Assembly (NCBI GenBank): GCA_030606165.1 | Contig: JAUWGZ010000002.1 | Coordinates: forward strand, 1-39,231 | Direction: 5' to 3' | DNA from: Dehalococcoidia bacterium | GTDB taxonomy: Bacteria; Chloroflexota; Dehalococcoidia; GIF9; AB-539-J10 | DNA length: 39,231 bases | Shown here: piece after piece, positions 1 to 39,231 of the stretch | How the letters are laid out: every line of letters begins with the position of its first letter | How positions within the stretch are numbered: the first letter of the stretch is position 1 | Program-made: the position numbers and the translations under genes | Notes under the pieces: generated by a model | Seen by the model: the letters and a program-made list of their open reading frames with translations, nothing else | The model's database searches: none | What the model was told of the DNA's origin: nothing

Positions 1-1162
1 GTATGCGCACCTTCTGTGCTTTAAGATAGTAAGCGTCGTAATAACCTGCGGATAAAGCATAAGTGCCCAGCATTATACGCCTTTTAACCTCAGGCCCGAA
101 GCCAAATTGTCGCGTCCTCTCCGTTGTCTCGATTACATTACTGGCATCTCGCTCGGAAAAGCCGTATCTTACTCCATCGTAGCGAGCCAGATTCGCTGAA
201 GCTTCGGACGGAGCAAGTATATAGTAAGCAGCCAGAGCGTATTTAGTATGAGGTAGAGAGACTTCCCAATCTATTTCCGCACCGAGTTCCTGGAGTTTAT
301 CTATAGCTGCCTGCAAAGCCACCCGTACCTGGTTCTGCACGCCCTCGACAAGATACTCCCTGGGAATGCCAATCTTTAGTCCTTTGACGTCTGGAATTAG
401 TTGCTGGGTGTAGTCTGGGACAGGGTAAGGCACTGAGGTTGAGTCTCTGGAGTCATACCCGGCAATGACATTCATCACTAAGGCGCAGTCAGTGACATCC
501 TTGGTCATTGGCCCAATCTGGTCGAGAGAACTGGCGAAAGCAACCAGGCCGAAGCGGCTCACCCGACCGTAGGTTGGTTTAAGTCCCACCACGCTGCAAA
601 GTGCGGCTGGTTGACGGATGCTGCCCCCAGTGTCAGAGCCCAGAGCATAGATAGCTTCACCTGTGGACACAGCAACTGCGGAGCCACCGCTGCTACCTCC
701 GGGGACCCGACTTAAATCCCAGGGATTGTGGGTGGGGAAAAAGGCGGAGTGCTCCGTAGAAGAACCCATGGCAAACTCATCCATATTCGTTTTCCCTACT
801 ATTACCGCCTTCTGTGCCTTCAGTTTCTCTATTACCGTAGCATCGTAGGGAGGGACGAAATTTTCCAGCATCTTTGAACTACAGGTAGTTCTTACCCCCT
901 TGGTGCATATGACATCTTTGATTAAGGTAGGGATGCCGGTTAAAGGGGTAATTTCATGGGCAGTTTTGATGTAATTATCGACTTTCTCTGCCTCTTTCAG
1001 AGCATTGTCTTCAACAATAGTGACACAGGCATGAACTTTCCCTTCTACCTCAGCGATGCGCTTCAGTACAGATTTTGTCAATTCCGTCGAGGAAATTTTC
1101 CTTTGTTGAAGAAGCTCGTGTGCTTCATGAATAGTTAGCTGGTGTAGTTCATTCGCCGTCAT
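1..1162 (-). CDS. gatA: Glu-tRNA(Gln)/Asp-tRNA(Asn) amidotransferase subunit A, N-terminal ~387 codons (C-terminus runs off the left edge)
   Basis: Absent from the ORF track because it is open at the window edge. The reverse complement from ATG 1162-1160 reads [33 protein letters not shown]. The amidase signature [16 protein letters not shown] is encoded at about 661-710. It lies on the same strand as gatC and plsY. Confidence 0.9.
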
Positions 1163-1164
1163 AT

Positions 1165-1809
1165 TTAGAATCTTTCTTTGAGGCTGCGACGCCTGATAAC
1201 TTTGCGCCAATCGCCGCCAGTTCTGCCGTGCATCTCTTTAAGCCTGGGGATGTACTGTATGCCCAGGAATATCCCCAGACCCATGGAAAAGAATATTAAA
1301 GGCTCGCCGTGGTCTTCGAAGTAGATAAGCCAGGCAACAAACGGGAAAACAATAAGGAGCAGGCTATAACTAAAGGTGGGATTACGAGTAATAAGTAAAG
1401 CTATTGCAAAAACAATAAAGAGAAACGGAACGGCCCAGGGCATCAAGAAGATGAGAATCCCGATGGCGGTAGCTGCTCCTTTACCGCCACGGAATTTAAG
1501 GAAACCGGGAAAGATATGGCCGATTATGGCAGCTACGCCAGTAAGCCCGGTGAGAAGTTCAAATTCTGGAGGAATGCCCAACAACCACCGCACCAAAAGA
1601 ATTGCTCCTACGCCTTTGCCCAAGTCAGCCAAGGTTACTAGCACAGCCTCCATCGGCCCGACCTGGTAGAAGACATTCATAGCGCCCATGTTTTTGCTTC
1701 CGACCTCTCGGATGTCTATCCCTTTTCTCAGACGACCGGCAAGATATGCTGAAGGAAAAGAGCCAAGGAGGTAGCCAATTATGATGGCGATAACGATGTT
1801 GTTAATCAT
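1165..1809 (-). CDS. plsY: Glycerol-3-phosphate acyltransferase PlsY
   Basis: 214-aa polytopic membrane ORF with PlsY-type motifs ([22 protein letters not shown]). Its stop codon lies 2 nt from the gatA start. Confidence 0.88.
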
Positions 1810-1822
1810 TTGCCTGATGGGC

Positions 1823-2110
1823 TCACTCTAGTATTGCTTGAACTTTAAAACATTTTTCAGCTTGTTTTGGTGCGTTTGATAAAATCTCAGCTTGGGAATA
1901 TGAGTCAGCTACATTGTCTTTCCTGAAGACATTCTGTAGTGGGATGGTATGAGTCGCTGGTGGCACGTTGGCTGTATCTACTTGCTTGAGTATTTCGAAG
2001 TTCTCCAGAATATTAGATAGCTGGAGGCTAAATTTCTCCACTTCCTCCTCGCTTAAGCCCAAGCGAGCAAGCCAAGCGATATGCCTCACCTGTTCGTAAC
2101 TCAGCTTCAT
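1823..2110 (-). CDS. gatC: Glu/Asp-tRNA amidotransferase subunit C
   Basis: 95 aa. It reads MKLSYEQVRHIAWLARLGLSEEEVEKFSLQLSNILENFEILKQVDT, typical GatC length and sequence pattern. It is co-oriented with gatA. Confidence 0.9.
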   Translation of the reverse strand: MKLSYEQVRHIAWLARLGLSEEEVEKFSLQLSNILENFEILKQVDTANVPPATHTIPLQNVFRKDNVADSYSQAEILSNAPKQAEKCFKVQAILE

Positions 2111-2160
2111 CTCAGCGTGACTATCCCATTATAGCATCACACTTCATAATGCAACAGCGG

Positions 2161-2189
2161 TTGCTTATCTTCAGGGGCAATATTATAAT
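2161..2189 (+). promoter_or_regulatory. Sigma70-like promoter of the EF-G paralogue (-35 TTGCTT, 17-nt spacer, -10 TATAAT)
   Basis: TTGCTT at 2161-2166 and TATAAT at 2184-2189, read directly. Only 8 nt separate the -10 element from the GTG start at 2198. Confidence 0.4.
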
Positions 2190-2197
2190 GTAGAGTC

Positions 2198-4252
2198 GTG
2201 CAAATCCAAAACGTTGTCTTACTGTCTCATCAAGGGGCAGGTAAAACTTCGCTTACTGAGTCAATGCTCTTTACCTCAGGCGCTATCCAGCGTTTAGGTA
2301 GCGTTGAAGATGGCACGGCTACCTCGGATTATGATCCACTTGAGGTAGAACGCCACATGGGTATCAACCTGTCCCTGTTGCCATTTGAGTGGCAGGGGAT
2401 GAAGCTGAATCTCATTGATACCCCGGGATATGCTGATTTTACTGGCGAGGTAAGATCGGGATTGAGGGTAACCGAGGGAGCAATAGTTGTAATATGCGCT
2501 GCTTCGGGTGTGGAGGTAGGCACAGAACAGATGTGGAGCGATGCTGAAAAAGCAAATTTGCCGCGGTTAATATTTGTTAATAAGATGGATCGTGATAATG
2601 CCGATTTCTTCTCTACTTTGAAAGGAATTCAGGCTAAGTTGTCACCAAGATGTTTGCCTCTTCAATTACCCATAGGCTCACAAAGTGATTTTCAAGGCAT
2701 TGTAGATTTGGTGACTATGAAAGCTTATACTGGCGCTACTTCGCAGGAAGCAGAAGTACCTTCGACACTTCAGAAACAAGCAGAAGCTAGCCGTGAGAAG
2801 TTAGTAGAGGCCGCCGTGGAAATTGATGACGAGCTCATCAACAAGTATTTGGAGGGCGAGGCCATAAACAACGAGGAAATTTTTGCCGCCATAAAAAAGT
2901 CTACCATTGCTGGCAAGGTGGTGCCTGTTTTTGTTGGCTCTGCTTTGCAGGGCATCGGCACCCAGCAAGTTCTCAATGGTATTTGCTCCTGCTTGCCTTC
3001 GCCAGAAGAAAAGGATGCCTTTGTCGCTAAAAATGTTTCCACCGGTAATCAAGAAGAGGTCAGACCTGATTCGGAGTCTCCCCTATCCAGCCTTGTTTTC
3101 AAAACCAGCGCTGACCCCTATGTCGGCAAGCTCAGCTACTTTCGGGTTTACTCAGGCGTTATTTCCAGTAATTCCCAGGTTTGGAATGCTAACAGGAATA
3201 GCGTGGAACGGATTGGCCAGCTCTTTACCTTGCTGGGCAAAAATCAACAGCCAGTGCCGCAGGTCGCTGCCGGAGATATTGGGGCGGTGGCGAAGCTAAG
3301 TTTAACCACCACCGGGGATACCCTCTGTGCTCGCGAACATCCTGTGATATTCCCCGGTATCGAGTTCCCCAGAGCGAATTTCAGCATGGCAATCCAGCCT
3401 CAGACGAAAACCGATTTAGATAAGATGAGCACCGTTTTGCCCAGGATTTGTGAAGAGGACCCTTCTCTCCAAACACGTCGCGAAGTTGATACTAGCGAGT
3501 TTATTATTTCCGGAGTTGGTGATAGCCATCTGGAGATAGCCAGGGAGAAAATACGTCGCAAATTTGGAGTAGAGGTGAAATTAGATCTGCCAAAGATTCC
3601 TTACAAAGAAACTATTACTATGTCAACCAAGGCAGAGTATAAACATAAAAAGCAGACTGGAGGACATGGTCAATATGGACATGTCCGTCTGGAGTTGGAA
3701 CCTTTGTCTCGGGGTGGGGGATTTGAATTTGCTAAGAAAATCGTTGGGGGGGCAATACCCCAGAACTATATTCCCTCTGTGGAAAAAGGAGTCAATGAGG
3801 CGAAACAAGAAGGGGATTTAGCTGGTTATCCCGTAGTGGACGTGAAGGTAACCCTTTACGATGGCAGCTTCCATGCAGTAGATTCTTCGGACATTGCTTT
3901 TAAGATTTCGGGAGCACAGGCCTTAAAAAAGGGATTATCTCAGGGACAGCCGGTATTGCTTGAGCCTATAATGAATCTTACTATAACCGTGCCTGAGATG
4001 TATACCGGGGATATTGCTAGCGATCTTAATACTAAGAGGGGACACGTGCTTGGGATGAATCCCAGCGATGGCATCAACGTCATCCAGGCTCAGGCACCCT
4101 ATGCAGAGCTGACTCGTTATGCCATAGATTTAAGGTCAATGACACAAGGGCGCGGTAGCTTTGTGATGGAGTTTGACCATTATGAAGAGGTGCCAGCTCA
4201 TGTCAGTCAGAAAGTCATCGCTGACAAGAAGAAGGCAGGCAAGGGCGACTAA
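2198..4252 (+). CDS. Elongation factor G family translational GTPase (stand-alone EF-G2-like paralogue)
   Basis: 684 aa. G1 is SHQGAGKTS, G3 is DTPGYADF and G4 is NKMD. EF-G domain II-V patterns run through to the C-terminus. It is not in an rpsL-rpsG-fusA-tuf context. GTG start. Confidence 0.88.
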   Translation: MQIQNVVLLSHQGAGKTSLTESMLFTSGAIQRLGSVEDGTATSDYDPLEVERHMGINLSLLPFEWQGMKLNLIDTPGYADFTGEVRSGLRVTEGAIVVICAASGVEVGTEQMWSDAEKANLPRLIFVNKMDRDNADFFSTLKGIQAKLSPRCLPLQLPIGSQSDFQGIVDLVTMKAYTGATSQEAEVPSTLQKQAEASREKLVEAAVEIDDELINKYLEGEAINNEEIFAAIKKSTIAGKVVPVFVGSALQGIGTQQVLNGICSCLPSPEEKDAFVAKNVSTGNQEEVRPDSESPLSSLVFKTSADPYVGKLSYFRVYSGVISSNSQVWNANRNSVERIGQLFTLLGKNQQPVPQVAAGDIGAVAKLSLTTTGDTLCAREHPVIFPGIEFPRANFSMAIQPQTKTDLDKMSTVLPRICEEDPSLQTRREVDTSEFIISGVGDSHLEIAREKIRRKFGVEVKLDLPKIPYKETITMSTKAEYKHKKQTGGHGQYGHVRLELEPLSRGGGFEFAKKIVGGAIPQNYIPSVEKGVNEAKQEGDLAGYPVVDVKVTLYDGSFHAVDSSDIAFKISGAQALKKGLSQGQPVLLEPIMNLTITVPEMYTGDIASDLNTKRGHVLGMNPSDGINVIQAQAPYAELTRYAIDLRSMTQGRGSFVMEFDHYEEVPAHVSQKVIADKKKAGKGD

Positions 4253-4277
4253 GAGCGCCTGGAAGCTTTTATTTTAT

Positions 4278-5279
4278 TTAGCCAGCTAGTAACTCCTTCA
4301 GCTTGTTAGTGAAGGCTGGCACCACTTCTTCATATTTACCCACCACTCCAAATTCCGCCTCCCGGAATATGTTCGCCTCAGGGTCCTTATTGATGGCTAT
4401 GATGTGCTTGGAGCCTGAACATCCAGCCGTGTGCTGGCTGGCACCGGAAACAGCTATAGCAATGTAAATATCAGGGGCAACAATCTTTCCAGTGAGGCCG
4501 ATATGCGCTGCCTCTGGCACCCAGCCGTTATCAGCAGGAGGACGTGAGGAACCTACCGCACCGTGCAGCAAATCAGCTAGCGCTTTCAATGTAGTTTGGA
4601 AGGGCTCAGGACCACCCACCCCCCTGCCTCCACAGACAATCACAGGAGCATCCTCAAGCTTAATGCCGACCGCCTCTTCCTTAACAGTTTCTAATATCTT
4701 TGTCCTTACTTTCGACGTATCTATGTCAATCTTAGTGGGCATGACCTCTCCTTTCCTCGAGTCATCACGCTCCAACGGTGACATTGCCTTGGTCCTGACA
4801 GTAACCACCTGAGGCATAAGCTCGCTGGTGAATATGGCTTGAGCATTGCCGCCATAAACAGGCCGCTTTTGTATCAGCAGCTTCGTCGCCGGGTCTATAC
4901 TTAAGTCGAGACAATCTGTTGTCAGGCTGGTACCTAGTCTGAAGGCAAGGCGAGGAGCCAAGTCTCTACCCAGAGAAGTTTGCCCTATAAGTATTGCCCG
5001 AGGCGAAATTTCTTTGACCAATTTTTCCACGGCTTGCATATAGGAATCTGCTTGATATTCTTTGAAGGTGGGGTGTTCTACAGAATAAAACTTGTCTGCT
5101 CCGAAGGCAATCGCTTCTTTAGAGGCCCCACCCACTGCATCGCTGGCCAGCAGGCAAGATAAGTCTTCCTTCAGGTCATCGGCAAGCTTCCTACCACATC
5201 CTAGCAACTCAGTAGTAATGGAGGCTAGCTTCCCGTTTGCTAGCTCACCACAAACTAATATACCTTTGTTTTCAGCCAT
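4278..5279 (-). CDS. etfA: Electron transfer flavoprotein alpha subunit
   Basis: 333 aa with a C-terminal FAD-binding ETF-alpha pattern (VCGGRGVGG, IGLTGKIVAPDIYIAIAVSGASQHTAG). AAGGAGG RBS. Sits directly downstream of etfB. Confidence 0.9.
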   Translation of the reverse strand: MAENKGILVCGELANGKLASITTELLGCGRKLADDLKEDLSCLLASDAVGGASKEAIAFGADKFYSVEHPTFKEYQADSYMQAVEKLVKEISPRAILIGQTSLGRDLAPRLAFRLGTSLTTDCLDLSIDPATKLLIQKRPVYGGNAQAIFTSELMPQVVTVRTKAMSPLERDDSRKGEVMPTKIDIDTSKVRTKILETVKEEAVGIKLEDAPVIVCGGRGVGGPEPFQTTLKALADLLHGAVGSSRPPADNGWVPEAAHIGLTGKIVAPDIYIAIAVSGASQHTAGCSGSKHIIAINKDPEANIFREAEFGVVGKYEEVVPAFTNKLKELLAG

Positions 5280-5295
5280 TATTTCCTCCTTAACT

Positions 5296-6096
5296 TTAAA
5301 GCAATTTGGCTTCCTTGAGCCTTACGGCCAGATTAGCGCCCGCCTCTGCGGGCGTCTCTCCTTCGATGATTTCACATTTGGCTTCCTTGACTGGCTGAAA
5401 GAGTTTATCTAACTTGCTACGCCTTCCAGCAGCGCCAACTTGTGAAGGCTCAAGCCCAATATCGGCTGGTTTCCAGATGACAGGTTGTTTTTTACCCGCT
5501 GCCATGATTCCTTTCAAGGTGGGATAACGAAGTGCTCCTATCCCGCTGGTTACTATAATTAGGGCGGGAAGCGTCACTTCAACAACCTGATAGCCGTCGG
5601 GAATAACTCGCTCAACCTTCGCTTTTCCATCGGTGACCTCTACCTTACGAGCTAAAGTTACAGCCGGGATTCCTAAAATCTCAGCAATGCCTAGACCCAC
5701 TTGCCCGGCATCCCAGTCAGAGGATTGCCTACCGCAAAAAATAATGTCATATTCCCCTATTTTCTTTATCGCCATAGCCAAGGCGTTGGCAGTTGACCAG
5801 CTATCGCCTTCCTCAAAAGCTTCATCTTCCATAAGAATGAGTTCATCGCCCCCCACAGCTAATGCTTTCTTAATTACATCGCGAACGAAGTTATTACCTA
5901 AGCTGAGCGCGGTAATTTTGCCCCCAGCGGTATCTTTGATTTTGAGGGCAGCTTCCAAGGCAAATTCCTCGTATTGACCGATTACAGGTTTTACGTCTGG
6001 CGGCAAGGTCATTTGGTTATTTACCACCTTAAACACAGCCGGTGGCGCCTCAGGATCAGGTACTTGCTTGCAGCAGACAATCATATTAACTGGCAT
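5296..6096 (-). CDS. etfB: Electron transfer flavoprotein beta subunit
   Basis: 266 aa with the ETF-beta pattern (CCKQVPD, DIIFCGRQSSDWDAGQVG). AAGGAGG lies 7 nt upstream of the ATG at 6096. Confidence 0.9.
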   Translation of the reverse strand: MPVNMIVCCKQVPDPEAPPAVFKVVNNQMTLPPDVKPVIGQYEEFALEAALKIKDTAGGKITALSLGNNFVRDVIKKALAVGGDELILMEDEAFEEGDSWSTANALAMAIKKIGEYDIIFCGRQSSDWDAGQVGLGIAEILGIPAVTLARKVEVTDGKAKVERVIPDGYQVVEVTLPALIIVTSGIGALRYPTLKGIMAAGKKQPVIWKPADIGLEPSQVGAAGRRSKLDKLFQPVKEAKCEIIEGETPAEAGANLAVRLKEAKLL

Positions 6097-6130
6097 TACC
6101 TAACCTCCTTAAAGATTTTTGCAGCCTCAA

Positions 6131-6159
6131 AGGATACGGGAAAATCCGCCTTCTGTCAA
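6131..6159 (-). promoter_or_regulatory. Putative etfBA promoter (-35 TTGACA, 17 nt, -10 TATCCT on minus strand)
   Basis: The plus-strand sequence is tgtcaa at 6154-6159 and aggata at 6131-6136. A 7-bp inverted repeat TCGAATC/GATTCGA (6164-6182) abuts the -35 element. Confidence 0.3.
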
Positions 6160-6338
6160 TAATTCGAATCACGAAGATTCGATATGAACGGTCTAGTTAA
6201 GTGATAATAGCTACTTCAGCCACGGAATTAATGCTAAAATAGACAAAAATTGTTATTCGTGGGCATATTTTTTACATCCGCCATTGGGAGGCCTCTAAGC
6301 CGTCCAGCCGAATCAATTGCTCTTGTTTGGGGCAAGCT

Positions 6339-6836
6339 ATGGAAGTTAAATTCATTGCAGCTAACAACGTTGGCAAACTGGCTCGATGGTTAAGGCTGAT
6401 TGGCTACGATACTCGGCTGTTTAGGCAAAAAAACGATGGTCAAATGATTAAAACAGCTCTTAGTGAGGACAGGGTGATCTTGACTAAAGATACTCAATTT
6501 ATGAAAAGACGCCTGGTCACAAATGGCAAACTCAAAACTATACTCATTAAACAGGATGACCCTAAACTCCAGGTACAGGAAGTAGTGAAAACGTTGAATT
6601 TAAATTATCATTTCAAACCTTTCTCGCTTTGCCTAGAATGTAATCAAGCATTAATAGCTCGGGATAAAGGCGAGGTGCAAAACCTGGTCCCCGCTCACGT
6701 TTTTGAAATTCAAACTCAATATACGGAATGCCCCACCTGCCATCGCATCTACTGGCAGGGTACACATTGGCAGGCGATGGTCAAGAAGTTACAAGACTTG
6801 CAAGGAGGGGGTAGCGAAAAGCATACTTCTAGCTAA
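6339..6836 (+). CDS. Mut7-C RNase domain protein (PIN-like N-terminal domain plus C-terminal zinc ribbon)
   Basis: MEVKFIAANNVGKLARWLRLIGYDT matches the N-terminal hallmark of the Mut7-C/DUF82 family. The C-terminus has CLECN...CPTCHRIYWQGTHW. I prefer the ATG at 6339 over the TTG at 6327 given in the ORF track. Confidence 0.75.
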   Translation: MEVKFIAANNVGKLARWLRLIGYDTRLFRQKNDGQMIKTALSEDRVILTKDTQFMKRRLVTNGKLKTILIKQDDPKLQVQEVVKTLNLNYHFKPFSLCLECNQALIARDKGEVQNLVPAHVFEIQTQYTECPTCHRIYWQGTHWQAMVKKLQDLQGGGSEKHTSS

Positions 6837-6938
6837 TGCCCGGCTTTTTAATCTGGAGCTTCGAGACTAGCACGGATTAGCTAGTAGTGCTATACTCAGC
6901 CCATAATGCCAGGAGAATAAAGGTAAAGCTAAGCATCT

Positions 6939-7709
6939 ATGTTATTAGCAATTGATATTGGAAACACCAACATTAAGCTGGGCATATTTGATGGCGATAG
7001 GCTAAAAGCTACCTGGAATTTAGCTACCGGCATTCATCGCACTTCAGACGAGTATGGTGGAGTGGTGCTCAACCTTATGGAGCGGAAAAAAGTCTTGCCC
7101 TCAAAGGTTACTGGAGTAGCATTATGCGGTGTCGTGCCACCATTGCTGTATACATTCGAGGAACTGTGTAGGAAATATTTAAATACTAAACCCTTAGTGG
7201 TCGAAACTGGAGTCAAGACAGGCATGCGCATTCGCCTGGATAATCCTCGTGAGGTTGGCCCTGACCGCGTGGTCAACGCCGTGGCTGCCCAGAATCTCTA
7301 CGGAAAACCGCTAATAATTATTGACCTTGGCACTGCTACCACTTTCGACGTTGTTTCAAAGGAGGGTGATTATCTTGGCGGGGCTATTGCCCCGGGCATT
7401 GTCATAGCTACTGAAGCTTTATTCACTCGTACTGCTGCGCTCCCTCGAATAGAACTAGTCCATCCCAAGCAAGTCATCGGCAGAAATACTATCTCTGCTA
7501 TGCAATCAGGTATAATATTTGGTTACATTGAGCTTATTGAAGGCATGATTCGTCGAATACAACAGGAATTGGGAAGCAAAGCAAAGGTGGTAGCTACCGG
7601 CGGCCAGGCTTACCCTTTTGCCGAAGAGATAGCAGCCATAGACGTAATAAATCCCGATTTAACCTTAACTGGATTGCGCCTCATTTATGAAATGAACAAG
7701 GAACAGTGA
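6939..7709 (+). CDS. coaX: Type III pantothenate kinase
   Basis: 256 aa with MLLAIDIGNTN, GPDR and DLGTATTFD motifs of CoaX. Confidence 0.9.
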   Translation: MLLAIDIGNTNIKLGIFDGDRLKATWNLATGIHRTSDEYGGVVLNLMERKKVLPSKVTGVALCGVVPPLLYTFEELCRKYLNTKPLVVETGVKTGMRIRLDNPREVGPDRVVNAVAAQNLYGKPLIIIDLGTATTFDVVSKEGDYLGGAIAPGIVIATEALFTRTAALPRIELVHPKQVIGRNTISAMQSGIIFGYIELIEGMIRRIQQELGSKAKVVATGGQAYPFAEEIAAIDVINPDLTLTGLRLIYEMNKEQ

Positions 7710-8923
7710 TGCTTAGCAACAAAACCATAATTTTAGGGATAACAGGGAGCATTGCTGCCTACAAAGCAGCAGAGATTGCCAGCCAGCTAATTCAGGCCGG
7801 GGCGAAGGTGAATGTAATTATGACCAAAGAAGCCATCGAGTTCATATCACCTGTTACCCTACGGGCCATTACAGGTAGACCCGTAGTTACCAAAATGTTT
7901 GATTTGGCTTCAGAATTCAGCATTGAACATATCTCTTTGGCGAAAGCCGCTGATATAGTAGTTATTGCTCCCGCTACAGCCAATATCATTGCCAAACTGG
8001 CTGCTGGCATTGCTGACGACATGCTATGCTGCACGGTTCTGGCTACCAAGGCACCGGTGCTTATTGCCCCGGCTATGGAAACCAATATGTATAATAATCC
8101 AGCCACCCAGGATAATTTGTCTAAGCTTAAAGCTCGCAACTTTATGATTATTGCTCCAGCCACGGGCCGGTTAGCCTCGGGTAAAGAAGGTCCGGGGCGA
8201 CTCACCGATATCACTGATATTATAGGCAGCATCCGCCAGGTACTGGGTAGGGGTGGAGACCTGGCCGGCAAACATATCTTAGTTACCGCAGGCGGTACCC
8301 AAGAGCCTATCGACCCGGTTCGCTACATCAGCAACCGCTCATCAGGGAAAATGGGCTATGCTCTGGCTGAAGCAGCCCGTGACCGGGGAGCTAAAGTAAC
8401 ATTGATTACAGCACCCACCTCATTCCCCGAGCCCGTAGGCGTTGACGTTGTCAAAGTCGGCACTGCTCAGGAAATGCGTCAAACAGTAGAGAATGTAACT
8501 CCCCAAGCTGACGCTTTGGTCATGGCAGCCGCCGTAGCTGATTACCGTCCGACCAAAACGGCTAAAGATAAGATTAAAAAAGGAGAGGCAGGGTTAACCT
8601 TGGAGCTGGAATGCACGCCTGATATCTTAGGCAATGTCAAGGGAAATTTCATCAAAGTAGGTTTCGCCGCTGAAAGCAGCAACCTGGTGGAAAATGCTAA
8701 GCAGAAGCTAAAGCAAAAGGGACTTGCCCTCATCGTGGCCAATGATATTACGGCCACCGATAGTGGGTTTGGCGCCGATAGCAATCGAGTAACCATAATT
8801 GACCGAGAAGGTAAAGTTGATAGCCTGCCTCTCATGCCGAAACGAGAGGTGGCCGACAAGGTTTTGGGTATGGTGGCGAAGCTCCTTCCAAAGCCAAAAT
8901 CCAGACGACCAAACAAGCTTTGA
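7709..8923 (+). CDS. coaBC: Bifunctional phosphopantothenoylcysteine decarboxylase / phosphopantothenate-cysteine ligase
   Basis: About 404 aa. The flavoprotein N-domain has ILGITGSIAAYKA and the CoaB domain has ISNRSSGKMG and AAAVADYRP. The ATG at 7709 overlaps the coaX TGA; the GTG at 7706 is an alternative start. Confidence 0.9.
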   Translation: MLSNKTIILGITGSIAAYKAAEIASQLIQAGAKVNVIMTKEAIEFISPVTLRAITGRPVVTKMFDLASEFSIEHISLAKAADIVVIAPATANIIAKLAAGIADDMLCCTVLATKAPVLIAPAMETNMYNNPATQDNLSKLKARNFMIIAPATGRLASGKEGPGRLTDITDIIGSIRQVLGRGGDLAGKHILVTAGGTQEPIDPVRYISNRSSGKMGYALAEAARDRGAKVTLITAPTSFPEPVGVDVVKVGTAQEMRQTVENVTPQADALVMAAAVADYRPTKTAKDKIKKGEAGLTLELECTPDILGNVKGNFIKVGFAAESSNLVENAKQKLKQKGLALIVANDITATDSGFGADSNRVTIIDREGKVDSLPLMPKREVADKVLGMVAKLLPKPKSRRPNKL

Positions 8924-8987
8924 ATTTGGAATTTGTATCAAGATCTCTTCCAGTTGACAGCCGATAGCTAAGATAGGTTTAGAGTTA

Positions 8988-11660
8988 ATGTCCGAAATAC
9001 CTAAAGCCTATGAGTCAGGCAAGATAGAAAAGAAGTGGTATGATTTCTGGCTCAAGCAAGGCTATTTTTCTCCTAAAATAGACCCCAACAAGAAGCCTTT
9101 TGTCATTATTATGCCCCCTCCTAATGTTACCGGTGAACTCCACCTAGGGCATGCTCTGACCTCGGCACTGGAGGATATCATGGTCAGGTGGCACAGGATG
9201 AAAGGTGACCCCACCTTGTGGCTACCGGGGACCGACCATGCTGGCATTGCTACGCAAGTAGTGGTGGAGCAGCAACTGGCTAAACAAGGGCAAACTAAGG
9301 AGGAGATAGGCAGAGAGAATTTCACTAAGTTAACCTGGGAATGGGCTAACAAGAGCCGAGGAAATATCAGGCATCAACACCAGCTACTGGGAGCTTCATG
9401 TGATTGGACAAGGGAGAGGTTCACCCTGGATGAAGGCCCGAGCAAAGCAGTCCAGACTGCCTTCATGCGTTTGTACAATAAGGGGTTAATCTATCGTGGA
9501 GAGCGAATGATAAACTGGTGTCCCCGCTGCCAAACTGCCCTCTCCGACCTCGAAGTAGAACATAAAGATATTGTCGGACATCTTTATTATATTCGCTATC
9601 CTCTAACCGAAAATGAGGGCTTCGTCACCGTAGCTACTACCCGGCCGGAAACTTTTCTCGGCGACACGGCTGTGGCGGTAAATCCCGAAGATGAGCGCTA
9701 CAAGAATCTCATAGGCAAAAGTGTCACCCTCCCTATTATAGATAAGGAAATCCCCATAATCGCTGATGATGCTGTTGATACTTCTTTCGGCACCGGAGCA
9801 TTGAAGATAACTCCAGCCCATGACCCCACGGACTTCGAAGTAGCCCAGAGACATAATTTGCCACTGGTAAACATTATGGAGCCCAATGCTACTATGAACG
9901 AGAACGCCGGGCCCTATCAAGGATTGGAAAGGTTTGCCTGTCGAGATAAGGTATTAGCTGACCTGAAGGACAAAAAACTTTTGGAGAAAATCGAGCCCTA
10001 CTCTCATTCGGTAGGACATTGTGGTCGTTGCCAGACGATGATTGAACCCAAAGTCAGCCTGCAATGGTTTGTCCAAACACAGCCCTTAGCTAAAGCTGCC
10101 ATCGAGGCTGTTAAAGATGGCAGGGTCACTATAATTCCGGAACGCTTCGCCAAGATATATTTTGACTGGATGGAAAATATCAGGGATTGGTGTATCAGCC
10201 GACAACTATGGTGGGGACATCGCATCCCAGTATGGTACTGTCAGGACTGTGGCAAGTTAGTGGTATCGGTAGATGAACCGACAGCATGTATCCATTGTGG
10301 TTCGAAACAAATCATCCAAGACCCTGATGTCCTTGACACCTGGTTTAGCTCAGCACTATGGCCACATTCCACGCTGGGCTGGCCAGAGGACACTGAGGAC
10401 CTCCGCTATTTCTATCCCGGCTCGGTAATGGAAACTGGCTATGACATCCTTTTCTTCTGGGTCGCCAGGATGATTATGATGGGACTGGAGGATACTGGTG
10501 AGATACCTTTCCACACTGTTTACCTCCATGGCTTAATTCGCGATGAAAGCGGAGAAAAAATGAGCAAATTGCGAGGGAATGTTATAAACCCTGCCGAAGC
10601 TATAAGCAAGTATGGTGTTGATGCTCTCCGCTTTGCTCTAACTACTGGGACTTCACCGGGGAATGATATAAATCTGGGCAAAAGTAAATTGGAATCCAGC
10701 CGCAATTTTGTCAATAAATTGTGGAATGCCACTAGATTTATCCTTCGGAGCCTGGATGCTGAAAGGCTAGAAGTTCAGGCAATAGAGCTCCAACCGCAGA
10801 GAATAGAAGACCAATGGATTGATGGCCAGCTCAACAAGCTTGTAAAAAATGTTGCCGGGCTGATGGAAGAGTTCCAATTTGGTGAAGCAGAGCAGCAGAT
10901 TTACGATTTTGTCTGGTCAAAGTTCTGTGACTGGTATATTGAAATTGCTAAGATACGACTTCGCAGCCAATTAACCCCTTCACCTTCGCCCTTCCTGGCC
11001 AATACATTGGAAAAATCACTGCGTCTTTTGCATCCTTTCATGCCTTTCGTTACCGAGGAATTGTGGCAAAGTTTAAAGCAACATCTACCTGACAAAGACC
11101 AGATGCCGGCTTCCATAATGATAGCTCCCTATCCCCTCGCTGACGATAAGGCCTTTGCTCCAGAAGCAGAGCGGGTGATGGATTCCGTAATAGAGATTAT
11201 CCGCTCTATCCGTAACGTTCGGGCTCAATATAAGGTAAAGCCAAACAAATGGATTGAAGCCCAAGTTTATGCTGGTGAGCTTCTTTCGGGTCTTATCACA
11301 CAAGCGAATATAATAGAAACACTGGCTAAAGTTCAGCCCTTAACGATACTCGGTCGCCAGAAAAGAGAACCCACTAAAGATAAAGCCCTGGTTTTGGTAT
11401 TGAAAGAGGCTGAGGTAGTTTTGCCTTTGGCAGGCATGGTGGACCGGCTTGCTGAAGAACAACGACTGGTAAAGGAAAGCGAGGAAATCAAAGGAAGAAT
11501 GGCCCAACTTGAAGCCAGGCTAAGAGATAATGCCTTTTTAAGCAAAGCGCCATCTCAGGTTATTGAAAGAGAGAAACAAAAGCTTGCTATGCTCGAAGAT
11601 AAATTGAAAAGGTTACACCAAGAATTATCTCAACTGAGCTCACCGACAACCGATATGTAA
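8988..11660 (+). CDS. valS: Valine--tRNA ligase
   Basis: 890 aa. Class I HIGH motif (PNVTGELHLGHA), KMSKS motif (KMSKLRGN), CP1 editing domain and a C-terminal coiled coil. Confidence 0.95.
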   Translation: MSEIPKAYESGKIEKKWYDFWLKQGYFSPKIDPNKKPFVIIMPPPNVTGELHLGHALTSALEDIMVRWHRMKGDPTLWLPGTDHAGIATQVVVEQQLAKQGQTKEEIGRENFTKLTWEWANKSRGNIRHQHQLLGASCDWTRERFTLDEGPSKAVQTAFMRLYNKGLIYRGERMINWCPRCQTALSDLEVEHKDIVGHLYYIRYPLTENEGFVTVATTRPETFLGDTAVAVNPEDERYKNLIGKSVTLPIIDKEIPIIADDAVDTSFGTGALKITPAHDPTDFEVAQRHNLPLVNIMEPNATMNENAGPYQGLERFACRDKVLADLKDKKLLEKIEPYSHSVGHCGRCQTMIEPKVSLQWFVQTQPLAKAAIEAVKDGRVTIIPERFAKIYFDWMENIRDWCISRQLWWGHRIPVWYCQDCGKLVVSVDEPTACIHCGSKQIIQDPDVLDTWFSSALWPHSTLGWPEDTEDLRYFYPGSVMETGYDILFFWVARMIMMGLEDTGEIPFHTVYLHGLIRDESGEKMSKLRGNVINPAEAISKYGVDALRFALTTGTSPGNDINLGKSKLESSRNFVNKLWNATRFILRSLDAERLEVQAIELQPQRIEDQWIDGQLNKLVKNVAGLMEEFQFGEAEQQIYDFVWSKFCDWYIEIAKIRLRSQLTPSPSPFLANTLEKSLRLLHPFMPFVTEELWQSLKQHLPDKDQMPASIMIAPYPLADDKAFAPEAERVMDSVIEIIRSIRNVRAQYKVKPNKWIEAQVYAGELLSGLITQANIIETLAKVQPLTILGRQKREPTKDKALVLVLKEAEVVLPLAGMVDRLAEEQRLVKESEEIKGRMAQLEARLRDNAFLSKAPSQVIEREKQKLAMLEDKLKRLHQELSQLSSPTTDM

Positions 11661-11750
11661 ATACGAAATCCTGAACAATATAAAGCAACAACAACCAGAA
11701 TACTTTGAATTCATAGCATAGAAAATTTGAGTTTGTTTAAAGCTTAGAAA

Positions 11751-12446
11751 CTAGAATTCAGGATTTAACTCATGTGAAGAGTGGAGTGGCTTAGTTTTGA
11801 GTTCCAATATCTCATGCAACTTTGTCAGGGCTTTTTTGGTATCGCTAGCCACGCAGGATTTATCACGCCTTTTTATACGATATTTAAATAGCCAATAGGT
11901 AAATTCATTAAGCCCGCTCAGGCTTATAGACCTGAGCTGAGGATAATGTCTCTCTTTTCTAAACTGCTTCAAAAGGGCAAATTGAGTGGCACCATAAATG
12001 CTTTGGTAGGCCTCGTCGACTACTCCGTTATCGTTGTTCAAACCTAAAACTCTCTTTTTCTTTCGTATCTCTTCAGTTACAGCCAAAAAGAGAAATTTTT
12101 CCACAAGAATGCCATAGAAATAGTTGAGGTGAGCCTGGTATTTAGAAGCACCGATTATATTCTTAAACTCGTCTTTAGATAATTCTATCGGTGGTATACC
12201 GAAGAAGAGAAGATTGGCCCGCTCCTTTTCTGGAATAAGTCCATCGAGCTCTTCACATAACCTCTCTGCCAGAACTATCCAATCGAAGGCTTCGTTGTCA
12301 ACAAGATACTGATAATGTCGCCCGTCATAGTCCTCTTCAGGACTACGCCAGAGACGAATGGCTTCAAGAACAGCCACATACCAATTCTTGCCTTCAGCAA
12401 TAGCACTTTTCAGCCCTTGGATTGCCTGAGTATCTCGAGTAGACAC
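11751..12446 (-). CDS. Hypothetical protein, no recognisable family (231 aa from GTG 12446; 236 aa if GTG 12461)
   Basis: Long ORF with protein-like composition, convergent with valS. GGAGG at 12459-12455 sits 8 nt before the GTG at 12446. A TTGAGT-17-TATAAT promoter lies upstream. Confidence 0.55.
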   Translation of the reverse strand: MSTRDTQAIQGLKSAIAEGKNWYVAVLEAIRLWRSPEEDYDGRHYQYLVDNEAFDWIVLAERLCEELDGLIPEKERANLLFFGIPPIELSKDEFKNIIGASKYQAHLNYFYGILVEKFLFLAVTEEIRKKKRVLGLNNDNGVVDEAYQSIYGATQFALLKQFRKERHYPQLRSISLSGLNEFTYWLFKYRIKRRDKSCVASDTKKALTKLHEILELKTKPLHSSHELNPEF

Positions 12447-12480
12447 TCCAGCCACCTCCACAATTATTCCGGAAAACTAT

Positions 12481-12509
12481 ATTATATCTCCATCAGCCCA
12501 AAGACTCAA
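12481..12509 (-). promoter_or_regulatory. Putative promoter of the 231/236-aa orphan gene (-35 TTGAGT, 17 nt, -10 TATAAT on minus strand)
   Basis: The plus-strand sequence is attata at 12481-12486 and actcaa at 12504-12509. Confidence 0.4.
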
Positions 12510-12584
12510 GACGTAGTATGAGTTGGTTCTGTTCGGTTAGCGTTGGTAGAAAATTGGGTAGTGTATCATTTTGAAAGTGGGGTA

Positions 12585-12613
12585 TTGACAATACATTAAG
12601 GATGTGCTATATA
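12585..12613 (+). promoter_or_regulatory. Putative promoter of the NYN gene (-35 TTGACA, 17 nt, -10 TATATA)
   Basis: TTGACA at 12585-12590 and TATATA at 12608-12613. It is divergent from the orphan-gene promoter. Confidence 0.45.
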
Positions 12614-12627
12614 CAATATATAGCAAC

Positions 12628-12653
12628 CTCACAGAGAATTGAGTATCTGTGAG
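12628..12653 (+). promoter_or_regulatory. Perfect 8-bp inverted repeat (CTCACAGA, 10-nt spacer, TCTGTGAG) in the NYN leader; operator or RNA hairpin
   Basis: Read directly. It starts about 15 nt downstream of the predicted -10 element. Confidence 0.35.
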
Positions 12654-12657
12654 CAAC

Positions 12658-12688
12658 AAAAGGAGGCGGATAGCCTCTTTTTGTTATT
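12658..12688 (+). terminator. Terminator-like hairpin inside the NYN 5' leader (possible attenuator)
   Basis: AAAAGGAGGC, loop ggata, GCCTCTTTTT, followed by GTTATT. The GC core is 5 bp plus a G-U pair, flanked by A and T tracts. It lies about 40 nt upstream of the NYN ATG. Confidence 0.3.
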
Positions 12689-12724
12689 ATGGGGTTATTT
12701 TTAATAATTATATAATATAAAGCA

Positions 12725-13345
12725 ATGAACGAAGAGTATGATACAGAACGAGCTATGGTATTCGTTGATGGCAATAACTTATACCATAGCTTGAGGGAAA
12801 ATGACTGGAGAACGTGGACTGACATCGGTCTGTTAGCCGAGAGGTTGGCCGGCGATAGAACTCTAGTACACATTTATTACTATAATGCTCCTCCTCCAGG
12901 TAGTAAACCTCATACAGAAAAAGGTAATGCTTATCTTTCTCGTGTGAAAAGAACACCTAATCTTACATTCCGTTCTTCTTGGTTGCAGCCCACTAAAAAA
13001 GCCGATGAATACGGGGTGTATCAGTCATACAGAGAAAAGGGTTGCGATACGGCCATTGCTACTGATATGGTGTCTTTAGCGGCTAACGATGAGTATGACA
13101 TAGCCATAATTGTGGCGAGTGACGGAGATTATGCACCTGCTGCAAAGAAACTATGCGACTATGGCAAATCCGTTGAAGTAGTATATTTCCCTGGCCGTAA
13201 ACCTTTCATTATGGAAGAATACGCATTGATGAGAGCATTTCGGCCTGGTTACGCTATTCCGTATGACTACTCTGAACGCCCACCACGGAGGCCTACCGGC
13301 AAATCACGTAAGGAATCATACAGGAGAAATCGACGTAGAAGATAA
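12725..13345 (+). CDS. NYN (LabA-like) domain ribonuclease with arginine-rich C-terminal tail
   Basis: MVFVDGNNLYHSL, GCDTAIATDM and IIVASDGDYAPAAKKLCDYGKSVEVV match the NYN/LabA acidic-residue pattern. The tail reads RPPRRPTGKSRKESYRRNRRRR. The start is uncertain: ATG 12725 has no obvious SD, and the ATG about 30 nt downstream is an alternative. Confidence 0.8.
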   Translation: MNEEYDTERAMVFVDGNNLYHSLRENDWRTWTDIGLLAERLAGDRTLVHIYYYNAPPPGSKPHTEKGNAYLSRVKRTPNLTFRSSWLQPTKKADEYGVYQSYREKGCDTAIATDMVSLAANDEYDIAIIVASDGDYAPAAKKLCDYGKSVEVVYFPGRKPFIMEEYALMRAFRPGYAIPYDYSERPPRRPTGKSRKESYRRNRRRR

Positions 13346-13503
13346 AGGCCATTAATCGGCCAATTCTACTAAATCCTTTATAGTACAAATATGGTTAGTT
13401 AATCCAGTTGCCATTGCTGGCGTTCTCAGACATGGGTTAGCTAACGATTCAATTGAGCATTCTTTAGTGGGCTTTGTGCTAGTCTTCTTTGTGATAAAGA
13501 AAT

Positions 13504-13530
13504 CCCTACTTGAAACAGTAGGGTTCTTCT
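13504..13530 (+). terminator. Hairpin CCCTACT-tgaaac-AGTAGGG followed by TTCTTCT; likely terminator after the NYN gene
   Basis: A 7-bp perfect stem read directly. It also has a T-rich tail on the opposite strand. Confidence 0.35.
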
Positions 13531-13577
13531 GATATTATGAGTTGCAAAGAATATAGCGTATTTAAACTCTGCCTGCA

Positions 13578-13606
13578 ATTCTAAGTTACTGACATTAACT
13601 TAGAAT
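13578..13606. promoter_or_regulatory. Perfect 11-bp palindrome ATTCTAAGTTA, 7-nt spacer, TAACTTAGAAT upstream of the 262-aa/PIN bicistron; candidate autoregulatory operator
   Basis: Read directly. The right arm overlaps a -35-like TTAGAA that sits 16-17 nt before TATTAT (about 13624-13629). AAAGGAGGG and the ATG at 13660 follow. Confidence 0.45.
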
Positions 13607-13659
13607 GCCCTTCGTCAGCAGTTATTATATCACGTCTGCAAAAGGAGGGCAAGTTCAAG

Positions 13660-14448
13660 ATGAACAGCAGTACTATTTCAAAAAGCTTCATAGAGGTTAG
13701 CTTTTCAGGCGAGGGTATCAAACCAGACTCCGTAAAGGCTAGTGACATTGCAGATATTCTCAACGCTGTGGAGGATATGGTTGAGTCTCAAGTCTTTCGA
13801 GACCACCCTGAAATTGACAAGGAACAAGTCATTCTTGGTTTTGTTAATATAAAGTCAGATAGTGTTGACCTCCAATTTGTTTCTCCTATTCAGGAAATAG
13901 TGTTTCCTATATTCCGAAGCATTGGGCAAGCCGTAAAAACCAATGATTATAAGGACTTGCCTACAAGCTCTATAGATGCACTTGACACAATAGTGTCATT
14001 CTCACGTAAAAAACAGTGTATTGCCGAATTTGTGACCAACAATGGACATCGTGAAGTTCTTGCAACGATTACACCAAAAACCACACTGGAAAGACGTGCG
14101 AGATTATCTGGTGAAACTACAATATACGGTCAGGTCGTGAGGGTAGGGGGTAGAGACCCAAGGGCTATGGTAGAGTTGCTTAATGGTCAAACAGTATTTT
14201 GCGATACAAATGAAGCTATAGCTAAGAAACTTGGTAGTAGGCTCTATACTATTGTTGGTTTATTTGGAATGGCACGATGGGACGATGAATCATTAAAGTT
14301 AGAACAATTCACGATAAAAGACATTACACCCTATGAAGAATTGCCATTGGAAGACGTTATGAGCCAATTAGCTAAGGCTGTAGGTGTGTATTATAGGGAT
14401 GTAACTGACGTAGAAAAGTATATTTCCGACATCAGGGGTAAGGTTTAA
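13660..14448 (+). CDS. Hypothetical 262-aa protein, no family recognised; upstream partner of the PIN nuclease
   Basis: AGGAGG-type RBS and protein-like composition. Its stop lies 7 nt before the PIN ATG, giving an operonic pair. Confidence 0.7.
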   Translation: MNSSTISKSFIEVSFSGEGIKPDSVKASDIADILNAVEDMVESQVFRDHPEIDKEQVILGFVNIKSDSVDLQFVSPIQEIVFPIFRSIGQAVKTNDYKDLPTSSIDALDTIVSFSRKKQCIAEFVTNNGHREVLATITPKTTLERRARLSGETTIYGQVVRVGGRDPRAMVELLNGQTVFCDTNEAIAKKLGSRLYTIVGLFGMARWDDESLKLEQFTIKDITPYEELPLEDVMSQLAKAVGVYYRDVTDVEKYISDIRGKV

Positions 14449-14455
14449 GAACCGA

Positions 14456-14953
14456 ATGAATTTAGTTTGCTTCGATAATCATGTTCTAGTATGGGGTATT
14501 AAGGAACAAGCAACTCCTGGGCAGGAAGATATGATACCACGCACAAAGGCATTCATTAGTAAATTACAAAACGATAAAATACATGTCCTGATACCCTCTG
14601 TTGTCGTTGCTGAATTTCTAATGCCTATTCCCCCAAATATGCATGCCACTGTAATAAATTTATTTGATAGGGGTTTTGTTGTAGCTCCATTTGATACAGC
14701 GGCTGCTAGTCAATTTGCCAAGATTTGGCTATCTAAGAAGGGACAGGAACTTGCAAATAACCTAGTTAAGAATGGCGCAACCAGAGCTGAATTAAAGATA
14801 GATAGCTTAATTGTGGCTACCGCTATTTCACAAAAGGCTGAATGTATCTATAGCCACGATGCCGGAGTGAGAGCATTTGCACAAGATTATATTGAGGTAA
14901 AAGAAATCCCCTTTATCCCCCTACAGATAAATATGCCAACAGAAAAGAGTTAG
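14456..14953 (+). CDS. PIN-domain nuclease (VapC-like toxin candidate)
   Basis: 165 aa. The four acidic PIN positions are recognisable: D7 (CFDNHVL), E53 (VVVAEFL), D116 (KIDSLIVATAI) and D135 (YSHD). Confidence 0.75.
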   Translation: MNLVCFDNHVLVWGIKEQATPGQEDMIPRTKAFISKLQNDKIHVLIPSVVVAEFLMPIPPNMHATVINLFDRGFVVAPFDTAAASQFAKIWLSKKGQELANNLVKNGATRAELKIDSLIVATAISQKAECIYSHDAGVRAFAQDYIEVKEIPFIPLQINMPTEKS

Positions 14954-14991
14954 CATTTATTCCACCTTTTTGAGCAGCATTCCTTGCTATC

Positions 14992-15126
14992 TTATTTCTT
15001 TTCAAAACGAGTCTTGCCACCTTTTAAACCACCTAACCTACCAAGTGCAACAGCATGAGGATTCTTCCCATTGATTAACGCTGGCTCTGTTTGCTTGGGT
15101 TCAAGCTCAATAGGTCTTGACAGGTT
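14992..15126 (-). pseudogene. Start-less 44-codon remnant ending ...NGKNPHAVALGRLGGLKGGKTRFEKK*
   Basis: The open frame is bounded by a stop at 15127-15129 and has no ATG, GTG or TTG. The AVALGRLGG-KGGK motif recalls small basic ORFs common in mobile or TA-rich regions; this is from memory, not searched. Confidence 0.3.
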
Positions 15127-15193
15127 TTATAGTGTTTTCTTTATTTTTCATTATCAGCTAAAATCGAACAGAACCTATGAATTCTAACGTAAA

Positions 15194-15223
15194 TTGACAG
15201 TGCCCATTTTTCTAGGCTATTAT
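15194..15223 (+). promoter_or_regulatory. Promoter of the GreA-like gene (-35 TTGACA, 18 nt, -10 TATTAT)
   Basis: TTGACA at 15194-15199 and TATTAT at 15218-15223. Only 7 nt separate the -10 element from the TTG start at 15231. Confidence 0.4.
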
Positions 15224-15230
15224 CTACTTC

Positions 15231-16049
15231 TTGGTGGAAAACACCTCTGCGCACAATCCGACACTTACTGAAGCAGCTGACGCTTTCCTATCAAATTTAC
15301 CGCCGGAAGAAAGGGTAAAAACACAGGCAGAGATATCTAAATTCGCCAGATGGCTTGGCTTATCCAGGCAAGTAAAGGACGTTAGCCCTGTAGATGTGGC
15401 TAGCTATGGTGAACACATTATCCCATCGGCAGTCAAACCCCTCAGGTCTTTTCTTACGTACATCCGGAAAAAGAGATTCAGCAGCATAAATTTAGCTCCT
15501 CACCTCAGGGCGAAAAAAACTTCTTCAAAAACAGTCGCCGTTCGGCAAAGTGGTCAGGTCCAGGCTACCCTAACTGCACAAGGCTACGCAAAATTAGAGA
15601 AGGAATTAGCCAACCTGAAAAATCAACGCTCCCAAGTTATTGATGAGATACAAAAGGCAGCCGCTGACAAGGACTTCCGAGAAAATGCCCCCCTGGCAGC
15701 AGCTAGAGAGCGTAAGGCATATTCGGAAGGAAGAATTAAGGAGATAGAGTCAATCTTAAATCGGGCGCAGATAGTGGGGGAAGACCAGGACACATCCAAG
15801 GCAAAATTCGGAGACACAGTAGTGCTTCGTGATTTATCCTCAGGTAAAGAATCCAGCTATACTCTAGTCGATCCCCGAGAGGCAAATCCAGCCAAGGGTA
15901 AACTTTCTGTTGCTTCCCCCCTGGGCAAAGCAATCCTGGATAAAGAAAAGGGGCAAACAGTTGAAGTTATCGCTCCTGCTGGTACCTTCTGCTGCCGCAT
16001 TGAAGACATTTTGGCCCTCTCAACGGAAAGAAAAGCCAGCCCGCAGTGA
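15231..16049 (+). CDS. GreA/GreB-family transcript cleavage factor with ~110-aa N-terminal extension
   Basis: Residues ~113-260 show a GreA coiled coil (LTAQGYAKLEKELANLK...DFRENAPLAAARERK) and a C-terminal globular domain (KFGDTVVLRD...VASPLGKAILDKEKGQTVEV). The N-terminal ~110 aa are extra. TTG or GTG start. Confidence 0.85.
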   Translation: MVENTSAHNPTLTEAADAFLSNLPPEERVKTQAEISKFARWLGLSRQVKDVSPVDVASYGEHIIPSAVKPLRSFLTYIRKKRFSSINLAPHLRAKKTSSKTVAVRQSGQVQATLTAQGYAKLEKELANLKNQRSQVIDEIQKAAADKDFRENAPLAAARERKAYSEGRIKEIESILNRAQIVGEDQDTSKAKFGDTVVLRDLSSGKESSYTLVDPREANPAKGKLSVASPLGKAILDKEKGQTVEVIAPAGTFCCRIEDILALSTERKASPQ

Positions 16050-16185
16050 CCTTAGGAACTGACGGGTACAAATGAGGAAGACGGGACTTAAGCTACACTA
16101 ATCCTCGTCAGCTTTGCTTGCGAAAAGATTTTAAAGTTTGTTGATCCACCTGCCATATGGCATAATGAATTAAGCCACAAGAAGC

Positions 16186-16277
16186 GGAGGGATCGCATAG
16201 TGGTCTAGTGCGGGCGCCTGCTAAGCGCTTACTCCGAGTTATCGGGGTCGAGGGTTCGAATCCCTCTCCCTCCGCCA
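16186..16277 (+). tRNA. tRNA-Ser (anticodon GCU), long variable arm, encoded CCA
   Basis: Cloverleaf folded by hand. Acceptor stem GGAGGGA/TCCCTCC, D-stem GCA/TGC, anticodon stem GGCGC/GCGCT with loop CTGCTAA, long variable arm, T-arm GAGGG-TTCGAAT-CCCTC, discriminator G, then CCA. Confidence 0.9.
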
Positions 16278-16530
16278 CCATTGAGATTCGCCCTTCTCAA
16301 GCAAAGTTGAGAAACGCTGGGATATTTCCTTTGAAGGTGTGGAGAGGGTCGCTAAGCTTCTCGAGTAGGTGACATTATATAGCGCAAAGCTCAAATTCTA
16401 AAGAGCACAAAAAATTCCAGGGCTGGCATATTGACACACACAGTAAAGGCAAATAAACTGTCTGCAACAAGGTCATAGAAATCCGGAGGAAATGTCAGCC
16501 CTTTGACATACTACCACTAGTTGTACCACG

Positions 16531-17121
16531 ATGATATCAGCAATACTCCTAGCTGCCGGTGAATCAAATCGCATGGGTCAGCCAAAGCAACTGATGCCTT
16601 TTGGCCAGAGTACCATTTTGGAAACAACCATTGACAATCTTTTGAATTCAGCAGTAAGCGAGACTATCGTGGTGCTGGGATACAGAGATGAGGGGATACG
16701 AAAAACTATAGCCGGCAAACCGGTTAAGGTAGCAATAAATCCAGATTACCAGCAAGGGATGAGCGCCTCCATAATTGCTGGATTAAAATAAATTGATAAA
16801 AGAGCCAGGGCAGTGCTTATCGCCCTGGGTGACCAGCCTTTTGTTGACAGTCAGACCATCAATAGCTTAGTAGAAGCATTCATAGCTAATAAGAGAGGAA
16901 TTATTATCCCGGTCTATCAGGGCAGAAGGGGGAATCCCGTTATCTTCGCTATCGGATATAAGGGCGAACTCTTGAATCTAAAGGGAGACGTTGGTGGCAG
17001 GGAAATAGTCAAACGTCACCCTGATGACGTGCTTGAAGTGGCGGTCAACTGTGAAGGCGTCTTGCTTGACATTGATACCGCGGAAAATTATACTTCGATT
17101 ATATTTAATCCTGATAAATAA
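16531..17121 (+). pseudogene. MocA/MobA-like molybdenum cofactor nucleotidyltransferase interrupted by an in-frame TAA (16789-16791)
   Basis: ORFs 16531-16791 and 16813-17121 are in the same frame. Read through, the sequence is ...SIIAGLK*IDKRARAVLIALGDQPFV... The N-terminal motif is LLAAGESNRMGQPK and the motif after the stop is ALGDQP. The stop falls in a poorly conserved loop. Confidence 0.7.
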
Positions 17122-17141
17122 AAGGATAAGAAAGGATAGAT

Positions 17142-17846
17142 ATGGAGAAAGATAACAAAAACAGCTATGGTGAGTGGCAGAGTTGGACTCGAGTCATCAT
17201 TGGGATTCTGGTCTTTGGCTCTATCTGGGGATTGCTTGAGGCTACGCTGGGTGGCTTTCTCAATATGATTATATTCCCCAACAAGGGCGCTATAATGGGC
17301 GGCATCGGCATGGCTATTATGGGTACAGCTCTGGCTCTCTATCGGAAGCCAGCTATGCTGCCGGGCATAGGTATTGTTGCTGCCTCGTTTAAGTGGCTCA
17401 ATTCCTGGCTCCTGTTCGTACCAGCCAGTGCTGTATTTATTATCAATCCGGCTATGGCCATCTTTCTGGAATCTCTGGCATTTAGCTTGGTGGTAACTTT
17501 TTTGATGTATCGGATAGATAAAAGTGTCTATGTTGGCGCTTGGGCTGCGTTTCTGGCTGGCCTTATAAGCGTCACTGCCTATGGCTATTTCAGTGTATAT
17601 ATAATGCATGCCCCCCTCTTTGAACGTATGGGGGTCAGCAGTGTTCCCGCATTTATCGCCAGCCATGGCGTGATACAGGCGGTTTTCTTTGGTATGCTGG
17701 CGCCTCTGGGTTATCTGGTAGGTAGGAAGCTGGCGGCTACTGCTCCAGTGTTTTTACGCAGACCTCTTTATTACTACGCTACATCAGCGGCCATCATCTG
17801 TTTTTGCCTGGTAATCAGTGCGGTAGCCGTACTGGCTGGGCTTTAA
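17142..17846 (+). CDS. Polytopic membrane protein of unknown function (about 6-7 TM segments)
   Basis: 234 aa and strongly hydrophobic. AAAGGA RBS. It is tightly packed between the MocA-like gene and the NTPase. Preferred over the overlapping antisense ORF 17088-17666. Confidence 0.6.
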   Translation: MEKDNKNSYGEWQSWTRVIIGILVFGSIWGLLEATLGGFLNMIIFPNKGAIMGGIGMAIMGTALALYRKPAMLPGIGIVAASFKWLNSWLLFVPASAVFIINPAMAIFLESLAFSLVVTFLMYRIDKSVYVGAWAAFLAGLISVTAYGYFSVYIMHAPLFERMGVSSVPAFIASHGVIQAVFFGMLAPLGYLVGRKLAATAPVFLRRPLYYYATSAAIICFCLVISAVAVLAGL

Positions 17847-17853
17847 CCAGAAT

Positions 17854-18381
17854 ATGGTCATTATTATCACTGGCGCCATAGGGATTGGCAAGACTACGGT
17901 CTGCGAAAAGGTGGTAAAGATAGTCCGCAGTTCAGGCTATTCGTGTGGTGGCATTCTAATACATAAAGCAGCGCATGAAAGCCTTATCGCTTTAGATATT
18001 CAAACTGGAGAAAGGGCGGTTCTGGCCAGTGCTGGTAATACATTTGACGGCCCGCGAACTCCCAGATATTCATTCAATTCTGAGGCTATCAAATTCGGCA
18101 TCAGGGCAATAAACAAAGCTATTGATTCGGACGTTCTTATTATAGATGAACTCGGGCATCTGGAACTGGATGGTGAGGGGTTTGCCAAGAGCCTAGAGTT
18201 CGTCAAGACAGGAAGGGTCAAAAACTCTATTCTGGTTATCCGAAAAGAGCTTCTTCCCGCCTTTTTAGCTCAGTTAGGCGATAGCCCTTCAATCTTTGAA
18301 ACGACTATTAGCACTCGCGACCGGTTACCACGTAAGATATGCTCATCCCTGATTGGCAATCTACCTGATTTTTCATCCTAG
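17854..18381 (+). CDS. P-loop NTPase (THEP1/DUF2478-like)
   Basis: 175 aa. Walker A is ITGAIGIGKTT and Walker B is LIIDELGHLE. The size and pattern fit small THEP1-like NTPases. Confidence 0.72.
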   Translation: MVIIITGAIGIGKTTVCEKVVKIVRSSGYSCGGILIHKAAHESLIALDIQTGERAVLASAGNTFDGPRTPRYSFNSEAIKFGIRAINKAIDSDVLIIDELGHLELDGEGFAKSLEFVKTGRVKNSILVIRKELLPAFLAQLGDSPSIFETTISTRDRLPRKICSSLIGNLPDFSS

Positions 18382-18891
18382 GTGCGCATCGACTAGAATT
18401 TAAGGATACCATCAAGAGCAAACATTCCAGCAAGTTTACGGCCCACTGCCCTGGCACCCCGCTTCAGCCTTTCTCATCCTTCAAATTCATTCTCCTGGTT
18501 TCGCCAGAATGAAGCACTACACATGTTTTGCTTCCCAACCTTGGTTATGTTAAGATGCGCGTTTGTAGCTTTCTTGGGTTGCTGAGGGGAGTAACCGATT
18601 ACTCAGGCAATGCTTTAAATCTTAAGTTGGGAGATAGCAATGCAAAAGATAAATAGAGTTGAAGGGCGGAAAAGGAAGGGAATCAGCCAAAGTGCAGCAA
18701 CCAAGAGCAGAAGCGCAGTTCAAGTGTTGGCGGAATAAGAGGGCTAAGATGAACGAGAAAAAGTCATAACCACCCCTAACCAAGAAAAGGTCTATGCGAC
18801 TTTTAAATTATTTATTTTGAATATTATATGTGCTATTATAGTAAACCTGTTATTGGTGTTATCTAAATATTATTAATTATCGGAGGGTGTG

Positions 18892-19731
18892 ATGCGGAAA
18901 GTAATCATTACATGTGCTCTTACGGGAGGCGTACAGAATAAGTCAGCAAACCCAAATTTACCTGAGCAGCCGGAAGAAATTGCGCAACAAGCTTACGAAT
19001 GTTTTAACGAAGGTTGTGCCATTGCCCATATTCATGCCCGTGACAAAGAAGGTAAACCTACCGGTGACTCGGAGGTGTTCAAGGAAATTCATAATGCCAT
19101 CCGTAGCAAATGCAACATGATATTGCAGGATAGTACTGGAGGCGGTCCAGGACTGACTTTTGAGCAGAGGTTAAGCTGCCTTGATGCGGCTCCCGAAATG
19201 GCATCGCTCAATTTAGGCTCAATGTTGCGGACTATTGGGAGCAGCGCAGGAACTGTCTGGACCAATCCTCGTTCCGAACTAGAGCGGTTTGCTCAGGAGA
19301 TGCTGAATCGGAATATTAAAGCAGAAATGGAGATTTACCATCATGGTATGCTCCGGGAAATGAATAATTTCATTTCCAAAGAGTTGGTTAAGAAGCCCTA
19401 TTACGTAAACTTTGTTATGGGTATGGCATACCAAGGAGCTGTGGATGCTACACCGGCTAACCTGATAAGCTTAATACAACTTCTACCACCGGATACGATA
19501 TTCAACTGTTGTGCTGTGGGTGCTCCACAGTTGCAGATAACGACGCTCTCGGTCCTTATGGGTGGCCAAGCTCGTATTGGTATGGAAGATAGCATCTACT
19601 TATCAAAAGGGGTATTAGCACAAAGTAATGCTCAACTGGTGAGCCGGAGTGTTCGTATTATCAGAGAATTGGGTTACGAAATTGCTTCGCCCGAAGAAGC
19701 TAGGAAGACGTTAGGTTTACCGAAAAGGTAA
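18892..19731 (+). CDS. BKACE family (beta-keto acid cleavage enzyme, DUF849); candidate triacetate acetoacetate-lyase
   Basis: MRKVIITCALTGG and IAHIHARD are hallmarks of the 3-keto-5-aminohexanoate cleavage enzyme family. GGAGGG RBS; ATG 18892 is preferred to GTG 18889. Confidence 0.85.
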   Translation: MRKVIITCALTGGVQNKSANPNLPEQPEEIAQQAYECFNEGCAIAHIHARDKEGKPTGDSEVFKEIHNAIRSKCNMILQDSTGGGPGLTFEQRLSCLDAAPEMASLNLGSMLRTIGSSAGTVWTNPRSELERFAQEMLNRNIKAEMEIYHHGMLREMNNFISKELVKKPYYVNFVMGMAYQGAVDATPANLISLIQLLPPDTIFNCCAVGAPQLQITTLSVLMGGQARIGMEDSIYLSKGVLAQSNAQLVSRSVRIIRELGYEIASPEEARKTLGLPKR

Positions 19732-19757
19732 CCAATAAATTGTTTTGGAGCGAGAAA

Positions 19758-20519
19758 ATGAAAAAAACGAAAATTTACGATCTATCTTTGCCGTGGGGTG
19801 TCGATACGCCACTATGGCCTTTCCCCGGGCCAAGACAGGACCTTGTTTTTTCCCGCGGTGAGTACCTGGGACGGTTCCATAAGCGGAGTGTAATTTATAC
19901 TGGTACGCTACACGCCGGGACACATATGGACGCTCCAATGCACGTATTGCATCCCAGCGAGGGCGGTATTATGTTGGATAAGATTCCCCTGGAGAACTGT
20001 TATGGCACTGGAATTATCGTTGATTTCCGTTATATGAAAAAATGGCACATTGTAACGGAAAAGGATTTAGAAGATGCTGAGCCGAAGATTCAGCGCGGTG
20101 ACTTCGTAGTATTCAATACGGGATGGCATAAATACTGGCGATGGGACAACTACGCTTACTATAACTATTTTCCGGGCCTCGGGCCGAAGGCAGCGGAGTG
20201 GCTGATAAAGAAAAAAATCAAAGGCGTAGCGGGTACCTGGGGTGCCACCGACAGTCCTCTATGGCATTATAGGCTTGCCGAGACTATGCCATGGCTGGAT
20301 AAAGAGTACCGCAGAGAGACAGGGAAAGACCCGGATAAGTTATTCCCGGAATACGAACCTTGTCACAGGCTGCTTATGCGTAACGGTATAGTTACTGTAG
20401 AAAACGCTGGCGGCGATATTGATCAGATTACTGGCAAGCGCTGTACTATCGCGGCTTTTCCCTTCCGCTGCGAAATGGCCGACGGCGGCATGGTGCGGCT
20501 AGTTGCTATTGTAGAGTAA
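19758..20519 (+). CDS. Cyclase-family metal-dependent hydrolase (kynurenine formamidase fold); candidate dihydrophloroglucinol cyclohydrolase
   Basis: LHAGTHMDAPMH matches the HxGTHxDxPxH motif of the putative-cyclase family. ATG 19758 (MKKTKIYDLSLPW) is preferred to TTG 19740. Confidence 0.82.
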   Translation: MKKTKIYDLSLPWGVDTPLWPFPGPRQDLVFSRGEYLGRFHKRSVIYTGTLHAGTHMDAPMHVLHPSEGGIMLDKIPLENCYGTGIIVDFRYMKKWHIVTEKDLEDAEPKIQRGDFVVFNTGWHKYWRWDNYAYYNYFPGLGPKAAEWLIKKKIKGVAGTWGATDSPLWHYRLAETMPWLDKEYRRETGKDPDKLFPEYEPCHRLLMRNGIVTVENAGGDIDQITGKRCTIAAFPFRCEMADGGMVRLVAIVE

Positions 20520-20564
20520 GATCCGGTCTCAATCGCCTTGTGGTAAATAAAGGAGGAGGTTCCG

Positions 20565-21323
20565 ATGTTTAGATTGGATGACAAAGTAGCTGTCGTTATT
20601 GGTGGGGCAGGGGGGCTTGGTGAAGCCTGTGCACTCGCTCTAGCACAGCAAGGAGCCAAGGTCGTAATAGCAAGCCGTACTTTGGAGAAATTGCAAGATA
20701 CAGCTAGAAAAATTCAATCCGTGGCCAACGCCGAAATTACGGCAATACAGGTAGATGTAATTAGTGAAAGTAGCACTGCTCATTTGGTAGAACAGATACT
20801 CCAGAAATTTCAAACTGTTGACATACTCGTAAATGCTCACGGCTTAAATGCCAAAATGCCCGCCATTGATATTGATTTCAACAAATGGGATGTATTATTT
20901 GCAACAAATGTAAAAGGTGTCATGGTTGCCTGCAAAAGTTTCGGCAAGGTAATGATTGAGAAAAAGAAAGGTAAGATTATTAATCTTTCTTCGGTGCGCG
21001 GTATTCGTGGTACTGACGGTGGTAACACCACCTATGGAGCTACGAAAGGTGCGGTGGATATGGTCACTCGTATGCTAGCGGCTGAATGGGCACCCTATAA
21101 TATTAATGTCAATGCTATCGGCGCCTCTGTAGTAATGACAGAAGCTTTAAAAAAAGCGTTAACACCAGAGCGCCTACAACTATTGCTTTCTAAAACGCTA
21201 TTTAAGAAATTTGCCACACCTCAGGATATTGCTGCAGCTTGTGTTTATCTTGCCTCCACTGAGGCTGATTATGTTACCGGACAAATCATGTACGTTGATG
21301 GCGGCCTTACCGCAATCGGTTAA
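20565..21323 (+). CDS. Short-chain dehydrogenase/reductase; candidate phloroglucinol reductase
   Basis: 252 aa. Cofactor motif VIGGAGGLGEA, catalytic S...YGATK and a strong AAAGGAGGAGG RBS. Confidence 0.88.
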   Translation: MFRLDDKVAVVIGGAGGLGEACALALAQQGAKVVIASRTLEKLQDTARKIQSVANAEITAIQVDVISESSTAHLVEQILQKFQTVDILVNAHGLNAKMPAIDIDFNKWDVLFATNVKGVMVACKSFGKVMIEKKKGKIINLSSVRGIRGTDGGNTTYGATKGAVDMVTRMLAAEWAPYNINVNAIGASVVMTEALKKALTPERLQLLLSKTLFKKFATPQDIAAACVYLASTEADYVTGQIMYVDGGLTAIG

Positions 21324-21367
21324 ATCGCCTGCAATAATTAGCAACAGTAAAAGATGGGGAGGTAAAA

Positions 21368-21700
21368 ATGAAAGTCGTTAGAAAAAACGAAGGTGTCGTA
21401 TACGAAGCCCCTCTACATTTCAATGTATGGAGTATCCGAAAGTTATCGGACAAGGATACTCAGAGACTCTCGGTTAGCTTATCTCACTTCCTACCTAACG
21501 GGCATGTTGATATGTCAGGCTCACCAAGTGAAAAGATGTATTATATTTTGGGTGGCAGTATGGTAGTGAAGAATAAGGCGGGAGAAGAGGCTACTCTTCA
21601 GGCTGGTGATATTGTATATTTCGCCAGTGGTGAAGAACGAGAGGGTCATATCGTTGGTAATGAAGTTTGTACTATCTTAGTGTGCATAGTAAAAAGTTAA
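21368..21700 (+). CDS. Cupin-domain protein
   Basis: 110 aa of single-barrel size, with a pattern ending ...GDIVYFASGEEREGHIVGNE. GGGGAGG RBS. Confidence 0.65.
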   Translation: MKVVRKNEGVVYEAPLHFNVWSIRKLSDKDTQRLSVSLSHFLPNGHVDMSGSPSEKMYYILGGSMVVKNKAGEEATLQAGDIVYFASGEEREGHIVGNEVCTILVCIVKS

Positions 21701-21704
21701 GGAT

Positions 21705-22664
21705 ATGATCGTGATTGAAGATATTCGTAAGATACTTGTAGTCGGTGCAGGCACGATGGGGCATGGGATTGCCCAATCATTCGCTCAAGAAGGCTATGAT
21801 GTCTCACTGTTTTCCCGTTCTGAGCAAACTCTTGACCGGGCTAAAGCATTGATCAAGTCAAGCCTGGATACTCTCGCTCAAGAAGGTATGATAGACCGTA
21901 AACAGATTCCAGCTATAACCGGATGCATCAAAATGACCCGGTCTCTAGAGGAAGGTGCCCGAGATGCTGACATAGCCTTCGAAACTGTCGTGGAAAATCG
22001 AGAATCGAAGATAGAAGTATTTAATCAATTGGACAAACTGTGTCCGTCTAAAACATTGCTAGCCAGTAATACAACCTCTTTAAATGTATTTGATTTTATC
22101 AAGACATCTCGTCCTGGTAATGTTCTTATTGCCCACTGGTATACGCCACCGCAAATTATACCGCTTGTTGATGTAGTTAAAGGTCCGGAAACCAGTGAAG
22201 ACAGTGTACAGGTAATGTTGGCTTTGCTTAAAAAGATAGGTAAAACTCCTCTCTACCTACGGAAATTCATCTCCGGCTATCTGATATCACGCTGGCAGAT
22301 TGCCAATTTACGTGATATTCTCTATTTGATTGATAATGACATTGTTACGCCAGAAGAATTAGATATGGCCGCTAAGGCGGGGTGGGCAATACGGATGATG
22401 GTTCTTGGACTAATACAGAGAATGGATTTTGGCGGCCTTGATTTATCTGTTAAAAGTCTGGATAATCCATACGTCCGCAGTCAGATGACACCGCTGGACT
22501 ACAAACCAGTAAAGGTATATGAGTTAGTTAAACAGGGACACCTAGGAATAAAGACAGGAAAAGGCTTCTATGACTACAAAGGTAAAAGTGAAGCAGAACT
22601 CTGTCAAGAACGGGACGTAAAACTTATTAAAATATTAAAAGCTTACAAAGAAATTGAGGGGTAA
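21705..22664 (+). CDS. 3-hydroxyacyl-CoA dehydrogenase family oxidoreductase; candidate 3-hydroxy-5-oxohexanoate dehydrogenase
   Basis: The Rossmann motif is ILVVGAGTMGHGIAQSFAQEG. N- and C-terminal HCDH domains are present (319 aa). Confidence 0.82.
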   Translation: MIVIEDIRKILVVGAGTMGHGIAQSFAQEGYDVSLFSRSEQTLDRAKALIKSSLDTLAQEGMIDRKQIPAITGCIKMTRSLEEGARDADIAFETVVENRESKIEVFNQLDKLCPSKTLLASNTTSLNVFDFIKTSRPGNVLIAHWYTPPQIIPLVDVVKGPETSEDSVQVMLALLKKIGKTPLYLRKFISGYLISRWQIANLRDILYLIDNDIVTPEELDMAAKAGWAIRMMVLGLIQRMDFGGLDLSVKSLDNPYVRSQMTPLDYKPVKVYELVKQGHLGIKTGKGFYDYKGKSEAELCQERDVKLIKILKAYKEIEG

Positions 22665-22752
22665 CCCGAGAAACTGGGATTGAATCTGGCGATATAGTAA
22701 GTTATAATCTGGAAACGTCAGGGAGAAGAAGGCGGTTGGATCAGTACAATCA

Positions 22753-24957
22753 ATGACCAAAGACAATAATGAACTTGATTTATTCTTTTACCCATCATCG
22801 GTGGCAATCGTAGGTGCTTCGGAAAAACTGAGTTCCTACGGTGCTAGGTATATTCAAGCCCTTCTCGACTTCGGATATAAAGGAAAAATTTACGCTGTTA
22901 ATCATACCGGCAATGAAGTCTTGGGATATAAAATATACCATAGTGTGCTAGATATCCCGGACAATGTTGATCTGGCAGCTATTTGTGTGGCAAATCATTT
23001 TGTCCCCCGAATTATACAGGATTGTGTGAACAAGAAAATTAAAGCAGCGATTGTATTAAGCGCTGGCTTTAGTGAGTCCGGTGGTGAAGGGCGTTTATTC
23101 GAAGAGGAGCTGGCAAAGATAGCCGAACAGGGTATTCGTATTATGGGGCCGAATTGCTTTGGTACATATTGCCCTAATGGCGGTATTACGATACTTCCCG
23201 GTGCTGGTCTTCCCAAACAGGGAGGGTGTACTGCTCTAATTGCACAAAGCGGTCAGCTTTCAGAGATGATAACAGCACGTTCTTTTGGTGAAGGTATCAG
23301 ATATTCAAAGGTCGCCAGTTACGGAAACGCCTGTAATATTAATGAAGCACATTTACTGGATTATCTGATTCAAGATGATGAAACAAAAATTATAATGTCT
23401 TACCTCGAGGGGGTAAGGGATGGACGCCGGTTTTTTGAAATAGCCCGTCGGAATGTCGACAAGAAACCCTTGTTGTTGTGGAAGGCAGGATTTACTAATG
23501 TTGGAGCTGCGGCAGCAAAATCCCACACTAATTCGCTGGCAGGATCCAGCATGGTCTGGGATGCTTTCTACCGCCAGACTCATGCTATTAAGATAAACAG
23601 TCTGGAAGAATTAGTAGATACTAATATTGGTTTCTCGTGTTTGCCGGCTGGTTGTGGAAGGCGGATTGCCCTTATAAGCGGAGGCGGTGCTGGTACGGTA
23701 ATTGGTGCCGATGCTGCTGAAAACGCCGGTTTAATCATGCCTCCTTTGACTCCCGACGTCGATAAGCAGTTACGTGCCATACTGCCACCAGTCGGCACTT
23801 CAATCAAAAATCCCCTCGATATCGGCTTTCCGCATCCATCATCAACAGTATTACAGTCAGTTTTGGAAACTCTAGCAGCCAGTGACCAGATTGATGTTGT
23901 GGTAATTCGCCGTATCTTCTTCTCTATCGCGGTAAGCAAAATATTTGCAGGGACAGCGGCACAGTCCGATGAAGAACAACAGGCACTTCTCGAAATACCG
24001 ATCAATATTAAGAAAAAGTACGGCAAACCGGTAATTATTATTTTGCCCGAAGAGCTGACTGGAGCCGATGCTATCAAACTGGAAGAGGAGCGGCGTACAA
24101 TTCGTGACTACTTCTTTAAGAATGGCATACCTGTTTATCCGACCGAAAACAGGGCTTTCACAGCTATAGCACATCTGGCAGATTTTAAAGATAACATGGA
24201 TAAACATTACACGGCTGAAGAAAGTATTGTTGAGAGTAAAACAACTACTTATGATACTTTCTCCAGGATAAGCAAAGCATCGGTTTCTCCCATATTAAAC
24301 GAAATTGAGTGCAAGGAAATTCTGAAAGAAGCTGGCGTTAATGTTGTAGAGACAAAACTGGCCAAAACGAGAGAGGAAGCTCTGGCTATCAGCAAGCAAC
24401 TTGGCTACCCGGTAGTGATGAAGATAATATCACCACAAATTACCCATAAATCAGATATCGGAGGCGTCAAACTGGGATTGAAAACCTCTCTACAAGTAGG
24501 CAAAGCTTATGACAGCATAATGAATGCAGTCCGGAATAAAGCTTCTGGAGCGACGATTGAAGGCGTTTCGATCCAGAAAATGGCTCCTTCAGGTGTCGAA
24601 CTGGTCATTGGCATGACTAAGGATTCCCAATTCGGTTCCATGTTGATGTTCGGTCTCGGTGGCATTTTCATTGAGGTATTAAAAGATGTTTCTTTCCGGA
24701 TCATACCATTGTCCAGAGAAGATGCCAGAGAGATGATTCGCGAGATAAAAGGTTTCCGTTTGCTGGAAGGATATAGAGGTCAGCCTCCAGTTAATATAAC
24801 CTATTTGGAAGAGCTATTACTCAAAGTATCACGATTTGTAACGGATTGCCCCCAAATTAAAGAGATAGATATTAATCCAATTATTGCTTATGCCGATGGT
24901 GCTGTGGCAGTTGATGCTCGAATTATTCTCGAACCGAATAACGTGATTTCCGGTTAG
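22753..24957 (+). CDS. ADP-forming acetyl/acyl-CoA synthetase, fused alpha-beta (CoA-binding, ligase-CoA and ATP-grasp domains)
   Basis: 734 aa. The N-terminus reads LFFYPSSVAIVGASEK and is followed by GPNCFG. The C-terminal ATP-grasp domain has GYPVVMKIISPQITHKSDIGGV. Confidence 0.85.
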   Translation: MTKDNNELDLFFYPSSVAIVGASEKLSSYGARYIQALLDFGYKGKIYAVNHTGNEVLGYKIYHSVLDIPDNVDLAAICVANHFVPRIIQDCVNKKIKAAIVLSAGFSESGGEGRLFEEELAKIAEQGIRIMGPNCFGTYCPNGGITILPGAGLPKQGGCTALIAQSGQLSEMITARSFGEGIRYSKVASYGNACNINEAHLLDYLIQDDETKIIMSYLEGVRDGRRFFEIARRNVDKKPLLLWKAGFTNVGAAAAKSHTNSLAGSSMVWDAFYRQTHAIKINSLEELVDTNIGFSCLPAGCGRRIALISGGGAGTVIGADAAENAGLIMPPLTPDVDKQLRAILPPVGTSIKNPLDIGFPHPSSTVLQSVLETLAASDQIDVVVIRRIFFSIAVSKIFAGTAAQSDEEQQALLEIPINIKKKYGKPVIIILPEELTGADAIKLEEERRTIRDYFFKNGIPVYPTENRAFTAIAHLADFKDNMDKHYTAEESIVESKTTTYDTFSRISKASVSPILNEIECKEILKEAGVNVVETKLAKTREEALAISKQLGYPVVMKIISPQITHKSDIGGVKLGLKTSLQVGKAYDSIMNAVRNKASGATIEGVSIQKMAPSGVELVIGMTKDSQFGSMLMFGLGGIFIEVLKDVSFRIIPLSREDAREMIREIKGFRLLEGYRGQPPVNITYLEELLLKVSRFVTDCPQIKEIDINPIIAYADGAVAVDARIILEPNNVISG

Positions 24958-25053
24958 TTTTGCTCTATAATATTATTTTAAAGTTTTACAAATAACTAGA
25001 AGGCTGATGATTTTAAGCAAATTGCCTTTTAAGAACGGTTTTAAACAAAGAGG

Positions 25054-25635
25054 ATGCCAAAACAAAATACTATCTGTTCTAATCCTGTCAAAAAGTATAT
25101 CGAGCAGGCCAAGTCCTTTCACGGTTATGCTGCACCAGGGATAATTATCGGGGGGTTTATGGTTGACCTTGCCTACCAGCATCTACCTGAAGGAGTCCTG
25201 CTCGATGCCATCAGTGAGACACAAGTCTGTCTACCGGATGCCTTGCAATTGCTGACTCACTGTACTGTAGGCAACGGCTGGCTTAAAGTTATCGATTTAG
25301 GCCGTTTTGCGTTGACTCTTTACGACCCGAATAACGGTAACGGTATCAGGGTCTATGTAAATCCGGCCAAACTTGAAAAATGGCCGGAAATAAAGAACTG
25401 GTTCTTTAAACTGGTACCCAAAAAAGAGCAGGATACACAACGATTAATGAAACAGATACAGGAAGCCGGGTCTGATATTTGTGATTATGAAAAGGTAAAA
25501 GTTAAACTCAATAAGGTGACTAAGAAGCACCACTCCAATCTTGGTATCTGCTCGCGCTGTAAAGAGTCATACCCGGTAGCGGACGGGGATGTATGCCTCG
25601 GCTGTCAAGGTAAAGCCCCTTATCTAAACAAATGA
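25054..25635 (+). CDS. FmdE-family protein with C-terminal 4-Cys zinc ribbon
   Basis: An FmdE-like N-domain (FHGYAAPGIIIGGFMVD...GNGW) plus CSRC...CLGC at the C-terminus. Confidence 0.7.
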   Translation: MPKQNTICSNPVKKYIEQAKSFHGYAAPGIIIGGFMVDLAYQHLPEGVLLDAISETQVCLPDALQLLTHCTVGNGWLKVIDLGRFALTLYDPNNGNGIRVYVNPAKLEKWPEIKNWFFKLVPKKEQDTQRLMKQIQEAGSDICDYEKVKVKLNKVTKKHHSNLGICSRCKESYPVADGDVCLGCQGKAPYLNK

Positions 25636-25675
25636 TTAAGAATAAGCCCGGATCTCATCACAAAAGGAGTGAACA

Positions 25676-28180
25676 ATGTCAGAGAAAGTATTTATTAACT
25701 GTACCGGCGGCGGACCGATTCGGGTACATGTGAAAAACGGCAAGATCACTCGTGTCCGGCCGTTAGTCTTTGATGAGAATGATGCTCCTTCCTGGACTAT
25801 AGAAGCTGGAGGGCAAAAATTCACCCCGCCTAGGAAGGCCTGTGTAGCCTCCTTTGCTCTTACCGAAAAGGAAAGAGTATATTCTAAGGACAGAATCTTA
25901 TATCCGTTAAAGCGTGTTGATTTCGATCAGAATGGCGAAAGACACCCGGAAAACAGAGGCAAATCGGGTTATGAGCGAATCAGTTGGGATGAAGCCATAA
26001 ATATCGTCTCCGGCGAGATGAAACGAATCAGAAGTGCTTACGGACCGGAGGCTATAGTATCCCGGGGTTCTTCTCATCACAACTGGGGTAATGTCGGTTA
26101 CCGGAGCAGTACCTGGGCACGGTTTTTCAACTTAATCGGTTTCACTGACATTTTAGATAATCCCGACAGCTGGGAAGGCTGGCATTGGGGAGCTCCCCAT
26201 GCTTACGGTTTTTTCTGGCGTCTGGGTAATCCCGAGCAATACGACCTGTTAGAAGACGCCCTGAAAAACACTGAAATGGTTATATATTGGAGCAACGACC
26301 CCGATTCCACCCACGGCATTTACGGCGGTAACGAATCAGCCCTATGGCGTATCTGGATGAGAGACCTGGGGATTAAACAGGTCTTTCTCGATCCCTACTG
26401 TAACTATACGGCGGCGATTCACAGTGAAAAATGGATTGCTTACCGGCCGGGTACGGAAACAGCTCTGGCGATGGCCATTGCCTATGTGTGGTTAACAGAA
26501 GATACCTATGACAAACAATATATCGAGACCCATTCTCTCGGATTCGATGAATTTAAAAGCTATATCCTGGGTAAAGAAGACGGCGTAGCCAAGACCCCGG
26601 AATGGGCTGCTGAAATTTGTGATGTACCCGCGCGTAATATCATTGCTTTAGCCAGAGAATGGGCATCCAAGAGGACAATGCTATCCAGCGGCACTAAAGG
26701 CGGCGAGGGCGGTGCCTGCCGGCAGGCTTACGCTACTGAATGGGCGAGAATGATGGTTTTCCTGGCAGCGATGCAGGGAATGGGTAAACCGGGGTCCAAT
26801 ATCTGGGGTACTACGCTGGGTCCTCCCTTTAACGCTACACTTGATTTTCCCGGTTATGCCCAGGGCGGCATCAACAGGTTAGCCAAAAAACCGGCGGTTA
26901 ATCCGGTGAAACAGCGTATTTACCGCTTACTGCTGCCCGAAGCTATTCTGAATCCCCCGATTAAATGGATGGGAGATGGTTTCTGCGGCAACTCGATTGA
27001 ACAACAGTTTAACAAATATGTATATCCCCTGCCCGGCTGTTCCGAAGTCAAAATGTTTTACCGCTACGGCGGCGCTTTCATTGCCACAATGACCGAGACT
27101 AACCGATGGGTCAGGATGTACCAGAGCCCTAAGTTAGAATTTGTGGTTAATCAGGACTGCTGGTGGTGCACCGAGACTAAATTTGCTGACATCATCCTAC
27201 CCGCCTGTACAAACCTGGAACGTAACGACATCAGCGAATGGGCCAGCGCTGGTGGGTATTCCGTACACGGAGCCGGTGCTTGTAATCACCGAGTTATCGT
27301 TTACCAGCAGAAATGTGTCGAGCCGGTCGGCGAATCAAAATCAGATTATCAGATTTTCTGCGAATTGGCGGAAAGGCTTGGAGTAAAAGAGGAGTTTACG
27401 GAGGGTAACACCGAGGAAGACTGGATCAAGATAATGTTCGATTCATCCGACCTTCCAAAGTATATCTCATTCGAAGAATTTAAGAAAAAAGGCTATTATA
27501 TCGTACCCCAGCTGGAAAATTATAAACCGACGCCCTCCCTGCGCTGGTTCTATGAAGGCCGGGAATGCGATACGCCGGACCTCGGTAATGCCAAGAGGAA
27601 TACCGAAAAAGGGAAAGAGCTGGGCACTTACTCCGGCAAACTCGAGTTTGTCTCGCAAAGCTTGTTGAAGCACACCCCGGATGATGACGAAAGACCGCCG
27701 CTGGTTCATTACATTCCGAGCTGGGAAGGGCATCAATCCGACCTGGCGAAGAAATATCCGCTGCAGCTTATTTCGCCTCATCCACGCTATTCCTTCCACA
27801 CCCAACATGATTCTCACGTGCCGTGGCTGTCTGATATACCAGGCCACCGGATCTGGAAAGACGGGTATGATTATCAGGTAGTACGTATACATCCGACTGA
27901 TGCGGCCACCAGAGGTATTCAAAATAACGATATCGTGAAGCTATATAACGATAGAGGTGCCGTGTTGTTAATCGCCCGGATTACAGAAAGAATCAGGCCA
28001 GGCGTAGTGCATTCGTGCGAAGGCTCCGCTAAATACGACCCGCTCGAACCGGGTAAAGCCGGCAGTATCGACCGGGGGGGTTGCATCAATGTGCTCACAC
28101 CTTCCCGGATGCTCTCAAAGAACGTACCGGGAATGGCACCTAACTCATGTCTAGTCGAAGTATCCAAGTGGGAAGTTTAA
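25676..28180 (+). CDS. Pyrogallol-phloroglucinol transhydroxylase-like molybdopterin (bis-MGD) oxidoreductase, large subunit, copy 1
   Basis: 834 aa with no N-terminal Fe-S Cys motif. SSHHNWGNVGYR, DNPDSWEGWHWG, RLGNPEQYDLLED, ADIILPACTN and DRGGCINVLTP match my recollection of the Pelobacter acidigallici large subunit nearly residue for residue. Confidence 0.88.
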   Translation: MSEKVFINCTGGGPIRVHVKNGKITRVRPLVFDENDAPSWTIEAGGQKFTPPRKACVASFALTEKERVYSKDRILYPLKRVDFDQNGERHPENRGKSGYERISWDEAINIVSGEMKRIRSAYGPEAIVSRGSSHHNWGNVGYRSSTWARFFNLIGFTDILDNPDSWEGWHWGAPHAYGFFWRLGNPEQYDLLEDALKNTEMVIYWSNDPDSTHGIYGGNESALWRIWMRDLGIKQVFLDPYCNYTAAIHSEKWIAYRPGTETALAMAIAYVWLTEDTYDKQYIETHSLGFDEFKSYILGKEDGVAKTPEWAAEICDVPARNIIALAREWASKRTMLSSGTKGGEGGACRQAYATEWARMMVFLAAMQGMGKPGSNIWGTTLGPPFNATLDFPGYAQGGINRLAKKPAVNPVKQRIYRLLLPEAILNPPIKWMGDGFCGNSIEQQFNKYVYPLPGCSEVKMFYRYGGAFIATMTETNRWVRMYQSPKLEFVVNQDCWWCTETKFADIILPACTNLERNDISEWASAGGYSVHGAGACNHRVIVYQQKCVEPVGESKSDYQIFCELAERLGVKEEFTEGNTEEDWIKIMFDSSDLPKYISFEEFKKKGYYIVPQLENYKPTPSLRWFYEGRECDTPDLGNAKRNTEKGKELGTYSGKLEFVSQSLLKHTPDDDERPPLVHYIPSWEGHQSDLAKKYPLQLISPHPRYSFHTQHDSHVPWLSDIPGHRIWKDGYDYQVVRIHPTDAATRGIQNNDIVKLYNDRGAVLLIARITERIRPGVVHSCEGSAKYDPLEPGKAGSIDRGGCINVLTPSRMLSKNVPGMAPNSCLVEVSKWEV

Positions 28181-28184
28181 GCAA

Positions 28185-29021
28185 ATGACAAGATACGGAA
28201 TGGTTATCGACATTACCCGGTGTAACGGGTGTTATAACTGCTTCATCGCCTGCCGTGACGAGTATTGCGGCAATGACTATCCTCCGTATTCGGCGGCGCA
28301 ACCCGATAAAGGCTCTTTCTGGATAAAAATTATCGAGAAAGAGCGGGGGAAATACCCCCATCCGGTAGGAGTAGCTTACACTCCAATACTCTGCCAGCAT
28401 TGTGATGAAGCTAATTGTGTTAAAGCCGCTAAAAACGGGGAGATTTACCGCCGCGAAGACGGCATAGTCATTATCGACCCTGAGAAATCAAAAGGGAAGA
28501 AAGAATTAATGTCCGCCTGCCCTTACCGGGTCATCTACTGGAACGACGAAAAAAATATACCCCAAAAATGCACCTTCTGTGCCCATTTGCTTGATGCCGG
28601 CTGGAAAGAACCCCGGTGTGTCGAAGCCTGCCCCACGGCCGCTTTAAAGTTCGGCGACTTGGACGATCCGAACAGTGAAGTCGCCAAACTCGTTGCTGCG
28701 GGCAAGGTCGAAATACTGCATCCCGAATACAATATGAAAGAAAAGGTAAGCTATATCGGTTTACCGAAGCGGTTTATCGCCGGCACGGTAGTCTTCGGCG
28801 ATACGGATGAATGTGCGGATAAGGTCACCGTAACCATCAGTGACGGACAGGAAAAGGAAACGTTAAAGACCAATAATTATGGTGATTTTGAGTTAGACGG
28901 GCTGCCATCCAATAAAGAATATACCGTTAGAATCAGCTATACCGGTTACAAACCGCAAACATTTAAAGTCTTCACCAGAGACGATGTATGTATGGGCGAT
29001 ATATTTTTGACCCGTAAATAG
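28185..29021 (+). CDS. Transhydroxylase-like small subunit, copy 1 (3x[4Fe-4S] ferredoxin domain plus C-terminal beta-sandwich)
   Basis: 278 aa. The Cys motifs are CNGCYNCFIAC, CQHCDEANC, CPYRVI and CTFCAHLLDAGWKEPRCVEACP. The C-terminal region is carboxypeptidase-regulatory-like (TVTISDGQ...YTVRISYTGYKPQTF). Confidence 0.88.
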   Translation: MTRYGMVIDITRCNGCYNCFIACRDEYCGNDYPPYSAAQPDKGSFWIKIIEKERGKYPHPVGVAYTPILCQHCDEANCVKAAKNGEIYRREDGIVIIDPEKSKGKKELMSACPYRVIYWNDEKNIPQKCTFCAHLLDAGWKEPRCVEACPTAALKFGDLDDPNSEVAKLVAAGKVEILHPEYNMKEKVSYIGLPKRFIAGTVVFGDTDECADKVTVTISDGQEKETLKTNNYGDFELDGLPSNKEYTVRISYTGYKPQTFKVFTRDDVCMGDIFLTRK

Positions 29022-29107
29022 CTATGGTCATTATAAATAAGCACACCAGTAATTCTGTTTACTCACGGAAGCGATATTTCATTGCTTTCAAATAAAAGGA
29101 ATTAGTA

Positions 29108-31702
29108 TTGGCAAAAAAAGTGAGGCAGGAAAAGGACGGCGGCAAAACTATCATCAAAGGACTGGGGTTTTGTTCTATCGCCGCCGACAGTAACACCGTT
29201 CAAATAGAGATTAAGGACGGTAAGATTGTCCGCATCCGGCCTCTTCATTACGACTGGAAATATAAGAATCTCAAACCCTGGAAAATAGAAGCCCGGGGTA
29301 AAACTTTCCAACCCCAGATGAAATCGCTCATCCCCCCTTACAGCCTCGGTTATAAAAATCGGGTTTTTTCACCCAACCGGGTGCCCTATCCAATGAAAAG
29401 GGTGGATTGGGATCCACAGGGGGAAAGGAATCCGCAAAACCGGGGTACCAGTAAATATGTCCGGATTAGCTGGGAAGAAGCCTTAGATATCATTGTCAGC
29501 GAAATCAAACGGATCAGGCAGCAGTATGGCATGGAAGCCATTCTCTCCCAGTCGGACGGACATGGTGAAACGATGGCGATAAATGCGGCCCACGGCTGCC
29601 ACCGCAAGCTCCTGCGGTTATTAGGCGGTTATACGCTGCAAACCCGGAATACGGACAGCTGGGAAGGCTGGTACTGGGGTGCCAAACATGTCTGGGGTTG
29701 CGAGAATCTTGGTCAGATGACTCCAGTCACTAACGTTATCTCTGATGTATCTAAAAACACGGATGCCATCTTTTTCTGGGGCTGCGACCCGGAGACGACT
29801 CCCTGGGGCTTCGACGGCCAGTTAGCCAGTCGGTTATGTTACTGGTTTACGGAAATCGGGATTAAGTCTATCTACGTCAGCCCGGATTTGAATTACGGGG
29901 CGGCTGTCCATAGCGATAAATGGATTCCGATACTGCCCAATACGGATGCCGCATTATACCTCGCCATCGCTTACGTCTGGATGACGGAAGGTAGCTACGA
30001 TAAAGAATATGTAAAAACACATACCAAGGGTTTCGAAAAATTCCAGGACTACGTTCTCGGTAAAGAAGATGGCGTTCCCAAAACACCTAAATGGGCGTCC
30101 CCTATAACCGGCATACCGTCTTACACTATCAAAGCACTAGCCATATACTGGAGCAAGCATAGGGTCAGTTTTGCGATAGGTAATGGAGGGCCCGGTATCC
30201 GGGGACCTTACGCTACGGAACCGGCCAGGCTCCAAATTTTGCTGCTAGCGATGCAAGGCGTTGGCAAACCCGGCGTCCACCAGTTTAAGATGATCGAATG
30301 GGGTCTCTATAATAAGAAAACGAATATTCCTCTCCCCCATCCGAAATACGTACCGGATTTATCAGATGTCCAGCGAGGCTGGCGTTATACGGATACACCC
30401 CGTCAGTTCATCCCTAAAAATAAGATTCATGACGCCATTCTGCGGCCCCCGTTAAAATGGTATGGCACTACTCTTTCCCGCGACTCTACCGACCAGCAAT
30501 TTATTCCTTATCAATATCCTTTACCTGATAGCACAGAGATACACATGATATGGACGGACAGTCCTTCTTGGATGAGTTGCTGGACCGATACCAACGATTT
30601 CGTCCGGGCGCTAAGAAGTCCGAAGATAGAATTTGTCTTAGCCCAGCACCCATGGTTTGAAAATGATTGTCTGTTGGCAGACATAGTATTGCCATCGATT
30701 ACCAAGATGGAGTGCGATGATATTGGTGTCGAAACTATGAGCGGACAGTTTTATATGGCATATCCCGAGCCTAAGGCCATCGAACCGCGGGGAGAAGCAA
30801 AGAGCAATTACCAGATTGTGTGTGATATCGCCGCCAGATTTAATCTGCTCGAAGAATATACCGATGGTAAAAGCCCTGAGGAATGGATTAGAGCCGGTTA
30901 TGAGGCCTCTGGTGTCGCGAAATATATTAGCTGGGAAGAGTTCAATAAGAAAGGCTATTATATCGTTCCCAACGATGAACATTGGCAGGAACAGAAAGCC
31001 GGTTTGGCCGCTTTTTACGAGGATCCGGGGAATAATCCTTTAGAAACTCCCAGCGGTAAAATCGAGTTCTATTCTGAGAGACTGGCCGTTAATTTCCCCG
31101 CTGATAACGAGCGGCCTCCGGTCCCGCACTGGATACCTTCCGGGGCTACTCATCAGGAGAGTCTGCATTCCGATAGAGCAAAGGAATATCCTTTACTGGT
31201 GGAATCCAATCATCCCCGCTGGCGGGTTCATTCCCAGCATGACGATATGACCTGGACGCGGGAAATCCATACCTGTAAAGTCAGAGGCCAGGATGGCTAT
31301 TTATATGAGCCGGTCTGGCTTAATCCGATAGTTGCCGGAGCACGGCATATTAAAGATGGCGATGTGGTTAAAATATACAATGAACGCGGGGCCCTGCTGG
31401 CCGGTGCCTGGGTTACCGAAAGAATCCGGCCGGGTGTCGTTTATATCGACCACGGCAGCCGGTGGGACCCCATCATACCCGGCGAACTGGATAGAGGCGG
31501 GGCAATTAATACCATCACGCCCCATAATACTACCTCTAAAAACGCCAGCGGCATGGTTTGCAGCGGCTTTTTAGTGGAGGTGGCCGGCGTCGATCTGGAA
31601 GCGTTGAAAAAAAAGTATCCGGAAGCTTTTAACCGTCCCTATGACAACATTGCCGGGCTTGTAGTAGAACGCGTTTTACACGGAGAAAAAAGCCGTGGGT
31701 AA
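29108..31702 (+). CDS. Transhydroxylase-like molybdopterin oxidoreductase large subunit, divergent copy 2
   Basis: 864 aa, collinear with copy 1 (NTDSWEGWYWG, ADIVLPSITK, DRGGAINTITP) but with diverged active-site-proximal segments. TTG start with AAGGA 8 nt upstream; GTG 29120 is an alternative. Confidence 0.85.
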   Translation: MAKKVRQEKDGGKTIIKGLGFCSIAADSNTVQIEIKDGKIVRIRPLHYDWKYKNLKPWKIEARGKTFQPQMKSLIPPYSLGYKNRVFSPNRVPYPMKRVDWDPQGERNPQNRGTSKYVRISWEEALDIIVSEIKRIRQQYGMEAILSQSDGHGETMAINAAHGCHRKLLRLLGGYTLQTRNTDSWEGWYWGAKHVWGCENLGQMTPVTNVISDVSKNTDAIFFWGCDPETTPWGFDGQLASRLCYWFTEIGIKSIYVSPDLNYGAAVHSDKWIPILPNTDAALYLAIAYVWMTEGSYDKEYVKTHTKGFEKFQDYVLGKEDGVPKTPKWASPITGIPSYTIKALAIYWSKHRVSFAIGNGGPGIRGPYATEPARLQILLLAMQGVGKPGVHQFKMIEWGLYNKKTNIPLPHPKYVPDLSDVQRGWRYTDTPRQFIPKNKIHDAILRPPLKWYGTTLSRDSTDQQFIPYQYPLPDSTEIHMIWTDSPSWMSCWTDTNDFVRALRSPKIEFVLAQHPWFENDCLLADIVLPSITKMECDDIGVETMSGQFYMAYPEPKAIEPRGEAKSNYQIVCDIAARFNLLEEYTDGKSPEEWIRAGYEASGVAKYISWEEFNKKGYYIVPNDEHWQEQKAGLAAFYEDPGNNPLETPSGKIEFYSERLAVNFPADNERPPVPHWIPSGATHQESLHSDRAKEYPLLVESNHPRWRVHSQHDDMTWTREIHTCKVRGQDGYLYEPVWLNPIVAGARHIKDGDVVKIYNERGALLAGAWVTERIRPGVVYIDHGSRWDPIIPGELDRGGAINTITPHNTTSKNASGMVCSGFLVEVAGVDLEALKKKYPEAFNRPYDNIAGLVVERVLHGEKSRG

Positions 31703-32525
31703 AGTACTGATTATCGATATTACGAAGTGCAACGGCTGTCACAACTGCCAGATTGCCTGTAAAGATGAACATTGCGGTAATGACTGGAGTCCCATTGCGA
31801 AGCCCCAGCCACTCAGCGGCCAGTTCTGGATCGGGGTCGTCGATGTAGTACGAGGTACCGTACCCAAGGTTAAAGTAGCTTATAACCATATTATCTGCCA
31901 GCATTGTGATGATGCCCCCTGCATTAAAGCCTGTCCCAATAAAGCTATTTATAAGAGACCGGACGGCATTGTCATTATCGACCCCTTAAAATGCAAAGGC
32001 GCCGGGGACTGTATAAAAGAGTGCCCTTACGAGGGTGTTATCTTCTTTAATAAAGAACTTAATATTTCCCAGAAATGTACTTTTTGCGCTCATCTGATTG
32101 ACAAGGGCTGGCAAGAACCCCGGTGTGTCGATGCCTGTCCTACCGGAGCTCTTACGTTCGGCGAGGGAGCAGAATTGCGGGACTTAATCAGTAAGGCTGA
32201 AGTACTCAAACCCGAGATAGGTGTTAAACCCAGGGTTTACTATATTGGCATTCCTAAAAGGTTCATCGGCGGCACTATTTATAACCCCGAACTCGATGAG
32301 GTGGTAATTGGAGCTGAGGTAAATCTTCAAAATGAAGATGACGGAATAAGTATTTCTTGTAAGGCCGATGATTTCGGGGACTTCTGGGTAGATGGTTTAT
32401 CACCCGGGAAATATCTGGTGACTATTAAGAATAGCGGCTATATTCATAAAGAACTGAAAGCGGATATTACCGAAAAAGATATCAATCTAGGCGATATCGC
32501 TTTAGTAAGAAATAAATCTGTTTAG
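31695..32525 (+). CDS. Transhydroxylase-like small subunit, copy 2
   Basis: 276 aa with the same Cys motifs (CNGCHNCQIAC, CQHCDDAPC, CPYEGV, CTFCAHLIDKGWQEPRCVDACP) and the same C-terminal beta-sandwich. The GTG start overlaps the alpha2 stop by 8 nt. Confidence 0.85.
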   Translation: MGKVLIIDITKCNGCHNCQIACKDEHCGNDWSPIAKPQPLSGQFWIGVVDVVRGTVPKVKVAYNHIICQHCDDAPCIKACPNKAIYKRPDGIVIIDPLKCKGAGDCIKECPYEGVIFFNKELNISQKCTFCAHLIDKGWQEPRCVDACPTGALTFGEGAELRDLISKAEVLKPEIGVKPRVYYIGIPKRFIGGTIYNPELDEVVIGAEVNLQNEDDGISISCKADDFGDFWVDGLSPGKYLVTIKNSGYIHKELKADITEKDINLGDIALVRNKSV

Positions 32526-32539
32526 TTACGGGGAATCAT

Positions 32540-32842
32540 TTGAGAGCAATTGTAAATTTAATGTCAAAACGGGCAATAACGCTTAGCGGTTGGCGGGCCA
32601 AAGCTATTCAAATAAACGGTAAAAACGAGGCATCGTTAAGCGAAATATTGCAAGCCGCTACGCTTAAAGACGGCCGCAGTATGCTTGACTTGATTACGGA
32701 AAAAGACCGCCTGAGGGATGACTGGTCTCTTTATGTGGATGGCTTTTCACTACCGGGTTCCTCCAGCATCAAGAAAACCGTAAAAGATAACGTGCAGATT
32801 CATGTTCTAGATCGTCCATCCATCAAAGTTAAGGATTTCTAA
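32540..32842 (+). CDS. Small hypothetical protein (93-100 aa), possibly beta-grasp (ThiS/MoaD-like) but without a C-terminal GG
   Basis: It begins 14 nt after beta2. The pattern ...LYVDGFSL...VKDNVQIHVLDRP is reminiscent of MoaD/ThiS-like folds. The start is ambiguous (TTG 32540 or ATG 32561). Confidence 0.4.
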   Translation: MRAIVNLMSKRAITLSGWRAKAIQINGKNEASLSEILQAATLKDGRSMLDLITEKDRLRDDWSLYVDGFSLPGSSSIKKTVKDNVQIHVLDRPSIKVKDF

Positions 32843-33052
32843 ACAACGTCTAACACCATACCGGTAGCATGATTACCATGCTGGAGCAGTCGTTTTTGTG
32901 TAGCAGCCTGGACTTAATCTGACATTTCGAATACATTGACACAGAACCAGAAAAGAAATGTCGGACCTATATCAACCTGATTGTTTAAAAATTGAATAGT
33001 TTTCAGGTTGATTCCAGCTTTGGGAAAAGGCCGGCATCCTGAAAAATATCAA

Positions 33053-33102
33053 CATGACTTTTGATCAGGGTGTCACAGGTTCGAATCCCGCACGGCTCAC
33101 CA
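33053..33102 (+). pseudogene. 3' fragment of a tRNA-Lys(UUU)-like gene (anticodon arm to CCA); no 5' half
   Basis: The elements are CATGA-CTTTTGA-TCAGG (anticodon arm), GTGTC, ACAGG-TTCGAAT-CCCGC (T-arm, 3 of 5 pairs), ACGGCTC, A and CCA. No complementary GAGCCGT acceptor strand or D-arm lies upstream. Confidence 0.5.
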
Positions 33103-33339
33103 TGCTTAACGAAAGATAGAACTCCTACACGATGGCCTATTCAGGTCTGAAATCCGTAAGTGCAATATTGAATTAGACATGATTGTTCCGCCTATATATA
33201 ATATGTTCAGGTTTGATATGGCAAGTAGATTCTTGGTCATGCGATCCCAGCAGCAAACGATAGAAGTAACTGACGGGAGAAACCGTATTTATTGTAGATG
33301 CCCGCAAAGGATAATAAAGTACTCTTAAAGGAGACGATC

Positions 33340-34638
33340 ATGACAATTCAGGAAAAATACAAAACCAAACTCCGTACCCTTGAGGAATGCGTCAGGTTTA
33401 TTCAAAACGGCGACAGCATCATAACGTCCGGCGCTGCAGGCGAACCATGCGTGTTTCTACGGAGTATTCCGGAATGGGCACATGGCGTGGAGGGAGTCAC
33501 TATACACAAAAGCCGTGAGCAGATGTTCGATTACCTTCGGGATCCGACATTGAAGGGTCATATACATACCGTCGGTCACTTTTTTTCCGAGAACCTTCGT
33601 GAGGGTTATCAGATAGGCACGTGTAGTTATGTGCCCTCCGAGCTGCACAATTTCATGACCATTCGTGGCCAAGTCAGCCTTGACAAGATATTCTGGGCCA
33701 GGACTACTGCTATGGAAAAGGATGGTAATTTCTGCATCCCCTATTGCCAGATGTTCGAATACGAGGCCATGCAAAATGCTAGCCACATAATACTGGAGGT
33801 CAACTTAAACCCGAAGTATGCCCCGGTGCGCGGTGCCTGCCGCATCCCTATTGATCGCGTCGATATGCTTTACGAGGTCAACGAGCCTCTGTTTATTCTG
33901 CCCAAGTTTGTCAGCACGGAGAGAGACGAGAAGATAGGGTCCTATATTGCCTCTCTCATACACGATGGCGACTGTATTCAGCTTGGACTCGGTGGACTTC
34001 CCGACGCCGTGGCTCACCACTTGATGGACAAGAATGACCTCGGCATGCATAGTGAGATGTTCTCCCCATCGATGGCGATAATGATAGAGGCCGGCGTCAT
34101 CACCGGGAAGGTCAAGAACCTCAATAGAGGCGAACATATCGCTACCTTTATACTTGGCGATGAGAACCTATATCGCGTGGCTTCGGAGGATAAAAACTTC
34201 CGCCTCGTCCCTTGTAGCTATGGCAATGACCCCAAAGTTATCGCCCAGAACGACAACATGGTGTCCACAAATACTTTGCTTGAAATCGATCTCACCGGTC
34301 AGATCAACTCCGAATCTATCGGGGCTCTCCAGTGGAGCGGTACGGGCGGCGCTGACGACTATGCCATAGGCGCAATGCACTCCAAAGGTGGTCGTGGCAT
34401 ATTTGCCTTTGAATCCACCACCAGGAAGGGCATTTCTAAGATTAAGTCCACCTTTGCCCCGGGCTCGGTTGTATCTGTATCAAGGAACCACGTGGACATC
34501 CTCGTGACCGAATACGGATTCGTTAGTCTGCGAGGTAAGACGGTGCCCCAGCGAGTAGAAGCCATCATCTCCATTGCCCATCCCGACTTCCGGGCAGACT
34601 TGCGTGCCGAGGCTAAGAAGCTGAAATACATTGATTAG
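33340..34638 (+). CDS. Acetyl-CoA hydrolase/transferase family protein (4-hydroxybutyrate/butyryl-CoA:acetate CoA-transferase-like)
   Basis: About 432 aa from ATG 33340, with AAAGGAGA RBS. The family pattern includes ...GLGGLPDAV..., MHSEMF and SGTGGADDY. The ORF-track start at 33298 lacks an RBS. Confidence 0.82.
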   Translation: MTIQEKYKTKLRTLEECVRFIQNGDSIITSGAAGEPCVFLRSIPEWAHGVEGVTIHKSREQMFDYLRDPTLKGHIHTVGHFFSENLREGYQIGTCSYVPSELHNFMTIRGQVSLDKIFWARTTAMEKDGNFCIPYCQMFEYEAMQNASHIILEVNLNPKYAPVRGACRIPIDRVDMLYEVNEPLFILPKFVSTERDEKIGSYIASLIHDGDCIQLGLGGLPDAVAHHLMDKNDLGMHSEMFSPSMAIMIEAGVITGKVKNLNRGEHIATFILGDENLYRVASEDKNFRLVPCSYGNDPKVIAQNDNMVSTNTLLEIDLTGQINSESIGALQWSGTGGADDYAIGAMHSKGGRGIFAFESTTRKGISKIKSTFAPGSVVSVSRNHVDILVTEYGFVSLRGKTVPQRVEAIISIAHPDFRADLRAEAKKLKYID

Positions 34639-34685
34639 CAATAAAATCGTCGTAAAGACAACAGCCGGTCACGGTTTACGGAGCA

Positions 34686-35831
34686 CTAGTGATGCCTCAG
34701 GAGCTGTCTGGCAATAGTTAACCGCTGCATCTCGTCGGTACCATCAAAGAGTCCTACAACTCTGGCATCGCGGAAGTAGCGTTCTACGGGATAGTCTTTA
34801 ATATAACCATAGCCACCATGTATCTGAACAGCCTTGGTAGTCACGAACGCGGCTGCCTCAGCGGCAAAGAGCTTGGCCATGGACGACTCTTTTATGCAAG
34901 GTAACCCGTTATCCTGGCGATGAGCTGCCCGATAGATTAACAGCCGGGCAGCATCAATCTGTGTCGCCATATCAGCTAACATCCATTGAATTGCCTGAAA
35001 GTTAGCAATAGGCTGGCCAAACTGCTTGCGCTCCTGGGCATAAGCCAGTGCCTTATCAAACGCTCCTCGGGCAATACCTAGCCCAGTAGCGGCGGCATTG
35101 GGCCGGCAAGCATCTAGAGTAGAAAGTGCTATTCTCAAACCTTGTCCCTCATCGCCCAGCCGATTTTCCGCGGGCAAAAAACAATCTTCGAATATTAACT
35201 CGGTTGTCGGTGAACCTCTGACGCCCATCTTATGCTCAAGTCTGCCCACCGAGAAACCAGGGGTGCCTTTCTCAACGATAAAGCACGTGATGCCCCGATG
35301 CCGCAGTGACTTATCAACAGTGGCAAAGACCAAGGTAATATCAGCCATGCTGCCCTGGCTGATAAAGATCTTGGTGCCGTTAAGTATATAGCCGTTCTTA
35401 TGCCGGGTAGCAGTAGTTTCCATGGCAGCAATATCACTACCGGCGCCGGATTCAGTTATAGCGAAAGTGCCTAGTTTCTCACCCTTGGCTATCGGGACCA
35501 CAAAGCGTTGCCTTTGCTCCTCATTACCATACTTATACAGCGGAACCCCGGCAAGTCCTATGCTTCCATTAATAATGATGGCGGCGCTGGCACAGACACG
35601 AGCCAGCTCTTCATTGAGAATAGCCCTTTCGATTGCCCCGCCCCCAGTACCACCATATTGTTCAGGGAATCCGATACCAAACAAGCCAAGCGCAGCCGCC
35701 TTTTTGAGGTTCTCAGCAGGGTATCTAGCTTCCTCATCAATTTGGGCAGCAATTGGCTCAAGCTCTTTAACGGCGAAGTCTCGTACCAATGTTTGAAGCA
35801 TCTTTTGGTCTTCACTGAACTCAAAGTCCAT
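34686..35831 (-). CDS. Acyl-CoA dehydrogenase
   Basis: MDFEFSEDQKML is a typical ACAD N-terminus, and the C-terminus reads YEGTDEMQ-like GTDEMQRLTIARQL. There is a GAGG RBS before ATG 35831. A TTGACC-17-TATAAT promoter lies inside the longer ORF-track version, so the start at 35918 is rejected. Confidence 0.9.
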   Translation of the reverse strand: MDFEFSEDQKMLQTLVRDFAVKELEPIAAQIDEEARYPAENLKKAAALGLFGIGFPEQYGGTGGGAIERAILNEELARVCASAAIIINGSIGLAGVPLYKYGNEEQRQRFVVPIAKGEKLGTFAITESGAGSDIAAMETTATRHKNGYILNGTKIFISQGSMADITLVFATVDKSLRHRGITCFIVEKGTPGFSVGRLEHKMGVRGSPTTELIFEDCFLPAENRLGDEGQGLRIALSTLDACRPNAAATGLGIARGAFDKALAYAQERKQFGQPIANFQAIQWMLADMATQIDAARLLIYRAAHRQDNGLPCIKESSMAKLFAAEAAAFVTTKAVQIHGGYGYIKDYPVERYFRDARVVGLFDGTDEMQRLTIARQLLRHH

Positions 35832-35879
35832 ATTCGCCTCAAAATTCTCCGCTATGCAGCATTTTAATACGGGCGCCAT

Positions 35880-35908
35880 ATTATAGCGTCGCACCCATCG
35901 AGGGTCAA
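35880..35908 (-). promoter_or_regulatory. Promoter of the acyl-CoA dehydrogenase gene (-35 TTGACC, 17 nt, -10 TATAAT on minus strand)
   Basis: The plus-strand sequence is attata at 35880-35885 and ggtcaa at 35903-35908. Confidence 0.5.
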
Positions 35909-36443
35909 GCCTCCACATCCCATGGGTATTGATAGATCAGTGGCATAGGGAATATAATCAATTGCGTCCGCATAGTGCTCTAGGATACCGGCCTCCGGCA
36001 CCTGAGGCTATACTGACTATGACTTAACAATTGGTATCATTATTGGGGGCAGGACAAGAGACGTAGGGACAACTGGTGAAATCTCTGCCCTAACGGGGAG
36101 AAAAGTGGCCGAAAGAGCCGGCAAAGAAAGAGGAATAGAAAGGAGCGAGTATTATGACGGTGTCCATTTGGAAATCCACGGCCAGGTTTAAGAATAAAGC
36201 TAGCATAATTCGATTCGTTAGCTTTGTCAATTTTGTCGATAAAAACATAGCCCTGCCAGCGAGTCGTACGACACGCTATATGGCTGGTCAATTGACAACC
36301 TTCCTGACTTGTGGGCAGGTATGTAGTAGTTTGTCTCAATCAAGGTGTCTCGCCAGTATTACTAGGTGGTTGGCGACTTAAACGCGTCTCCCACTGCTGG
36401 GTTGTTCGTTATTAAATTCCTGTTAGAAGTTAAGGGGGTAAAG

Positions 36444-37460
36444 ATGCAAGTATTAAAGGAAGGCAAAGGAGAACTTCTGGGTTGGCATGACCCAGATGAG
36501 GCCAGGAAATGGGTGCTTGAAAACAAGTCTCGCGAGTTAAAGAATAAAACCATGTCAGTCAAGGAGGCAGTTTCTAGGTTCGTCCATGATGGAGATTTTA
36601 TCGCTAGTGGAGGGTTTGGGCATATAAGGGTATCTATGGCTATTATCTATGAGATAATCAGGCAAGGGAAGCGTAACTTAAGTATGGCTGGTAAAACAGC
36701 CGTCCATGACCTCGACGTCTTAGTGGGTTCAGGCTGCGTAAATAAGGCAGAGGTTGCCTATTCCTTTGGTCATGAACTCAGGGGACTATCCCCAGCTTCG
36801 AGGAGAATGGTTGAAAGTGGCCAATGTAAGGTAGTTGCGGAAACTAGCAATGCGGGGTACCAGTGGCGGTGGTTGGCCGCTATGATGGGCCTCCCTTTCA
36901 TACCTAGCCGCAACTTGCTGGGCACAGACACCGGTAGTCATAGCTCTTGCAAAGTGGTCACCGACCCCTTCACACGTAAACCAATCAATCTGATTCCAGC
37001 AGCCTATCCTGATGTAGCATTCATTCACGTACACCGTTGTGATGTTTATGGTAATGCTCAAATAGATAGTATCTTGGTGGAAGACTTCGAACTCTCGAGA
37101 TGTGCCCGGCGATTAATAATAACTACCGAGGAAATCGTAGAAAATGAATTTATTCGGAGAGAGCCTTGGAGAACAAGCATTCCCTTTCTTGTCGTAGATG
37201 CTGTTGTTGAAGTTCCATACGGCTCACATCCTTGTGAGATGCCTGGAATGTATTATTATGATGAGGACCATATATCTGAATGGCTCACACTGAGTAAAAC
37301 AACAGAAGGGACGGATGAATATCTACAGAAATATGTTTTTGGCGTCGATAACTTTGAGGACTATTTGGAACTTTGTGGTGGTGTCAAACGTTTGAACTAC
37401 TTGAAGAAGAGAGAGTTTCTTAGAGAGCCCATGACCGCTCCATGGCGGAAACTTAGATAA
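36444..37460 (+). CDS. CoA-transferase subunit A (glutaconate CoA-transferase GctA-like)
   Basis: About 338 aa from ATG 36444, with AAGGGGG RBS at 36432-36438. The pattern includes ...DGDFIASGGFG..., and the gene pairs with a beta subunit. Confidence 0.82.
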   Translation: MQVLKEGKGELLGWHDPDEARKWVLENKSRELKNKTMSVKEAVSRFVHDGDFIASGGFGHIRVSMAIIYEIIRQGKRNLSMAGKTAVHDLDVLVGSGCVNKAEVAYSFGHELRGLSPASRRMVESGQCKVVAETSNAGYQWRWLAAMMGLPFIPSRNLLGTDTGSHSSCKVVTDPFTRKPINLIPAAYPDVAFIHVHRCDVYGNAQIDSILVEDFELSRCARRLIITTEEIVENEFIRREPWRTSIPFLVVDAVVEVPYGSHPCEMPGMYYYDEDHISEWLTLSKTTEGTDEYLQKYVFGVDNFEDYLELCGGVKRLNYLKKREFLREPMTAPWRKLR

Positions 37461-37495
37461 GGCTAAAAATTATTGAAGAAAGGGACTTAAAAGAT

Positions 37496-38275
37496 ATGGT
37501 ACAGGAAAGCAAGTATAATGTAAGGGAAGCTCTGGCATTCAGGGGTGCCAGTGTATTGGAGGATAAAAAATCTGTCTTTGTCGGTACGGGACTTCCCATA
37601 ATAGCTTCCGTGTTGGCTCAAAGAACGCATGCTCCCGGTTTATTCATAGTATTTGAAGCTGGCGGTCTGGGGCCTCAAATACCTGAATTACCCATTTCAG
37701 TTGGCGAATCCAGAACTTATTTCAAAGCTATAGCCGCCTCTAGCATGCATGATGTCATGTCAATTTCGCAAGCAGGATATATAGATTTTGGATTTCTGGG
37801 TGCTGCCCAGATGGATATGTATGGAAATATTAATACTACAGTCATCGGTGACCATGATCTGCCCCAAGTGCGCTTACCCGGTAGTGGCGGGGCTAATGAT
37901 GTAGCCTCCTTTTCGCAGAGGCTCATAATCATTGTTGCTAGTCAAAGCAAGAGGACTTTTGTTAAACAGGTTGATTTCTTGACCACCCCAGGCTATTTAG
38001 ACGGCCCAGGAGGCAGGGAAAGGGCCGGGTTGCCTGAGAAGTCAGGACCCTACAGGGTTATTACTCAATTGGGTATCTATGGCTTTGATGAGAAAACAAA
38101 AAGACTTACATTAATCTCGTTAAATCCGGGCGTAACTATAGCGGATATAAAAGAGAATAGCAGCTTTGAAATTATCATACCTGACGAAGTGGGAATTAGT
38201 TCTGAGCCTACGGAGGAGCATTTGAGAATATTGCGTGAGGAAATAGACCCTGCGGGCATAGTGTTGGGGAAGTAG
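37496..38275 (+). CDS. CoA-transferase subunit B (GctB-like)
   Basis: 259 aa with VGTGLP, IVFEAGGLG and LPGSGGANDV patterns of family I CoA-transferase beta subunits. Confidence 0.82.
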   Translation: MVQESKYNVREALAFRGASVLEDKKSVFVGTGLPIIASVLAQRTHAPGLFIVFEAGGLGPQIPELPISVGESRTYFKAIAASSMHDVMSISQAGYIDFGFLGAAQMDMYGNINTTVIGDHDLPQVRLPGSGGANDVASFSQRLIIIVASQSKRTFVKQVDFLTTPGYLDGPGGRERAGLPEKSGPYRVITQLGIYGFDEKTKRLTLISLNPGVTIADIKENSSFEIIIPDEVGISSEPTEEHLRILREEIDPAGIVLGK

Positions 38276-38330
38276 TTAGTGCGCGCTGCGCCAAATCATG
38301 GTTCCTTGAACAAACTGGTGGTCCGGTAAG

Positions 38331-38360
38331 CCTGTAGTTGGACATTTCGTCAACTGCAGG
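38331..38360 (+). terminator. 10-bp stem hairpin (CCTGTAGTTG, 10-nt loop, CAACTGCAGG; one G-U pair) after the CoA-transferase operon
   Basis: Read directly. The downstream tract is only weakly T-rich. Confidence 0.3.
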
Positions 38361-38455
38361 TCTCGTTGGCTCGACTCTCTGACGGCAACTTAGCTAGCCC
38401 AATAACCCAAGGCCCTTTCTCGGCTTCAGCTTTCAAACTCAGTATTGGGTTTAGC

Positions 38456-38484
38456 TTGACCTTTAGTCACTGCATTGTTACAAT
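38456..38484 (+). promoter_or_regulatory. Promoter (-35 TTGACC, 17 nt, -10 TACAAT) for the CoxM-like gene
   Basis: TTGACC at 38456-38461 and TACAAT at 38479-38484. CACTGCA occurs on both sides of the -10 element. Confidence 0.45.
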
Positions 38485-38596
38485 CACTGCAAAGTCAAAA
38501 CGAACGTAAGCTCAAAAGTTCTGTCTACCGTTTGCCGAGGCCCGGCCTTTCTTGAAGTTCAATAGCGATTACCTCAAAGAGAGGAGCAGAGTCAAG

Positions 38597-39187
38597 ATGC
38601 CGAAGCTCCCGGTAGCTGAGAGGAGCTTAGATGTTGAGGATGCTCTTGGTCTGAGTTCGGGTGAGATTGAAGGAGAGGCAAATCGCTGCTTCAATTGCGG
38701 CTGTGTTTCGGTGCACCCCTCGGATATGGGCGTAGTGCTCTTAGCTTTGGGTGCACAGGTAAAGATTGCCGGACCAGGAGGCACCAGGACAATCCCAATT
38801 GAAAAGTTCTTCGGCTCCTTGAGGAATACCCTCGAAGCGGATGAGATGGTAACCGAAATCCAAGTTCCTCAGCCGCCAGATGGAGCCAAGCAAACATTCT
38901 TCAAATTCAGACTACGGGAGTCCGTTGATTTCCCCATCGTCAGCGTCGCATCGGTCATCACTATTGACGGCGGAGTTTGCCAAGACGCGAGGATAGCCCT
39001 AGGAGCAGTTGCCCCAGCACCAGTCCGGGCAACCATGGTGGAACAGGCAATCAAGGGAAAGGCCATCAATGCTGCGACGGCAGAATCGGCAGCGGAGGCA
39101 GCGATCACAGGTGCAATACCACTCGCCAAGAACGCATACAAAGTCGAGATAACAAAAACACTGGTAAAAAGAGCCATACTCGCCTAG
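38597..39187 (+). CDS. Truncated CoxM/XdhB-like medium (FAD) subunit of a molybdopterin (xanthine dehydrogenase family) enzyme with GltD-like N-terminal Cys motif
   Basis: PSDMGVVLLALGAQVKIAGPGGTRTIPIEKFF and the CO-dehydrogenase-flavoprotein C-terminal pattern (RESVDFPIVSVA...IALGAVAPAPVR...YKVEITKTLVKRAIL) are present. GAGAGGAG RBS lies before ATG 38597; the ORF track uses TTG 38552. Confidence 0.68.
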   Translation: MPKLPVAERSLDVEDALGLSSGEIEGEANRCFNCGCVSVHPSDMGVVLLALGAQVKIAGPGGTRTIPIEKFFGSLRNTLEADEMVTEIQVPQPPDGAKQTFFKFRLRESVDFPIVSVASVITIDGGVCQDARIALGAVAPAPVRATMVEQAIKGKAINAATAESAAEAAITGAIPLAKNAYKVEITKTLVKRAILA

Positions 39188-39231
39188 AACCGAGAGGTGC
39201 TTAGCTGGAACATTGTCCCCTACATATGATT

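What the first reader, a model, noticed from the sequence alone, without database searches (positions are those of the whole stretch)
11751..15230. AT-richer accessory islet between valS and greA/tRNA-Ser made of nucleases and unknowns
Core genes flank a ~3.5-kb block: valS on the left, and GreA-like plus tRNA-Ser on the right. The block contains:
- an orphan protein
- an NYN RNase
- a 262-aa unknown
- a PIN nuclease
- a start-less ORF remnant

It also carries its own promoters, palindromes and hairpins. Spot counts on single 60-nt lines gave about 38-42% GC at 14461-14640, against about 50% at 26401-26460. valS lines vary widely, so this needs proper computation.

Two PIN-like-fold RNases bracket an uncharacterised protein next to a tRNA gene. 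That pattern is typical of toxin-antitoxin or anti-phage islands, but the combination matches no named system I know.
Basis: partly seen in the sequence, partly recalled or inferred. Interest (0 to 1): 0.7.

Follow-up and report, generated by a model that had tools for sequence, protein, structure and literature searches.

The report
Decayed transposon carrying nuclease cargo genes
The AT-rich block is mostly a 2.65-kb transposon relic that has lost its transposase, inserted between two conserved Dehalococcoidia genes and carrying a lone NYN RNase gene plus a widespread, unstudied two-gene "OB-fold protein + PIN nuclease" module that resembles a toxin-antitoxin pair.

Summary
The described genes and the low GC are real (40.2% against 46.8%), but the unit is drawn wrongly.

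- **orf236 is not part of it.** The 236-aa "orphan" (11751-12461) has 3,352 homologue clusters. In the four closest relatives it lies directly beside greA.
- **The accessory part is 12525-15175 (2,651 nt).** All four relatives lack it at the same junction. It has 14-bp terminal inverted repeats and an 8-bp target duplication.
- **It is a transposon relic.** Inside are one IS1-family end, a 32-codon remnant of an IS1-family transposase, and a pseudogene of a small basic ORF. Intact sibling elements elsewhere have perfect repeats and 8-bp duplications. They carry restriction-modification genes where the window has NYN.
- **The cargo is two independent modules.**
  - The NYN RNase matches PADLOC candidate HEC-09, which gave no defence against any phage tested.
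  - The orf262-PIN pair was adjacent in 15 of 15 informative loci across phyla. The orf262 family has about 1,700 clusters and no Pfam model. The PIN catalytic tetrad is intact.
- **Function is inferred.** A toxin-antitoxin-like addiction or defence role is my inference, not a demonstrated result.
- **The tRNA-Ser is incidental.**

Overall this is an ordinary kind of insertion with a moderately interesting uncharacterised cargo family.

The parts
11751..12461 (-). FLANK, not part of the insert: orf236, a conserved Dehalococcoidia hypothetical protein. Its promoter-like site (TTGAGT-17-TATAAT, 12509-12481) lies left of the insertion point.
   Evidence: 3,352 homologue clusters, top hits 85-94% identical. 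Syntenic valS-orf236(-)-greA arrangement in L006, L009, L010 and L021. Promoter-like site.
12517..12524 (.). Left copy of the 8-bp target-site duplication, TATGAGTT.
   Evidence: Relatives have a single copy at the empty site (alignment A1). blastn overlap of 8 nt at L006 9946-9953.
12525..12538 (+). Outer terminal inverted repeat, left: GGTTCTGTTCGGTT. This is the left boundary of the inserted DNA.
   Evidence: Inverted repeat I1. Only two copies exist in the window. The boundary coincides with the break in homology to L006, L009, L010 and L021.
12557..12577 (+). Inner IS1-family terminal inverted repeat (left end), GGTAGTGTATCATTTTGAAAG. There is no matching right copy in the window.
   Evidence: Identical 20-mer forms both ends of the complete element in L089, with perfect 8-bp duplication TACTCGTT. 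Also present in L086, L095 and L100. The M. loti and A. multivorum IS1 elements have related ends and perfect 8-bp duplications. Single copy in the window.
12585..12686 (+). NYN upstream region: promoter-like TTGACA (12585-12590), 17 nt, TATATA (12608-12613); 8-bp hairpin at 12628-12653; terminator-like hairpin plus T-run at 12662-12686.
   Evidence: Read directly from the sequence. Hairpin 12663-12677 reported. The region from 12620 onward is conserved at 88% in L095. Function not tested.
12725..13345 (+). NYN-domain RNase-like protein, 206 aa with an Arg-rich C-terminal tail. Independent single-gene cargo in the left cargo slot.
   Evidence: PF01936 2.1e-20. PADLOC HEC-09 9.1e-22. D15, N18, D108, D114, D133 and D135 invariant in 25 homologues. 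96 homologue clusters.
13355..13450 (-). Remnant (last ~32 codons) of an IS1-family transposase gene. The rest of the gene is deleted.
   Evidence: tblastn with the L086 and L089 transposases, E 1e-7 and 5e-7. Nucleotide alignment A2. The transposases are IS1 family: NCBIfam transpos_IS1 4.5e-16 and RefSeq 'IS1 family transposase' at 53-57% identity.
13504..13538 (+). Promoter-like site of the orf262-PIN operon (TTGAAA 13510-13515, 17 nt, TG-TATTAT 13533-13538), with a 7-bp palindrome CCCTACT/AGTAGGG (13504-13523) over the -35 box.
   Evidence: Conserved in 7 loci, with a both-sides change in L089 and L100.
13578..13606 (+). Second conserved inverted repeat, between the promoter and the ribosome-binding site. 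Either an operator or a 5'-UTR hairpin.
   Evidence: Inverted repeat I11. Ten-pair helix with compensatory changes in 7 loci.
13660..14448 (+). orf262, the partner of the PIN protein. N-terminal alpha/beta region, OB-fold barrel (about residues 149-224) and C-terminal helices with invariant R259.
   Evidence: AlphaFold2 pLDDT 83.4. Foldseek PDB hits are only to OB-folds. No Pfam or PDB sequence match. Family of 1,704 clusters at 50% identity. Invariant residues.
14456..14953 (+). PIN-domain nuclease, 165 aa, with an intact acidic tetrad D7/E53/D116/D135. Putative toxin or effector.
   Evidence: Always immediately downstream of an orf262 homologue (15 of 15 informative loci).
14998..15111 (-). 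Pseudogene of the small basic ORF (84 aa in L089; annotated 'histone H1' in M. loti). It has lost its 5' end and has an internal stop.
   Evidence: 75% nucleotide identity to L089 6568-6681. Six-frame translation shows ...NGKNPHAVALGRLGGLKGGKTRFEKK*. Intact sequences.
15162..15175 (-). Outer terminal inverted repeat, right: GGTTCTGTTCGATT on the minus strand. This is the right boundary of the inserted DNA.
   Evidence: The same end, with 25 nt conserved, lies in L090 next to a different flank.
15176..15183 (.). Right copy of the target-site duplication, TATGAATT. The near-identical population contig L091 has TACGAGTT, so the ancestral copy was probably a perfect TATGAGTT.
15194..16049 (+). FLANK, not part of the insert: greA promoter-like site (TTGACA 15194-15199, 18 nt, TATTAT 15218-15223) and the GreA-like gene, both left intact by the insertion.
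   Evidence: Conserved in 80 Dehalococcoidia loci.

Best explanation
**Shown**
- Window 12525-15175 is a 2,651-bp insertion by transposition into the 110-bp divergent promoter region between two conserved genes, orf236 and greA. It is not a four-gene islet next to a tRNA.
- It is a decayed, non-autonomous derivative of an IS1-family passenger-carrying transposon.
- It keeps the IS1-type left end.
- It keeps the last ~32 codons of the transposase gene.
- It keeps a pseudogene of the family's small basic ORF.
- It has lost the transposase and the IS1 right end.
- It is now bounded by a second pair of 14-bp inverted repeats (GGTTCTGTTCGRTT) flanked by an 8-bp target duplication.
- It carries two unrelated cargo modules.
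  - One is a single NYN-domain protein with a complete catalytic core. It sits in the slot where sibling elements carry restriction-modification systems.
  - The other is a bicistronic module, orf262 (alpha/beta region, OB-fold, C-terminal helices) followed by a PIN nuclease with an intact catalytic tetrad.

**Inferred**
- The outer ends were mobilised in trans by another transposase, possibly of the IS6 type.
- orf262-PIN works like a type II toxin-antitoxin or abortive-infection module. The PIN protein would be an RNase held inactive by orf262, probably through its C-terminal helices and invariant Arg259.
- The conserved palindromes at the promoter would give autoregulation.
- The module would stabilise the mobile element in its host, protect against phage, or both.
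- NYN would be an independent RNase-type defence or addiction candidate.
For: **Insertion**
- L006 (~95% nt identity), L009, L010 and L021 have coaBC-valS-orf236(-)-greA with orf236 about 110 nt from greA. None of the 80 greA loci contains NYN, orf262 or PIN next to greA.
- The junctions are precise. There is a single TATGAGTT at the empty sites and a duplicated copy in the window. L091 shows the ancestral duplication was probably perfect.
- The 13/14 inverted repeat lies exactly at both junctions.
- The same right end sits beside a different flank in L090.

**IS1 ancestry**
- The inner end GGTAGTGTATCATTTTGAAAG is identical to both ends of the complete 4.7-kb element in L089, which has a perfect 8-bp duplication.
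- The transposase remnant is detected.
- Complete relatives in the M. loti and A. multivorum plasmids have related ends, perfect 8-bp duplications and cargo.
- The transposase lies divergently upstream of orf262-PIN in L086/L099, L089, L100 and L101.

**Cargo**
- The left slot holds an EcoRV restriction-modification system in L089, an Mrr_N nuclease plus N6_N4 methylase in L100, and NYN in the window and L095.

**The pair**
- orf262 and PIN are adjacent in 15 of 15 informative loci, down to 30-38% identity, including Sinorhizobium.
- Start and stop codons overlap by 4 nt in the called genes of L001-L003, L004, L086-L088, L089 and Sinorhizobium.
- The PIN tetrad is invariant.
- The promoter palindromes are conserved.
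- GC3 of the cargo genes is low.

**Precedent**
- Toxin-antitoxin pairs embedded beside transposase genes are described for Tn3-family transposons (PMC7157771, listed).
Against: - No toxicity, neutralisation or defence has been tested for any of these genes.
- orf262 is three times the size of a typical VapB. It has no recognisable RHH, AbrB or HTH DNA-binding domain, and its OB-fold suggests nucleic-acid binding rather than simple antidote function.
- HEC-09, the only named relative of the NYN protein, gave no protection against any phage tested.
- The window copy has no transposase and only one IS1-type end.
- The origin of the outer ends is unresolved.
- L100 has the IS1-type ends but no target duplication.
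- The GC3 deviation of NYN (0.372) is matched by a few ordinary genes at 20565-22664.
Confidence: 0.75

Rival explanations
1. orf262-PIN is not a toxin-antitoxin pair. It is a two-subunit effector in which orf262 acts as a nucleic-acid sensor or substrate adaptor through its OB-fold, recruiting or activating the PIN nuclease. This would be a stand-alone anti-phage system.
For: - OB-fold matches to the ExoVII large subunit, the LysRS anticodon-binding domain, IF1 and RPA.
- The full-length model resembles a prophage DUF6575 protein (Foldseek E 2e-11, TM 0.39). DUF6575 occurs in an experimentally selected E. coli defence system.
- Both proteins match PHROG families.
- Neighbours are often restriction-modification genes or other nucleases.
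Against: - The gene order (partner first, PIN second, overlapping), the promoter palindromes and the invariant C-terminal Arg fit the classical antitoxin-toxin layout equally well.
- TM-scores are low.
- There is no PADLOC hit.
- Nothing was found in the phage records or in the viral contigs.
Confidence: 0.25
2. One reading: orf236, NYN, orf262 and PIN together form one accessory multi-nuclease system or island associated with the tRNA-Ser gene.
For: The genes are contiguous, the block has lower GC, and a tRNA gene lies within 1 kb.
Against: - orf236 is conserved and syntenic without the other genes.
- NYN and the pair occur apart in every independent locus examined.
- The block has inverted repeats and a target duplication 1 kb away from the tRNA, with greA in between.
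- No integrase or tRNA-derived repeat is present.
Confidence: 0.04
3. orf262-PIN is an accessory part of the transposition machinery of this IS1 subgroup, for example a flap or strand-processing nuclease with a single-strand-binding partner, rather than cargo.
For: - The pair lies divergently next to the transposase, sharing a regulatory region, in 4 independent contigs.
- PIN-like folds include FEN-type nucleases (established knowledge).
- The OB-fold suggests single-stranded nucleic-acid binding.
Against: - IS1 relatives in M. loti and A. multivorum have the same ends and duplications but lack the pair.
- The pair occurs without any IS1 transposase in L001, L004, L005 and L097, and in L102-L106, L109 and L110.
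Confidence: 0.06
4. The block is ancestral and was deleted independently or once in the relatives, so it is not an insertion.
For: Only four relatives with the valS-orf236-greA arrangement were available.
Against: - All four relatives, with GreA 71-92% identical to the window's, share the same clean junction with a single copy of the duplicated octamer.
- The block has terminal inverted repeats and low GC3.
- Its parts occur in unrelated contexts elsewhere.
Confidence: 0.02

Closest known systems
IS1-family insertion sequences that carry passenger genes (single-ORF IS1 subgroup, e.g. the 'IS1 family transposase' elements on Mesorhizobium loti p_1 and Acidiphilium multivorum plasmid unnamed1)
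   Same: - The left end is identical to that of the complete siblings and closely related to those two plasmid elements (GGTAGTG..TCA.TTTGAAA).
- Sibling copies have 8-bp target duplications.
- The window keeps a transposase remnant and a remnant of the conserved small basic ORF.
- Cargo genes lie between the ends.
   Different: - The window copy has no transposase and no IS1-type right end.
- It was mobilised as a unit bounded by different 14-bp repeats.
VapBC-type type II toxin-antitoxin modules (PIN toxin, upstream antitoxin)
   Same: - PF01850-type PIN with all four acidic residues.
- Partner gene immediately upstream and translationally coupled.
- Palindromes at the promoter.
- Patchy distribution across phyla on mobile DNA.
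   Different: - The partner is 262 aa with an OB-fold and no RHH, AbrB, Phd or HTH domain.
- It has no Pfam family and no solved relative.
- Toxicity is untested.
Toxin-antitoxin gene pairs embedded in Tn3-family transposons (PMC7157771)
   Same: A toxin-antitoxin-type pair placed right beside the transposase gene of a transposon, sharing its regulatory region.
   Different: - The transposon family is IS1, with no resolvase.
- The comparison rests on that paper's title and abstract only.
PADLOC candidate HEC-09 (NYN-domain protein embedded in Hma systems; bioRxiv 10.1101/2024.01.29.577857)
   Same: The NYN protein matches the HEC-09 model (9e-22) and keeps the catalytic aspartates.
   Different: - It is not embedded in an Hma system.
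- HEC-09 itself showed no defence against the phages tested.
Non-autonomous transposable cassettes (MITE or mobile-insertion-cassette type) and IS6-family ends
   Same: - It is bounded by short inverted repeats with an 8-bp duplication, and has no transposase but does have cargo.
- The outer repeat has the GG tip and cTGTt motif, 14-bp length and 8-bp duplication described for the IS6 family (PMC7986276).
   Different: - It lacks the IS6 'caaa' motif.
- No IS6-type transposase or second copy was found.
- At 2.65 kb it is much larger than a MITE.

Membership tests
IS1-family insertion sequence / passenger-carrying IS | Encodes an IS1-family DDE transposase | tested here: not met
   Only the last ~32 codons remain (13355-13450, minus strand). 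The intact gene is present in siblings L086, L089, L100 and L101. The window copy is therefore a derivative, not a functional member.
IS1-family insertion sequence / passenger-carrying IS | Family-type terminal inverted repeats at both ends | tested here: not met
   The left end is present and identical to those of L089 (12557-12577). No right copy was found with up to 3 mismatches.
IS1-family insertion sequence / passenger-carrying IS | 8-9 bp target-site duplication | tested here: met
   The 8-bp TATGAGTT/TATGAATT duplication flanks the outer ends, and the L091 variant implies an originally perfect repeat. Perfect 8-bp duplications are seen in L089, M. loti and A. multivorum.
VapBC-type type II toxin-antitoxin | PIN-domain toxin with conserved acidic catalytic residues | tested here: met
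   D7, E53, D116 and D135 are invariant in 12 orthologues. All 12 match PF01850.
VapBC-type type II toxin-antitoxin | Small upstream antitoxin with an RHH, AbrB, Phd or HTH DNA-binding domain | tested here: not met
   The partner is 262 aa with no Pfam, NCBIfam or PADLOC domain. The model shows an OB-fold.
VapBC-type type II toxin-antitoxin | Conserved bicistronic arrangement, partner gene first | tested here: met
   15 of 15 informative loci. 4-nt overlaps in the called genes of L001-L003, L004, L086-L088, L089 and Sinorhizobium. 7-nt gap in the window.
VapBC-type type II toxin-antitoxin | Toxin arrests growth and the cognate antitoxin neutralises it | not testable with these tools
   Requires expression experiments.
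PADLOC HEC-09 | NYN protein matching the HEC-09 profile | tested here: met
   PDLC04163, 9.1e-22, residues 8-159.
PADLOC HEC-09 | Embedded in an Hma (helicase-methylase-ATPase) system; anti-phage activity | tested here: not met
   No Hma genes lie in the insert or its flanks. The source paper found no defence for HEC-09.
IS6-family ends (outer repeats) | GG tip, cTGTt and caaa motifs in 14-20 bp repeats; 8-bp duplication; IS6 transposase | tested here: inconclusive
   The GG tip, cTGTt motif, 14-bp length and 8-bp duplication are present. The caaa motif is absent.
tRNA-targeted integrative genomic island | Integrase gene and insertion into or abutting the tRNA 3' end, with a repeat of that end | tested here: not met
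   The insert ends 1,010 nt upstream of tRNA-Ser with greA in between. There is no integrase, and the flanking repeat is an 8-bp target duplication.
Dodola (DolA = DUF6414) | Significant match of orf262 to DUF6414 and a ClpB-like partner | tested here: not met
   Only 2 of 37 family members give weak DUF6414 hits (best E 0.017). The partner is a PIN protein, and there is no PADLOC hit.

The most novel reading that the evidence does not exclude
The orf262-PIN pair represents a large cross-phylum family (about 1,700 clusters at 50% identity) of toxin-antitoxin or abortive-infection modules that nobody has described. In this family an OB-fold protein both restrains a PIN RNase and senses a single-stranded nucleic-acid trigger. 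In Dehalococcoidia, IS1-family transposons would serve as small shuttles that move such modules together with restriction-modification systems or NYN RNases.
Probability: 0.3. Interest if true: 0.6.

Novelty: new variant of a known kind. Interest (0 to 1): 0.4.

Why it matters
- **It corrects the picture.** The 'islet' is one clean transposition event into a promoter region, not a tRNA-linked island. One of its four genes is a conserved core gene.
- **It shows defence-type cargo on IS-sized elements.** IS1-family elements in uncultured Dehalococcoidia carry restriction-modification systems, an NYN RNase and a PIN module. This is a cheap route for spreading defence or addiction genes in a group with few known mobile elements.
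- **It flags an uncharacterised protein family.** The roughly 260-aa OB-fold family has about 1,700 clusters, no Pfam model and no solved structure. It always sits with a PIN nuclease, so it is a concrete and easily cloned candidate for a new toxin-antitoxin or defence family.

Tried and rejected
- **DUF6414/Dodola link for orf262:** only 2 of 37 members hit weakly. Rejected.
- **Sequence search of PDB:** neither the single orf262 or PIN sequences nor their family profiles gave anything significant.
- **PIN structure:** The single-sequence model had pLDDT 42 and was unusable, so no fold search was run on it.
- **Phage collections:** tblastn of orf262 against phage records found nothing. A scan of IMG/VR viral contigs found no relative.
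- **Plasmids:** the only hit was a Sinorhizobium replicon, where the PIN reads as split or frameshifted.
- **Rfam on 11500-16500:** only the tRNA. A snoRNA-like hit at E 0.13 was ignored.
- **Distant-relative locus search:** the search with alignment A6 failed because no stretch was conserved enough. It was redone with A3.
- **Other copies of the outer repeat:** none in the window or in 112 loci, apart from the same-population contigs and L090.
- **Codon-usage distance:** not discriminating for genes this short. GC3 was used instead.
- **Integrated island beyond tRNA-Ser:** considered as an explanation for the break in synteny at 16286. Only metabolic genes and no integrase were found.

Full report
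**1. Checking the observation**

The flanks are as described. valS lies at 8988-11660. A GreA-like gene with an N-terminal extension of about 110 aa lies at 15231-16049. tRNA-Ser(GCT) lies at 16186-16277.

The block contains four ORFs:
- a 236-aa ORF on the minus strand (11751-12461);
- an NYN protein (12725-13345; PF01936, 2e-20);
- a 262-aa protein with no family match (13660-14448);
- a PIN protein (14456-14953; PF01850, 2.5e-4, just under the Pfam cut-off).

The composition claim holds.
- Positions 11751-15230 are 40.2% GC against 46.75% elsewhere.
- That is close to the lowest 3.48-kb stretch of the window; only 0.8% of windows are as low or lower.
- Non-overlapping windows of that size have mean 46.7%, sd 1.75 and minimum 42.2.
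- GC3 is 0.307 for PIN, 0.342 for orf262 and 0.372 for NYN. The other 29 genes have mean 0.466 and sd 0.058.
- orf236 is normal at 0.418. Genes at 20565-22664 are about as low as NYN.

**2. The block is not one unit**

I fetched 80 loci around GreA homologues from Dehalococcoidia genomes.
- Four relatives share the window's left-hand arrangement: L006 (about 95% nucleotide identity), L009, L010 and L021.
- All four read coaBC-valS-orf236(-)-greA, with orf236 about 110 nt from greA. None has NYN, orf262 or PIN.
- orf236 has 3,352 homologue clusters, the top hits 85-94% identical. It is a conserved lineage gene of unknown function, not an orphan and not accessory.
- Other relatives (L007, L011-L013, L018) have uvrA-HD-PAS kinase-HAD(-) upstream of greA instead, and again none of the cargo genes.

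**3. The insert and its ends**

Homology to L006 runs to window 12524 and resumes at 15176. Eight L006 bases (9946-9953) are aligned to both sides.

In the alignment, the empty sites carry one octamer (consensus TATGAGTT). The window has TATGAGTT at 12517-12524 and TATGAATT at 15176-15183. A near-identical contig from the same population, L091, has TACGAGTT on the right. The original duplication was therefore probably a perfect TATGAGTT.

Immediately inside the duplication lie inverted repeats: GGTTCTGTTCGGTT at 12525-12538 and GGTTCTGTTCGATT on the minus strand at 15162-15175. They match at 13 of 14 positions and are the only two copies in the window.

The same right end, with 25 nt conserved, ends a 91%-identical orf262-PIN cassette in an unrelated contig, L090, and is followed there by a different flank. 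The inserted DNA is therefore 12525-15175 (2,651 nt). It arrived by transposition between the promoter-like sites of orf236 and greA, both of which remain intact.

**4. What the insert derives from**

Homologues of orf262 led to contigs in which a 277-280-aa transposase lies divergently upstream of orf262-PIN: L086/L099, L089, L100 and L101. The evidence that it is an IS1-family enzyme is:
- Pfam DDE_Tnp_IS1 and HTH_Tnp_IS1;
- best NCBIfam match transpos_IS1 at 4.5e-16, below that model's cut-off;
- homologues at 53-57% identity annotated 'IS1 family transposase' in RefSeq plasmids.

L089 holds a complete element at 2409-7112.
- It has perfect 20-bp inverted repeats, GGTAGTGTATCATTTTGAAA.
- It has a perfect 8-bp duplication, TACTCGTT.
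- Its content is an EcoRV endonuclease, a Dam-type methylase, the transposase, orf262, PIN, and two small ORFs of 84 and 92 aa.

Two plasmid relatives show the same design with other cargo.
- Mesorhizobium loti p_1 has a 3.37-kb element with duplication CGCTGGTG.
- Acidiphilium multivorum has a 2.63-kb element with duplication AAGCCGAG.
- Both have ends of the form GGTAGTG.GTCAGTTTGAAA.
- Their cargo is an HTH-IrrE/M78 peptidase protein and a ClpP-like protease, respectively.

The window retains three relics of such an element:
- the identical left end at 12557-12577, 32 nt inside the outer boundary;
- the last ~32 codons of the transposase at 13355-13450 on the minus strand (tblastn 1e-7);
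- a truncated, stop-containing copy of the 84-aa small basic ORF at 14998-15111 on the minus strand.

The transposase body and the IS1-type right end are gone.

The outer repeats differ from the IS1-type ends. They show the GG tip, cTGTt motif, 14-bp length and 8-bp duplication that a review gives for the IS6 family, but they lack its 'caaa' motif. I found no cognate transposase, so their origin is open.

**5. The cargo is two independent modules**

*NYN*
- The protein matches PADLOC candidate HEC-09 (9e-22).
- It keeps the invariant residues D15, N18, D108, D114, D133 and D135.
- In the paper that defined HEC-09, the protein protected against none of the phages tested.
- An 89%-identical NYN gene in L095 also follows the IS1-type left end and keeps the same junction to the transposase remnant. 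There it is followed by an IS1182-family transposase and has no orf262-PIN.
- L096 shows NYN with the same transposase next to a GmrSD gene.
- Sibling elements carry restriction-modification systems in this slot: EcoRV in L089, and an Mrr_N nuclease plus N6_N4 methylase in L100. The position therefore suggests a defence-type role, but nothing more.

*orf262-PIN*
- Every locus with enough downstream sequence has a PIN gene directly after the orf262 homologue. That is 15 of 15 loci, down to 30-38% identity, including a Sinorhizobium replicon.
- In the called genes of L001-L003, L004, L086-L088, L089 and Sinorhizobium, the two genes overlap by 4 nt.
- The surroundings differ each time:
  - integrase and primase elements;
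  - a UvrD/PD-(D/E)XK protein plus a methylase;
  - restriction-modification genes;
  - ordinary metabolic genes.
- A profile search found 1,704 clusters at 50% identity (421 at E<=1e-30), nearly all 250-270 aa.
- None of 37 sampled members has a Pfam domain, and no solved structure matches by sequence.
- PHROGs holds unannotated families for both proteins.

*Structure of orf262*
- The AlphaFold2 model has mean pLDDT 83.4.
- It shows an N-terminal alpha/beta region, a five-stranded barrel at about residues 149-224, and C-terminal helices.
- PDB fold matches cover only the barrel and are all OB-folds: the ExoVII large subunit, the LysRS anticodon-binding domain, IF1 and RPA.
- Against viral models, the best full-length match is a DUF6575 protein (E 2e-11, TM 0.39). 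DUF6575 occurs in an experimentally selected E. coli defence system. I treat this as a lead only.

*The PIN partner*
- D7, E53, D116 and D135 are invariant.
- All 12 orthologues match PF01850.

*Upstream region*
- It has a promoter-like site: TTGAAA, 17 nt, then TG-TATTAT.
- A palindrome lies over the -35 box.
- A ten-pair inverted repeat lies further downstream.
- Both repeats are conserved in seven loci, with some compensatory changes.

**6. Most likely mechanism**

*Shown:* one transposition event delivered a transposase-less IS1 derivative carrying NYN and orf262-PIN.

*Inferred:*
- The pair behaves like a VapBC-type module.
  - PIN would be an RNase.
  - orf262 would be its upstream, co-translated inhibitor and probable autoregulator.
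  - The invariant Arg259 in the C-terminal helices is a candidate plug for the acidic active site, as in FitA-FitB (my own knowledge, not tested here).
- The OB-fold leaves room for a sensing or substrate-recruiting role, which is the main rival reading.
- A role in transposition is unlikely. IS1 relatives lack the pair, and the pair occurs without IS1.

**7. Comparison with known systems and verdict**

The closest known things are:
- IS1-family passenger-carrying insertion sequences;
- VapBC toxin-antitoxin modules;
- toxin-antitoxin pairs inside Tn3-family transposons (PMC7157771);
- the candidate HEC-09;
- non-autonomous cassettes bounded by inverted repeats.

The window copy fails membership as a functional IS1 because it has no transposase and only one family-type end. 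The pair fails the VapB criterion of a small DNA-binding antitoxin.

The insertion itself is an ordinary kind of event. The uncharacterised OB-fold/PIN family and the defence-type cargo on IS1 elements in Dehalococcoidia are moderately interesting. I rate it a new variant of a known kind, with interest 0.4.

Noticed in passing
window 16277-16290 and rightwards (16290-39231): Homology to the closest relative L006 stops at 16286, just past the tRNA-Ser 3' end. The genes to the right are a MobA-like NTP transferase, an NTPase, BKACE, a cyclase, an SDR, 3HCDH, an acyl-CoA ligase and a molybdopterin oxidoreductase. The three I tested (16531-16791, 17142-17846, 17854-18381) have no counterpart within 10 kb of greA in any relative. 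This is a synteny breakpoint at the tRNA without a visible integrase.
   Followed up: partly
window 16531-17121: The MobA-like NTP-transferase domain is split over two adjacent ORFs, 16531-16791 (profile positions 1-81) and 16813-17121 (profile positions 90-159). It could be a pseudogene, a recoded stop or a sequencing error.
   Followed up: no
window 15186-15233; L007, L011, L012, L013, L018: The upstream edge of the greA promoter is a recurrent synteny break. Many Dehalococcoidia have uvrA-HD-PAS kinase-HAD(-) there instead of valS-orf236. The annotated TTG start of greA lies only 7 nt after the -10 box, which suggests a leaderless mRNA or a different start codon.
   Followed up: partly
window 15231-15560; 80 loci: The GreA-like protein carries an N-terminal extension of about 110 aa with no Pfam domain. 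The extension is conserved across the whole Dehalococcoidia set.
   Followed up: no
window 12591-12724; L095 300-390: The NYN gene has a leader of about 110 nt with an 8-bp hairpin (12628-12653) and a terminator-like hairpin plus T-run (12662-12686) just before the start codon. Both are conserved in L095. This may be an attenuator.
   Followed up: no
L089 6502-6756 (-); L111 1075-1284; window 14998-15111 (-): A small basic ORF with the motif GGLKGGKAR..LTPEQR..IA..AA.ARW lies near the end opposite the transposase in IS1-subgroup elements from Chloroflexota and Alphaproteobacteria. It is annotated 'histone H1' in M. loti and gives a weak hit to phrog_2384. It may be a conserved accessory gene of these elements.
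   Followed up: partly
L095 1121-2368 and L096 1405-2652: NYN homologues (89% and 76% identical) are each followed by the same 415-aa IS1182-family transposase. A DndB gene (L095) or a GmrSD gene (L096) lies nearby. This shows a second, independent association of the NYN gene with a transposase and with defence genes.
   Followed up: partly
L097 (Sinorhizobium sp. K101 pK101a) 5767-7074: A distant orf262 homologue (250 aa) is followed, with a 4-nt overlap, by a PIN gene that reads as two overlapping frames (6516-6779 and 6700-7074). This is a frameshifted pseudogene or an assembly error. The region carries no annotation in the gene table held for the plasmids collection.
   Followed up: no
L100 483-5829: A 5.3-kb sibling element has IS1-type ends (1 and 3 mismatches) but no matching 8-bp duplication. 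This suggests recombination between copies or decay.
   Followed up: no

Follow-up and report, generated by a model that had tools for sequence, protein, structure and literature searches.

To our knowledge, PIN/VapC nucleases form the most abundant toxin family of prokaryotes, and their known antidotes are small DNA-binding proteins. In the FitA and VapB antitoxins, a C-terminal arginine enters the acidic active site of the toxin. In Rrp44/Dis3, a PIN domain occurs together with CSD/S1 OB folds. PIN-TRAM (COG4956) joins a PIN domain to an RNA-binding module (PMC5499597). The PIN toxins described in the NetFlax study pair with many unrelated antitoxin folds (PanA, SpnP3/DUF2680, SynP1, and others), often near defence genes, and an OB-fold partner is not mentioned in that paper (PMC10440598). 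DS-5, composed of a PIN nuclease and a DUF5830/AcrIF4-like protein, is a validated anti-phage defence system that is reportedly not toxin-antitoxin-like (PMC13092281).

The locus analysed here lies in a 39,231-bp window, which is the whole stretch of DNA examined, from a Dehalococcoidia bacterium, and consists of a gene for a large acidic protein, referred to as A, followed by a gene for a PIN nuclease (Table 1). The reading that we favour, at slightly better than an even chance, is that A and PIN constitute a self-contained, horizontally mobile toxin-antitoxin-type module from a large uncharacterised family, either VapBC-like or acting by abortive infection, in which A represents a new antitoxin class.

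Table 1. Features of the A-PIN locus, with positions in the window
Feature	Position	Strand	Basis
IS1-family transposase gene, 3'-end remnant	13354..13449	-	related loci carry an intact copy, divergent from gene A
Mobile cassette as a whole, from promoter and leader through both genes to a conserved stretch after PIN	13492..15111	+	
Conserved G+C hairpin CCCTACT-tgaaac-AGTAGGG	13504..13523	.	shared by close relatives, at the cassette's left edge
Promoter P1: TTGAAA, 17 nt, extended -10 TGaTATTAT	13510..13538	+	promoter scan, 10/12 with TG motif
Inverted repeat/hairpin HP1: two perfect 11-bp arms, 7-nt loop CTGACAT	13578..13606	+	
Leader helix HP2: anti-SD GCCCTTC (13607-13613) pairs with SD GGAGGGC (13644-13650) around a small inner hairpin	13607..13650	+	
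Gene A, 262 aa, acidic partner protein	13660..14448	+	
PIN-domain (VapC-like) nuclease gene, 165 aa, with D7, E53, D116, D135	14456..14953	+	
Small convergent gene, pseudogene remnant, ends ...GKNPHAVALGRLGGLKGGKTRFEKK*	14990..15111	-	

The PIN nuclease and its partner protein

The original prediction placed the two open reading frames 7 nt apart, which the ORF coordinates bear out, and the four acidic residues that it read in the PIN frame are present, in a site that was confirmed to be intact in homologues as well. Across 25 homologues, E53, D116, and D135 are invariant and D7 is nearly so. The PIN protein of this locus scores slightly below the Pfam PIN cut-off (22.1 against 23.6 bits), and Pfam PIN is matched by 25 of 25 family members, with a best value of 3e-13. 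The nearest solved PIN relatives are the VapC toxins 4chg (E = 0.0046), 3zvk, and 3tnd, and none of the PADLOC models is matched by the PIN family. Judged by its sequence, the protein is a nuclease of the VapC-like kind whose four catalytic acids are conserved, as expected of the PIN toxin of a VapBC pair.

The AlphaFold model divides A into an alpha/beta N-domain (residues ~1-145), an OB fold (~149-225), and two C-terminal helices (230-260), and in this helical tail R259 is nearly invariant. A small beta-barrel had been anticipated in the C-terminal half from a peptide that corresponds to A residues 152-207, and both AlphaFold and Foldseek identify it as an OB fold, with strands at 149-163, 168-173, and 178-182, a helix at 185-192, and strands at 198-207 and 214-224 (AF2 model, pLDDT 83), giving the five-stranded barrel with a helix between strands 3 and 4 that defines the fold. 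Foldseek matches this domain to IF1, the anticodon-binding N-domain of LysRS, the ExoVII OB domain, and RPA (E about 5e-4), and its aromatic residues Y156, Y196, W207, and F217 are conserved. The N-domain is, in the predicted model, a new alpha/beta domain; Foldseek with this domain alone returned nothing significant, the hits being generic ferredoxin-like sandwiches with TM below 0.4.

Pfam, NCBIfam, PDB sequence searches, and Foldseek all agree with the earlier view that A has no recognisable antitoxin or DNA-binding fold. No RHH, AbrB, HTH, or Phd DNA-binding domain was found in A by Pfam, NCBIfam, or Foldseek, and the PDB sequence search turned up nothing beyond spurious hits, myosin light chains among them. 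A is acidic (pI 4.9 overall, 4.8 for the N-domain, and 6.5 for the OB fold) and has no basic domain, so that binding of the palindrome by A is not obvious, and classical transcriptional autoregulation by A is unsupported.

The placement of the pair outside known defence systems and named families was likewise supported, with no model in PADLOC-DB v2 matched by either protein of this locus. The A family as a whole has no Pfam, NCBIfam, or PADLOC family match, and its only match is in PHROG, where no function is assigned. Sporadic weak PADLOC matches to PDC-M32A (best 1.8e-4) occur in 1-2 of 42 members. In the BFVD viral library, the full-length matches of A are confined to phage proteins that are themselves uncharacterised, one under the label DUF6575, which is not informative on function. 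The only Pfam family with repeated weak matches to A is DUF6414, seen in 7 of 20 close relatives (best E = 0.0026, A residues 8-174), with A itself at 15.3 bits, below the 25-bit Pfam cut-off. Homology to DUF6414 (Dodola DolA) is not supported, as only 2 of 150 representatives drawn from across the family show the match and PADLOC DolA was not found.

Movement of the cassette between genomic contexts

The co-occurrence of the two genes, which the original prediction proposed to survey, was found in about 26 independent loci, where a same-subfamily PIN comes directly after A at A identities from 93% down to 29%. HMMs of A and PIN, run over all fetched loci, show this in every locus with at least about 150 nt of contig after A. 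The spacing in these loci runs from an overlap of a few nucleotides to about 14 nt, and the layout is that of VapBC, with an upstream antitoxin gene overlapping the toxin gene or lying a few nucleotides from it. The pairing also appears from the PIN side, where A lies upstream in 6 of 6 selected contexts (BLASTP 2e-34 and 5e-31). Throughout, PIN is consistently more conserved than A. In two lineages, PIN is disrupted while A is intact, being cut after codon 82 in one (L014-16/L022) and frameshifted in Sinorhizobium (L034), and the opposite case of a disrupted A with an intact PIN was not seen among the fetched loci. Taken together, the position of the partner gene first, the close or overlapping genes, the greater conservation of PIN, the acidic nature of A, the loss of PIN with retention of A, and the survival of both genes beside decayed neighbours at the present locus are signatures of toxin-antitoxin type.

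The family is large. A profile search with A recovered 1,704 clusters at 50% identity with E <= 1e-3, 421 of them with E <= 1e-30, and almost all of the top 150 proteins by score have lengths of 250-290 aa. A word-indexed protein search with a broader alignment (A3), which is too diverse for pattern search, added few members and no names or domains. Hosts span several bacterial phyla and include Dehalococcoidales, other Chloroflexota MAGs, Microbulbifer, a Clostridia MAG, and Sinorhizobium. The pair is also present on three IMG/VR viral contigs, found by a pattern scan with the PIN alignment; the same scan with the A alignment returned nothing, and tblastn against GenBank phages gave no match.

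Homology by blastn with five related loci (L011, L014, L035, L036, and L023) begins at 13468-13496 and stops at 15079-15111, delimiting a cassette of ~1.6 kb whose flanking genes vary among these loci. Even cassettes about 80% identical to one another are inserted in unrelated contexts, and the neighbours of the pair include IS1-family transposases and integrases or primases. From these alignments, a cassette with its own conserved promoter and leader is shown to move between genomic contexts. The small convergent gene is intact (75-92 aa) 3' of PIN in L003, L023, L035, and L039; at the present locus, both this gene and the flanking transposase have decayed, and A and PIN are intact. A single transposon made of the transposase, A, PIN, and the small gene was considered and rejected, as no convincing terminal inverted repeats frame these four genes.

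Restriction-modification genes are recurrent neighbours of the pair (EcoRV with a Dam-like methylase, an EcoRI-type methylase with GmrSD-HNH, a methylase-Mrr fusion, and other DNA methylases), UvrD-PDDEXK also adjoins it, and the upstream neighbour in the window is an NYN gene matching PADLOC HEC-09. In a few loci (L002, L004-6), the pair sits among housekeeping genes, and it has no link to any conserved cellular operon.

Such a neighbourhood raises an alternative that we consider rather unlikely, namely that the pair is a two-component anti-phage defence system and not a toxin-antitoxin system, in which A would be a sensor or activator whose OB fold detects phage nucleic acid or protein and switches on or guides PIN, both genes being needed and PIN alone being non-toxic. 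This would account for the enrichment of the pair beside restriction-modification, GmrSD, UvrD-PDDEXK, NYN (HEC-09-like), integrases, and IS elements, and for its presence on IMG/VR viral contigs with PHROG matches. A large two-domain A with an OB fold looks more like a sensor than an antidote, and DS-5 offers a precedent in which PIN and partner are both required without being a toxin-antitoxin pair (PMC13092281). However, neither protein matches a PADLOC model, and antidote logic is the better fit for the gene order, for genes that overlap or lie close together, for an acidic protein encoded first, and for PIN having been lost repeatedly where A was kept.

Considerations in favour of the toxin-antitoxin reading are the strict synteny, the size of the family, the identity of PIN, the signatures of toxin-antitoxin type, the mobility together with the defence neighbourhood, and the regulatory region. 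Several features weigh against it. A is three times the size of VapB, lacks RHH, AbrB, HTH, and Phd domains as well as any basic domain, and carries an OB fold that would suit a substrate-recruiting or sensing subunit equally well. DS-5, a validated two-gene PIN system, is explicitly not toxin-antitoxin (PMC13092281), some loci (L002, L004-6) lie among housekeeping genes, and PIN in the present locus falls slightly below the Pfam cut-off.

The inverted repeat and the probable leader

A perfect 11-bp inverted repeat had been reported upstream of gene A, and its arms, ATTCTAAGTTA (13578-13588) and TAACTTAGAAT (13596-13606), are indeed exact reverse complements separated by a 7-nt spacer, extensible to 14 nt with one mismatch. 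No other perfect inverted repeat in the whole window has arms of 11 bp or more and a loop of 12 nt or less, and first-order Markov simulations put the chance expectation at 0.07 per window. In 10 loci, the repeat is kept 46-55 nt ahead of the start codon, with 91% of cells paired and both sides changed in 8 of 11 pairs, and the observed pairing values were matched by 0 of 500 shuffles. Selection on the inverted repeat is supported by this comparative evidence. The control region is restricted to the clade with an A identity of at least about 52%, and the architecture of HP1 and anti-SD is unrecognisable in distant loci (L002, L007, L019, and others).

The original prediction viewed the repeat as an operator on the -35 region of a TATTAT promoter. 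The overlap stands, as TTAGAA (13600-13605), 17 nt before TATTAT (13623-13628), overlaps the right arm; the operator interpretation is the weaker of two readings, the -35 fitting the consensus at 3 of 6 positions, the promoter being absent from the promoter scan output, and the conserved promoter P1 lying upstream. P1 is located 90 nt upstream of the TATTAT promoter and is the better promoter of the two. Its motif, TGnTAnTAT, is invariant in 10 of 10 aligned loci, and transcription is predicted to start near 13545. The loop of the conserved G+C hairpin holds the -35 TTG of P1, and this hairpin is terminator-like on both strands.

With a start from P1, the repeat would occupy about +34 to +62 in a leader of roughly 115 nt, adjoining the anti-SD/SD helix, within which the -10 TATTAT of the alternative promoter also lies. 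RNA folding gives the leader an MFE of -29.9 kcal/mol (z = -2.66), the CCCTCC/GGAGGG pairing is retained in the RNAalifold consensus of 9 loci, and the leader of L001 has the same architecture as the one described here. An Rfam search of 13300-15300 found no family, the sole match being a sub-threshold chance hit to a snoRNA model. Because the repeat lies downstream of the invariant extended -10 promoter and beside an SD-sequestering helix, it may act as a leader RNA hairpin and not as a -35 operator. The CCCTCC motif is complementary to the SD, so the region must be transcribed for it to make sense.

We give a modest chance, well short of even, to the classical arrangement in which the repeat is a DNA operator over the -35 of the promoter at 13623-13628, bound by an A-PIN complex that represses transcription. 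The geometry fits, with the right arm covering TTAGAA 17 nt before TATTAT; 8 of 10 loci have TATTnT or TATATT at the aligned -10, and the right arm supplies TTGAGA or TTGAGT in some. A half-site, CTAARYTA, is fairly conserved among the aligned loci, as expected of a protein-binding site, and type II toxin-antitoxin systems as a rule use palindromic operators (PMC5499597). Against this stand the -35 at 3 of 6 consensus positions with a silent promoter scan, the invariant extended -10 promoter upstream in 10 of 10 loci, the SD-complementary CCCTCC that makes sense only in a transcript, and the lack of a known or basic DNA-binding domain in A and PIN. Most of the transition-type arm mismatches are G-T (5 against 1), which RNA would accommodate as a wobble pair; this also leans away from an operator and is suggestive only.

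The HP1 loops are 7 nt long in the close clade, with the pattern nUGnnAn, and 6 nt long in three more distant loci. The nUGnnAn pattern resembles U33 and R37 of an anticodon loop; mimicry of the anticodon loop stays speculation only, because of the 6-nt loops of the three distant loci.

A more specific version of RNA-level control, which we regard as improbable, would make A the first member of an antitoxin or sensor class for PIN toxins that is built on an OB fold. A or A-PIN would recognise the 11-bp stem and 6-7-nt loop (nUGnnAn) of the leader, where HP1 is stacked on the RBS-hiding helix, and binding or PIN cleavage at this site would set the translation of both genes. The hairpin would then serve as a decoy for a structured RNA, for example a tRNA-like stem-loop, that the OB fold presents to PIN or withholds from it.

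Less probable still, in our judgement, is that the pair forms a heteromeric nuclease for RNA processing or decay, with A as an RNA-binding specificity subunit that uses its OB fold to deliver structured RNAs, possibly including its own leader hairpin, to PIN in a regulatory and not toxic role. The closest relatives of the OB fold (IF1, the LysRS anticodon-binding domain, RPA, and the ExoVII OB domain), the many PIN nucleases that act with RNA-binding modules such as PIN-TRAM (PMC5499597), the conserved hairpin in the probable leader, and the loci among housekeeping genes are consistent with such a function. The distribution, however, is patchy and mobile, with insertion contexts that differ even among cassettes about 80% identical; the absence of the pair from most clade members and its lack of a fixed genomic position have largely been seen already. 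Further points against this function are the decay of PIN to a pseudogene in some lineages, the non-basic OB domain (pI 6.5), and the lack of linkage to any conserved cellular operon.

A candidate antitoxin class and its relation to known systems

In the toxin-antitoxin reading that we prefer, PIN would be a Mg2+-dependent endoribonuclease toxin and A its protein antitoxin, with the OB fold, the C-terminal helical tail, or both holding and blocking PIN. By analogy with FitA/VapB, R259 of A may reach into the acidic PIN active site. The leader would keep expression low, as the 11-bp hairpin/palindrome abuts the RBS-hiding helix, and feedback would pass through this leader, exerted either by the module's own proteins or by RNA structure alone. 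The role of the module would be the stabilisation of mobile elements and/or abortive-infection defence, set off when A is lost or titrated.

A large family of 1,704 clusters at 50% identity, spread over several phyla and viral contigs, invariably ties PIN to a 260-aa OB-fold protein without a name in domain or defence databases. If A is an antitoxin, it would provide a new antitoxin architecture, possibly with autoregulation at the RNA level; if A is a sensor, the pair would be a new two-gene defence system. Either way, about two thousand hypothetical-protein pairs would gain a name, and experimenters a compact 1.6-kb cassette with clear predictions.

Among the systems compared, Rrp44/Dis3 and PIN-TRAM share with the present pair the combination of a PIN catalytic domain with an OB-type or beta-barrel nucleic-acid-binding module, whereas here a mobile operon encodes the two as distinct proteins, and the OB domain lacks basic character. 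Dodola differs in that the DUF6414 match is sub-threshold with PADLOC DolA absent, and in that the neighbour of A is PIN, with no adjacent ClpB-like DolB ATPase. DS-5 is likewise a two-gene module of a catalytic PIN and a larger accessory protein; compared by partner domains, however, the two are unrelated, with no DUF5830 match in A. The A family also differs from the NetFlax partners, matching none of their named domains in Pfam.

In layout, the pair resembles the VapBC/FitAB type II systems (M. tuberculosis VapBC15, 4chg; R. felis VapBC2, 3zvk; Shigella VapBC, 3tnd), with a downstream VapC-like PIN carrying the four-acid site, an overlapping or closely coupled upstream gene for an acidic partner, a mobile and patchy distribution, and a palindrome in the control region. 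In contrast to their partners of 70-90 aa, A is about 260 aa long, and an OB fold flanked by a new alpha/beta domain and a helical tail takes the place of an RHH, AbrB, HTH, or Phd DNA-binding domain. Where VapBC/FitAB systems rely on a promoter operator, control of the present module may lie at the level of RNA, through a leader hairpin and SD sequestration.

The gene pair and its products

Gene A, encoding the 262-aa upstream partner, and the PIN nuclease gene form a real, strictly linked and widespread pair. HMMs of both proteins were run across every fetched locus, and a PIN of the same subfamily stood next after A, on the same strand, wherever at least ~150 nt of contig remained, the two genes overlapping or separated by up to ~14 nt. 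This linkage spans ~26 distinct loci with A identities from 93% down to 29%, confirming the co-occurrence in other genomes on which the original prediction depended. In all the loci chosen from the PIN side (P0070, P0093, P0054 and three IMG/VR contigs), an A homologue lay upstream. Hosts include Dehalococcoidales, other Chloroflexota MAGs, Microbulbifer rhizosphaerae, a Clostridia MAG and Sinorhizobium. A word-indexed search returned 19 close homologues of A, all unnamed and lacking Pfam domains, while an exhaustive profile search gave 1,704 clusters at 50% identity (E <= 1e-3), 421 of them with E <= 1e-30; nearly all of the 150 best-scoring family proteins are 250-290 aa long. PIN is consistently better conserved than A.

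Judged from its sequence, the PIN protein (pI 6.4) is VapC-like with an intact catalytic site. All four acidic residues named in the original prediction (D7, E53, D116 and D135) are present; in an alignment of 25 homologues with identity down to 31%, the last three are invariant and D7 nearly so. The window protein scores 22.1 bits, slightly short of the Pfam PIN cut-off of 23.6, and 25 of 25 family members match Pfam PIN (best 3e-13). VapC toxins (4chg, 3zvk, 3tnd) head the solved-structure profile search, and phrog_21691 matches at 2.8e-16.

The partner had been described as lacking a recognisable antitoxin or DNA-binding fold, a description that holds: A matches no family in Pfam, NCBIfam or PADLOC, contains no DNA-binding-like part, and is recovered by one PHROG of unknown function (phrog_19868, 4.5e-13). 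Its AlphaFold2 model (pLDDT 83) has three parts. The N-domain, modelled separately (pLDDT 88, pTM 0.82), found no significant structural neighbour in Foldseek (best E = 4.6e-3, TM <0.4). Against the PDB, the modelled barrel matched OB folds, namely IF1/eIF1A, the LysRS anticodon-binding domain, the ExoVII OB domain and RPA (E ~5e-4); the earlier guess of a small beta-barrel was therefore right, and the barrel is specifically a predicted OB fold. Across 150 diverse representatives, the best-conserved barrel positions are T153, G157, the RVGG loop (161-164), P167, L195, Y196, G203, W207 and F217, and R259 at the C-terminus is conserved at 94%. The protein is acidic overall (pI 4.9; N-domain 4.8, OB fold 6.5, tail 4.7). 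In three loci (L004-L006) A has just 213 aa and matches from profile position 100 on, so the conserved core consists of the OB fold and C-terminal tail.

In these metagenomic contigs (2910-4474), the shortened A, lacking most of the N-domain, and PIN sit inside an lpxD-fabZ-lpxA ... lpxB lipid-A cluster, preceded by a 153-aa retropepsin-like ORF (Asp_protease_2) that overlaps the start of A. Full-length BFVD matches to the A model (E 2e-11 to 2e-6) comprise three uncharacterised (pro)phage proteins: a DUF6575 protein of Siphoviridae sp. ctoic9, a 270-aa protein of Myoviridae sp. ctLIM9, and Q6NE06 of Leptospira phage LE1. These modelled likenesses hint at a wider superfamily sharing the N-domain and OB architecture. 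An identity of A with DUF6414 (Dodola DolA) was rejected, as the likeness is weak and fails across the family.

Features of the gene pair and its surroundings (window coordinates unless a locus or residues are named)
Feature	Position	Strand	Remarks
NYN-domain nuclease gene	12725-13345	+	206 aa; directly upstream in the window; Pfam NYN 2e-20
IS1-family transposase 3'-end remnant	13354-13449	-	~96 nt, just left of cassette; all that the window retains
ORF A	13660-14448	+	262 aa
A N-domain	residues 10-137		alpha/beta, order beta-alpha-beta-beta-alpha-alpha-beta-beta (predicted, AlphaFold2)
A barrel	residues 149-224		order b1-b2-b3-alpha-b4-b5 (predicted, AlphaFold2)
A C-terminus	residues 230-260		two helices (predicted, AlphaFold2)
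PIN ORF	14456-14953	+	165 aa; starts 7 nt after ORF A
Small convergent gene remnant	~14990-15111	-	start-less, prematurely stopped
Intact IS1-family transposases	L035:1888-2730, L014:4877-5710, L039:166-1008, L003:202-894 and 4890-5690
Small convergent gene, related loci	L035:4328-4582, L039:2600-2827, L003:7335-7577 and 2212-2487, L023 ~4380-4640

The control region

The perfect 11-bp inverted repeat reported upstream of A was recovered exactly, ATTCTAAGTTA (13578-13588) and TAACTTAGAAT (13596-13606) being reverse complements around a 7-nt spacer. It is the only such repeat in the window (perfect, at least 11 bp, loop <=12 nt), against a chance expectation of 0.07 per window (mean of 30 first-order Markov simulations). 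Alignment of ten loci with A identities of 52-85% revealed an invariant extended -10, TGnTAnTAT (13530-13538), preceded by a TTG at the -35 position within a conserved hairpin (13504-13523). It is followed by a poorly conserved spacer, the repeat, a conserved C-rich motif directly 3' of it (CCCTCC; GCCCTTC in the window), a conserved stretch and the Shine-Dalgarno (SD) sequence AAGGAGG. Symmetry of the repeat is kept through two-sided changes (CTAAGTTA/TAACTTAG, CTAAACTA/TAGTTTAG, CTAAGCTA/TAGCTTAG, CTCAAAACTA/TAGTTTTGAG and CTCGAAGCTG/CAGTTTCGAG). With the register of three distant sequences set by hand and their repeats found independently, 91% of cells are paired and double-sided changes occur in 8 of the 11 pairs, a level approached by none of 500 shuffles and by no slid register.

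A transcription start ~7 nt past the invariant -10, at about 13545, would put the repeat at ~+34 to +62 of a ~115-nt leader. The leader RNA fold (MFE -29.9 kcal/mol, z = -2.66) has two predicted features: the 11-bp hairpin, which would form first, and an abutting helix that would pair GCCCTTC (13607-13613) with the SD GGAGGGC (13644-13650). RNAalifold recovered both helices in nine loci, L001 has the same design, and no Rfam family matched the control region. The original prediction had instead placed the palindrome as an operator on the -35 of a TATTAT promoter. In that model the right arm would supply the -35 for the TATTAT at 13623-13628; it agrees at only three of six positions, however, the promoter scan made no call there, and a promoter so placed would keep the conserved anti-SD motif out of the transcript and give no reason for its conservation. 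We regard the operator model as the weaker reading, and as doubtful.

The mobile cassette and its neighbours

The cassette (13492-15111) is self-contained and mobile; its promoter is conserved and its control region structured. By blastn it is 75-82% identical to loci with unrelated flanks. An IS1-family transposase (HTH_Tnp_IS1 and DDE_Tnp_IS1) lies divergently upstream in L003, L014, L023, L024, L035 and L039. No fewer than six related loci have an intact transposase (266-280 aa, divergent from gene A) at the same cassette junction, so IS element and cassette appear to travel together; terminal inverted repeats around the whole transposase-cassette unit were sought and not found. Downstream of PIN, several loci carry a small convergent gene (75-92 aa, motif ...HAVALGRLGGLKGGKAR..KLTPEQR..IAKKAA..RW) with no match in a Pfam search, which in L003 also occurs apart from A-PIN.

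Cassette neighbours in other loci include integrases and primases, together with genes of restriction-modification and related functions: DNA methylases, a methylase-Mrr fusion (viral contig), EcoRV with a Dam-like methylase, an EcoRI-type methylase with GmrSD-HNH, and a methylase with UvrD-PDDEXK. In the window, the NYN nuclease is hit by HEC-09, a candidate defence model of PADLOC (9e-22), and the cassette therefore adjoins another possible defence nuclease. PIN is broken after codon 82 in L014-16/L022, three assemblies breaking there, and is frameshifted in Sinorhizobium; A is intact in both cases.

Between valS and the NYN gene, a 236-aa ORF (11751-12461, minus strand), unrelated to the IS1-like transposase, has no match in Pfam, NCBIfam or PADLOC. 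Beyond the cassette, a strong promoter-like site (15194-15223, 11/12) stands at a gene for a 272-aa GreA/GreB-like protein (15231-16049, plus strand) with an N-terminal extension of ~110 aa, followed by tRNA-Ser(GCU) (16186-16277, plus strand). tRNA genes are common integration sites, and its proximity accords with the mobile nature of the cassette. Two adjacent plus-strand ORFs (16531-16791 and 16813-17121) cover positions 1-81 and 90-159 of a MobA-like NTP transferase profile; they are one gene cut in two by a stop codon or a frameshift, perhaps a pseudogene, perhaps the result of misassembly.

Proposed mechanism and relation to known systems

With A as the obligately linked upstream OB-fold protein, we somewhat favour a toxin-antitoxin-type module in which A would neutralise the PIN ribonuclease by binding it directly. 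Several signs support this reading: A is encoded first, the two genes overlap or lie close together, A is acidic, PIN is the better conserved of the two, PIN has been lost where A was kept, and the cassette is mobile and found in defence-island surroundings. The nearly invariant C-terminal arginine of A is a candidate plug for the PIN acidic pocket, by analogy with the arginine in FitA/VapB tails described for FitAB and VapBC structures, and the leader would hold expression low and mediate feedback. The OB fold might alternatively make A the specificity subunit of an RNA-processing nuclease, which we consider improbable. A defence pair of another kind than toxin-antitoxin, with A as sensor, for which DS-5 offers a precedent (PMC13092281), is a more credible alternative, albeit rather unlikely.

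Many non-canonical antitoxins pair with PIN toxins (PMC10440598), and a survey of the PIN superfamily includes several PIN clusters to which no function has been assigned (PMC5499597); an OB-fold partner of PIN is absent from both papers, and full-text literature searches returned no description of one. The A-PIN module may work in a manner like VapBC, but A does not have the defining feature of its antitoxin, a small DNA-binding protein, and the module is therefore not to be filed as canonical VapBC. What is new is a large unnamed family in which PIN is tied to a predicted OB-fold partner, under an unusual control region that possibly acts at the RNA level.

Follow-up and report, generated by a model that had tools for sequence, protein, structure and literature searches.

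A twelve-gene cluster of an uncultured Dehalococcoidales bacterium proposed to ferment pyrogallol via phloroglucinol

Twelve genes of an uncultured Dehalococcoidales bacterium form what we regard, with a probability of roughly 0.7, as a catabolic operon by which pyrogallol derived from gallate or tannins, together with related polyphenol fragments, would be fermented via phloroglucinol. In the proposed route, alpha1/beta1, a predicted cytoplasmic bis-MGD molybdoenzyme with a three-cluster Fe-S subunit, would convert pyrogallol to phloroglucinol by hydroxyl transfer, an SDR would reduce phloroglucinol to dihydrophloroglucinol, and a cyclase-family metal hydrolase would open the ring to yield 3-hydroxy-5-oxohexanoate. 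This free acid would be oxidized to triacetate by a 3-hydroxyacyl-CoA-dehydrogenase-family (HCDH) enzyme that lacks the CoA-contact residues, and a beta-keto acid cleavage enzyme (BKACE) would convert triacetate and acetyl-CoA to acetoacetate and acetoacetyl-CoA. The resulting acetyl-CoA would most likely be turned into acetate and ATP by a fused ADP-forming synthetase, while an FmdE-like protein probably assists the molybdoenzyme and a cupin would act as a conserved accessory at the transhydroxylase/reductase step. What has been observed directly is the order of the genes, their families, the residue patterns and the recurrence of the synteny; the substrate of every enzyme in the cluster is what we infer. 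As an overall reading, the route from trihydroxybenzenes over phloroglucinol to acetoacetate and acetoacetyl-CoA that had been put forward in an initial annotation is sound.

The open reading frame listing of the window, i.e., the whole 39,231-nt stretch of DNA that was analysed, contains twelve plus-strand ORFs between positions 18889 and 32842; with gene starts placed according to public gene calls and visible Shine-Dalgarno sequences, the cluster extends over 18892-32842 (Table 1). The intergenic gaps measure, in order, 26, 45, 44, 10, 88, 96, 40, 4, 86, -8, and 14 nt, and the initial annotation was therefore right that gaps are of about 100 nt or less (the largest has 96 nt) and that there is one 8-nt overlap, which is found at the alpha2/beta2 junction. 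It also placed an AT-rich spacer of ~500 bp upstream of the cluster, of which the length holds (510 bp), but the AT-richness is clear in the last 120 bp only (28% GC), the spacer as a whole having 41.6% GC vs 46.2% in the window. A GGAGGG Shine-Dalgarno sequence lies 5 nt 5' of the ATG of the first gene. Homology to a 97%-identical relative (L004) starts at ~18707, so that the left border of the conserved unit is placed there; no Rfam match was obtained in the upstream region 18707..18891. All families that had been read from motifs were reproduced by Pfam: BKACE, Cyclase, adh_short, and Cupin_2 for genes 1-4; 3HCDH_N+3HCDH, CoA_binding+Succ_CoA_lig+ATP-grasp_5, and FmdE with a zinc finger for genes 5-7; and AhtL-like_1st+Molybdopterin+Molydop_binding followed by Fer4_11+CarboxypepD_reg for both alpha/beta pairs. 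Just downstream of the cluster lie CoA-transferase genes (33298-34638 and 36366-38275), which could activate acetoacetate.

Table 1. Features of the cluster, with positions in the window, strand and basis of assignment.
Feature	Position	Strand	Basis
Conserved upstream leader/promoter region	18707..18891	+	L004 homology start; last 120 bp AT-rich
BKACE-family beta-keto acid cleavage enzyme; proposed triacetate acetoacetate-lyase (TAL-like)	18892..19731	+	Pfam BKACE, 304 bits
Cyclase-family metal hydrolase; proposed dihydrophloroglucinol cyclohydrolase, short DPGC type	19758..20519	+	Pfam Cyclase
Classical SDR; proposed NADPH-dependent phloroglucinol reductase	20565..21323	+	Pfam adh_short_C2; GGAGGLG, YGATK
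Small cupin, recurrent SDR partner	21368..21700	+	Cupin_2
3-Hydroxyacyl-CoA-dehydrogenase-family protein; proposed free-acid 3-hydroxy-5-oxohexanoate dehydrogenase (TfD-like)	21711..22664	+	3HCDH_N+3HCDH
Fused alpha-beta NDP-forming acyl-CoA synthetase (ACD type)	22753..24957	+	CoA_binding, Succ_CoA_lig, Ligase_CoA_2, ATP-grasp_5
FmdE-like protein, treble-clef zinc finger; candidate Mo-enzyme maturation/accessory factor	25054..25635	+	Pfam FmdE + zf-Tbcl_FmdE
alpha1, AthL-type molybdopterin large subunit; proposed pyrogallol-phloroglucinol transhydroxylase	25676..28180	+	PDB 4v4c_A, 959 bits
beta1, BthL-type Fe-S subunit, C-terminal beta-barrel domain	28185..29021	+	PDB 4v4c_B, 213 bits; Fer4_11+CarboxypepD_reg
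alpha2, divergent AthL-like large subunit, uncharacterised clade	29108..31702	+	PDB 4v4c_A, 491 bits
beta2, Fe-S subunit, three extra conserved cysteines	31695..32525	+	PDB 4v4c_B, 169 bits
orf100, small beta-grasp protein (MoaD/ThiS/Urm1-like fold), 100 aa	32540..32842	+	AlphaFold2 + Foldseek

That alpha1/beta1 is a transhydroxylase-type enzyme, as the initial annotation had it, is borne out by the scores of both subunits against the solved Pelobacter acidigallici enzyme (AthL/BthL; PDB 4V4C/4V4D/4V4E; Table 1) and by the active site. Both enzymes are built from the same domains, among them the AhtL-like first domain and, in the small subunit, a C-terminal beta-barrel, and alpha1 retains all eight active-site residues checked, i.e., His144, Tyr152, Arg153, Asp174, the Mo ligand Ser175, Trp176, Tyr404, and Tyr560, which are conserved throughout the alpha1 clade. 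As in P. acidigallici, there is no Tat signal, a twin-arginine motif being absent from alpha1 as is an N-terminal Cys cluster (FS0) motif, and the small subunit contains 12 motif cysteines, consistent with three Fe-S clusters in beta1. However, alpha1 is only ~54% identical to AthL and represents a sister clade, with AthL joining a small third clade outside the alpha1 clade in the neighbour-joining tree. The gene for the FmdE-like protein adjoins the alpha1/beta1 pair also in the relative L005 and in L083 (55% identity).

The combination of SDR, cyclase, HCDH and BKACE is, as stated in the initial annotation, the enzyme-family set of the phloroglucinol cluster of Clostridium scatologenes, which comprises PGR, DPGC, TfD, and TAL (Zhou et al., 2023; PMC10470551); the four families stand side by side in both clusters and several diagnostic substitutions are shared, but the enzymes are not close, with identities of 30-41%. 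The cyclase matches CsDPGC over the full length (31% identity, 102 bits; sequence taken from Fig. S4A), much better than it matches isatin hydrolase, and retains the W-P-[Y/F], HxGTHxDAPxH, EPCH, and VEN.GGD motifs including the metal ligands and the substrate-motif Trp. It is gapped at a ~30-45-aa segment of CsDPGC and is of the short type (253 aa vs 312 aa). In Kce, the BKACE-family enzyme of lysine fermentation, Glu14 binds the 5-amino group. Val15 occupies this position here and Trp16 in CsTAL, and the replacement counters an identity as Kce, which the initial annotation had named among the cases that would refute its own reading. The BKACE protein is ~41% identical to the mass-spectrometric peptides of CsTAL and stays under the NCBIfam cut-offs of both Kce (285 of 382) and NF053538, the 3,5-dioxohexanoate model (223 of 430). 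In the HCDH protein, as in the clostridial cluster, the CoA contacts Lys56 and Asn221 are lost (Gly and Ala), while the catalytic His is retained and a 3-aa insertion is found at the same site as the CsTfD insertion in the alignment of Fig. S5A (PMC10470551); identity to CsTfD is 30%, and of the three residues described as essential in TfD, two differ (Ser117 to Thr, Asn188 to Ser).

The SDR is not demonstrably PGR-like: it is only ~30% identical to the CsPGR peptides, a similarity that does not exceed that among generic SDRs, and has gluconate 5-dehydrogenase as best solved relative. Its genomic context alone proposes it as phloroglucinol reductase, an SDR gene being in many loci the neighbour of a transhydroxylase, cupin or cyclase gene. 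The cupin, which is absent from the clostridial cluster and scores 50.7 bits against the Rv1717-type model NF050094 (cut-off 175), has homologues in 12 of the 80 transhydroxylase loci from reference genomes that served as comparison set, mostly paired with an SDR gene and placed directly 3' of beta1. Also unlike the C. scatologenes cluster, the genes are joined to molybdoenzymes and an ADP-forming synthetase, which replace the context of thiolase and acetate/butyrate kinase, and the unit has no transporter or regulator; neither of these, nor a thiolase or a gallate decarboxylase, is encoded within the window.

Two transhydroxylase-like pairs had originally been read from the sequence. This holds for alpha1/beta1, whereas alpha2/beta2 is, rather than another transhydroxylase, probably a related enzyme acting on a different substrate. 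Together with orf100 it forms a separate conserved module. Alpha2 is 37% identical to the P. acidigallici enzyme and forms a separate deep clade in the neighbour-joining tree. It retains His144, Asp174, Ser175, and Trp176, and thus the Mo-Ser/His/Asp core, but Tyr152 and Arg153 are replaced by Ala and the loops near 354, 404, and 560 are either missing or rebuilt; throughout its clade Tyr152, Arg153, Tyr404, and Tyr560 are missing and the pocket loops carry deletions. Positions 80, 100, and 106 of beta2 are Cys in all 11 beta2-clade sequences and non-Cys in beta1-type and other aligned beta subunits, with one exception (L061, Cys at the first of the three columns), which suggests a fourth Fe-S cluster. 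For orf100 no Pfam match was obtained; it is a genuine conserved gene with 11 homologues, which accompanies alpha2/beta2 and lies directly 3' of beta2 in L065, L083, and L085 as well. Its AlphaFold2 model (pLDDT 91) had MoaD, ThiS, SAMP, or Urm1 proteins as all of the best 20 PDB matches in Foldseek (TM 0.48-0.65), and the protein lacks both a C-terminal Gly-Gly and Cys.

The remodelled pocket of alpha2 around an intact Mo core raises the question of whether another hydroxylated benzene, such as hydroxyhydroquinone, a resorcinol-type compound or tetrahydroxybenzenes, is the entry substrate, with alpha2/beta2/orf100 as redox-active entry hydroxylase or dehydroxylase and alpha1/beta1 performing a later hydroxyl shuffle, the product still being fed into phloroglucinol cleavage. 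In Pelobacter massiliensis, conversion of hydroxyhydroquinone to phloroglucinol takes several distinct transhydroxylations, and the resorcinol hydroxylase of Azoarcus anaerobius, RhLS, is homologous to transhydroxylase; the role proposed for alpha2/beta2 is of a similar kind, a parallel that serves as a lead only. The module accompanies cleavage genes in three lineages, and a fourth Fe-S cluster in beta2 would speak for electron exchange with a partner. However, the operon contains no candidate electron carrier, orf100 being devoid of cysteine, alpha2 matches at least 120 database clusters at ≥61% identity, all unnamed, and none of the best 120 matches is characterised, and the complete pyrogallol site of alpha1 means that pyrogallol use is still expected. 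We therefore treat a different entry substrate as a tentative possibility, less than even but worth keeping in mind. It appears quite improbable to us that BKACE, cyclase, SDR, cupin and HCDH act on some other cyclic or linear beta-dicarbonyl and neighbour the molybdoenzymes owing to a different shared pathway. The modest identities to characterised enzymes, the SDR assigned from context, the deviating HCDH residues, the BKACE score under the NF053538 cut-off and the additional cupin would fit such a reading, but phloroglucinol is the product of an alpha1/beta1-type enzyme and cleavage genes follow such an enzyme in many phyla. The DPGC-specific motifs of the cyclase and the missing Kce Glu14 likewise argue for phloroglucinol, and the 2023 survey, which used co-location with PGR, TfD, and TAL homologues, lists short cyclases from Dehalococcoidia and Chloroflexi among the DPGC homologues in its supplement (PMC10470551).

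Within the phloroglucinol pathway, the direction in which the synthetase works and the number of transcription units can be read in more than one way. The synthetase resembles NDP-forming acyl-CoA synthetases (archaeal ACD; thaumarchaeal ligases PDB 9Y43, 8WZU) in domain content, in both catalytic histidines (KSHTNSLAG, ITHKSDIGG) and in the fusion of alpha and beta in one chain, but differs in staying under every NCBIfam equivalog cut-off, including that of acetate-CoA ligase. The ATP gain that the initial annotation ascribed to it is a plausible proposal. Its best single solved relatives, with 400 bits for ADP-forming 3-hydroxypropionate-CoA ligase and 380 bits for 4-hydroxybutyrate-CoA ligase, include ADP-forming enzymes that work toward CoA-ester formation. 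The synthetase might thus spend ATP on activating an acid of the pathway (acetoacetate, 3-hydroxy-5-oxohexanoate or triacetate) rather than harvest it, the more so as free acetoacetate from the lyase requires activation and as ACS-like genes directly follow the cyclase in Desulfobacterota (L044, L051, L055) and lie near it in L066 and L075. These proteins are only 31-34% identical to the synthetase studied here, however, the downstream CoA-transferases offer another way to activate acetoacetate, the Korarchaeum acetyl-CoA synthetase scores comparably (alpha plus beta, 228+223 bits), and ADP-forming ACS is predicted to serve ATP synthesis in Dehalococcoidia fermenters (PMC3971608), so that we consider a ligase role somewhat less likely; by our own stoichiometry, the net ATP yield is equal in both directions. 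Because of the spacing and the conserved synteny, we infer a single transcript across the twelve genes. A division into two or three units, i.e., cleavage genes, synthetase, and FmdE with the two molybdoenzymes, seems somewhat unlikely, although the gaps at the module borders (88, 96, and 86 nt) are the widest of the cluster and the HCDH-ACS gap holds a promoter-like site (10/12) at 22680-22708. The modules are separable, as the 91% relative L005 lacks synthetase, cupin and alpha2/beta2 and module order varies in other lineages. On the other hand, all 12 genes are co-directional, gene order is the same in L003 and L004, and none of the intergenic gaps of the cluster holds a terminator-like hairpin; in a scan of the sequence, promoter-like and terminator-like counts were not above shuffles and favour neither one nor several units.

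The proposed pathway has been described before, and its layout is found again in many genomes and across phyla; the initial annotation had been aware of no described locus joining all these parts. Cleavage genes are found near 25 of the 80 transhydroxylase loci, at least two of them near 15 and all four near 4, and nine of the twelve genes occur in L065 (Desulfobacteraceae) and ten in L083, in different order. Parts were reported as early as 2013: for the Dehalococcoidia RBG-2 and RBG-1351, transhydroxylase operons were predicted together with an ADP-forming ACS-I for ATP (Hug et al., 2013; PMC3971608), and both features were later predicted for DEH-C11 too (Wasmund et al., 2016; PMC4959651). 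In the relevant sections of both reports, these genomes of the same class likewise have multiple AthL-like copies, and fermentation of pyrogallol to acetate with ATP formed by ADP-forming ACS was proposed. Both precede the identification of the ring-cleavage genes, and those sections describe no unit of transhydroxylase, cleavage module and synthetase and distinguish no alpha2 clade. The less ordinary part of the cluster is alpha2/beta2/orf100, a conserved and uncharacterised molybdoenzyme module, which would most likely supply the pathway with another phenolic substrate or with the tetrahydroxybenzene co-substrate.

The fermentation of pyrogallol via phloroglucinol, dihydrophloroglucinol, 3-hydroxy-5-oxohexanoate and triacetate to C2 and C4 products is decades-old physiology from Pelobacter acidigallici and Eubacterium oxidoreducens, and phloroglucinol is the hub of anaerobic tannin and flavonoid breakdown. 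The operon studied here is, with a probability of about 0.7, a trihydroxybenzene/phloroglucinol fermentation unit. In uncultured Dehalococcoidales it would convert a trihydroxybenzene to C4 and C2 units within a single unit and likely add an ATP-conserving step. The ORF listing of the window contains 12 plus-strand ORFs, and refinement of the gene starts by public gene calls on identical contigs and by visible ribosome-binding sites gives intergenic gaps of 26, 45, 44, 10, 88, 96, 40, 4, 86, -8, and 14 nt. Pfam assigns BKACE, Cyclase, SDR, Cupin_2, 3HCDH, a fused CoA_binding/Succ_CoA_lig/ATP-grasp_5 protein, and FmdE with a zinc finger, followed by two pairs (alpha1/beta1 and alpha2/beta2) of an AhtL-like molybdopterin subunit and a subunit with Fer4_11 and CarboxypepD_reg. 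The gene layout of 12 ORFs and the families which the initial annotation had read from motifs were thereby recovered in full. The AT-rich spacer of ~500 bp that it placed ahead of the operon has the claimed length (510 bp), but its AT-richness is mild (41.6% versus 46.2% GC), with 28% GC in the last 120 bp only.

Spacing and synteny make it likely that all 12 genes share one transcript. A terminator pattern scan found no hairpin in the intergenic gaps of the operon, and promoter and terminator pattern counts in the window are no higher than in shuffles, so that the scan is uninformative on transcript structure. An Rfam search over the window at gathering thresholds returned only a tRNA-Ser and no leader riboswitch, for Moco or otherwise. 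On the left, the conserved unit begins where homology with a 97% relative (L004) starts. The exact alpha1 protein occurs in two Logan metagenome contigs only, the locus being contained in the assemblies of runs SRR14876847 and SRR14876848, and the reference-genome scan found alpha1 at 100% in a Dehalococcoidales MAG (L003), at 97% in L004 and at 91% in a further relative, L005. Elsewhere the window encodes housekeeping functions (EF-G, ValRS, CoaBC, GreA, ETF). Upstream of the operon, a tRNA-Ser(GCT) gene is followed by a MobA/MocA-like nucleotidyltransferase gene with an in-frame TAA. The Pfam matches of its two halves are in register, and the gene may be a pseudogene or contain a readthrough site, unless the stop is a sequencing error. 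As a part of the system it was ruled out by the stop-codon interruption and the lack of synteny in L004.

Coordinates of features in the window and in compared transhydroxylase loci
Feature	Sequence	Positions	Content
tRNA-Ser(GCT)	window	16186-16277	between GreA-like gene and interrupted MobA-like gene
MobA/MocA-like gene	window	16531-17121	NTP_transf_3
In-frame TAA of MobA/MocA-like gene	window	16789-16791	…GLK*IDKRA…
Left border of conserved unit	window	~18707	start of homology with L004
Operon, ORF listing	window	18889-32842	12 ORFs, plus strand
Operon, refined	window	18892-32842	BKACE, cyclase, SDR, cupin, HCDH, synthetase, FmdE, alpha1, beta1, alpha2, beta2, orf100
Cupin	window	21368-21700	
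alpha1/beta1	window	25676-29021	AthL/BthL-like pair
alpha2/beta2	window	29108-32525	divergent pair
orf100	window	32540-32842	
Promoter-like site	window	33174-33202	11/12 match
Downstream block	window	33298-38275	acetyl-CoA hydrolase/transferase-family gene, divergent acyl-CoA dehydrogenase, two-subunit CoA transferase
Locus of Desulfobacteraceae MAG	L065		alpha1, beta1, BKACE (81%), cyclase, SDR, HCDH, alpha2 (74%), beta2, orf100
orf100 copy	L065	20991-21299	
Locus on 2.46-Mb contig, Gram-negative	L083		GntR, alpha2, beta2, orf100-like, GntR, BKACE, cyclase, SDR, HCDH, alpha1, beta1, FmdE, MFS
orf100 copy	L083	13410-13703	
Locus of cultured Neomoorella sulfitireducens SLA38	L053	32-22285	cupin, HCDH, BKACE, SDR ahead of alpha1/beta1
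alpha2-type gene beside further AthL-like gene	L085	10001-18205	Desulfatiglandales genome
orf100 copy	L085	17927-18205	
alpha2-type gene beside further AthL-like gene	L084	10001-17586	Spirochaetes MAG

The alpha1 protein is a DMSO-reductase-family large subunit with an AhtL-like first domain, and beta1 combines Fer4_11 with a C-terminal beta-barrel (Pfam); the two match the chains of the solved P. acidigallici transhydroxylase with 959 bits (PDB 4v4c_A) and 213 bits (4v4c_B). As active-site residues of P. acidigallici AthL we take the Mo ligand Ser175 and His144, Asp174, Tyr404, Arg153, Tyr152, and Tyr560, a list that reportedly goes back to the transhydroxylase structure paper by Messerschmidt in 2004. 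The PDB chain rebuilt from the alignment carries His144, Tyr152, Arg153, Asp174, Ser175, Trp176, Tyr404, and Tyr560 at these numbers. In an alignment of 96 homologues drawn from transhydroxylase loci, alpha1 is ~54% identical to AthL and keeps 8/8 of the checked residues, as do nearly all members of its clade, in which position 153 is Arg or Lys. In the neighbour-joining tree AthL itself lies outside this 78-member clade, in a third clade of 4 members that is its sister. With AthL/BthL the pair shares the cytoplasmic character: alpha1 has no RR (Tat) motif and, within the first 80 aa, no Cys cluster that would form an N-terminal Fe-S motif, and beta1 has 12 motif cysteines, the number expected for three [4Fe-4S] clusters. 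Large subunits of the alpha1 type (70-72% identity) also occur alone: 33 of the 80 loci compared (L013, L019, L020, L030, L041, and others, many of them from Dehalococcoidia MAGs) lack a beta subunit over a distance of 10 kb, even when hits up to E 1e-3 are admitted. Those included in the alignment retain every active-site residue checked, and the one in L020 lies among housekeeping genes and an MFS transporter. Moreover, the MAG of L003 holds a third AthL-like gene on another contig (L042, 71% identity to alpha1), in line with the multiple copies that were earlier reported for single Dehalococcoidia genomes.

The four enzymes of phloroglucinol cleavage, namely phloroglucinol reductase (CsPGR), dihydrophloroglucinol cyclohydrolase (CsDPGC), (S)-3-hydroxy-5-oxohexanoate dehydrogenase (CsTfD) and triacetate acetoacetate-lyase (CsTAL), were defined with their diagnostic residues in Clostridium scatologenes (Zhou et al., 2023; PMC10470551). 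The sequences of CsDPGC and CsTfD were taken from machine-read alignment figures and those of CsPGR and CsTAL from the mass-spectrometry peptide table of this paper, so that the references are partial and OCR-affected and all identities to these enzymes are approximate. The cyclase of the operon keeps the metal ligands HxGTHxDAPxH, the His of EPCH and the Glu of VEN (aligned to CsDPGC, Fig. S4A), and it matches CsDPGC over the full length with 31% identity and 102 bits, a CsDPGC segment of roughly 30-45 aa being gapped. Of the DPGC substrate-recognition residues Trp20/Tyr22, the Trp is kept and Phe takes the place of the Tyr (motif LWPF). A function as isatin hydrolase or kynurenine formamidase was rejected, as the match there covers part of the length only, with 23% identity and 34 bits. 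For BKACE, the enzyme Kce of lysine fermentation had to be considered, to whose NCBIfam equivalog it scores 285 bits (cut-off 382), next to 223 bits (cut-off 430) for NF053538, the 3,5-dioxohexanoate:acetyl-CoA transferase. In Kce, Glu14 binds the 5-amino group, and CsTAL has Trp16 at this position (PMC10470551); in BKACE, Val15 aligns with it. On this exchange, the absence of an aminomutase context and the sub-cut-off score, Kce was rejected. BKACE is ~41% identical across the CsTAL peptides, of which TIITVAPTGAWPK aligns.

The HCDH protein has lost the CoA contacts (Lys56 = Gly, Asn221 = Ala) and kept the catalytic His, and it carries a 3-aa insertion at the same site as CsTfD in the published alignment. 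The stereo-recognition residues Ser117 and Asn188, conserved in CsTfD (PMC10470551), are replaced by Thr and Ser, and the similarity to CsTfD (30%, 113 bits) is no closer than that to butyryl-CoA-pathway dehydrogenases (147 bits). The SDR is of the classical type with the Gly-rich NADP(H) motif GGAGGLG and YGATK (YxxxK). Its identity of ~30% to the CsPGR peptides (59% of CsPGR covered) is no better than generic SDR similarity, and no solved phloroglucinol reductase is named among its 44 best PDB relatives; we propose it as the phloroglucinol reductase (PGR) from its gene context. Judged by their sequences, BKACE, cyclase, SDR, and HCDH appear to be a divergent "short-cyclase" version of the C. 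scatologenes cluster; the 2023 supplement lists 253-269-aa cyclase homologues from Dehalococcoidia and Chloroflexi (PMC10470551).

The window proteins were compared with 80 reference-genome loci that carry a transhydroxylase. Within 10 kb, 25 of these loci have one or more cleavage genes, 15 have two or more and 4 have all four; an alpha2-type gene is present in 13, the cupin in 12 and an ACS-like gene in 8. The gene set is found again in Desulfobacterota, Thermoleophilia, SAR324, and a cultured Neomoorella, and the 91% relative L005 has no cupin, synthetase or alpha2/beta2. These recurring partner genes characterize the operon as a modular assembly of parts found together. The locus of N. sulfitireducens (L053) contains two transhydroxylase pairs, one of which clusters with that of P. 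acidigallici at 59% identity yet has Trp at 153; two cyclase genes in tandem and a third, distant Mo subunit are also present. Among the 12 loci with a cupin, mainly from Desulfobacterota and SAR324, most have the cupin-SDR pair directly after beta1. The cupin of the window reaches 50.7 bits (cut-off 175) against the NCBIfam model built on Mycobacterium tuberculosis Rv1717, which is annotated as beta-galactosidase; the constant pairing with the SDR beside transhydroxylase genes suggests instead a role of the Rv1717 family in phloroglucinol metabolism. Rv1714-Rv1718 are presumably SDR, HCDH, cyclase, cupin, and BKACE genes, and the paper on Rv1717 makes no mention of neighbouring genes.

The synthetase has the full ACD domain set (CoA-binding, ligase-CoA, ATP-grasp) and both phospho-histidine motifs. 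Among solved structures it is closest to the ADP-forming 3-hydroxypropionate-CoA (400 bits) and 4-hydroxybutyrate-CoA ligases (380 bits), and summing over both subunits of the Korarchaeum acetyl-CoA synthetase gives a comparable score. As it stays below all curated cut-offs (536 of 1200 bits for the equivalog), direction and substrate are not readable from its sequence, and both directions are represented among its solved relatives. The formation of ATP from acetyl-CoA would agree with published descriptions of Dehalococcoidia fermenters and also with the downstream CoA-transferase genes, which could activate acetoacetate. According to our own stoichiometry, the net yield is 2 ATP per ring in either direction. 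The downstream block is set off from the operon by a 455-nt gap with a promoter-like site; all its genes likewise follow the operon in L003, and acetoacetate and C4 units produced by the pathway may be processed there. No thiolase was found within the window.

The second molybdoenzyme pair differs from the first. The alpha2 protein is 37% identical to the P. acidigallici enzyme and lies at the deepest split of the neighbour-joining tree. Its naming as a transhydroxylase paralogue in the initial annotation holds for the catalytic core, with Ser175, His144, Asp174, and Trp176 kept in 12/12 alpha2-clade sequences, but not for the pyrogallol-binding residues Tyr152, Arg153, Tyr404, and Tyr560, which are absent, nor for the small subunit, whose cysteine pattern is not of the three-cluster type. 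Genes of the alpha2 type have Ala or Pro at 153. In alpha2 itself, positions 152 and 153 are both Ala, a 10-residue deletion removes Tyr560, the region 395-440 around Tyr404 is rebuilt and unalignable, and 3 residues are deleted at 354. The beta2 protein has 15 motif cysteines versus 12 for a three-cluster small subunit. All three additional residues, Cys80, Cys100, and Cys106, occur in 11/11 beta2-clade proteins, and in 54 other aligned beta subunits these columns are non-Cys, except for a single Cys in the first column in locus L061. With the three cysteines, the site that holds the fourth cluster in ordinary four-cluster ferredoxin subunits appears to be largely restored, and alpha2/beta2 is probably a transhydroxylase-like enzyme with another substrate and an extra Fe-S cluster.

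The 100-aa protein orf100 has no Pfam match and is conserved immediately 3' of beta2 in three other loci. Its predicted fold is a beta-grasp (pLDDT 91), for which all 20 of the 20 best PDB matches are MoaD, ThiS, SAMP or Urm1 (TM 0.48-0.65, weak E-values); the protein has no cysteine and no C-terminal Gly-Gly as in sulfur carriers, and Trp18, Arg19, Gln86, Ile87, and His88 are invariant. The alpha2 clade is large, with no fewer than 120 database clusters at identities of 61% and above; the best 120 all bear generic pipeline labels and no name that specifies a function. We tentatively consider alpha2/beta2/orf100 a previously unrecognised three-component molybdoenzyme with a fourth Fe-S cluster, conserved beside phloroglucinol genes in several phyla, and rate this as less likely than not. 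In L084 and L085 the alpha2-type gene lies beside a further AthL-like gene (50-52% to alpha1) and not beside cleavage genes, and in L085 it also adjoins an Old-Yellow-Enzyme-like flavoprotein; the alpha2 module is thus not always tied to phloroglucinol genes. The transhydroxylase core, the rebuilt substrate pocket and the putative fourth Fe-S cluster suggest that a phenol is hydroxylated or dehydroxylated in a net redox reaction. One candidate reaction is the making of the co-substrate 1,2,3,5-tetrahydroxybenzene, for which we know of no settled physiological origin; another candidate is the conversion of hydroxyhydroquinone or another polyphenol fragment to a pathway substrate. To our knowledge, no genes are assigned to either tetrahydroxybenzene synthesis or hydroxyhydroquinone conversion.

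Transhydroxylase genes have reportedly been known since 2004. The cleavage genes have been known since 2023 (PMC10470551), and metagenome pipelines already score pgthAB together with PGR. Hug et al. (2013; PMC3971608) describe Dehalococcoidia genomes with an ADP-forming ACS and two transhydroxylase operons, and Wasmund et al. (2016; PMC4959651) three transhydroxylase copies in a marine cell. In the literature searched, no description of a fused transhydroxylase, cleavage and synthetase locus was found; in genomic data the fused unit is common. What the initial annotation observed stands, and its interpretation stands in part, as a trihydroxybenzene/phloroglucinol operon with a divergent second Mo enzyme. 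The alpha2/beta2/orf100 set and its steady association with the pathway are without precedent in the literature searched. This set is the more useful lead: it marks out a large clade of as yet unnamed transhydroxylase-like enzymes, separable by simple features (loss of Tyr152/Arg153/Tyr404/Tyr560 and three extra beta cysteines), so that its function is directly testable.

Tannins and flavonoids rank among the largest plant-carbon pools where soils, peat and sediments are anoxic. An improved metagenome marker set is provided by the combination of transhydroxylase, short cyclase, cupin, SDR, and BKACE, and the cultured thermophile N. sulfitireducens is a tractable organism for tests of the pathway. 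The host of the operon belongs to a widespread yet uncultured Dehalococcoidales lineage, and the recurrence of the gene set supports annotating its carriers among Desulfobacterota, Thermoleophilia, SAR324, and Neomoorella as polyphenol fermenters.

Follow-up and report, generated by a model that had tools for sequence, protein, structure and literature searches.

A three-gene unit, alpha2-beta2-gamma, is encoded at bases 29108-32842 of the window, i.e., the whole stretch of 39,231 nucleotides of Dehalococcoidia DNA that was analyzed, and it belongs to the pyrogallol transhydroxylase/resorcinol hydroxylase (AthL/PgtL-RhL) branch of the DMSO reductase superfamily. We give an even chance to the reading that it is a cytoplasmic Mo-bisMGD phenol hydroxylase or dehydroxylase trading electrons with a partner, and not a co-substrate-dependent transhydroxylase. 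In the cell, it probably readies another plant phenol for the phloroglucinol breakdown pathway. The features on which the analysis is based are listed in Table 1.

Table 1. Features of the alpha2-beta2-gamma locus and its surroundings, in window coordinates.
Feature	Position	Strand	Remarks
Phloroglucinol degradation genes	18889..24957	+	Pfam and NCBIfam matches
FmdE-like protein with zinc ribbon	25054..25635	+	Directly upstream of alpha1; Pfam PF02663, PF23475
alpha1/beta1, canonical pyrogallol-phloroglucinol transhydroxylase-type pair	25676..29021	+	Comparator
alpha2, Mo-bisMGD catalytic subunit, AthL/PgtL-like	29108..31702	+	864 aa, TTG start
Family-specific pocket segment DGHGETMAINAAHG of alpha2	29555..29602	+	Alignment columns
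DSWEGW motif, Asp183-Ser184 of alpha2	29654..29671	+	Ser184, predicted Mo ligand, equivalent to transhydroxylase Ser175
beta2, Fe-S subunit	31695..32525	+	276 aa, GTG start
Fourth (distal) Fe-S cluster cysteines of beta2	31932..32024	+	C80 (II-4), C100 (III-1), C106 (III-3), C110 (III-4)
gamma (orf100), MoaD/ThiS/SAMP-like beta-grasp protein	32540..32842	+	100 aa, TTG start, 14 nt after beta2

Organization and Integrity of the Locus

The first-pass annotation had described a second transhydroxylase-like pair at 29108-32525. The coordinates of alpha2 and beta2 stood, as did their spacing (an overlap of 8 nt, with a gap of 4 nt between alpha1, 25676-28180, and beta1, 28185-29021), but the unit reaches 32842 because a conserved third gene, missed there, comes after beta2. 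The TTG start and longer N-terminus attributed to alpha2 were also borne out, since its orthologues have an identical start position, mostly with ATG and some with TTG or GTG as in the window, and share an N-terminal extension rich in K/R, after which comes an RGLGFCS motif. In the same way, the start of beta2 (M/V-GKV...IDITKC) agreed with that of its orthologues. Comparison with a sister genome gave pN/pS values of 0.09 for alpha2 and 0.29 for gamma, and the unit is intact and under purifying selection. Decay of the second copy, a possibility raised earlier, did not match these data, nor the full-length orthologues found in several phyla.

Family Placement of alpha2

The Pfam domains of alpha2 were PF21423, PF00384, and PF01568, the MGD-binding domains were retained, and the top solved match for alpha2, beta2, alpha1, and beta1 was in all cases the P. 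acidigallici transhydroxylase (PDB 4v4c). The alpha2 sequence matched 4v4c_A with 491 bits (E = 7e-146) and beta2 matched 4v4c_B with 168 bits (E = 1.7e-48), while the AF2 model of alpha2 (pLDDT 82) had 4v4c_A as its top Foldseek match, with a TM of 0.84. The comparator alpha1 gave 960 bits against the same chain and was 54% identical to the P. acidigallici enzyme in the trimmed multiple alignment; the identity of alpha2 to this enzyme was only 34-40%. Between the two pairs, alpha2 and alpha1 were 41% identical over 831 aa (E = 0) and beta2 and beta1 49% identical (E = 3e-91), a similarity far exceeding chance. Like the P. acidigallici transhydroxylase, alpha2 has the AthL-like N-terminal domain, the DSWEGW motif with its Ser ligand, and the equivalent of His144, and neither protein has a Tat signal or the N-terminal Fe-S cysteine cluster (FS0). 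Both beta subunits end in an Ig-like domain, which in beta2 is a CarboxypepD_reg match accompanying Fer4_11, and an association with phloroglucinol catabolism is common to both systems.

Some homologues carry the JGI names "S/N-oxide reductase-like" and "TMAO reductase", and the best NCBIfam match of alpha2 was TIGR00509 bisC_fam, so an S- or N-oxide reductase of the DMSO/TMAO/biotin sulfoxide type, or a decaying pseudo-enzyme, had to be weighed. However, TIGR00509 scored 393 bits against a cut-off of 1017, the TorA models about 300 bits against cut-offs of 909-1465, and the DMSO/TMAO reductases 270 bits at most, compared with 491 for the transhydroxylase. The AthL-specific N-terminal domain and the transhydroxylase-type beta subunit with its Ig-like domain argue against this reading as well, and the intact reading frames and the low pN/pS of alpha2 argue against decay; we therefore regard it as highly improbable. 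Acetylene hydratase was a distant match (E = 1e-15).

In the phylogenetic analysis, the alpha2 orthologous group and the transhydroxylase family were each monophyletic with 100/100 NJ bootstraps, and the suggestion that copy 2 would form a separate clade was thus confirmed; a literature search found no characterized member of this clade. The group sits within a very large uncharacterized sister family, and none of the more than 120 database clusters that share 61% identity or more with alpha2 had a specific name. The group spans at least four phyla, with orthologous modules in Actinomycetota, Spirochaetota, Desulfobacterota, and other Chloroflexota. The old duplication proposed for the two pairs says too little: alpha1 and alpha2 each have orthologues about 70-77% identical in other phyla, and they are two ancient sister families, not local duplicates. 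Their side-by-side order is a synteny that recurs across loci, not the trace of a local duplication.

The Substrate Pocket

The DSWEGW motif was found where it had been reported, at residue 164 of alpha1 (nt 26165) and residue 183 of alpha2 (nt 29654), and its D, S, W, E, and W do not vary in either the transhydroxylase or the alpha2 family. The His144 equivalent, said to be kept, corresponds in the alignment to His152 of alpha2 (nt 29561-29563), inside segment DGHGETMAINAAHG. The description of a second, intact pair with the Mo-ligand Ser, the adjoining Asp, and this His thus holds. The four divergent segments quoted for alpha1 and alpha2 were all present in the translations, and the alignment columns agreed with a strongly remodelled substrate pocket.

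The alpha1 protein keeps H144, H145, W147, Y152, R153, D174, S175, W176, Y404, and Y560, and H145, W147, Y152, R/K153, Y404, and Y560 are kept throughout the transhydroxylase/alpha1 clade. Relative to the P. acidigallici enzyme, alpha2 and all members of its family lack H145 and W147 (a gap of two residues) as well as the segment with C557 and Y560. In place of what is lost, segment DGHGETMAINAAHG has a new signature, DGH--GET...H..HG, that is kept family-wide. Y152 and R153 are both Ala in segment DGHGETMAINAAHG of alpha2, and within the family the replacements are Y152 by A/G/S, R153 by A/P/T, W354 by N, and Y404 by L/V/I. Judged by this alignment, all the residues conserved solely in the transhydroxylase clade (H145, W147, Y152, R153, Y404, and Y560) are replaced or deleted in alpha2, with the qualification that Y404 lies in an indel-rich loop and a Tyr from another position of that loop could therefore stand in for it. 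Catalytic or co-substrate roles have reportedly been assigned to Y404, R153, Y560, and W354 by Messerschmidt and colleagues in 2004.

These differences bear on whether the module could be a redundant isoenzyme, with a pyrogallol-to-phloroglucinol activity identical to that of alpha1/beta1. The architecture and the Mo-ligand motif are alike, and both pairs lie in one cluster; nevertheless, the alpha subunits are so far apart in identity, the pocket residues shared by the whole transhydroxylase clade, P. acidigallici included, are all altered, and the Fe-S content and the extra subunit are unlike alpha1/beta1, so that we consider it very unlikely.

A Fourth Fe-S Cluster Site in beta2

Unlike the P. 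acidigallici enzyme, the module has a [3Fe-4S]-type fourth cluster site in beta2 and a third, beta-grasp subunit. The four cysteines of the site (Table 1) were conserved in beta2 and all orthologous betas, and those at II-4, III-1, and III-3 were found neither in the P. acidigallici beta subunit nor in beta1 or any other alpha1-type partner; the cysteines of beta1 follow the three-cluster pattern of P. acidigallici. Position III-2 of beta2 is Ala103, giving the predicted [3Fe-4S]-type motif C-K-G-x3-C-x3-C-P, and residues 92-116 had extra Fer4_6/Fer4_2 Pfam matches that beta1 did not have. The first-pass annotation did not mention this site.

The beta2 motif LKCKGAGDCIKECPY aligned with ERCKGHRHCVEACPY of EbdB (ethylbenzene dehydrogenase) and DKCKGAQACVQSCPY of PcrB (perchlorate reductase), and the form C-K-G-x3-C-x3-C-P-Y, with a non-Cys second position, is shared with both and with NarH. 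In EbdB, PcrB, and NarH, the group III motif holds a distal [3Fe-4S] cluster (FS4 in EbdB and PcrB) that hands electrons to a partner subunit. Overall, however, beta2 is far nearer to the transhydroxylase beta and has an Ig-like C-terminal domain, and neither a haem gamma subunit nor a membrane anchor is encoded near it, which sets it apart from these beta subunits of the type II DMSO reductase family. Four clusters are the ancestral state for this beta family, and keeping the fourth in beta2 indicates constraint, not a direction of electron flow or a partner. The site is the strongest clue for the last option listed in the earlier annotation, a non-transhydroxylase chemistry.

RhLS of Azoarcus anaerobius and DbhLS of Thauera aromatica AR-1 are of the same RhL/PgtL family (PMC10100899). 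These enzymes, a resorcinol hydroxylase and a 3,5-dihydroxybenzoate hydroxylase, hydroxylate phenols with water and give the electrons to an acceptor, and by this analogy the four-cluster beta2 suggests a chemistry of the RhLS/DbhLS type. Their hosts are nitrate-respiring Betaproteobacteria, not fermenters with a phloroglucinol pathway, and neither enzyme was among the best 80 of the 592 genome matches to alpha2; these 80 were each at least 51% identical to it. For a reductive version, the functional analogue is the catechol dehydroxylases that gut Coriobacteriia possess (Dadh, Cldh, Hcdh, and others), Mo-bisMGD enzymes that strip ring hydroxyls from polyphenols with external electrons. Phylogenetically, these fall into a clade of their own close to acetylene hydratase (PMC7028382), and the Coriobacteriia relatives of alpha2, uncharacterized genes 52-56% identical to it, are a different gene set.

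It is unlikely, by comparison, that the module is a true transhydroxylase that depends on a co-substrate but uses another donor/acceptor pair and works in series with alpha1/beta1. One example would be among the sequential transhydroxylations by which Pelobacter massiliensis reportedly turns hydroxyhydroquinone into phloroglucinol, in work attributed to Brune and colleagues in 1992. PMC3971608 lists the hydroxyhydroquinone route among its references. In agreement with such a role, alpha2 shares the transhydroxylase family and fold, the module repeatedly accompanies a transhydroxylase-type pair and phloroglucinol genes in tandem, and diverged alpha2-type and alpha1-type sets recur jointly, e.g., in loci L009, L025, L027, L092, and L151. 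Moreover, alpha2-family enzymes from Coriobacteriia and Firmicutes combine the alpha2 pocket type with a three-cluster, transhydroxylase-like beta, so that the pocket type and the fourth cluster do not always go together. Against it stand the loss from alpha2 of every residue specific to the transhydroxylase clade, the selection that keeps the fourth cluster site in all orthologues, and the extra subunit; no P. massiliensis locus was among the best 80 of the 592 matches.

The Third Component, gamma

The gamma gene lay downstream of beta2 in 13 of the 15 non-redundant orthologous loci and was fused to it in one, L083. The AF2 model (pLDDT 91) predicted a beta-grasp fold, and Foldseek matched it to SAMP1, MoaD, Urm1, and CysO with TM values of 0.6-0.7 and a probability of 1.0. 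At the sequence level, gamma had no Pfam match, including the MoaD/ThiS/SAMP/Urm1/CysO families with E up to 10, and nothing significant among PDB sequences, where the sole match was a MoaD-like protein at E = 0.41. Unlike these sulfur carriers, it does not end in Gly-Gly (the C-terminal ends vary: KVKDF, MVDS, SKH) and is encoded behind an Fe-S subunit; neither a conserved Cys nor a recognizable cofactor site was present.

Genomic Context and Proposed Function

The genes upstream of alpha1/beta1 encode a BKACE protein (triacetate lyase type), a cyclase, an SDR (phloroglucinol reductase type), a cupin, a protein of the 3-hydroxyacyl-CoA dehydrogenase type, and an ADP-forming acyl-CoA synthetase, a set that matches the described phloroglucinol pathway (PMC10470551). 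Such genes adjoin the module in 6 of 15 loci (the window, L004, L082, L086, L087, and L088), and an alpha1-family gene is present in 7 (the window, L081, L082, L084, L086, L087, and L088); alpha1/beta1 is the likely pathway partner of alpha2-beta2-gamma.

We know of no established in vivo source of the transhydroxylase co-substrate, and as a special case of the phenol hydroxylase explanation, the module might supply it, hydroxylating pyrogallol or phloroglucinol with water to 1,2,3,5-tetrahydroxybenzene for alpha1/beta1. The four-cluster beta2 is compatible with an oxidative hydroxylation, the module comes directly after alpha1/beta1 in the window and L086 and shares a cluster with it in L082, L087, and L088, and one Thermoleophilia genome has orthologues of alpha1 and alpha2 on separate contigs, L083 and L169. 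This special case is nonetheless improbable: the alpha1 orthologues in L167-L169 have no alpha2-type gene within 10 kb, L004 has the module and phloroglucinol genes with no alpha1-type gene within 20 kb, and many orthologous loci carry regulators of their own as well as ABC (with Peripla_BP_6) or MFS transporters, suggesting an imported growth substrate.

In the preferred reading, that of an electron-trading phenol hydroxylase or dehydroxylase, a polyhydroxylated aromatic would bind at the Mo of the cytoplasmic enzyme via Ser184, Asp183, and His152, and alpha2 would carry out a net two-electron reaction with no phenolic co-substrate as hydroxyl donor, either hydroxylating the ring with water, as resorcinol hydroxylase does, or removing a hydroxyl group reductively. 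The four-cluster wire of beta2 would carry electrons to or from a soluble partner, and gamma may have a structural or docking role as a subunit on beta2. The reaction would yield phloroglucinol, pyrogallol, or 1,2,3,5-tetrahydroxybenzene, which would enter the phloroglucinol pathway directly or via alpha1/beta1. No redox partner is encoded beside alpha2-beta2-gamma in the window; in L026, L081, and L086, the module has near it a gene for an OYE-type FMN/FAD flavoprotein that could be an NAD(P)H-linked partner. Finally, an FmdE gene adjoins transhydroxylase-type genes in L004, L082, L092, and L151 also, and the FmdE-like protein of the window is possibly a maturation or accessory factor for transhydroxylase-type enzymes.

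Gene layout and integrity of the second pair

The window holds two transhydroxylase-like gene pairs, alpha1/beta1 and the diverged alpha2/beta2, and a small third gene, gamma, 3' of beta2.

Transhydroxylase-type genes of the window, with coordinates
Gene	Position (nt)	Length	Start	Source or remark
alpha1	25676-28180	834 aa		ORF list and translation
beta1	28185-29021	278 aa		ORF list and translation
alpha2	29108-31702	864 aa	TTG	ORF list and translation
beta2	31695-32525	276 aa	GTG	ORF list and translation
gamma	32540-32842	100 codons	TTG	begins 14 nt after beta2

The ORF coordinates bore out the 8-nt overlap of alpha2 with beta2 and the 4-nt spacing of alpha1 and beta1 described in the first-pass annotation. 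The DSWEGW motif was located where that annotation had placed it, at residue 164 of alpha1 (nt 26165) and residue 183 of alpha2 (nt 29654), and the divergent segments that it quoted were found in the translations. The TTG start of alpha2 is credible, with AAAGGA upstream and orthologues that begin at the same place; these mostly use ATG, some TTG or GTG, and have in common a K/R-rich extension followed by RGLGFCS. The two alpha proteins are 41% identical over 831 residues and the two beta proteins 49%. For all four, the best solved relative is the P. acidigallici transhydroxylase (PDB 4v4c), to which alpha1 is a close match (960 bits) and alpha2 a distant one (491 bits). The alpha1/beta1 pair carries every residue conserved in the transhydroxylase clade and would be the expected pyrogallol-to-phloroglucinol enzyme.

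The possibility that the second copy is decaying was ruled out by its intact orthologues, low pN/pS and intact MGD-binding domains. A Dehalococcoidales MAG contig (CSMAG_2233, our locus L001) is 99% identical to the window and has the same gene order. Against it, alpha2 showed 13 synonymous and 4 non-synonymous differences (pN/pS 0.09) and gamma 4 of each (pN/pS 0.29), and the sole difference in beta2 was a 1-nt indel within the last five codons (window 32505, L001 about 11954), the products ending in …ALVRNKSV in the window and …ALGKK in L001. A promoter and terminator scan of 24900-33400 gave no more sites than shuffled sequence, so we make no statement on operon boundaries from it.

The alpha2 active site keeps the Mo-proximal residues and loses the transhydroxylase-specific ones

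The alpha2 product matched PF00384, PF01568 and PF21423 (AthL-like first domain), each above cut-off. Its AlphaFold model (pLDDT 82, pTM 0.86) had as best Foldseek match the alpha chain of the transhydroxylase (4v4c_A, TM 0.84), followed by DMSO and TMAO reductases (TM 0.77-0.79). Membership of the DMSO, TMAO or biotin sulfoxide reductases (DorA, TorA, BisC) was rejected, since alpha2 falls below the curated NCBIfam cut-offs (TIGR00509, 393 vs 1017; TorA NF011682, 300 vs 909; TIGR02164, 288 vs 1465). Assignment as a Coriobacteriia catechol dehydroxylase was also rejected: within the bis-MGD family, the gut catechol dehydroxylases are placed in a separate clade close to acetylene hydratase (PMC7028382), and alpha2 matched acetylene hydratase 2e7z far more weakly (E = 1.3e-15) than transhydroxylase (7e-146).

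The pocket was compared in 4v4c numbering, in an alignment where H144, D174, S175, W176, W354, Y404, C557 and Y560 fell on the expected letters.

Pocket positions (4v4c numbering) in the two families
Position	Transhydroxylase/alpha1 clade	alpha2 and its family
H144	conserved	kept (His152)
H145, W147	conserved	gone, 2-residue deletion
Y152	conserved	A/G/S
R/K153	conserved	A/P/T
H154	H in P. acidigallici, otherwise variable (alpha1 S)	conserved
D174, S175, W176, E177, W179	conserved	kept
W354	variable (P. acidigallici W, alpha1 E)	N, inside 4-residue deletion
Y404	conserved	L/V/I; indel-rich loop, column less certain
C557-Y560 segment	Y560 conserved	deleted

Both parts of the earlier description stood up in this alignment. 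The Mo-ligand serine (Ser184), the neighbouring aspartate (Asp183) and the His144 equivalent stay in alpha2, which also has the AthL-like domain in common with the AthL/BthL transhydroxylases, whereas the residues specific to the transhydroxylase clade are all gone, indicating a remodelled pocket. The alpha2 family has a novel signature of its own, DGH-GET...H..HG. In the transhydroxylase, Ser175 is reportedly the Mo ligand and Asp174, His144 and Tyr404 are said to be catalytic, with Tyr404, Arg153 and neighbouring aromatics reportedly shaping the site of the tetrahydroxybenzene co-substrate. Several of H145, W147, Y152, R/K153, Y404 and Y560 we take to line the substrate and co-substrate sites. 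We use these roles as a lead for reading the alpha2 pocket and not as a test.

beta2 retains the cysteines of a predicted fourth Fe-S cluster

In this superfamily, a ferredoxin subunit with four clusters carries its cysteines in four groups. Four cysteines of groups II and III (II-4, III-1, III-2 and III-3) are missing from the P. acidigallici beta subunit, from beta1 and from every beta encoded beside an alpha1-family gene, that is, one of the transhydroxylase clade, so these subunits would bind three [4Fe-4S] clusters only, the fourth site being lost. In contrast, beta2 has predicted fourth-cluster cysteines at C80 (II-4), C100 (III-1), C106 (III-3) and C110 (III-4), with Ala at III-2. The same four cysteines were found in all orthologous betas and in most environmental betas of the alpha2 family, position III-2 being C, S, A, N or D. 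The beta2 motif LKCKGAGDCIKECPY matches, residue for residue, EbdB ERCKGHRHCVEACPY and PcrB DKCKGAQACVQSCPY. In EbdB, PcrB and NarH, a non-Cys residue at III-2 goes with a [3Fe-4S] distal cluster that passes electrons to a partner subunit. Pfam Fer4_6 and Fer4_2 were detected on beta2 residues 92-116 and are without counterpart on beta1; the C-terminal Ig-like domain is present in beta2.

The transhydroxylase reaction is a redox-neutral hydroxyl transfer from 1,2,3,5-tetrahydroxybenzene to pyrogallol. Retention of the fourth site across phyla, against its loss in this redox-neutral enzyme, is our main argument that alpha2-beta2-gamma would exchange electrons with a partner. The argument is tempered by the three-cluster betas of the alpha2-family branch found in Coriobacteriia and Firmicutes, and by four clusters being the ancestral state of the beta subunit. 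We give about an even chance to the mechanism that we consider most likely, in which a polyhydroxy-aromatic compound is hydroxylated or dehydroxylated with a net redox change. Its main rival, a transhydroxylase acting on another substrate pair, has on its side the common family and fold and the three-cluster branch, and against it the lost clade-specific residues and the retained fourth site; we regard it as rather unlikely.

A third gene accompanies beta2

We defined 15 non-redundant orthologous loci by an alpha at least 67% identical to alpha2 (the window and the related loci L002-L006, L026 and L081-L088). The pyrogallol-phloroglucinol transhydroxylase of the AthL/BthL type is a two-subunit alpha-beta enzyme, whereas at the gene level 13 of the 15 loci have gamma 3' of beta2. 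In one of these 13, from a Thermoleophilia MAG (L083), the beta2 reading frame runs on into gamma as a single fused ORF of 402 aa. The product in the window begins MRAIVN, like the homologues 3' of beta2 in orthologous loci. A profile built from the gamma sequences gave no other match in 166 loci, and searches of Pfam and of PDB sequences with gamma returned nothing significant. An AlphaFold model built with database homologues as input (pLDDT 91) adopts a predicted beta-grasp fold, for which Foldseek matched SAMP1, MoaD, Urm1 and CysO (TM 0.6-0.7). This fold is common to gamma and the MoaD/ThiS sulfur carriers, but gamma lacks the Gly-Gly that these use in thiocarboxylation and does not match their family HMM. 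Neither a C-terminal Gly-Gly nor a conserved Cys was found in the gamma homologues, whose C-termini are variable; gamma is therefore neither a sulfur carrier nor an Fe-S protein. The fusion in L083 and the strict linkage argue for gamma as a subunit or dedicated accessory of beta2.

alpha2 belongs to a large sister family

To our knowledge, only two or three enzymes of the transhydroxylase/resorcinol hydroxylase family have been studied. The RhL/PgtL family is recognised, with two characterised activities (PMC10100899). Protein searches with alpha2 gave more than 120 clusters at least 61% identical and 6056 clusters at E <= 1e-30; the alpha2-like clusters come from Chloroflexota, Actinomycetota, Spirochaetota and Desulfobacterota, none with a specific name. 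A scan of species-representative genomes found 592 alpha2 relatives, with multi-copy arrays in Dehalococcoidia and Actinomycetota and genes 52-56% identical to alpha2 in Gordonibacter, Raoultibacter, Adlercreutzia, Ellagibacter and Sporomusa. In a neighbour-joining tree of 79 sequences (100 bootstraps; RhL and DbhL sequences, of resorcinol and 3,5-dihydroxybenzoate hydroxylases, not among them), the alpha2 orthologous group came out as a clade of its own in 100/100 replicates, a point that the first-pass annotation had proposed to check by phylogeny, and the transhydroxylase family (P. acidigallici and alpha1) likewise in 100/100. The alpha1 orthologues of other phyla are 70-83% identical, and the window's MAG has at least three further family genes (L024, L027). 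The earlier proposal of an old duplication thus held as ancient paralogy and failed as a local duplicate, since alpha2 sits in a large sister family with orthologues of its own. Given these separate clades, the orthologues in other phyla and the further family genes, alpha1 and alpha2 should be read as two ancient, horizontally mobile paralogous families repeatedly placed together.

Our literature search found no study characterising alpha2-clade enzymes, the four-cluster beta or gamma. A tblastn search with alpha2 against plasmids for annotated RhL-like genes gave matches of at most 36% identity, labelled 'molybdopterin-dependent oxidoreductase' or TorA. Sediment Chloroflexota have multiple 'pyrogallol hydroxytransferase' operons that were not told apart, and this name, given to homologues there and in other anaerobes, has been a basis for inferring pyrogallol fermentation (PMC3971608, PMC4959651). 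Our analysis shows that most homologues so annotated are placed in the sister family, with a predicted different pocket, and that this family holds one well-defined orthologous group with an extra predicted Fe-S cluster and a putative extra subunit, tied into phloroglucinol clusters.

In Dehalococcoidia and Actinomycetota, single loci hold as many as four or five family genes in arrays (L009, L012, L019, L021, L103, L112 and L123, and L024 and L027 of the window's MAG). These arrays include repeated alpha2-type/alpha1-type/beta1 sets, about 60-66% identical to the window's genes, and several of their alpha2-type genes lack an adjacent beta. Three-cluster, transhydroxylase-like betas pair with alpha2-family genes (52-58% identical) of gut Coriobacteriia (Gordonibacter, Raoultibacter, Adlercreutzia and Ellagibacter; L049-L080) and some Firmicutes (L035, L042, L044 from Sporomusa acidovorans, and L046). 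These genes appear distinct from the characterised catechol dehydroxylases and so far uncharacterised.

Genomic setting and proposed function

Genes of the anaerobic phloroglucinol pathway (PMC10470551) lie 5' of both pairs (BKACE-type lyase, cyclase, SDR, cupin, 3-hydroxyacyl-CoA dehydrogenase type and ADP-forming acyl-CoA synthetase), together with an FmdE-like protein; a butyryl-CoA:acetate CoA-transferase-like gene, an acyl-CoA dehydrogenase and further CoA-transferase subunits lie 3'. Phloroglucinol-pathway genes adjoin the module in 6 of the 15 orthologous loci (window, L004, L082, L086, L087, L088), and 7 of the 15 also contain an alpha1-family gene (window, L081, L082, L084, L086, L087, L088). 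More distant alpha2-type genes (53-63% identical) occur with an alpha1-type pair inside the phloroglucinol clusters of L092 and L151. The two families also occur apart: one Thermoleophilia MAG has its alpha2 and alpha1 orthologues on separate contigs (L083, L169), the alpha1 orthologues of L167-L169 have no alpha2-type gene within 10 kb, and L004 has the module and phloroglucinol genes with no alpha1-type gene within 20 kb. Recurring beside the module are transporters (Peripla_BP_6 ABC in L002, L003, L083 and L086; MFS in L082 and L085), regulators of the GntR, IclR and sigma-54 types and, in L026, L081 and L086, an OYE-type FMN/FAD flavoprotein. This pattern of neighbours suits an enzyme that feeds an additional imported phenolic substrate into the phloroglucinol pathway better than one on which the transhydroxylase depends as a helper, the helper role being the less likely of the two.

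On sequence grounds, we predict that alpha2-beta2-gamma is real and functional, a transhydroxylase-family variant of three genes that is embedded in polyphenol catabolism and differs from the transhydroxylase in pocket and electron-transfer complement. A more far-reaching reading, which we hold tentatively as possible rather than probable, makes it the founding member of a widespread group of cytoplasmic, three-subunit, four-cluster Mo enzymes that would hydroxylate or dehydroxylate polyhydroxybenzenes with a net redox change. Its role might then be to make the 1,2,3,5-tetrahydroxybenzene co-substrate of the transhydroxylase, whose source has long been missing, or to admit phenols of the hydroxyhydroquinone or resorcinol type to the fermentative phloroglucinol pathway. 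Here gamma would be a beta-grasp subunit of a new kind, docking at the distal [3Fe-4S] cluster. Identifying the reaction would correct a widespread annotation, might answer where the transhydroxylase co-substrate originates, and would define a new route by which plant polyphenols enter anaerobic carbon turnover, of relevance to the carbon of peat and sediments and to the suppression of methane by polyphenols.

Other features of the window and related loci

The FmdE-like protein, with a treble-clef zinc finger, lies beside transhydroxylase-type genes in unrelated lineages (window 25054-25635, L004 11529-12104, L082 21845-22435, L092 and L151) and may be a dedicated maturation factor of Tat-less Mo enzymes. 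The start of a xanthine-dehydrogenase-family FAD subunit was found at the window's end (38552-39187), and the Spirochaetes locus L004 has a [2Fe-2S] and a Mo subunit of that superfamily (3846-6642) directly 5' of its alpha2 orthologue; a second Mo-enzyme type may belong to polyphenol clusters. In L081 (10001-18205) and L087 (3393-12474), a third pair type is inserted between alpha2 and beta2-gamma, with an alpha of about 890 aa, 51-52% identical to alpha1, and a beta of the three-cluster type; L081 also holds two short ORFs, of 130 and 151 aa, that match nothing in Pfam. The alpha1 orthologues of two MAGs (L167 and L169) lie in units of LysR, acyl-CoA dehydrogenase, alpha1 and beta1 beside ETF and ETF-QO genes. 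ETF, acyl-CoA dehydrogenase and butyryl-CoA:acetate CoA-transferase-like genes are present in the window too (4278-6096 and 33298-35918), as would fit phloroglucinol fermentation with a butyrate branch.

A tRNA-like 3' fragment, GGTTCGAATCC...CACCA (33069-33104), lies in the 455-nt gap after gamma; neither ARAGORN nor Rfam called it. A genomic island bounded by this fragment and tRNA-Ser (16186-16277) was rejected, the two having only a generic T-arm in common (81% over 21 nt), and the fragment is therefore not taken as an att duplicate. A MobA/MocA-like nucleotidyltransferase gene (NTP_transf_3, 16531-17121), located between tRNA-Ser and the phloroglucinol cluster, is split by a single in-frame TAA (16789-16791) into an N-terminal half (16531-16791) and a C-terminal half (16813-17121), and is either a pseudogene or an assembly error.
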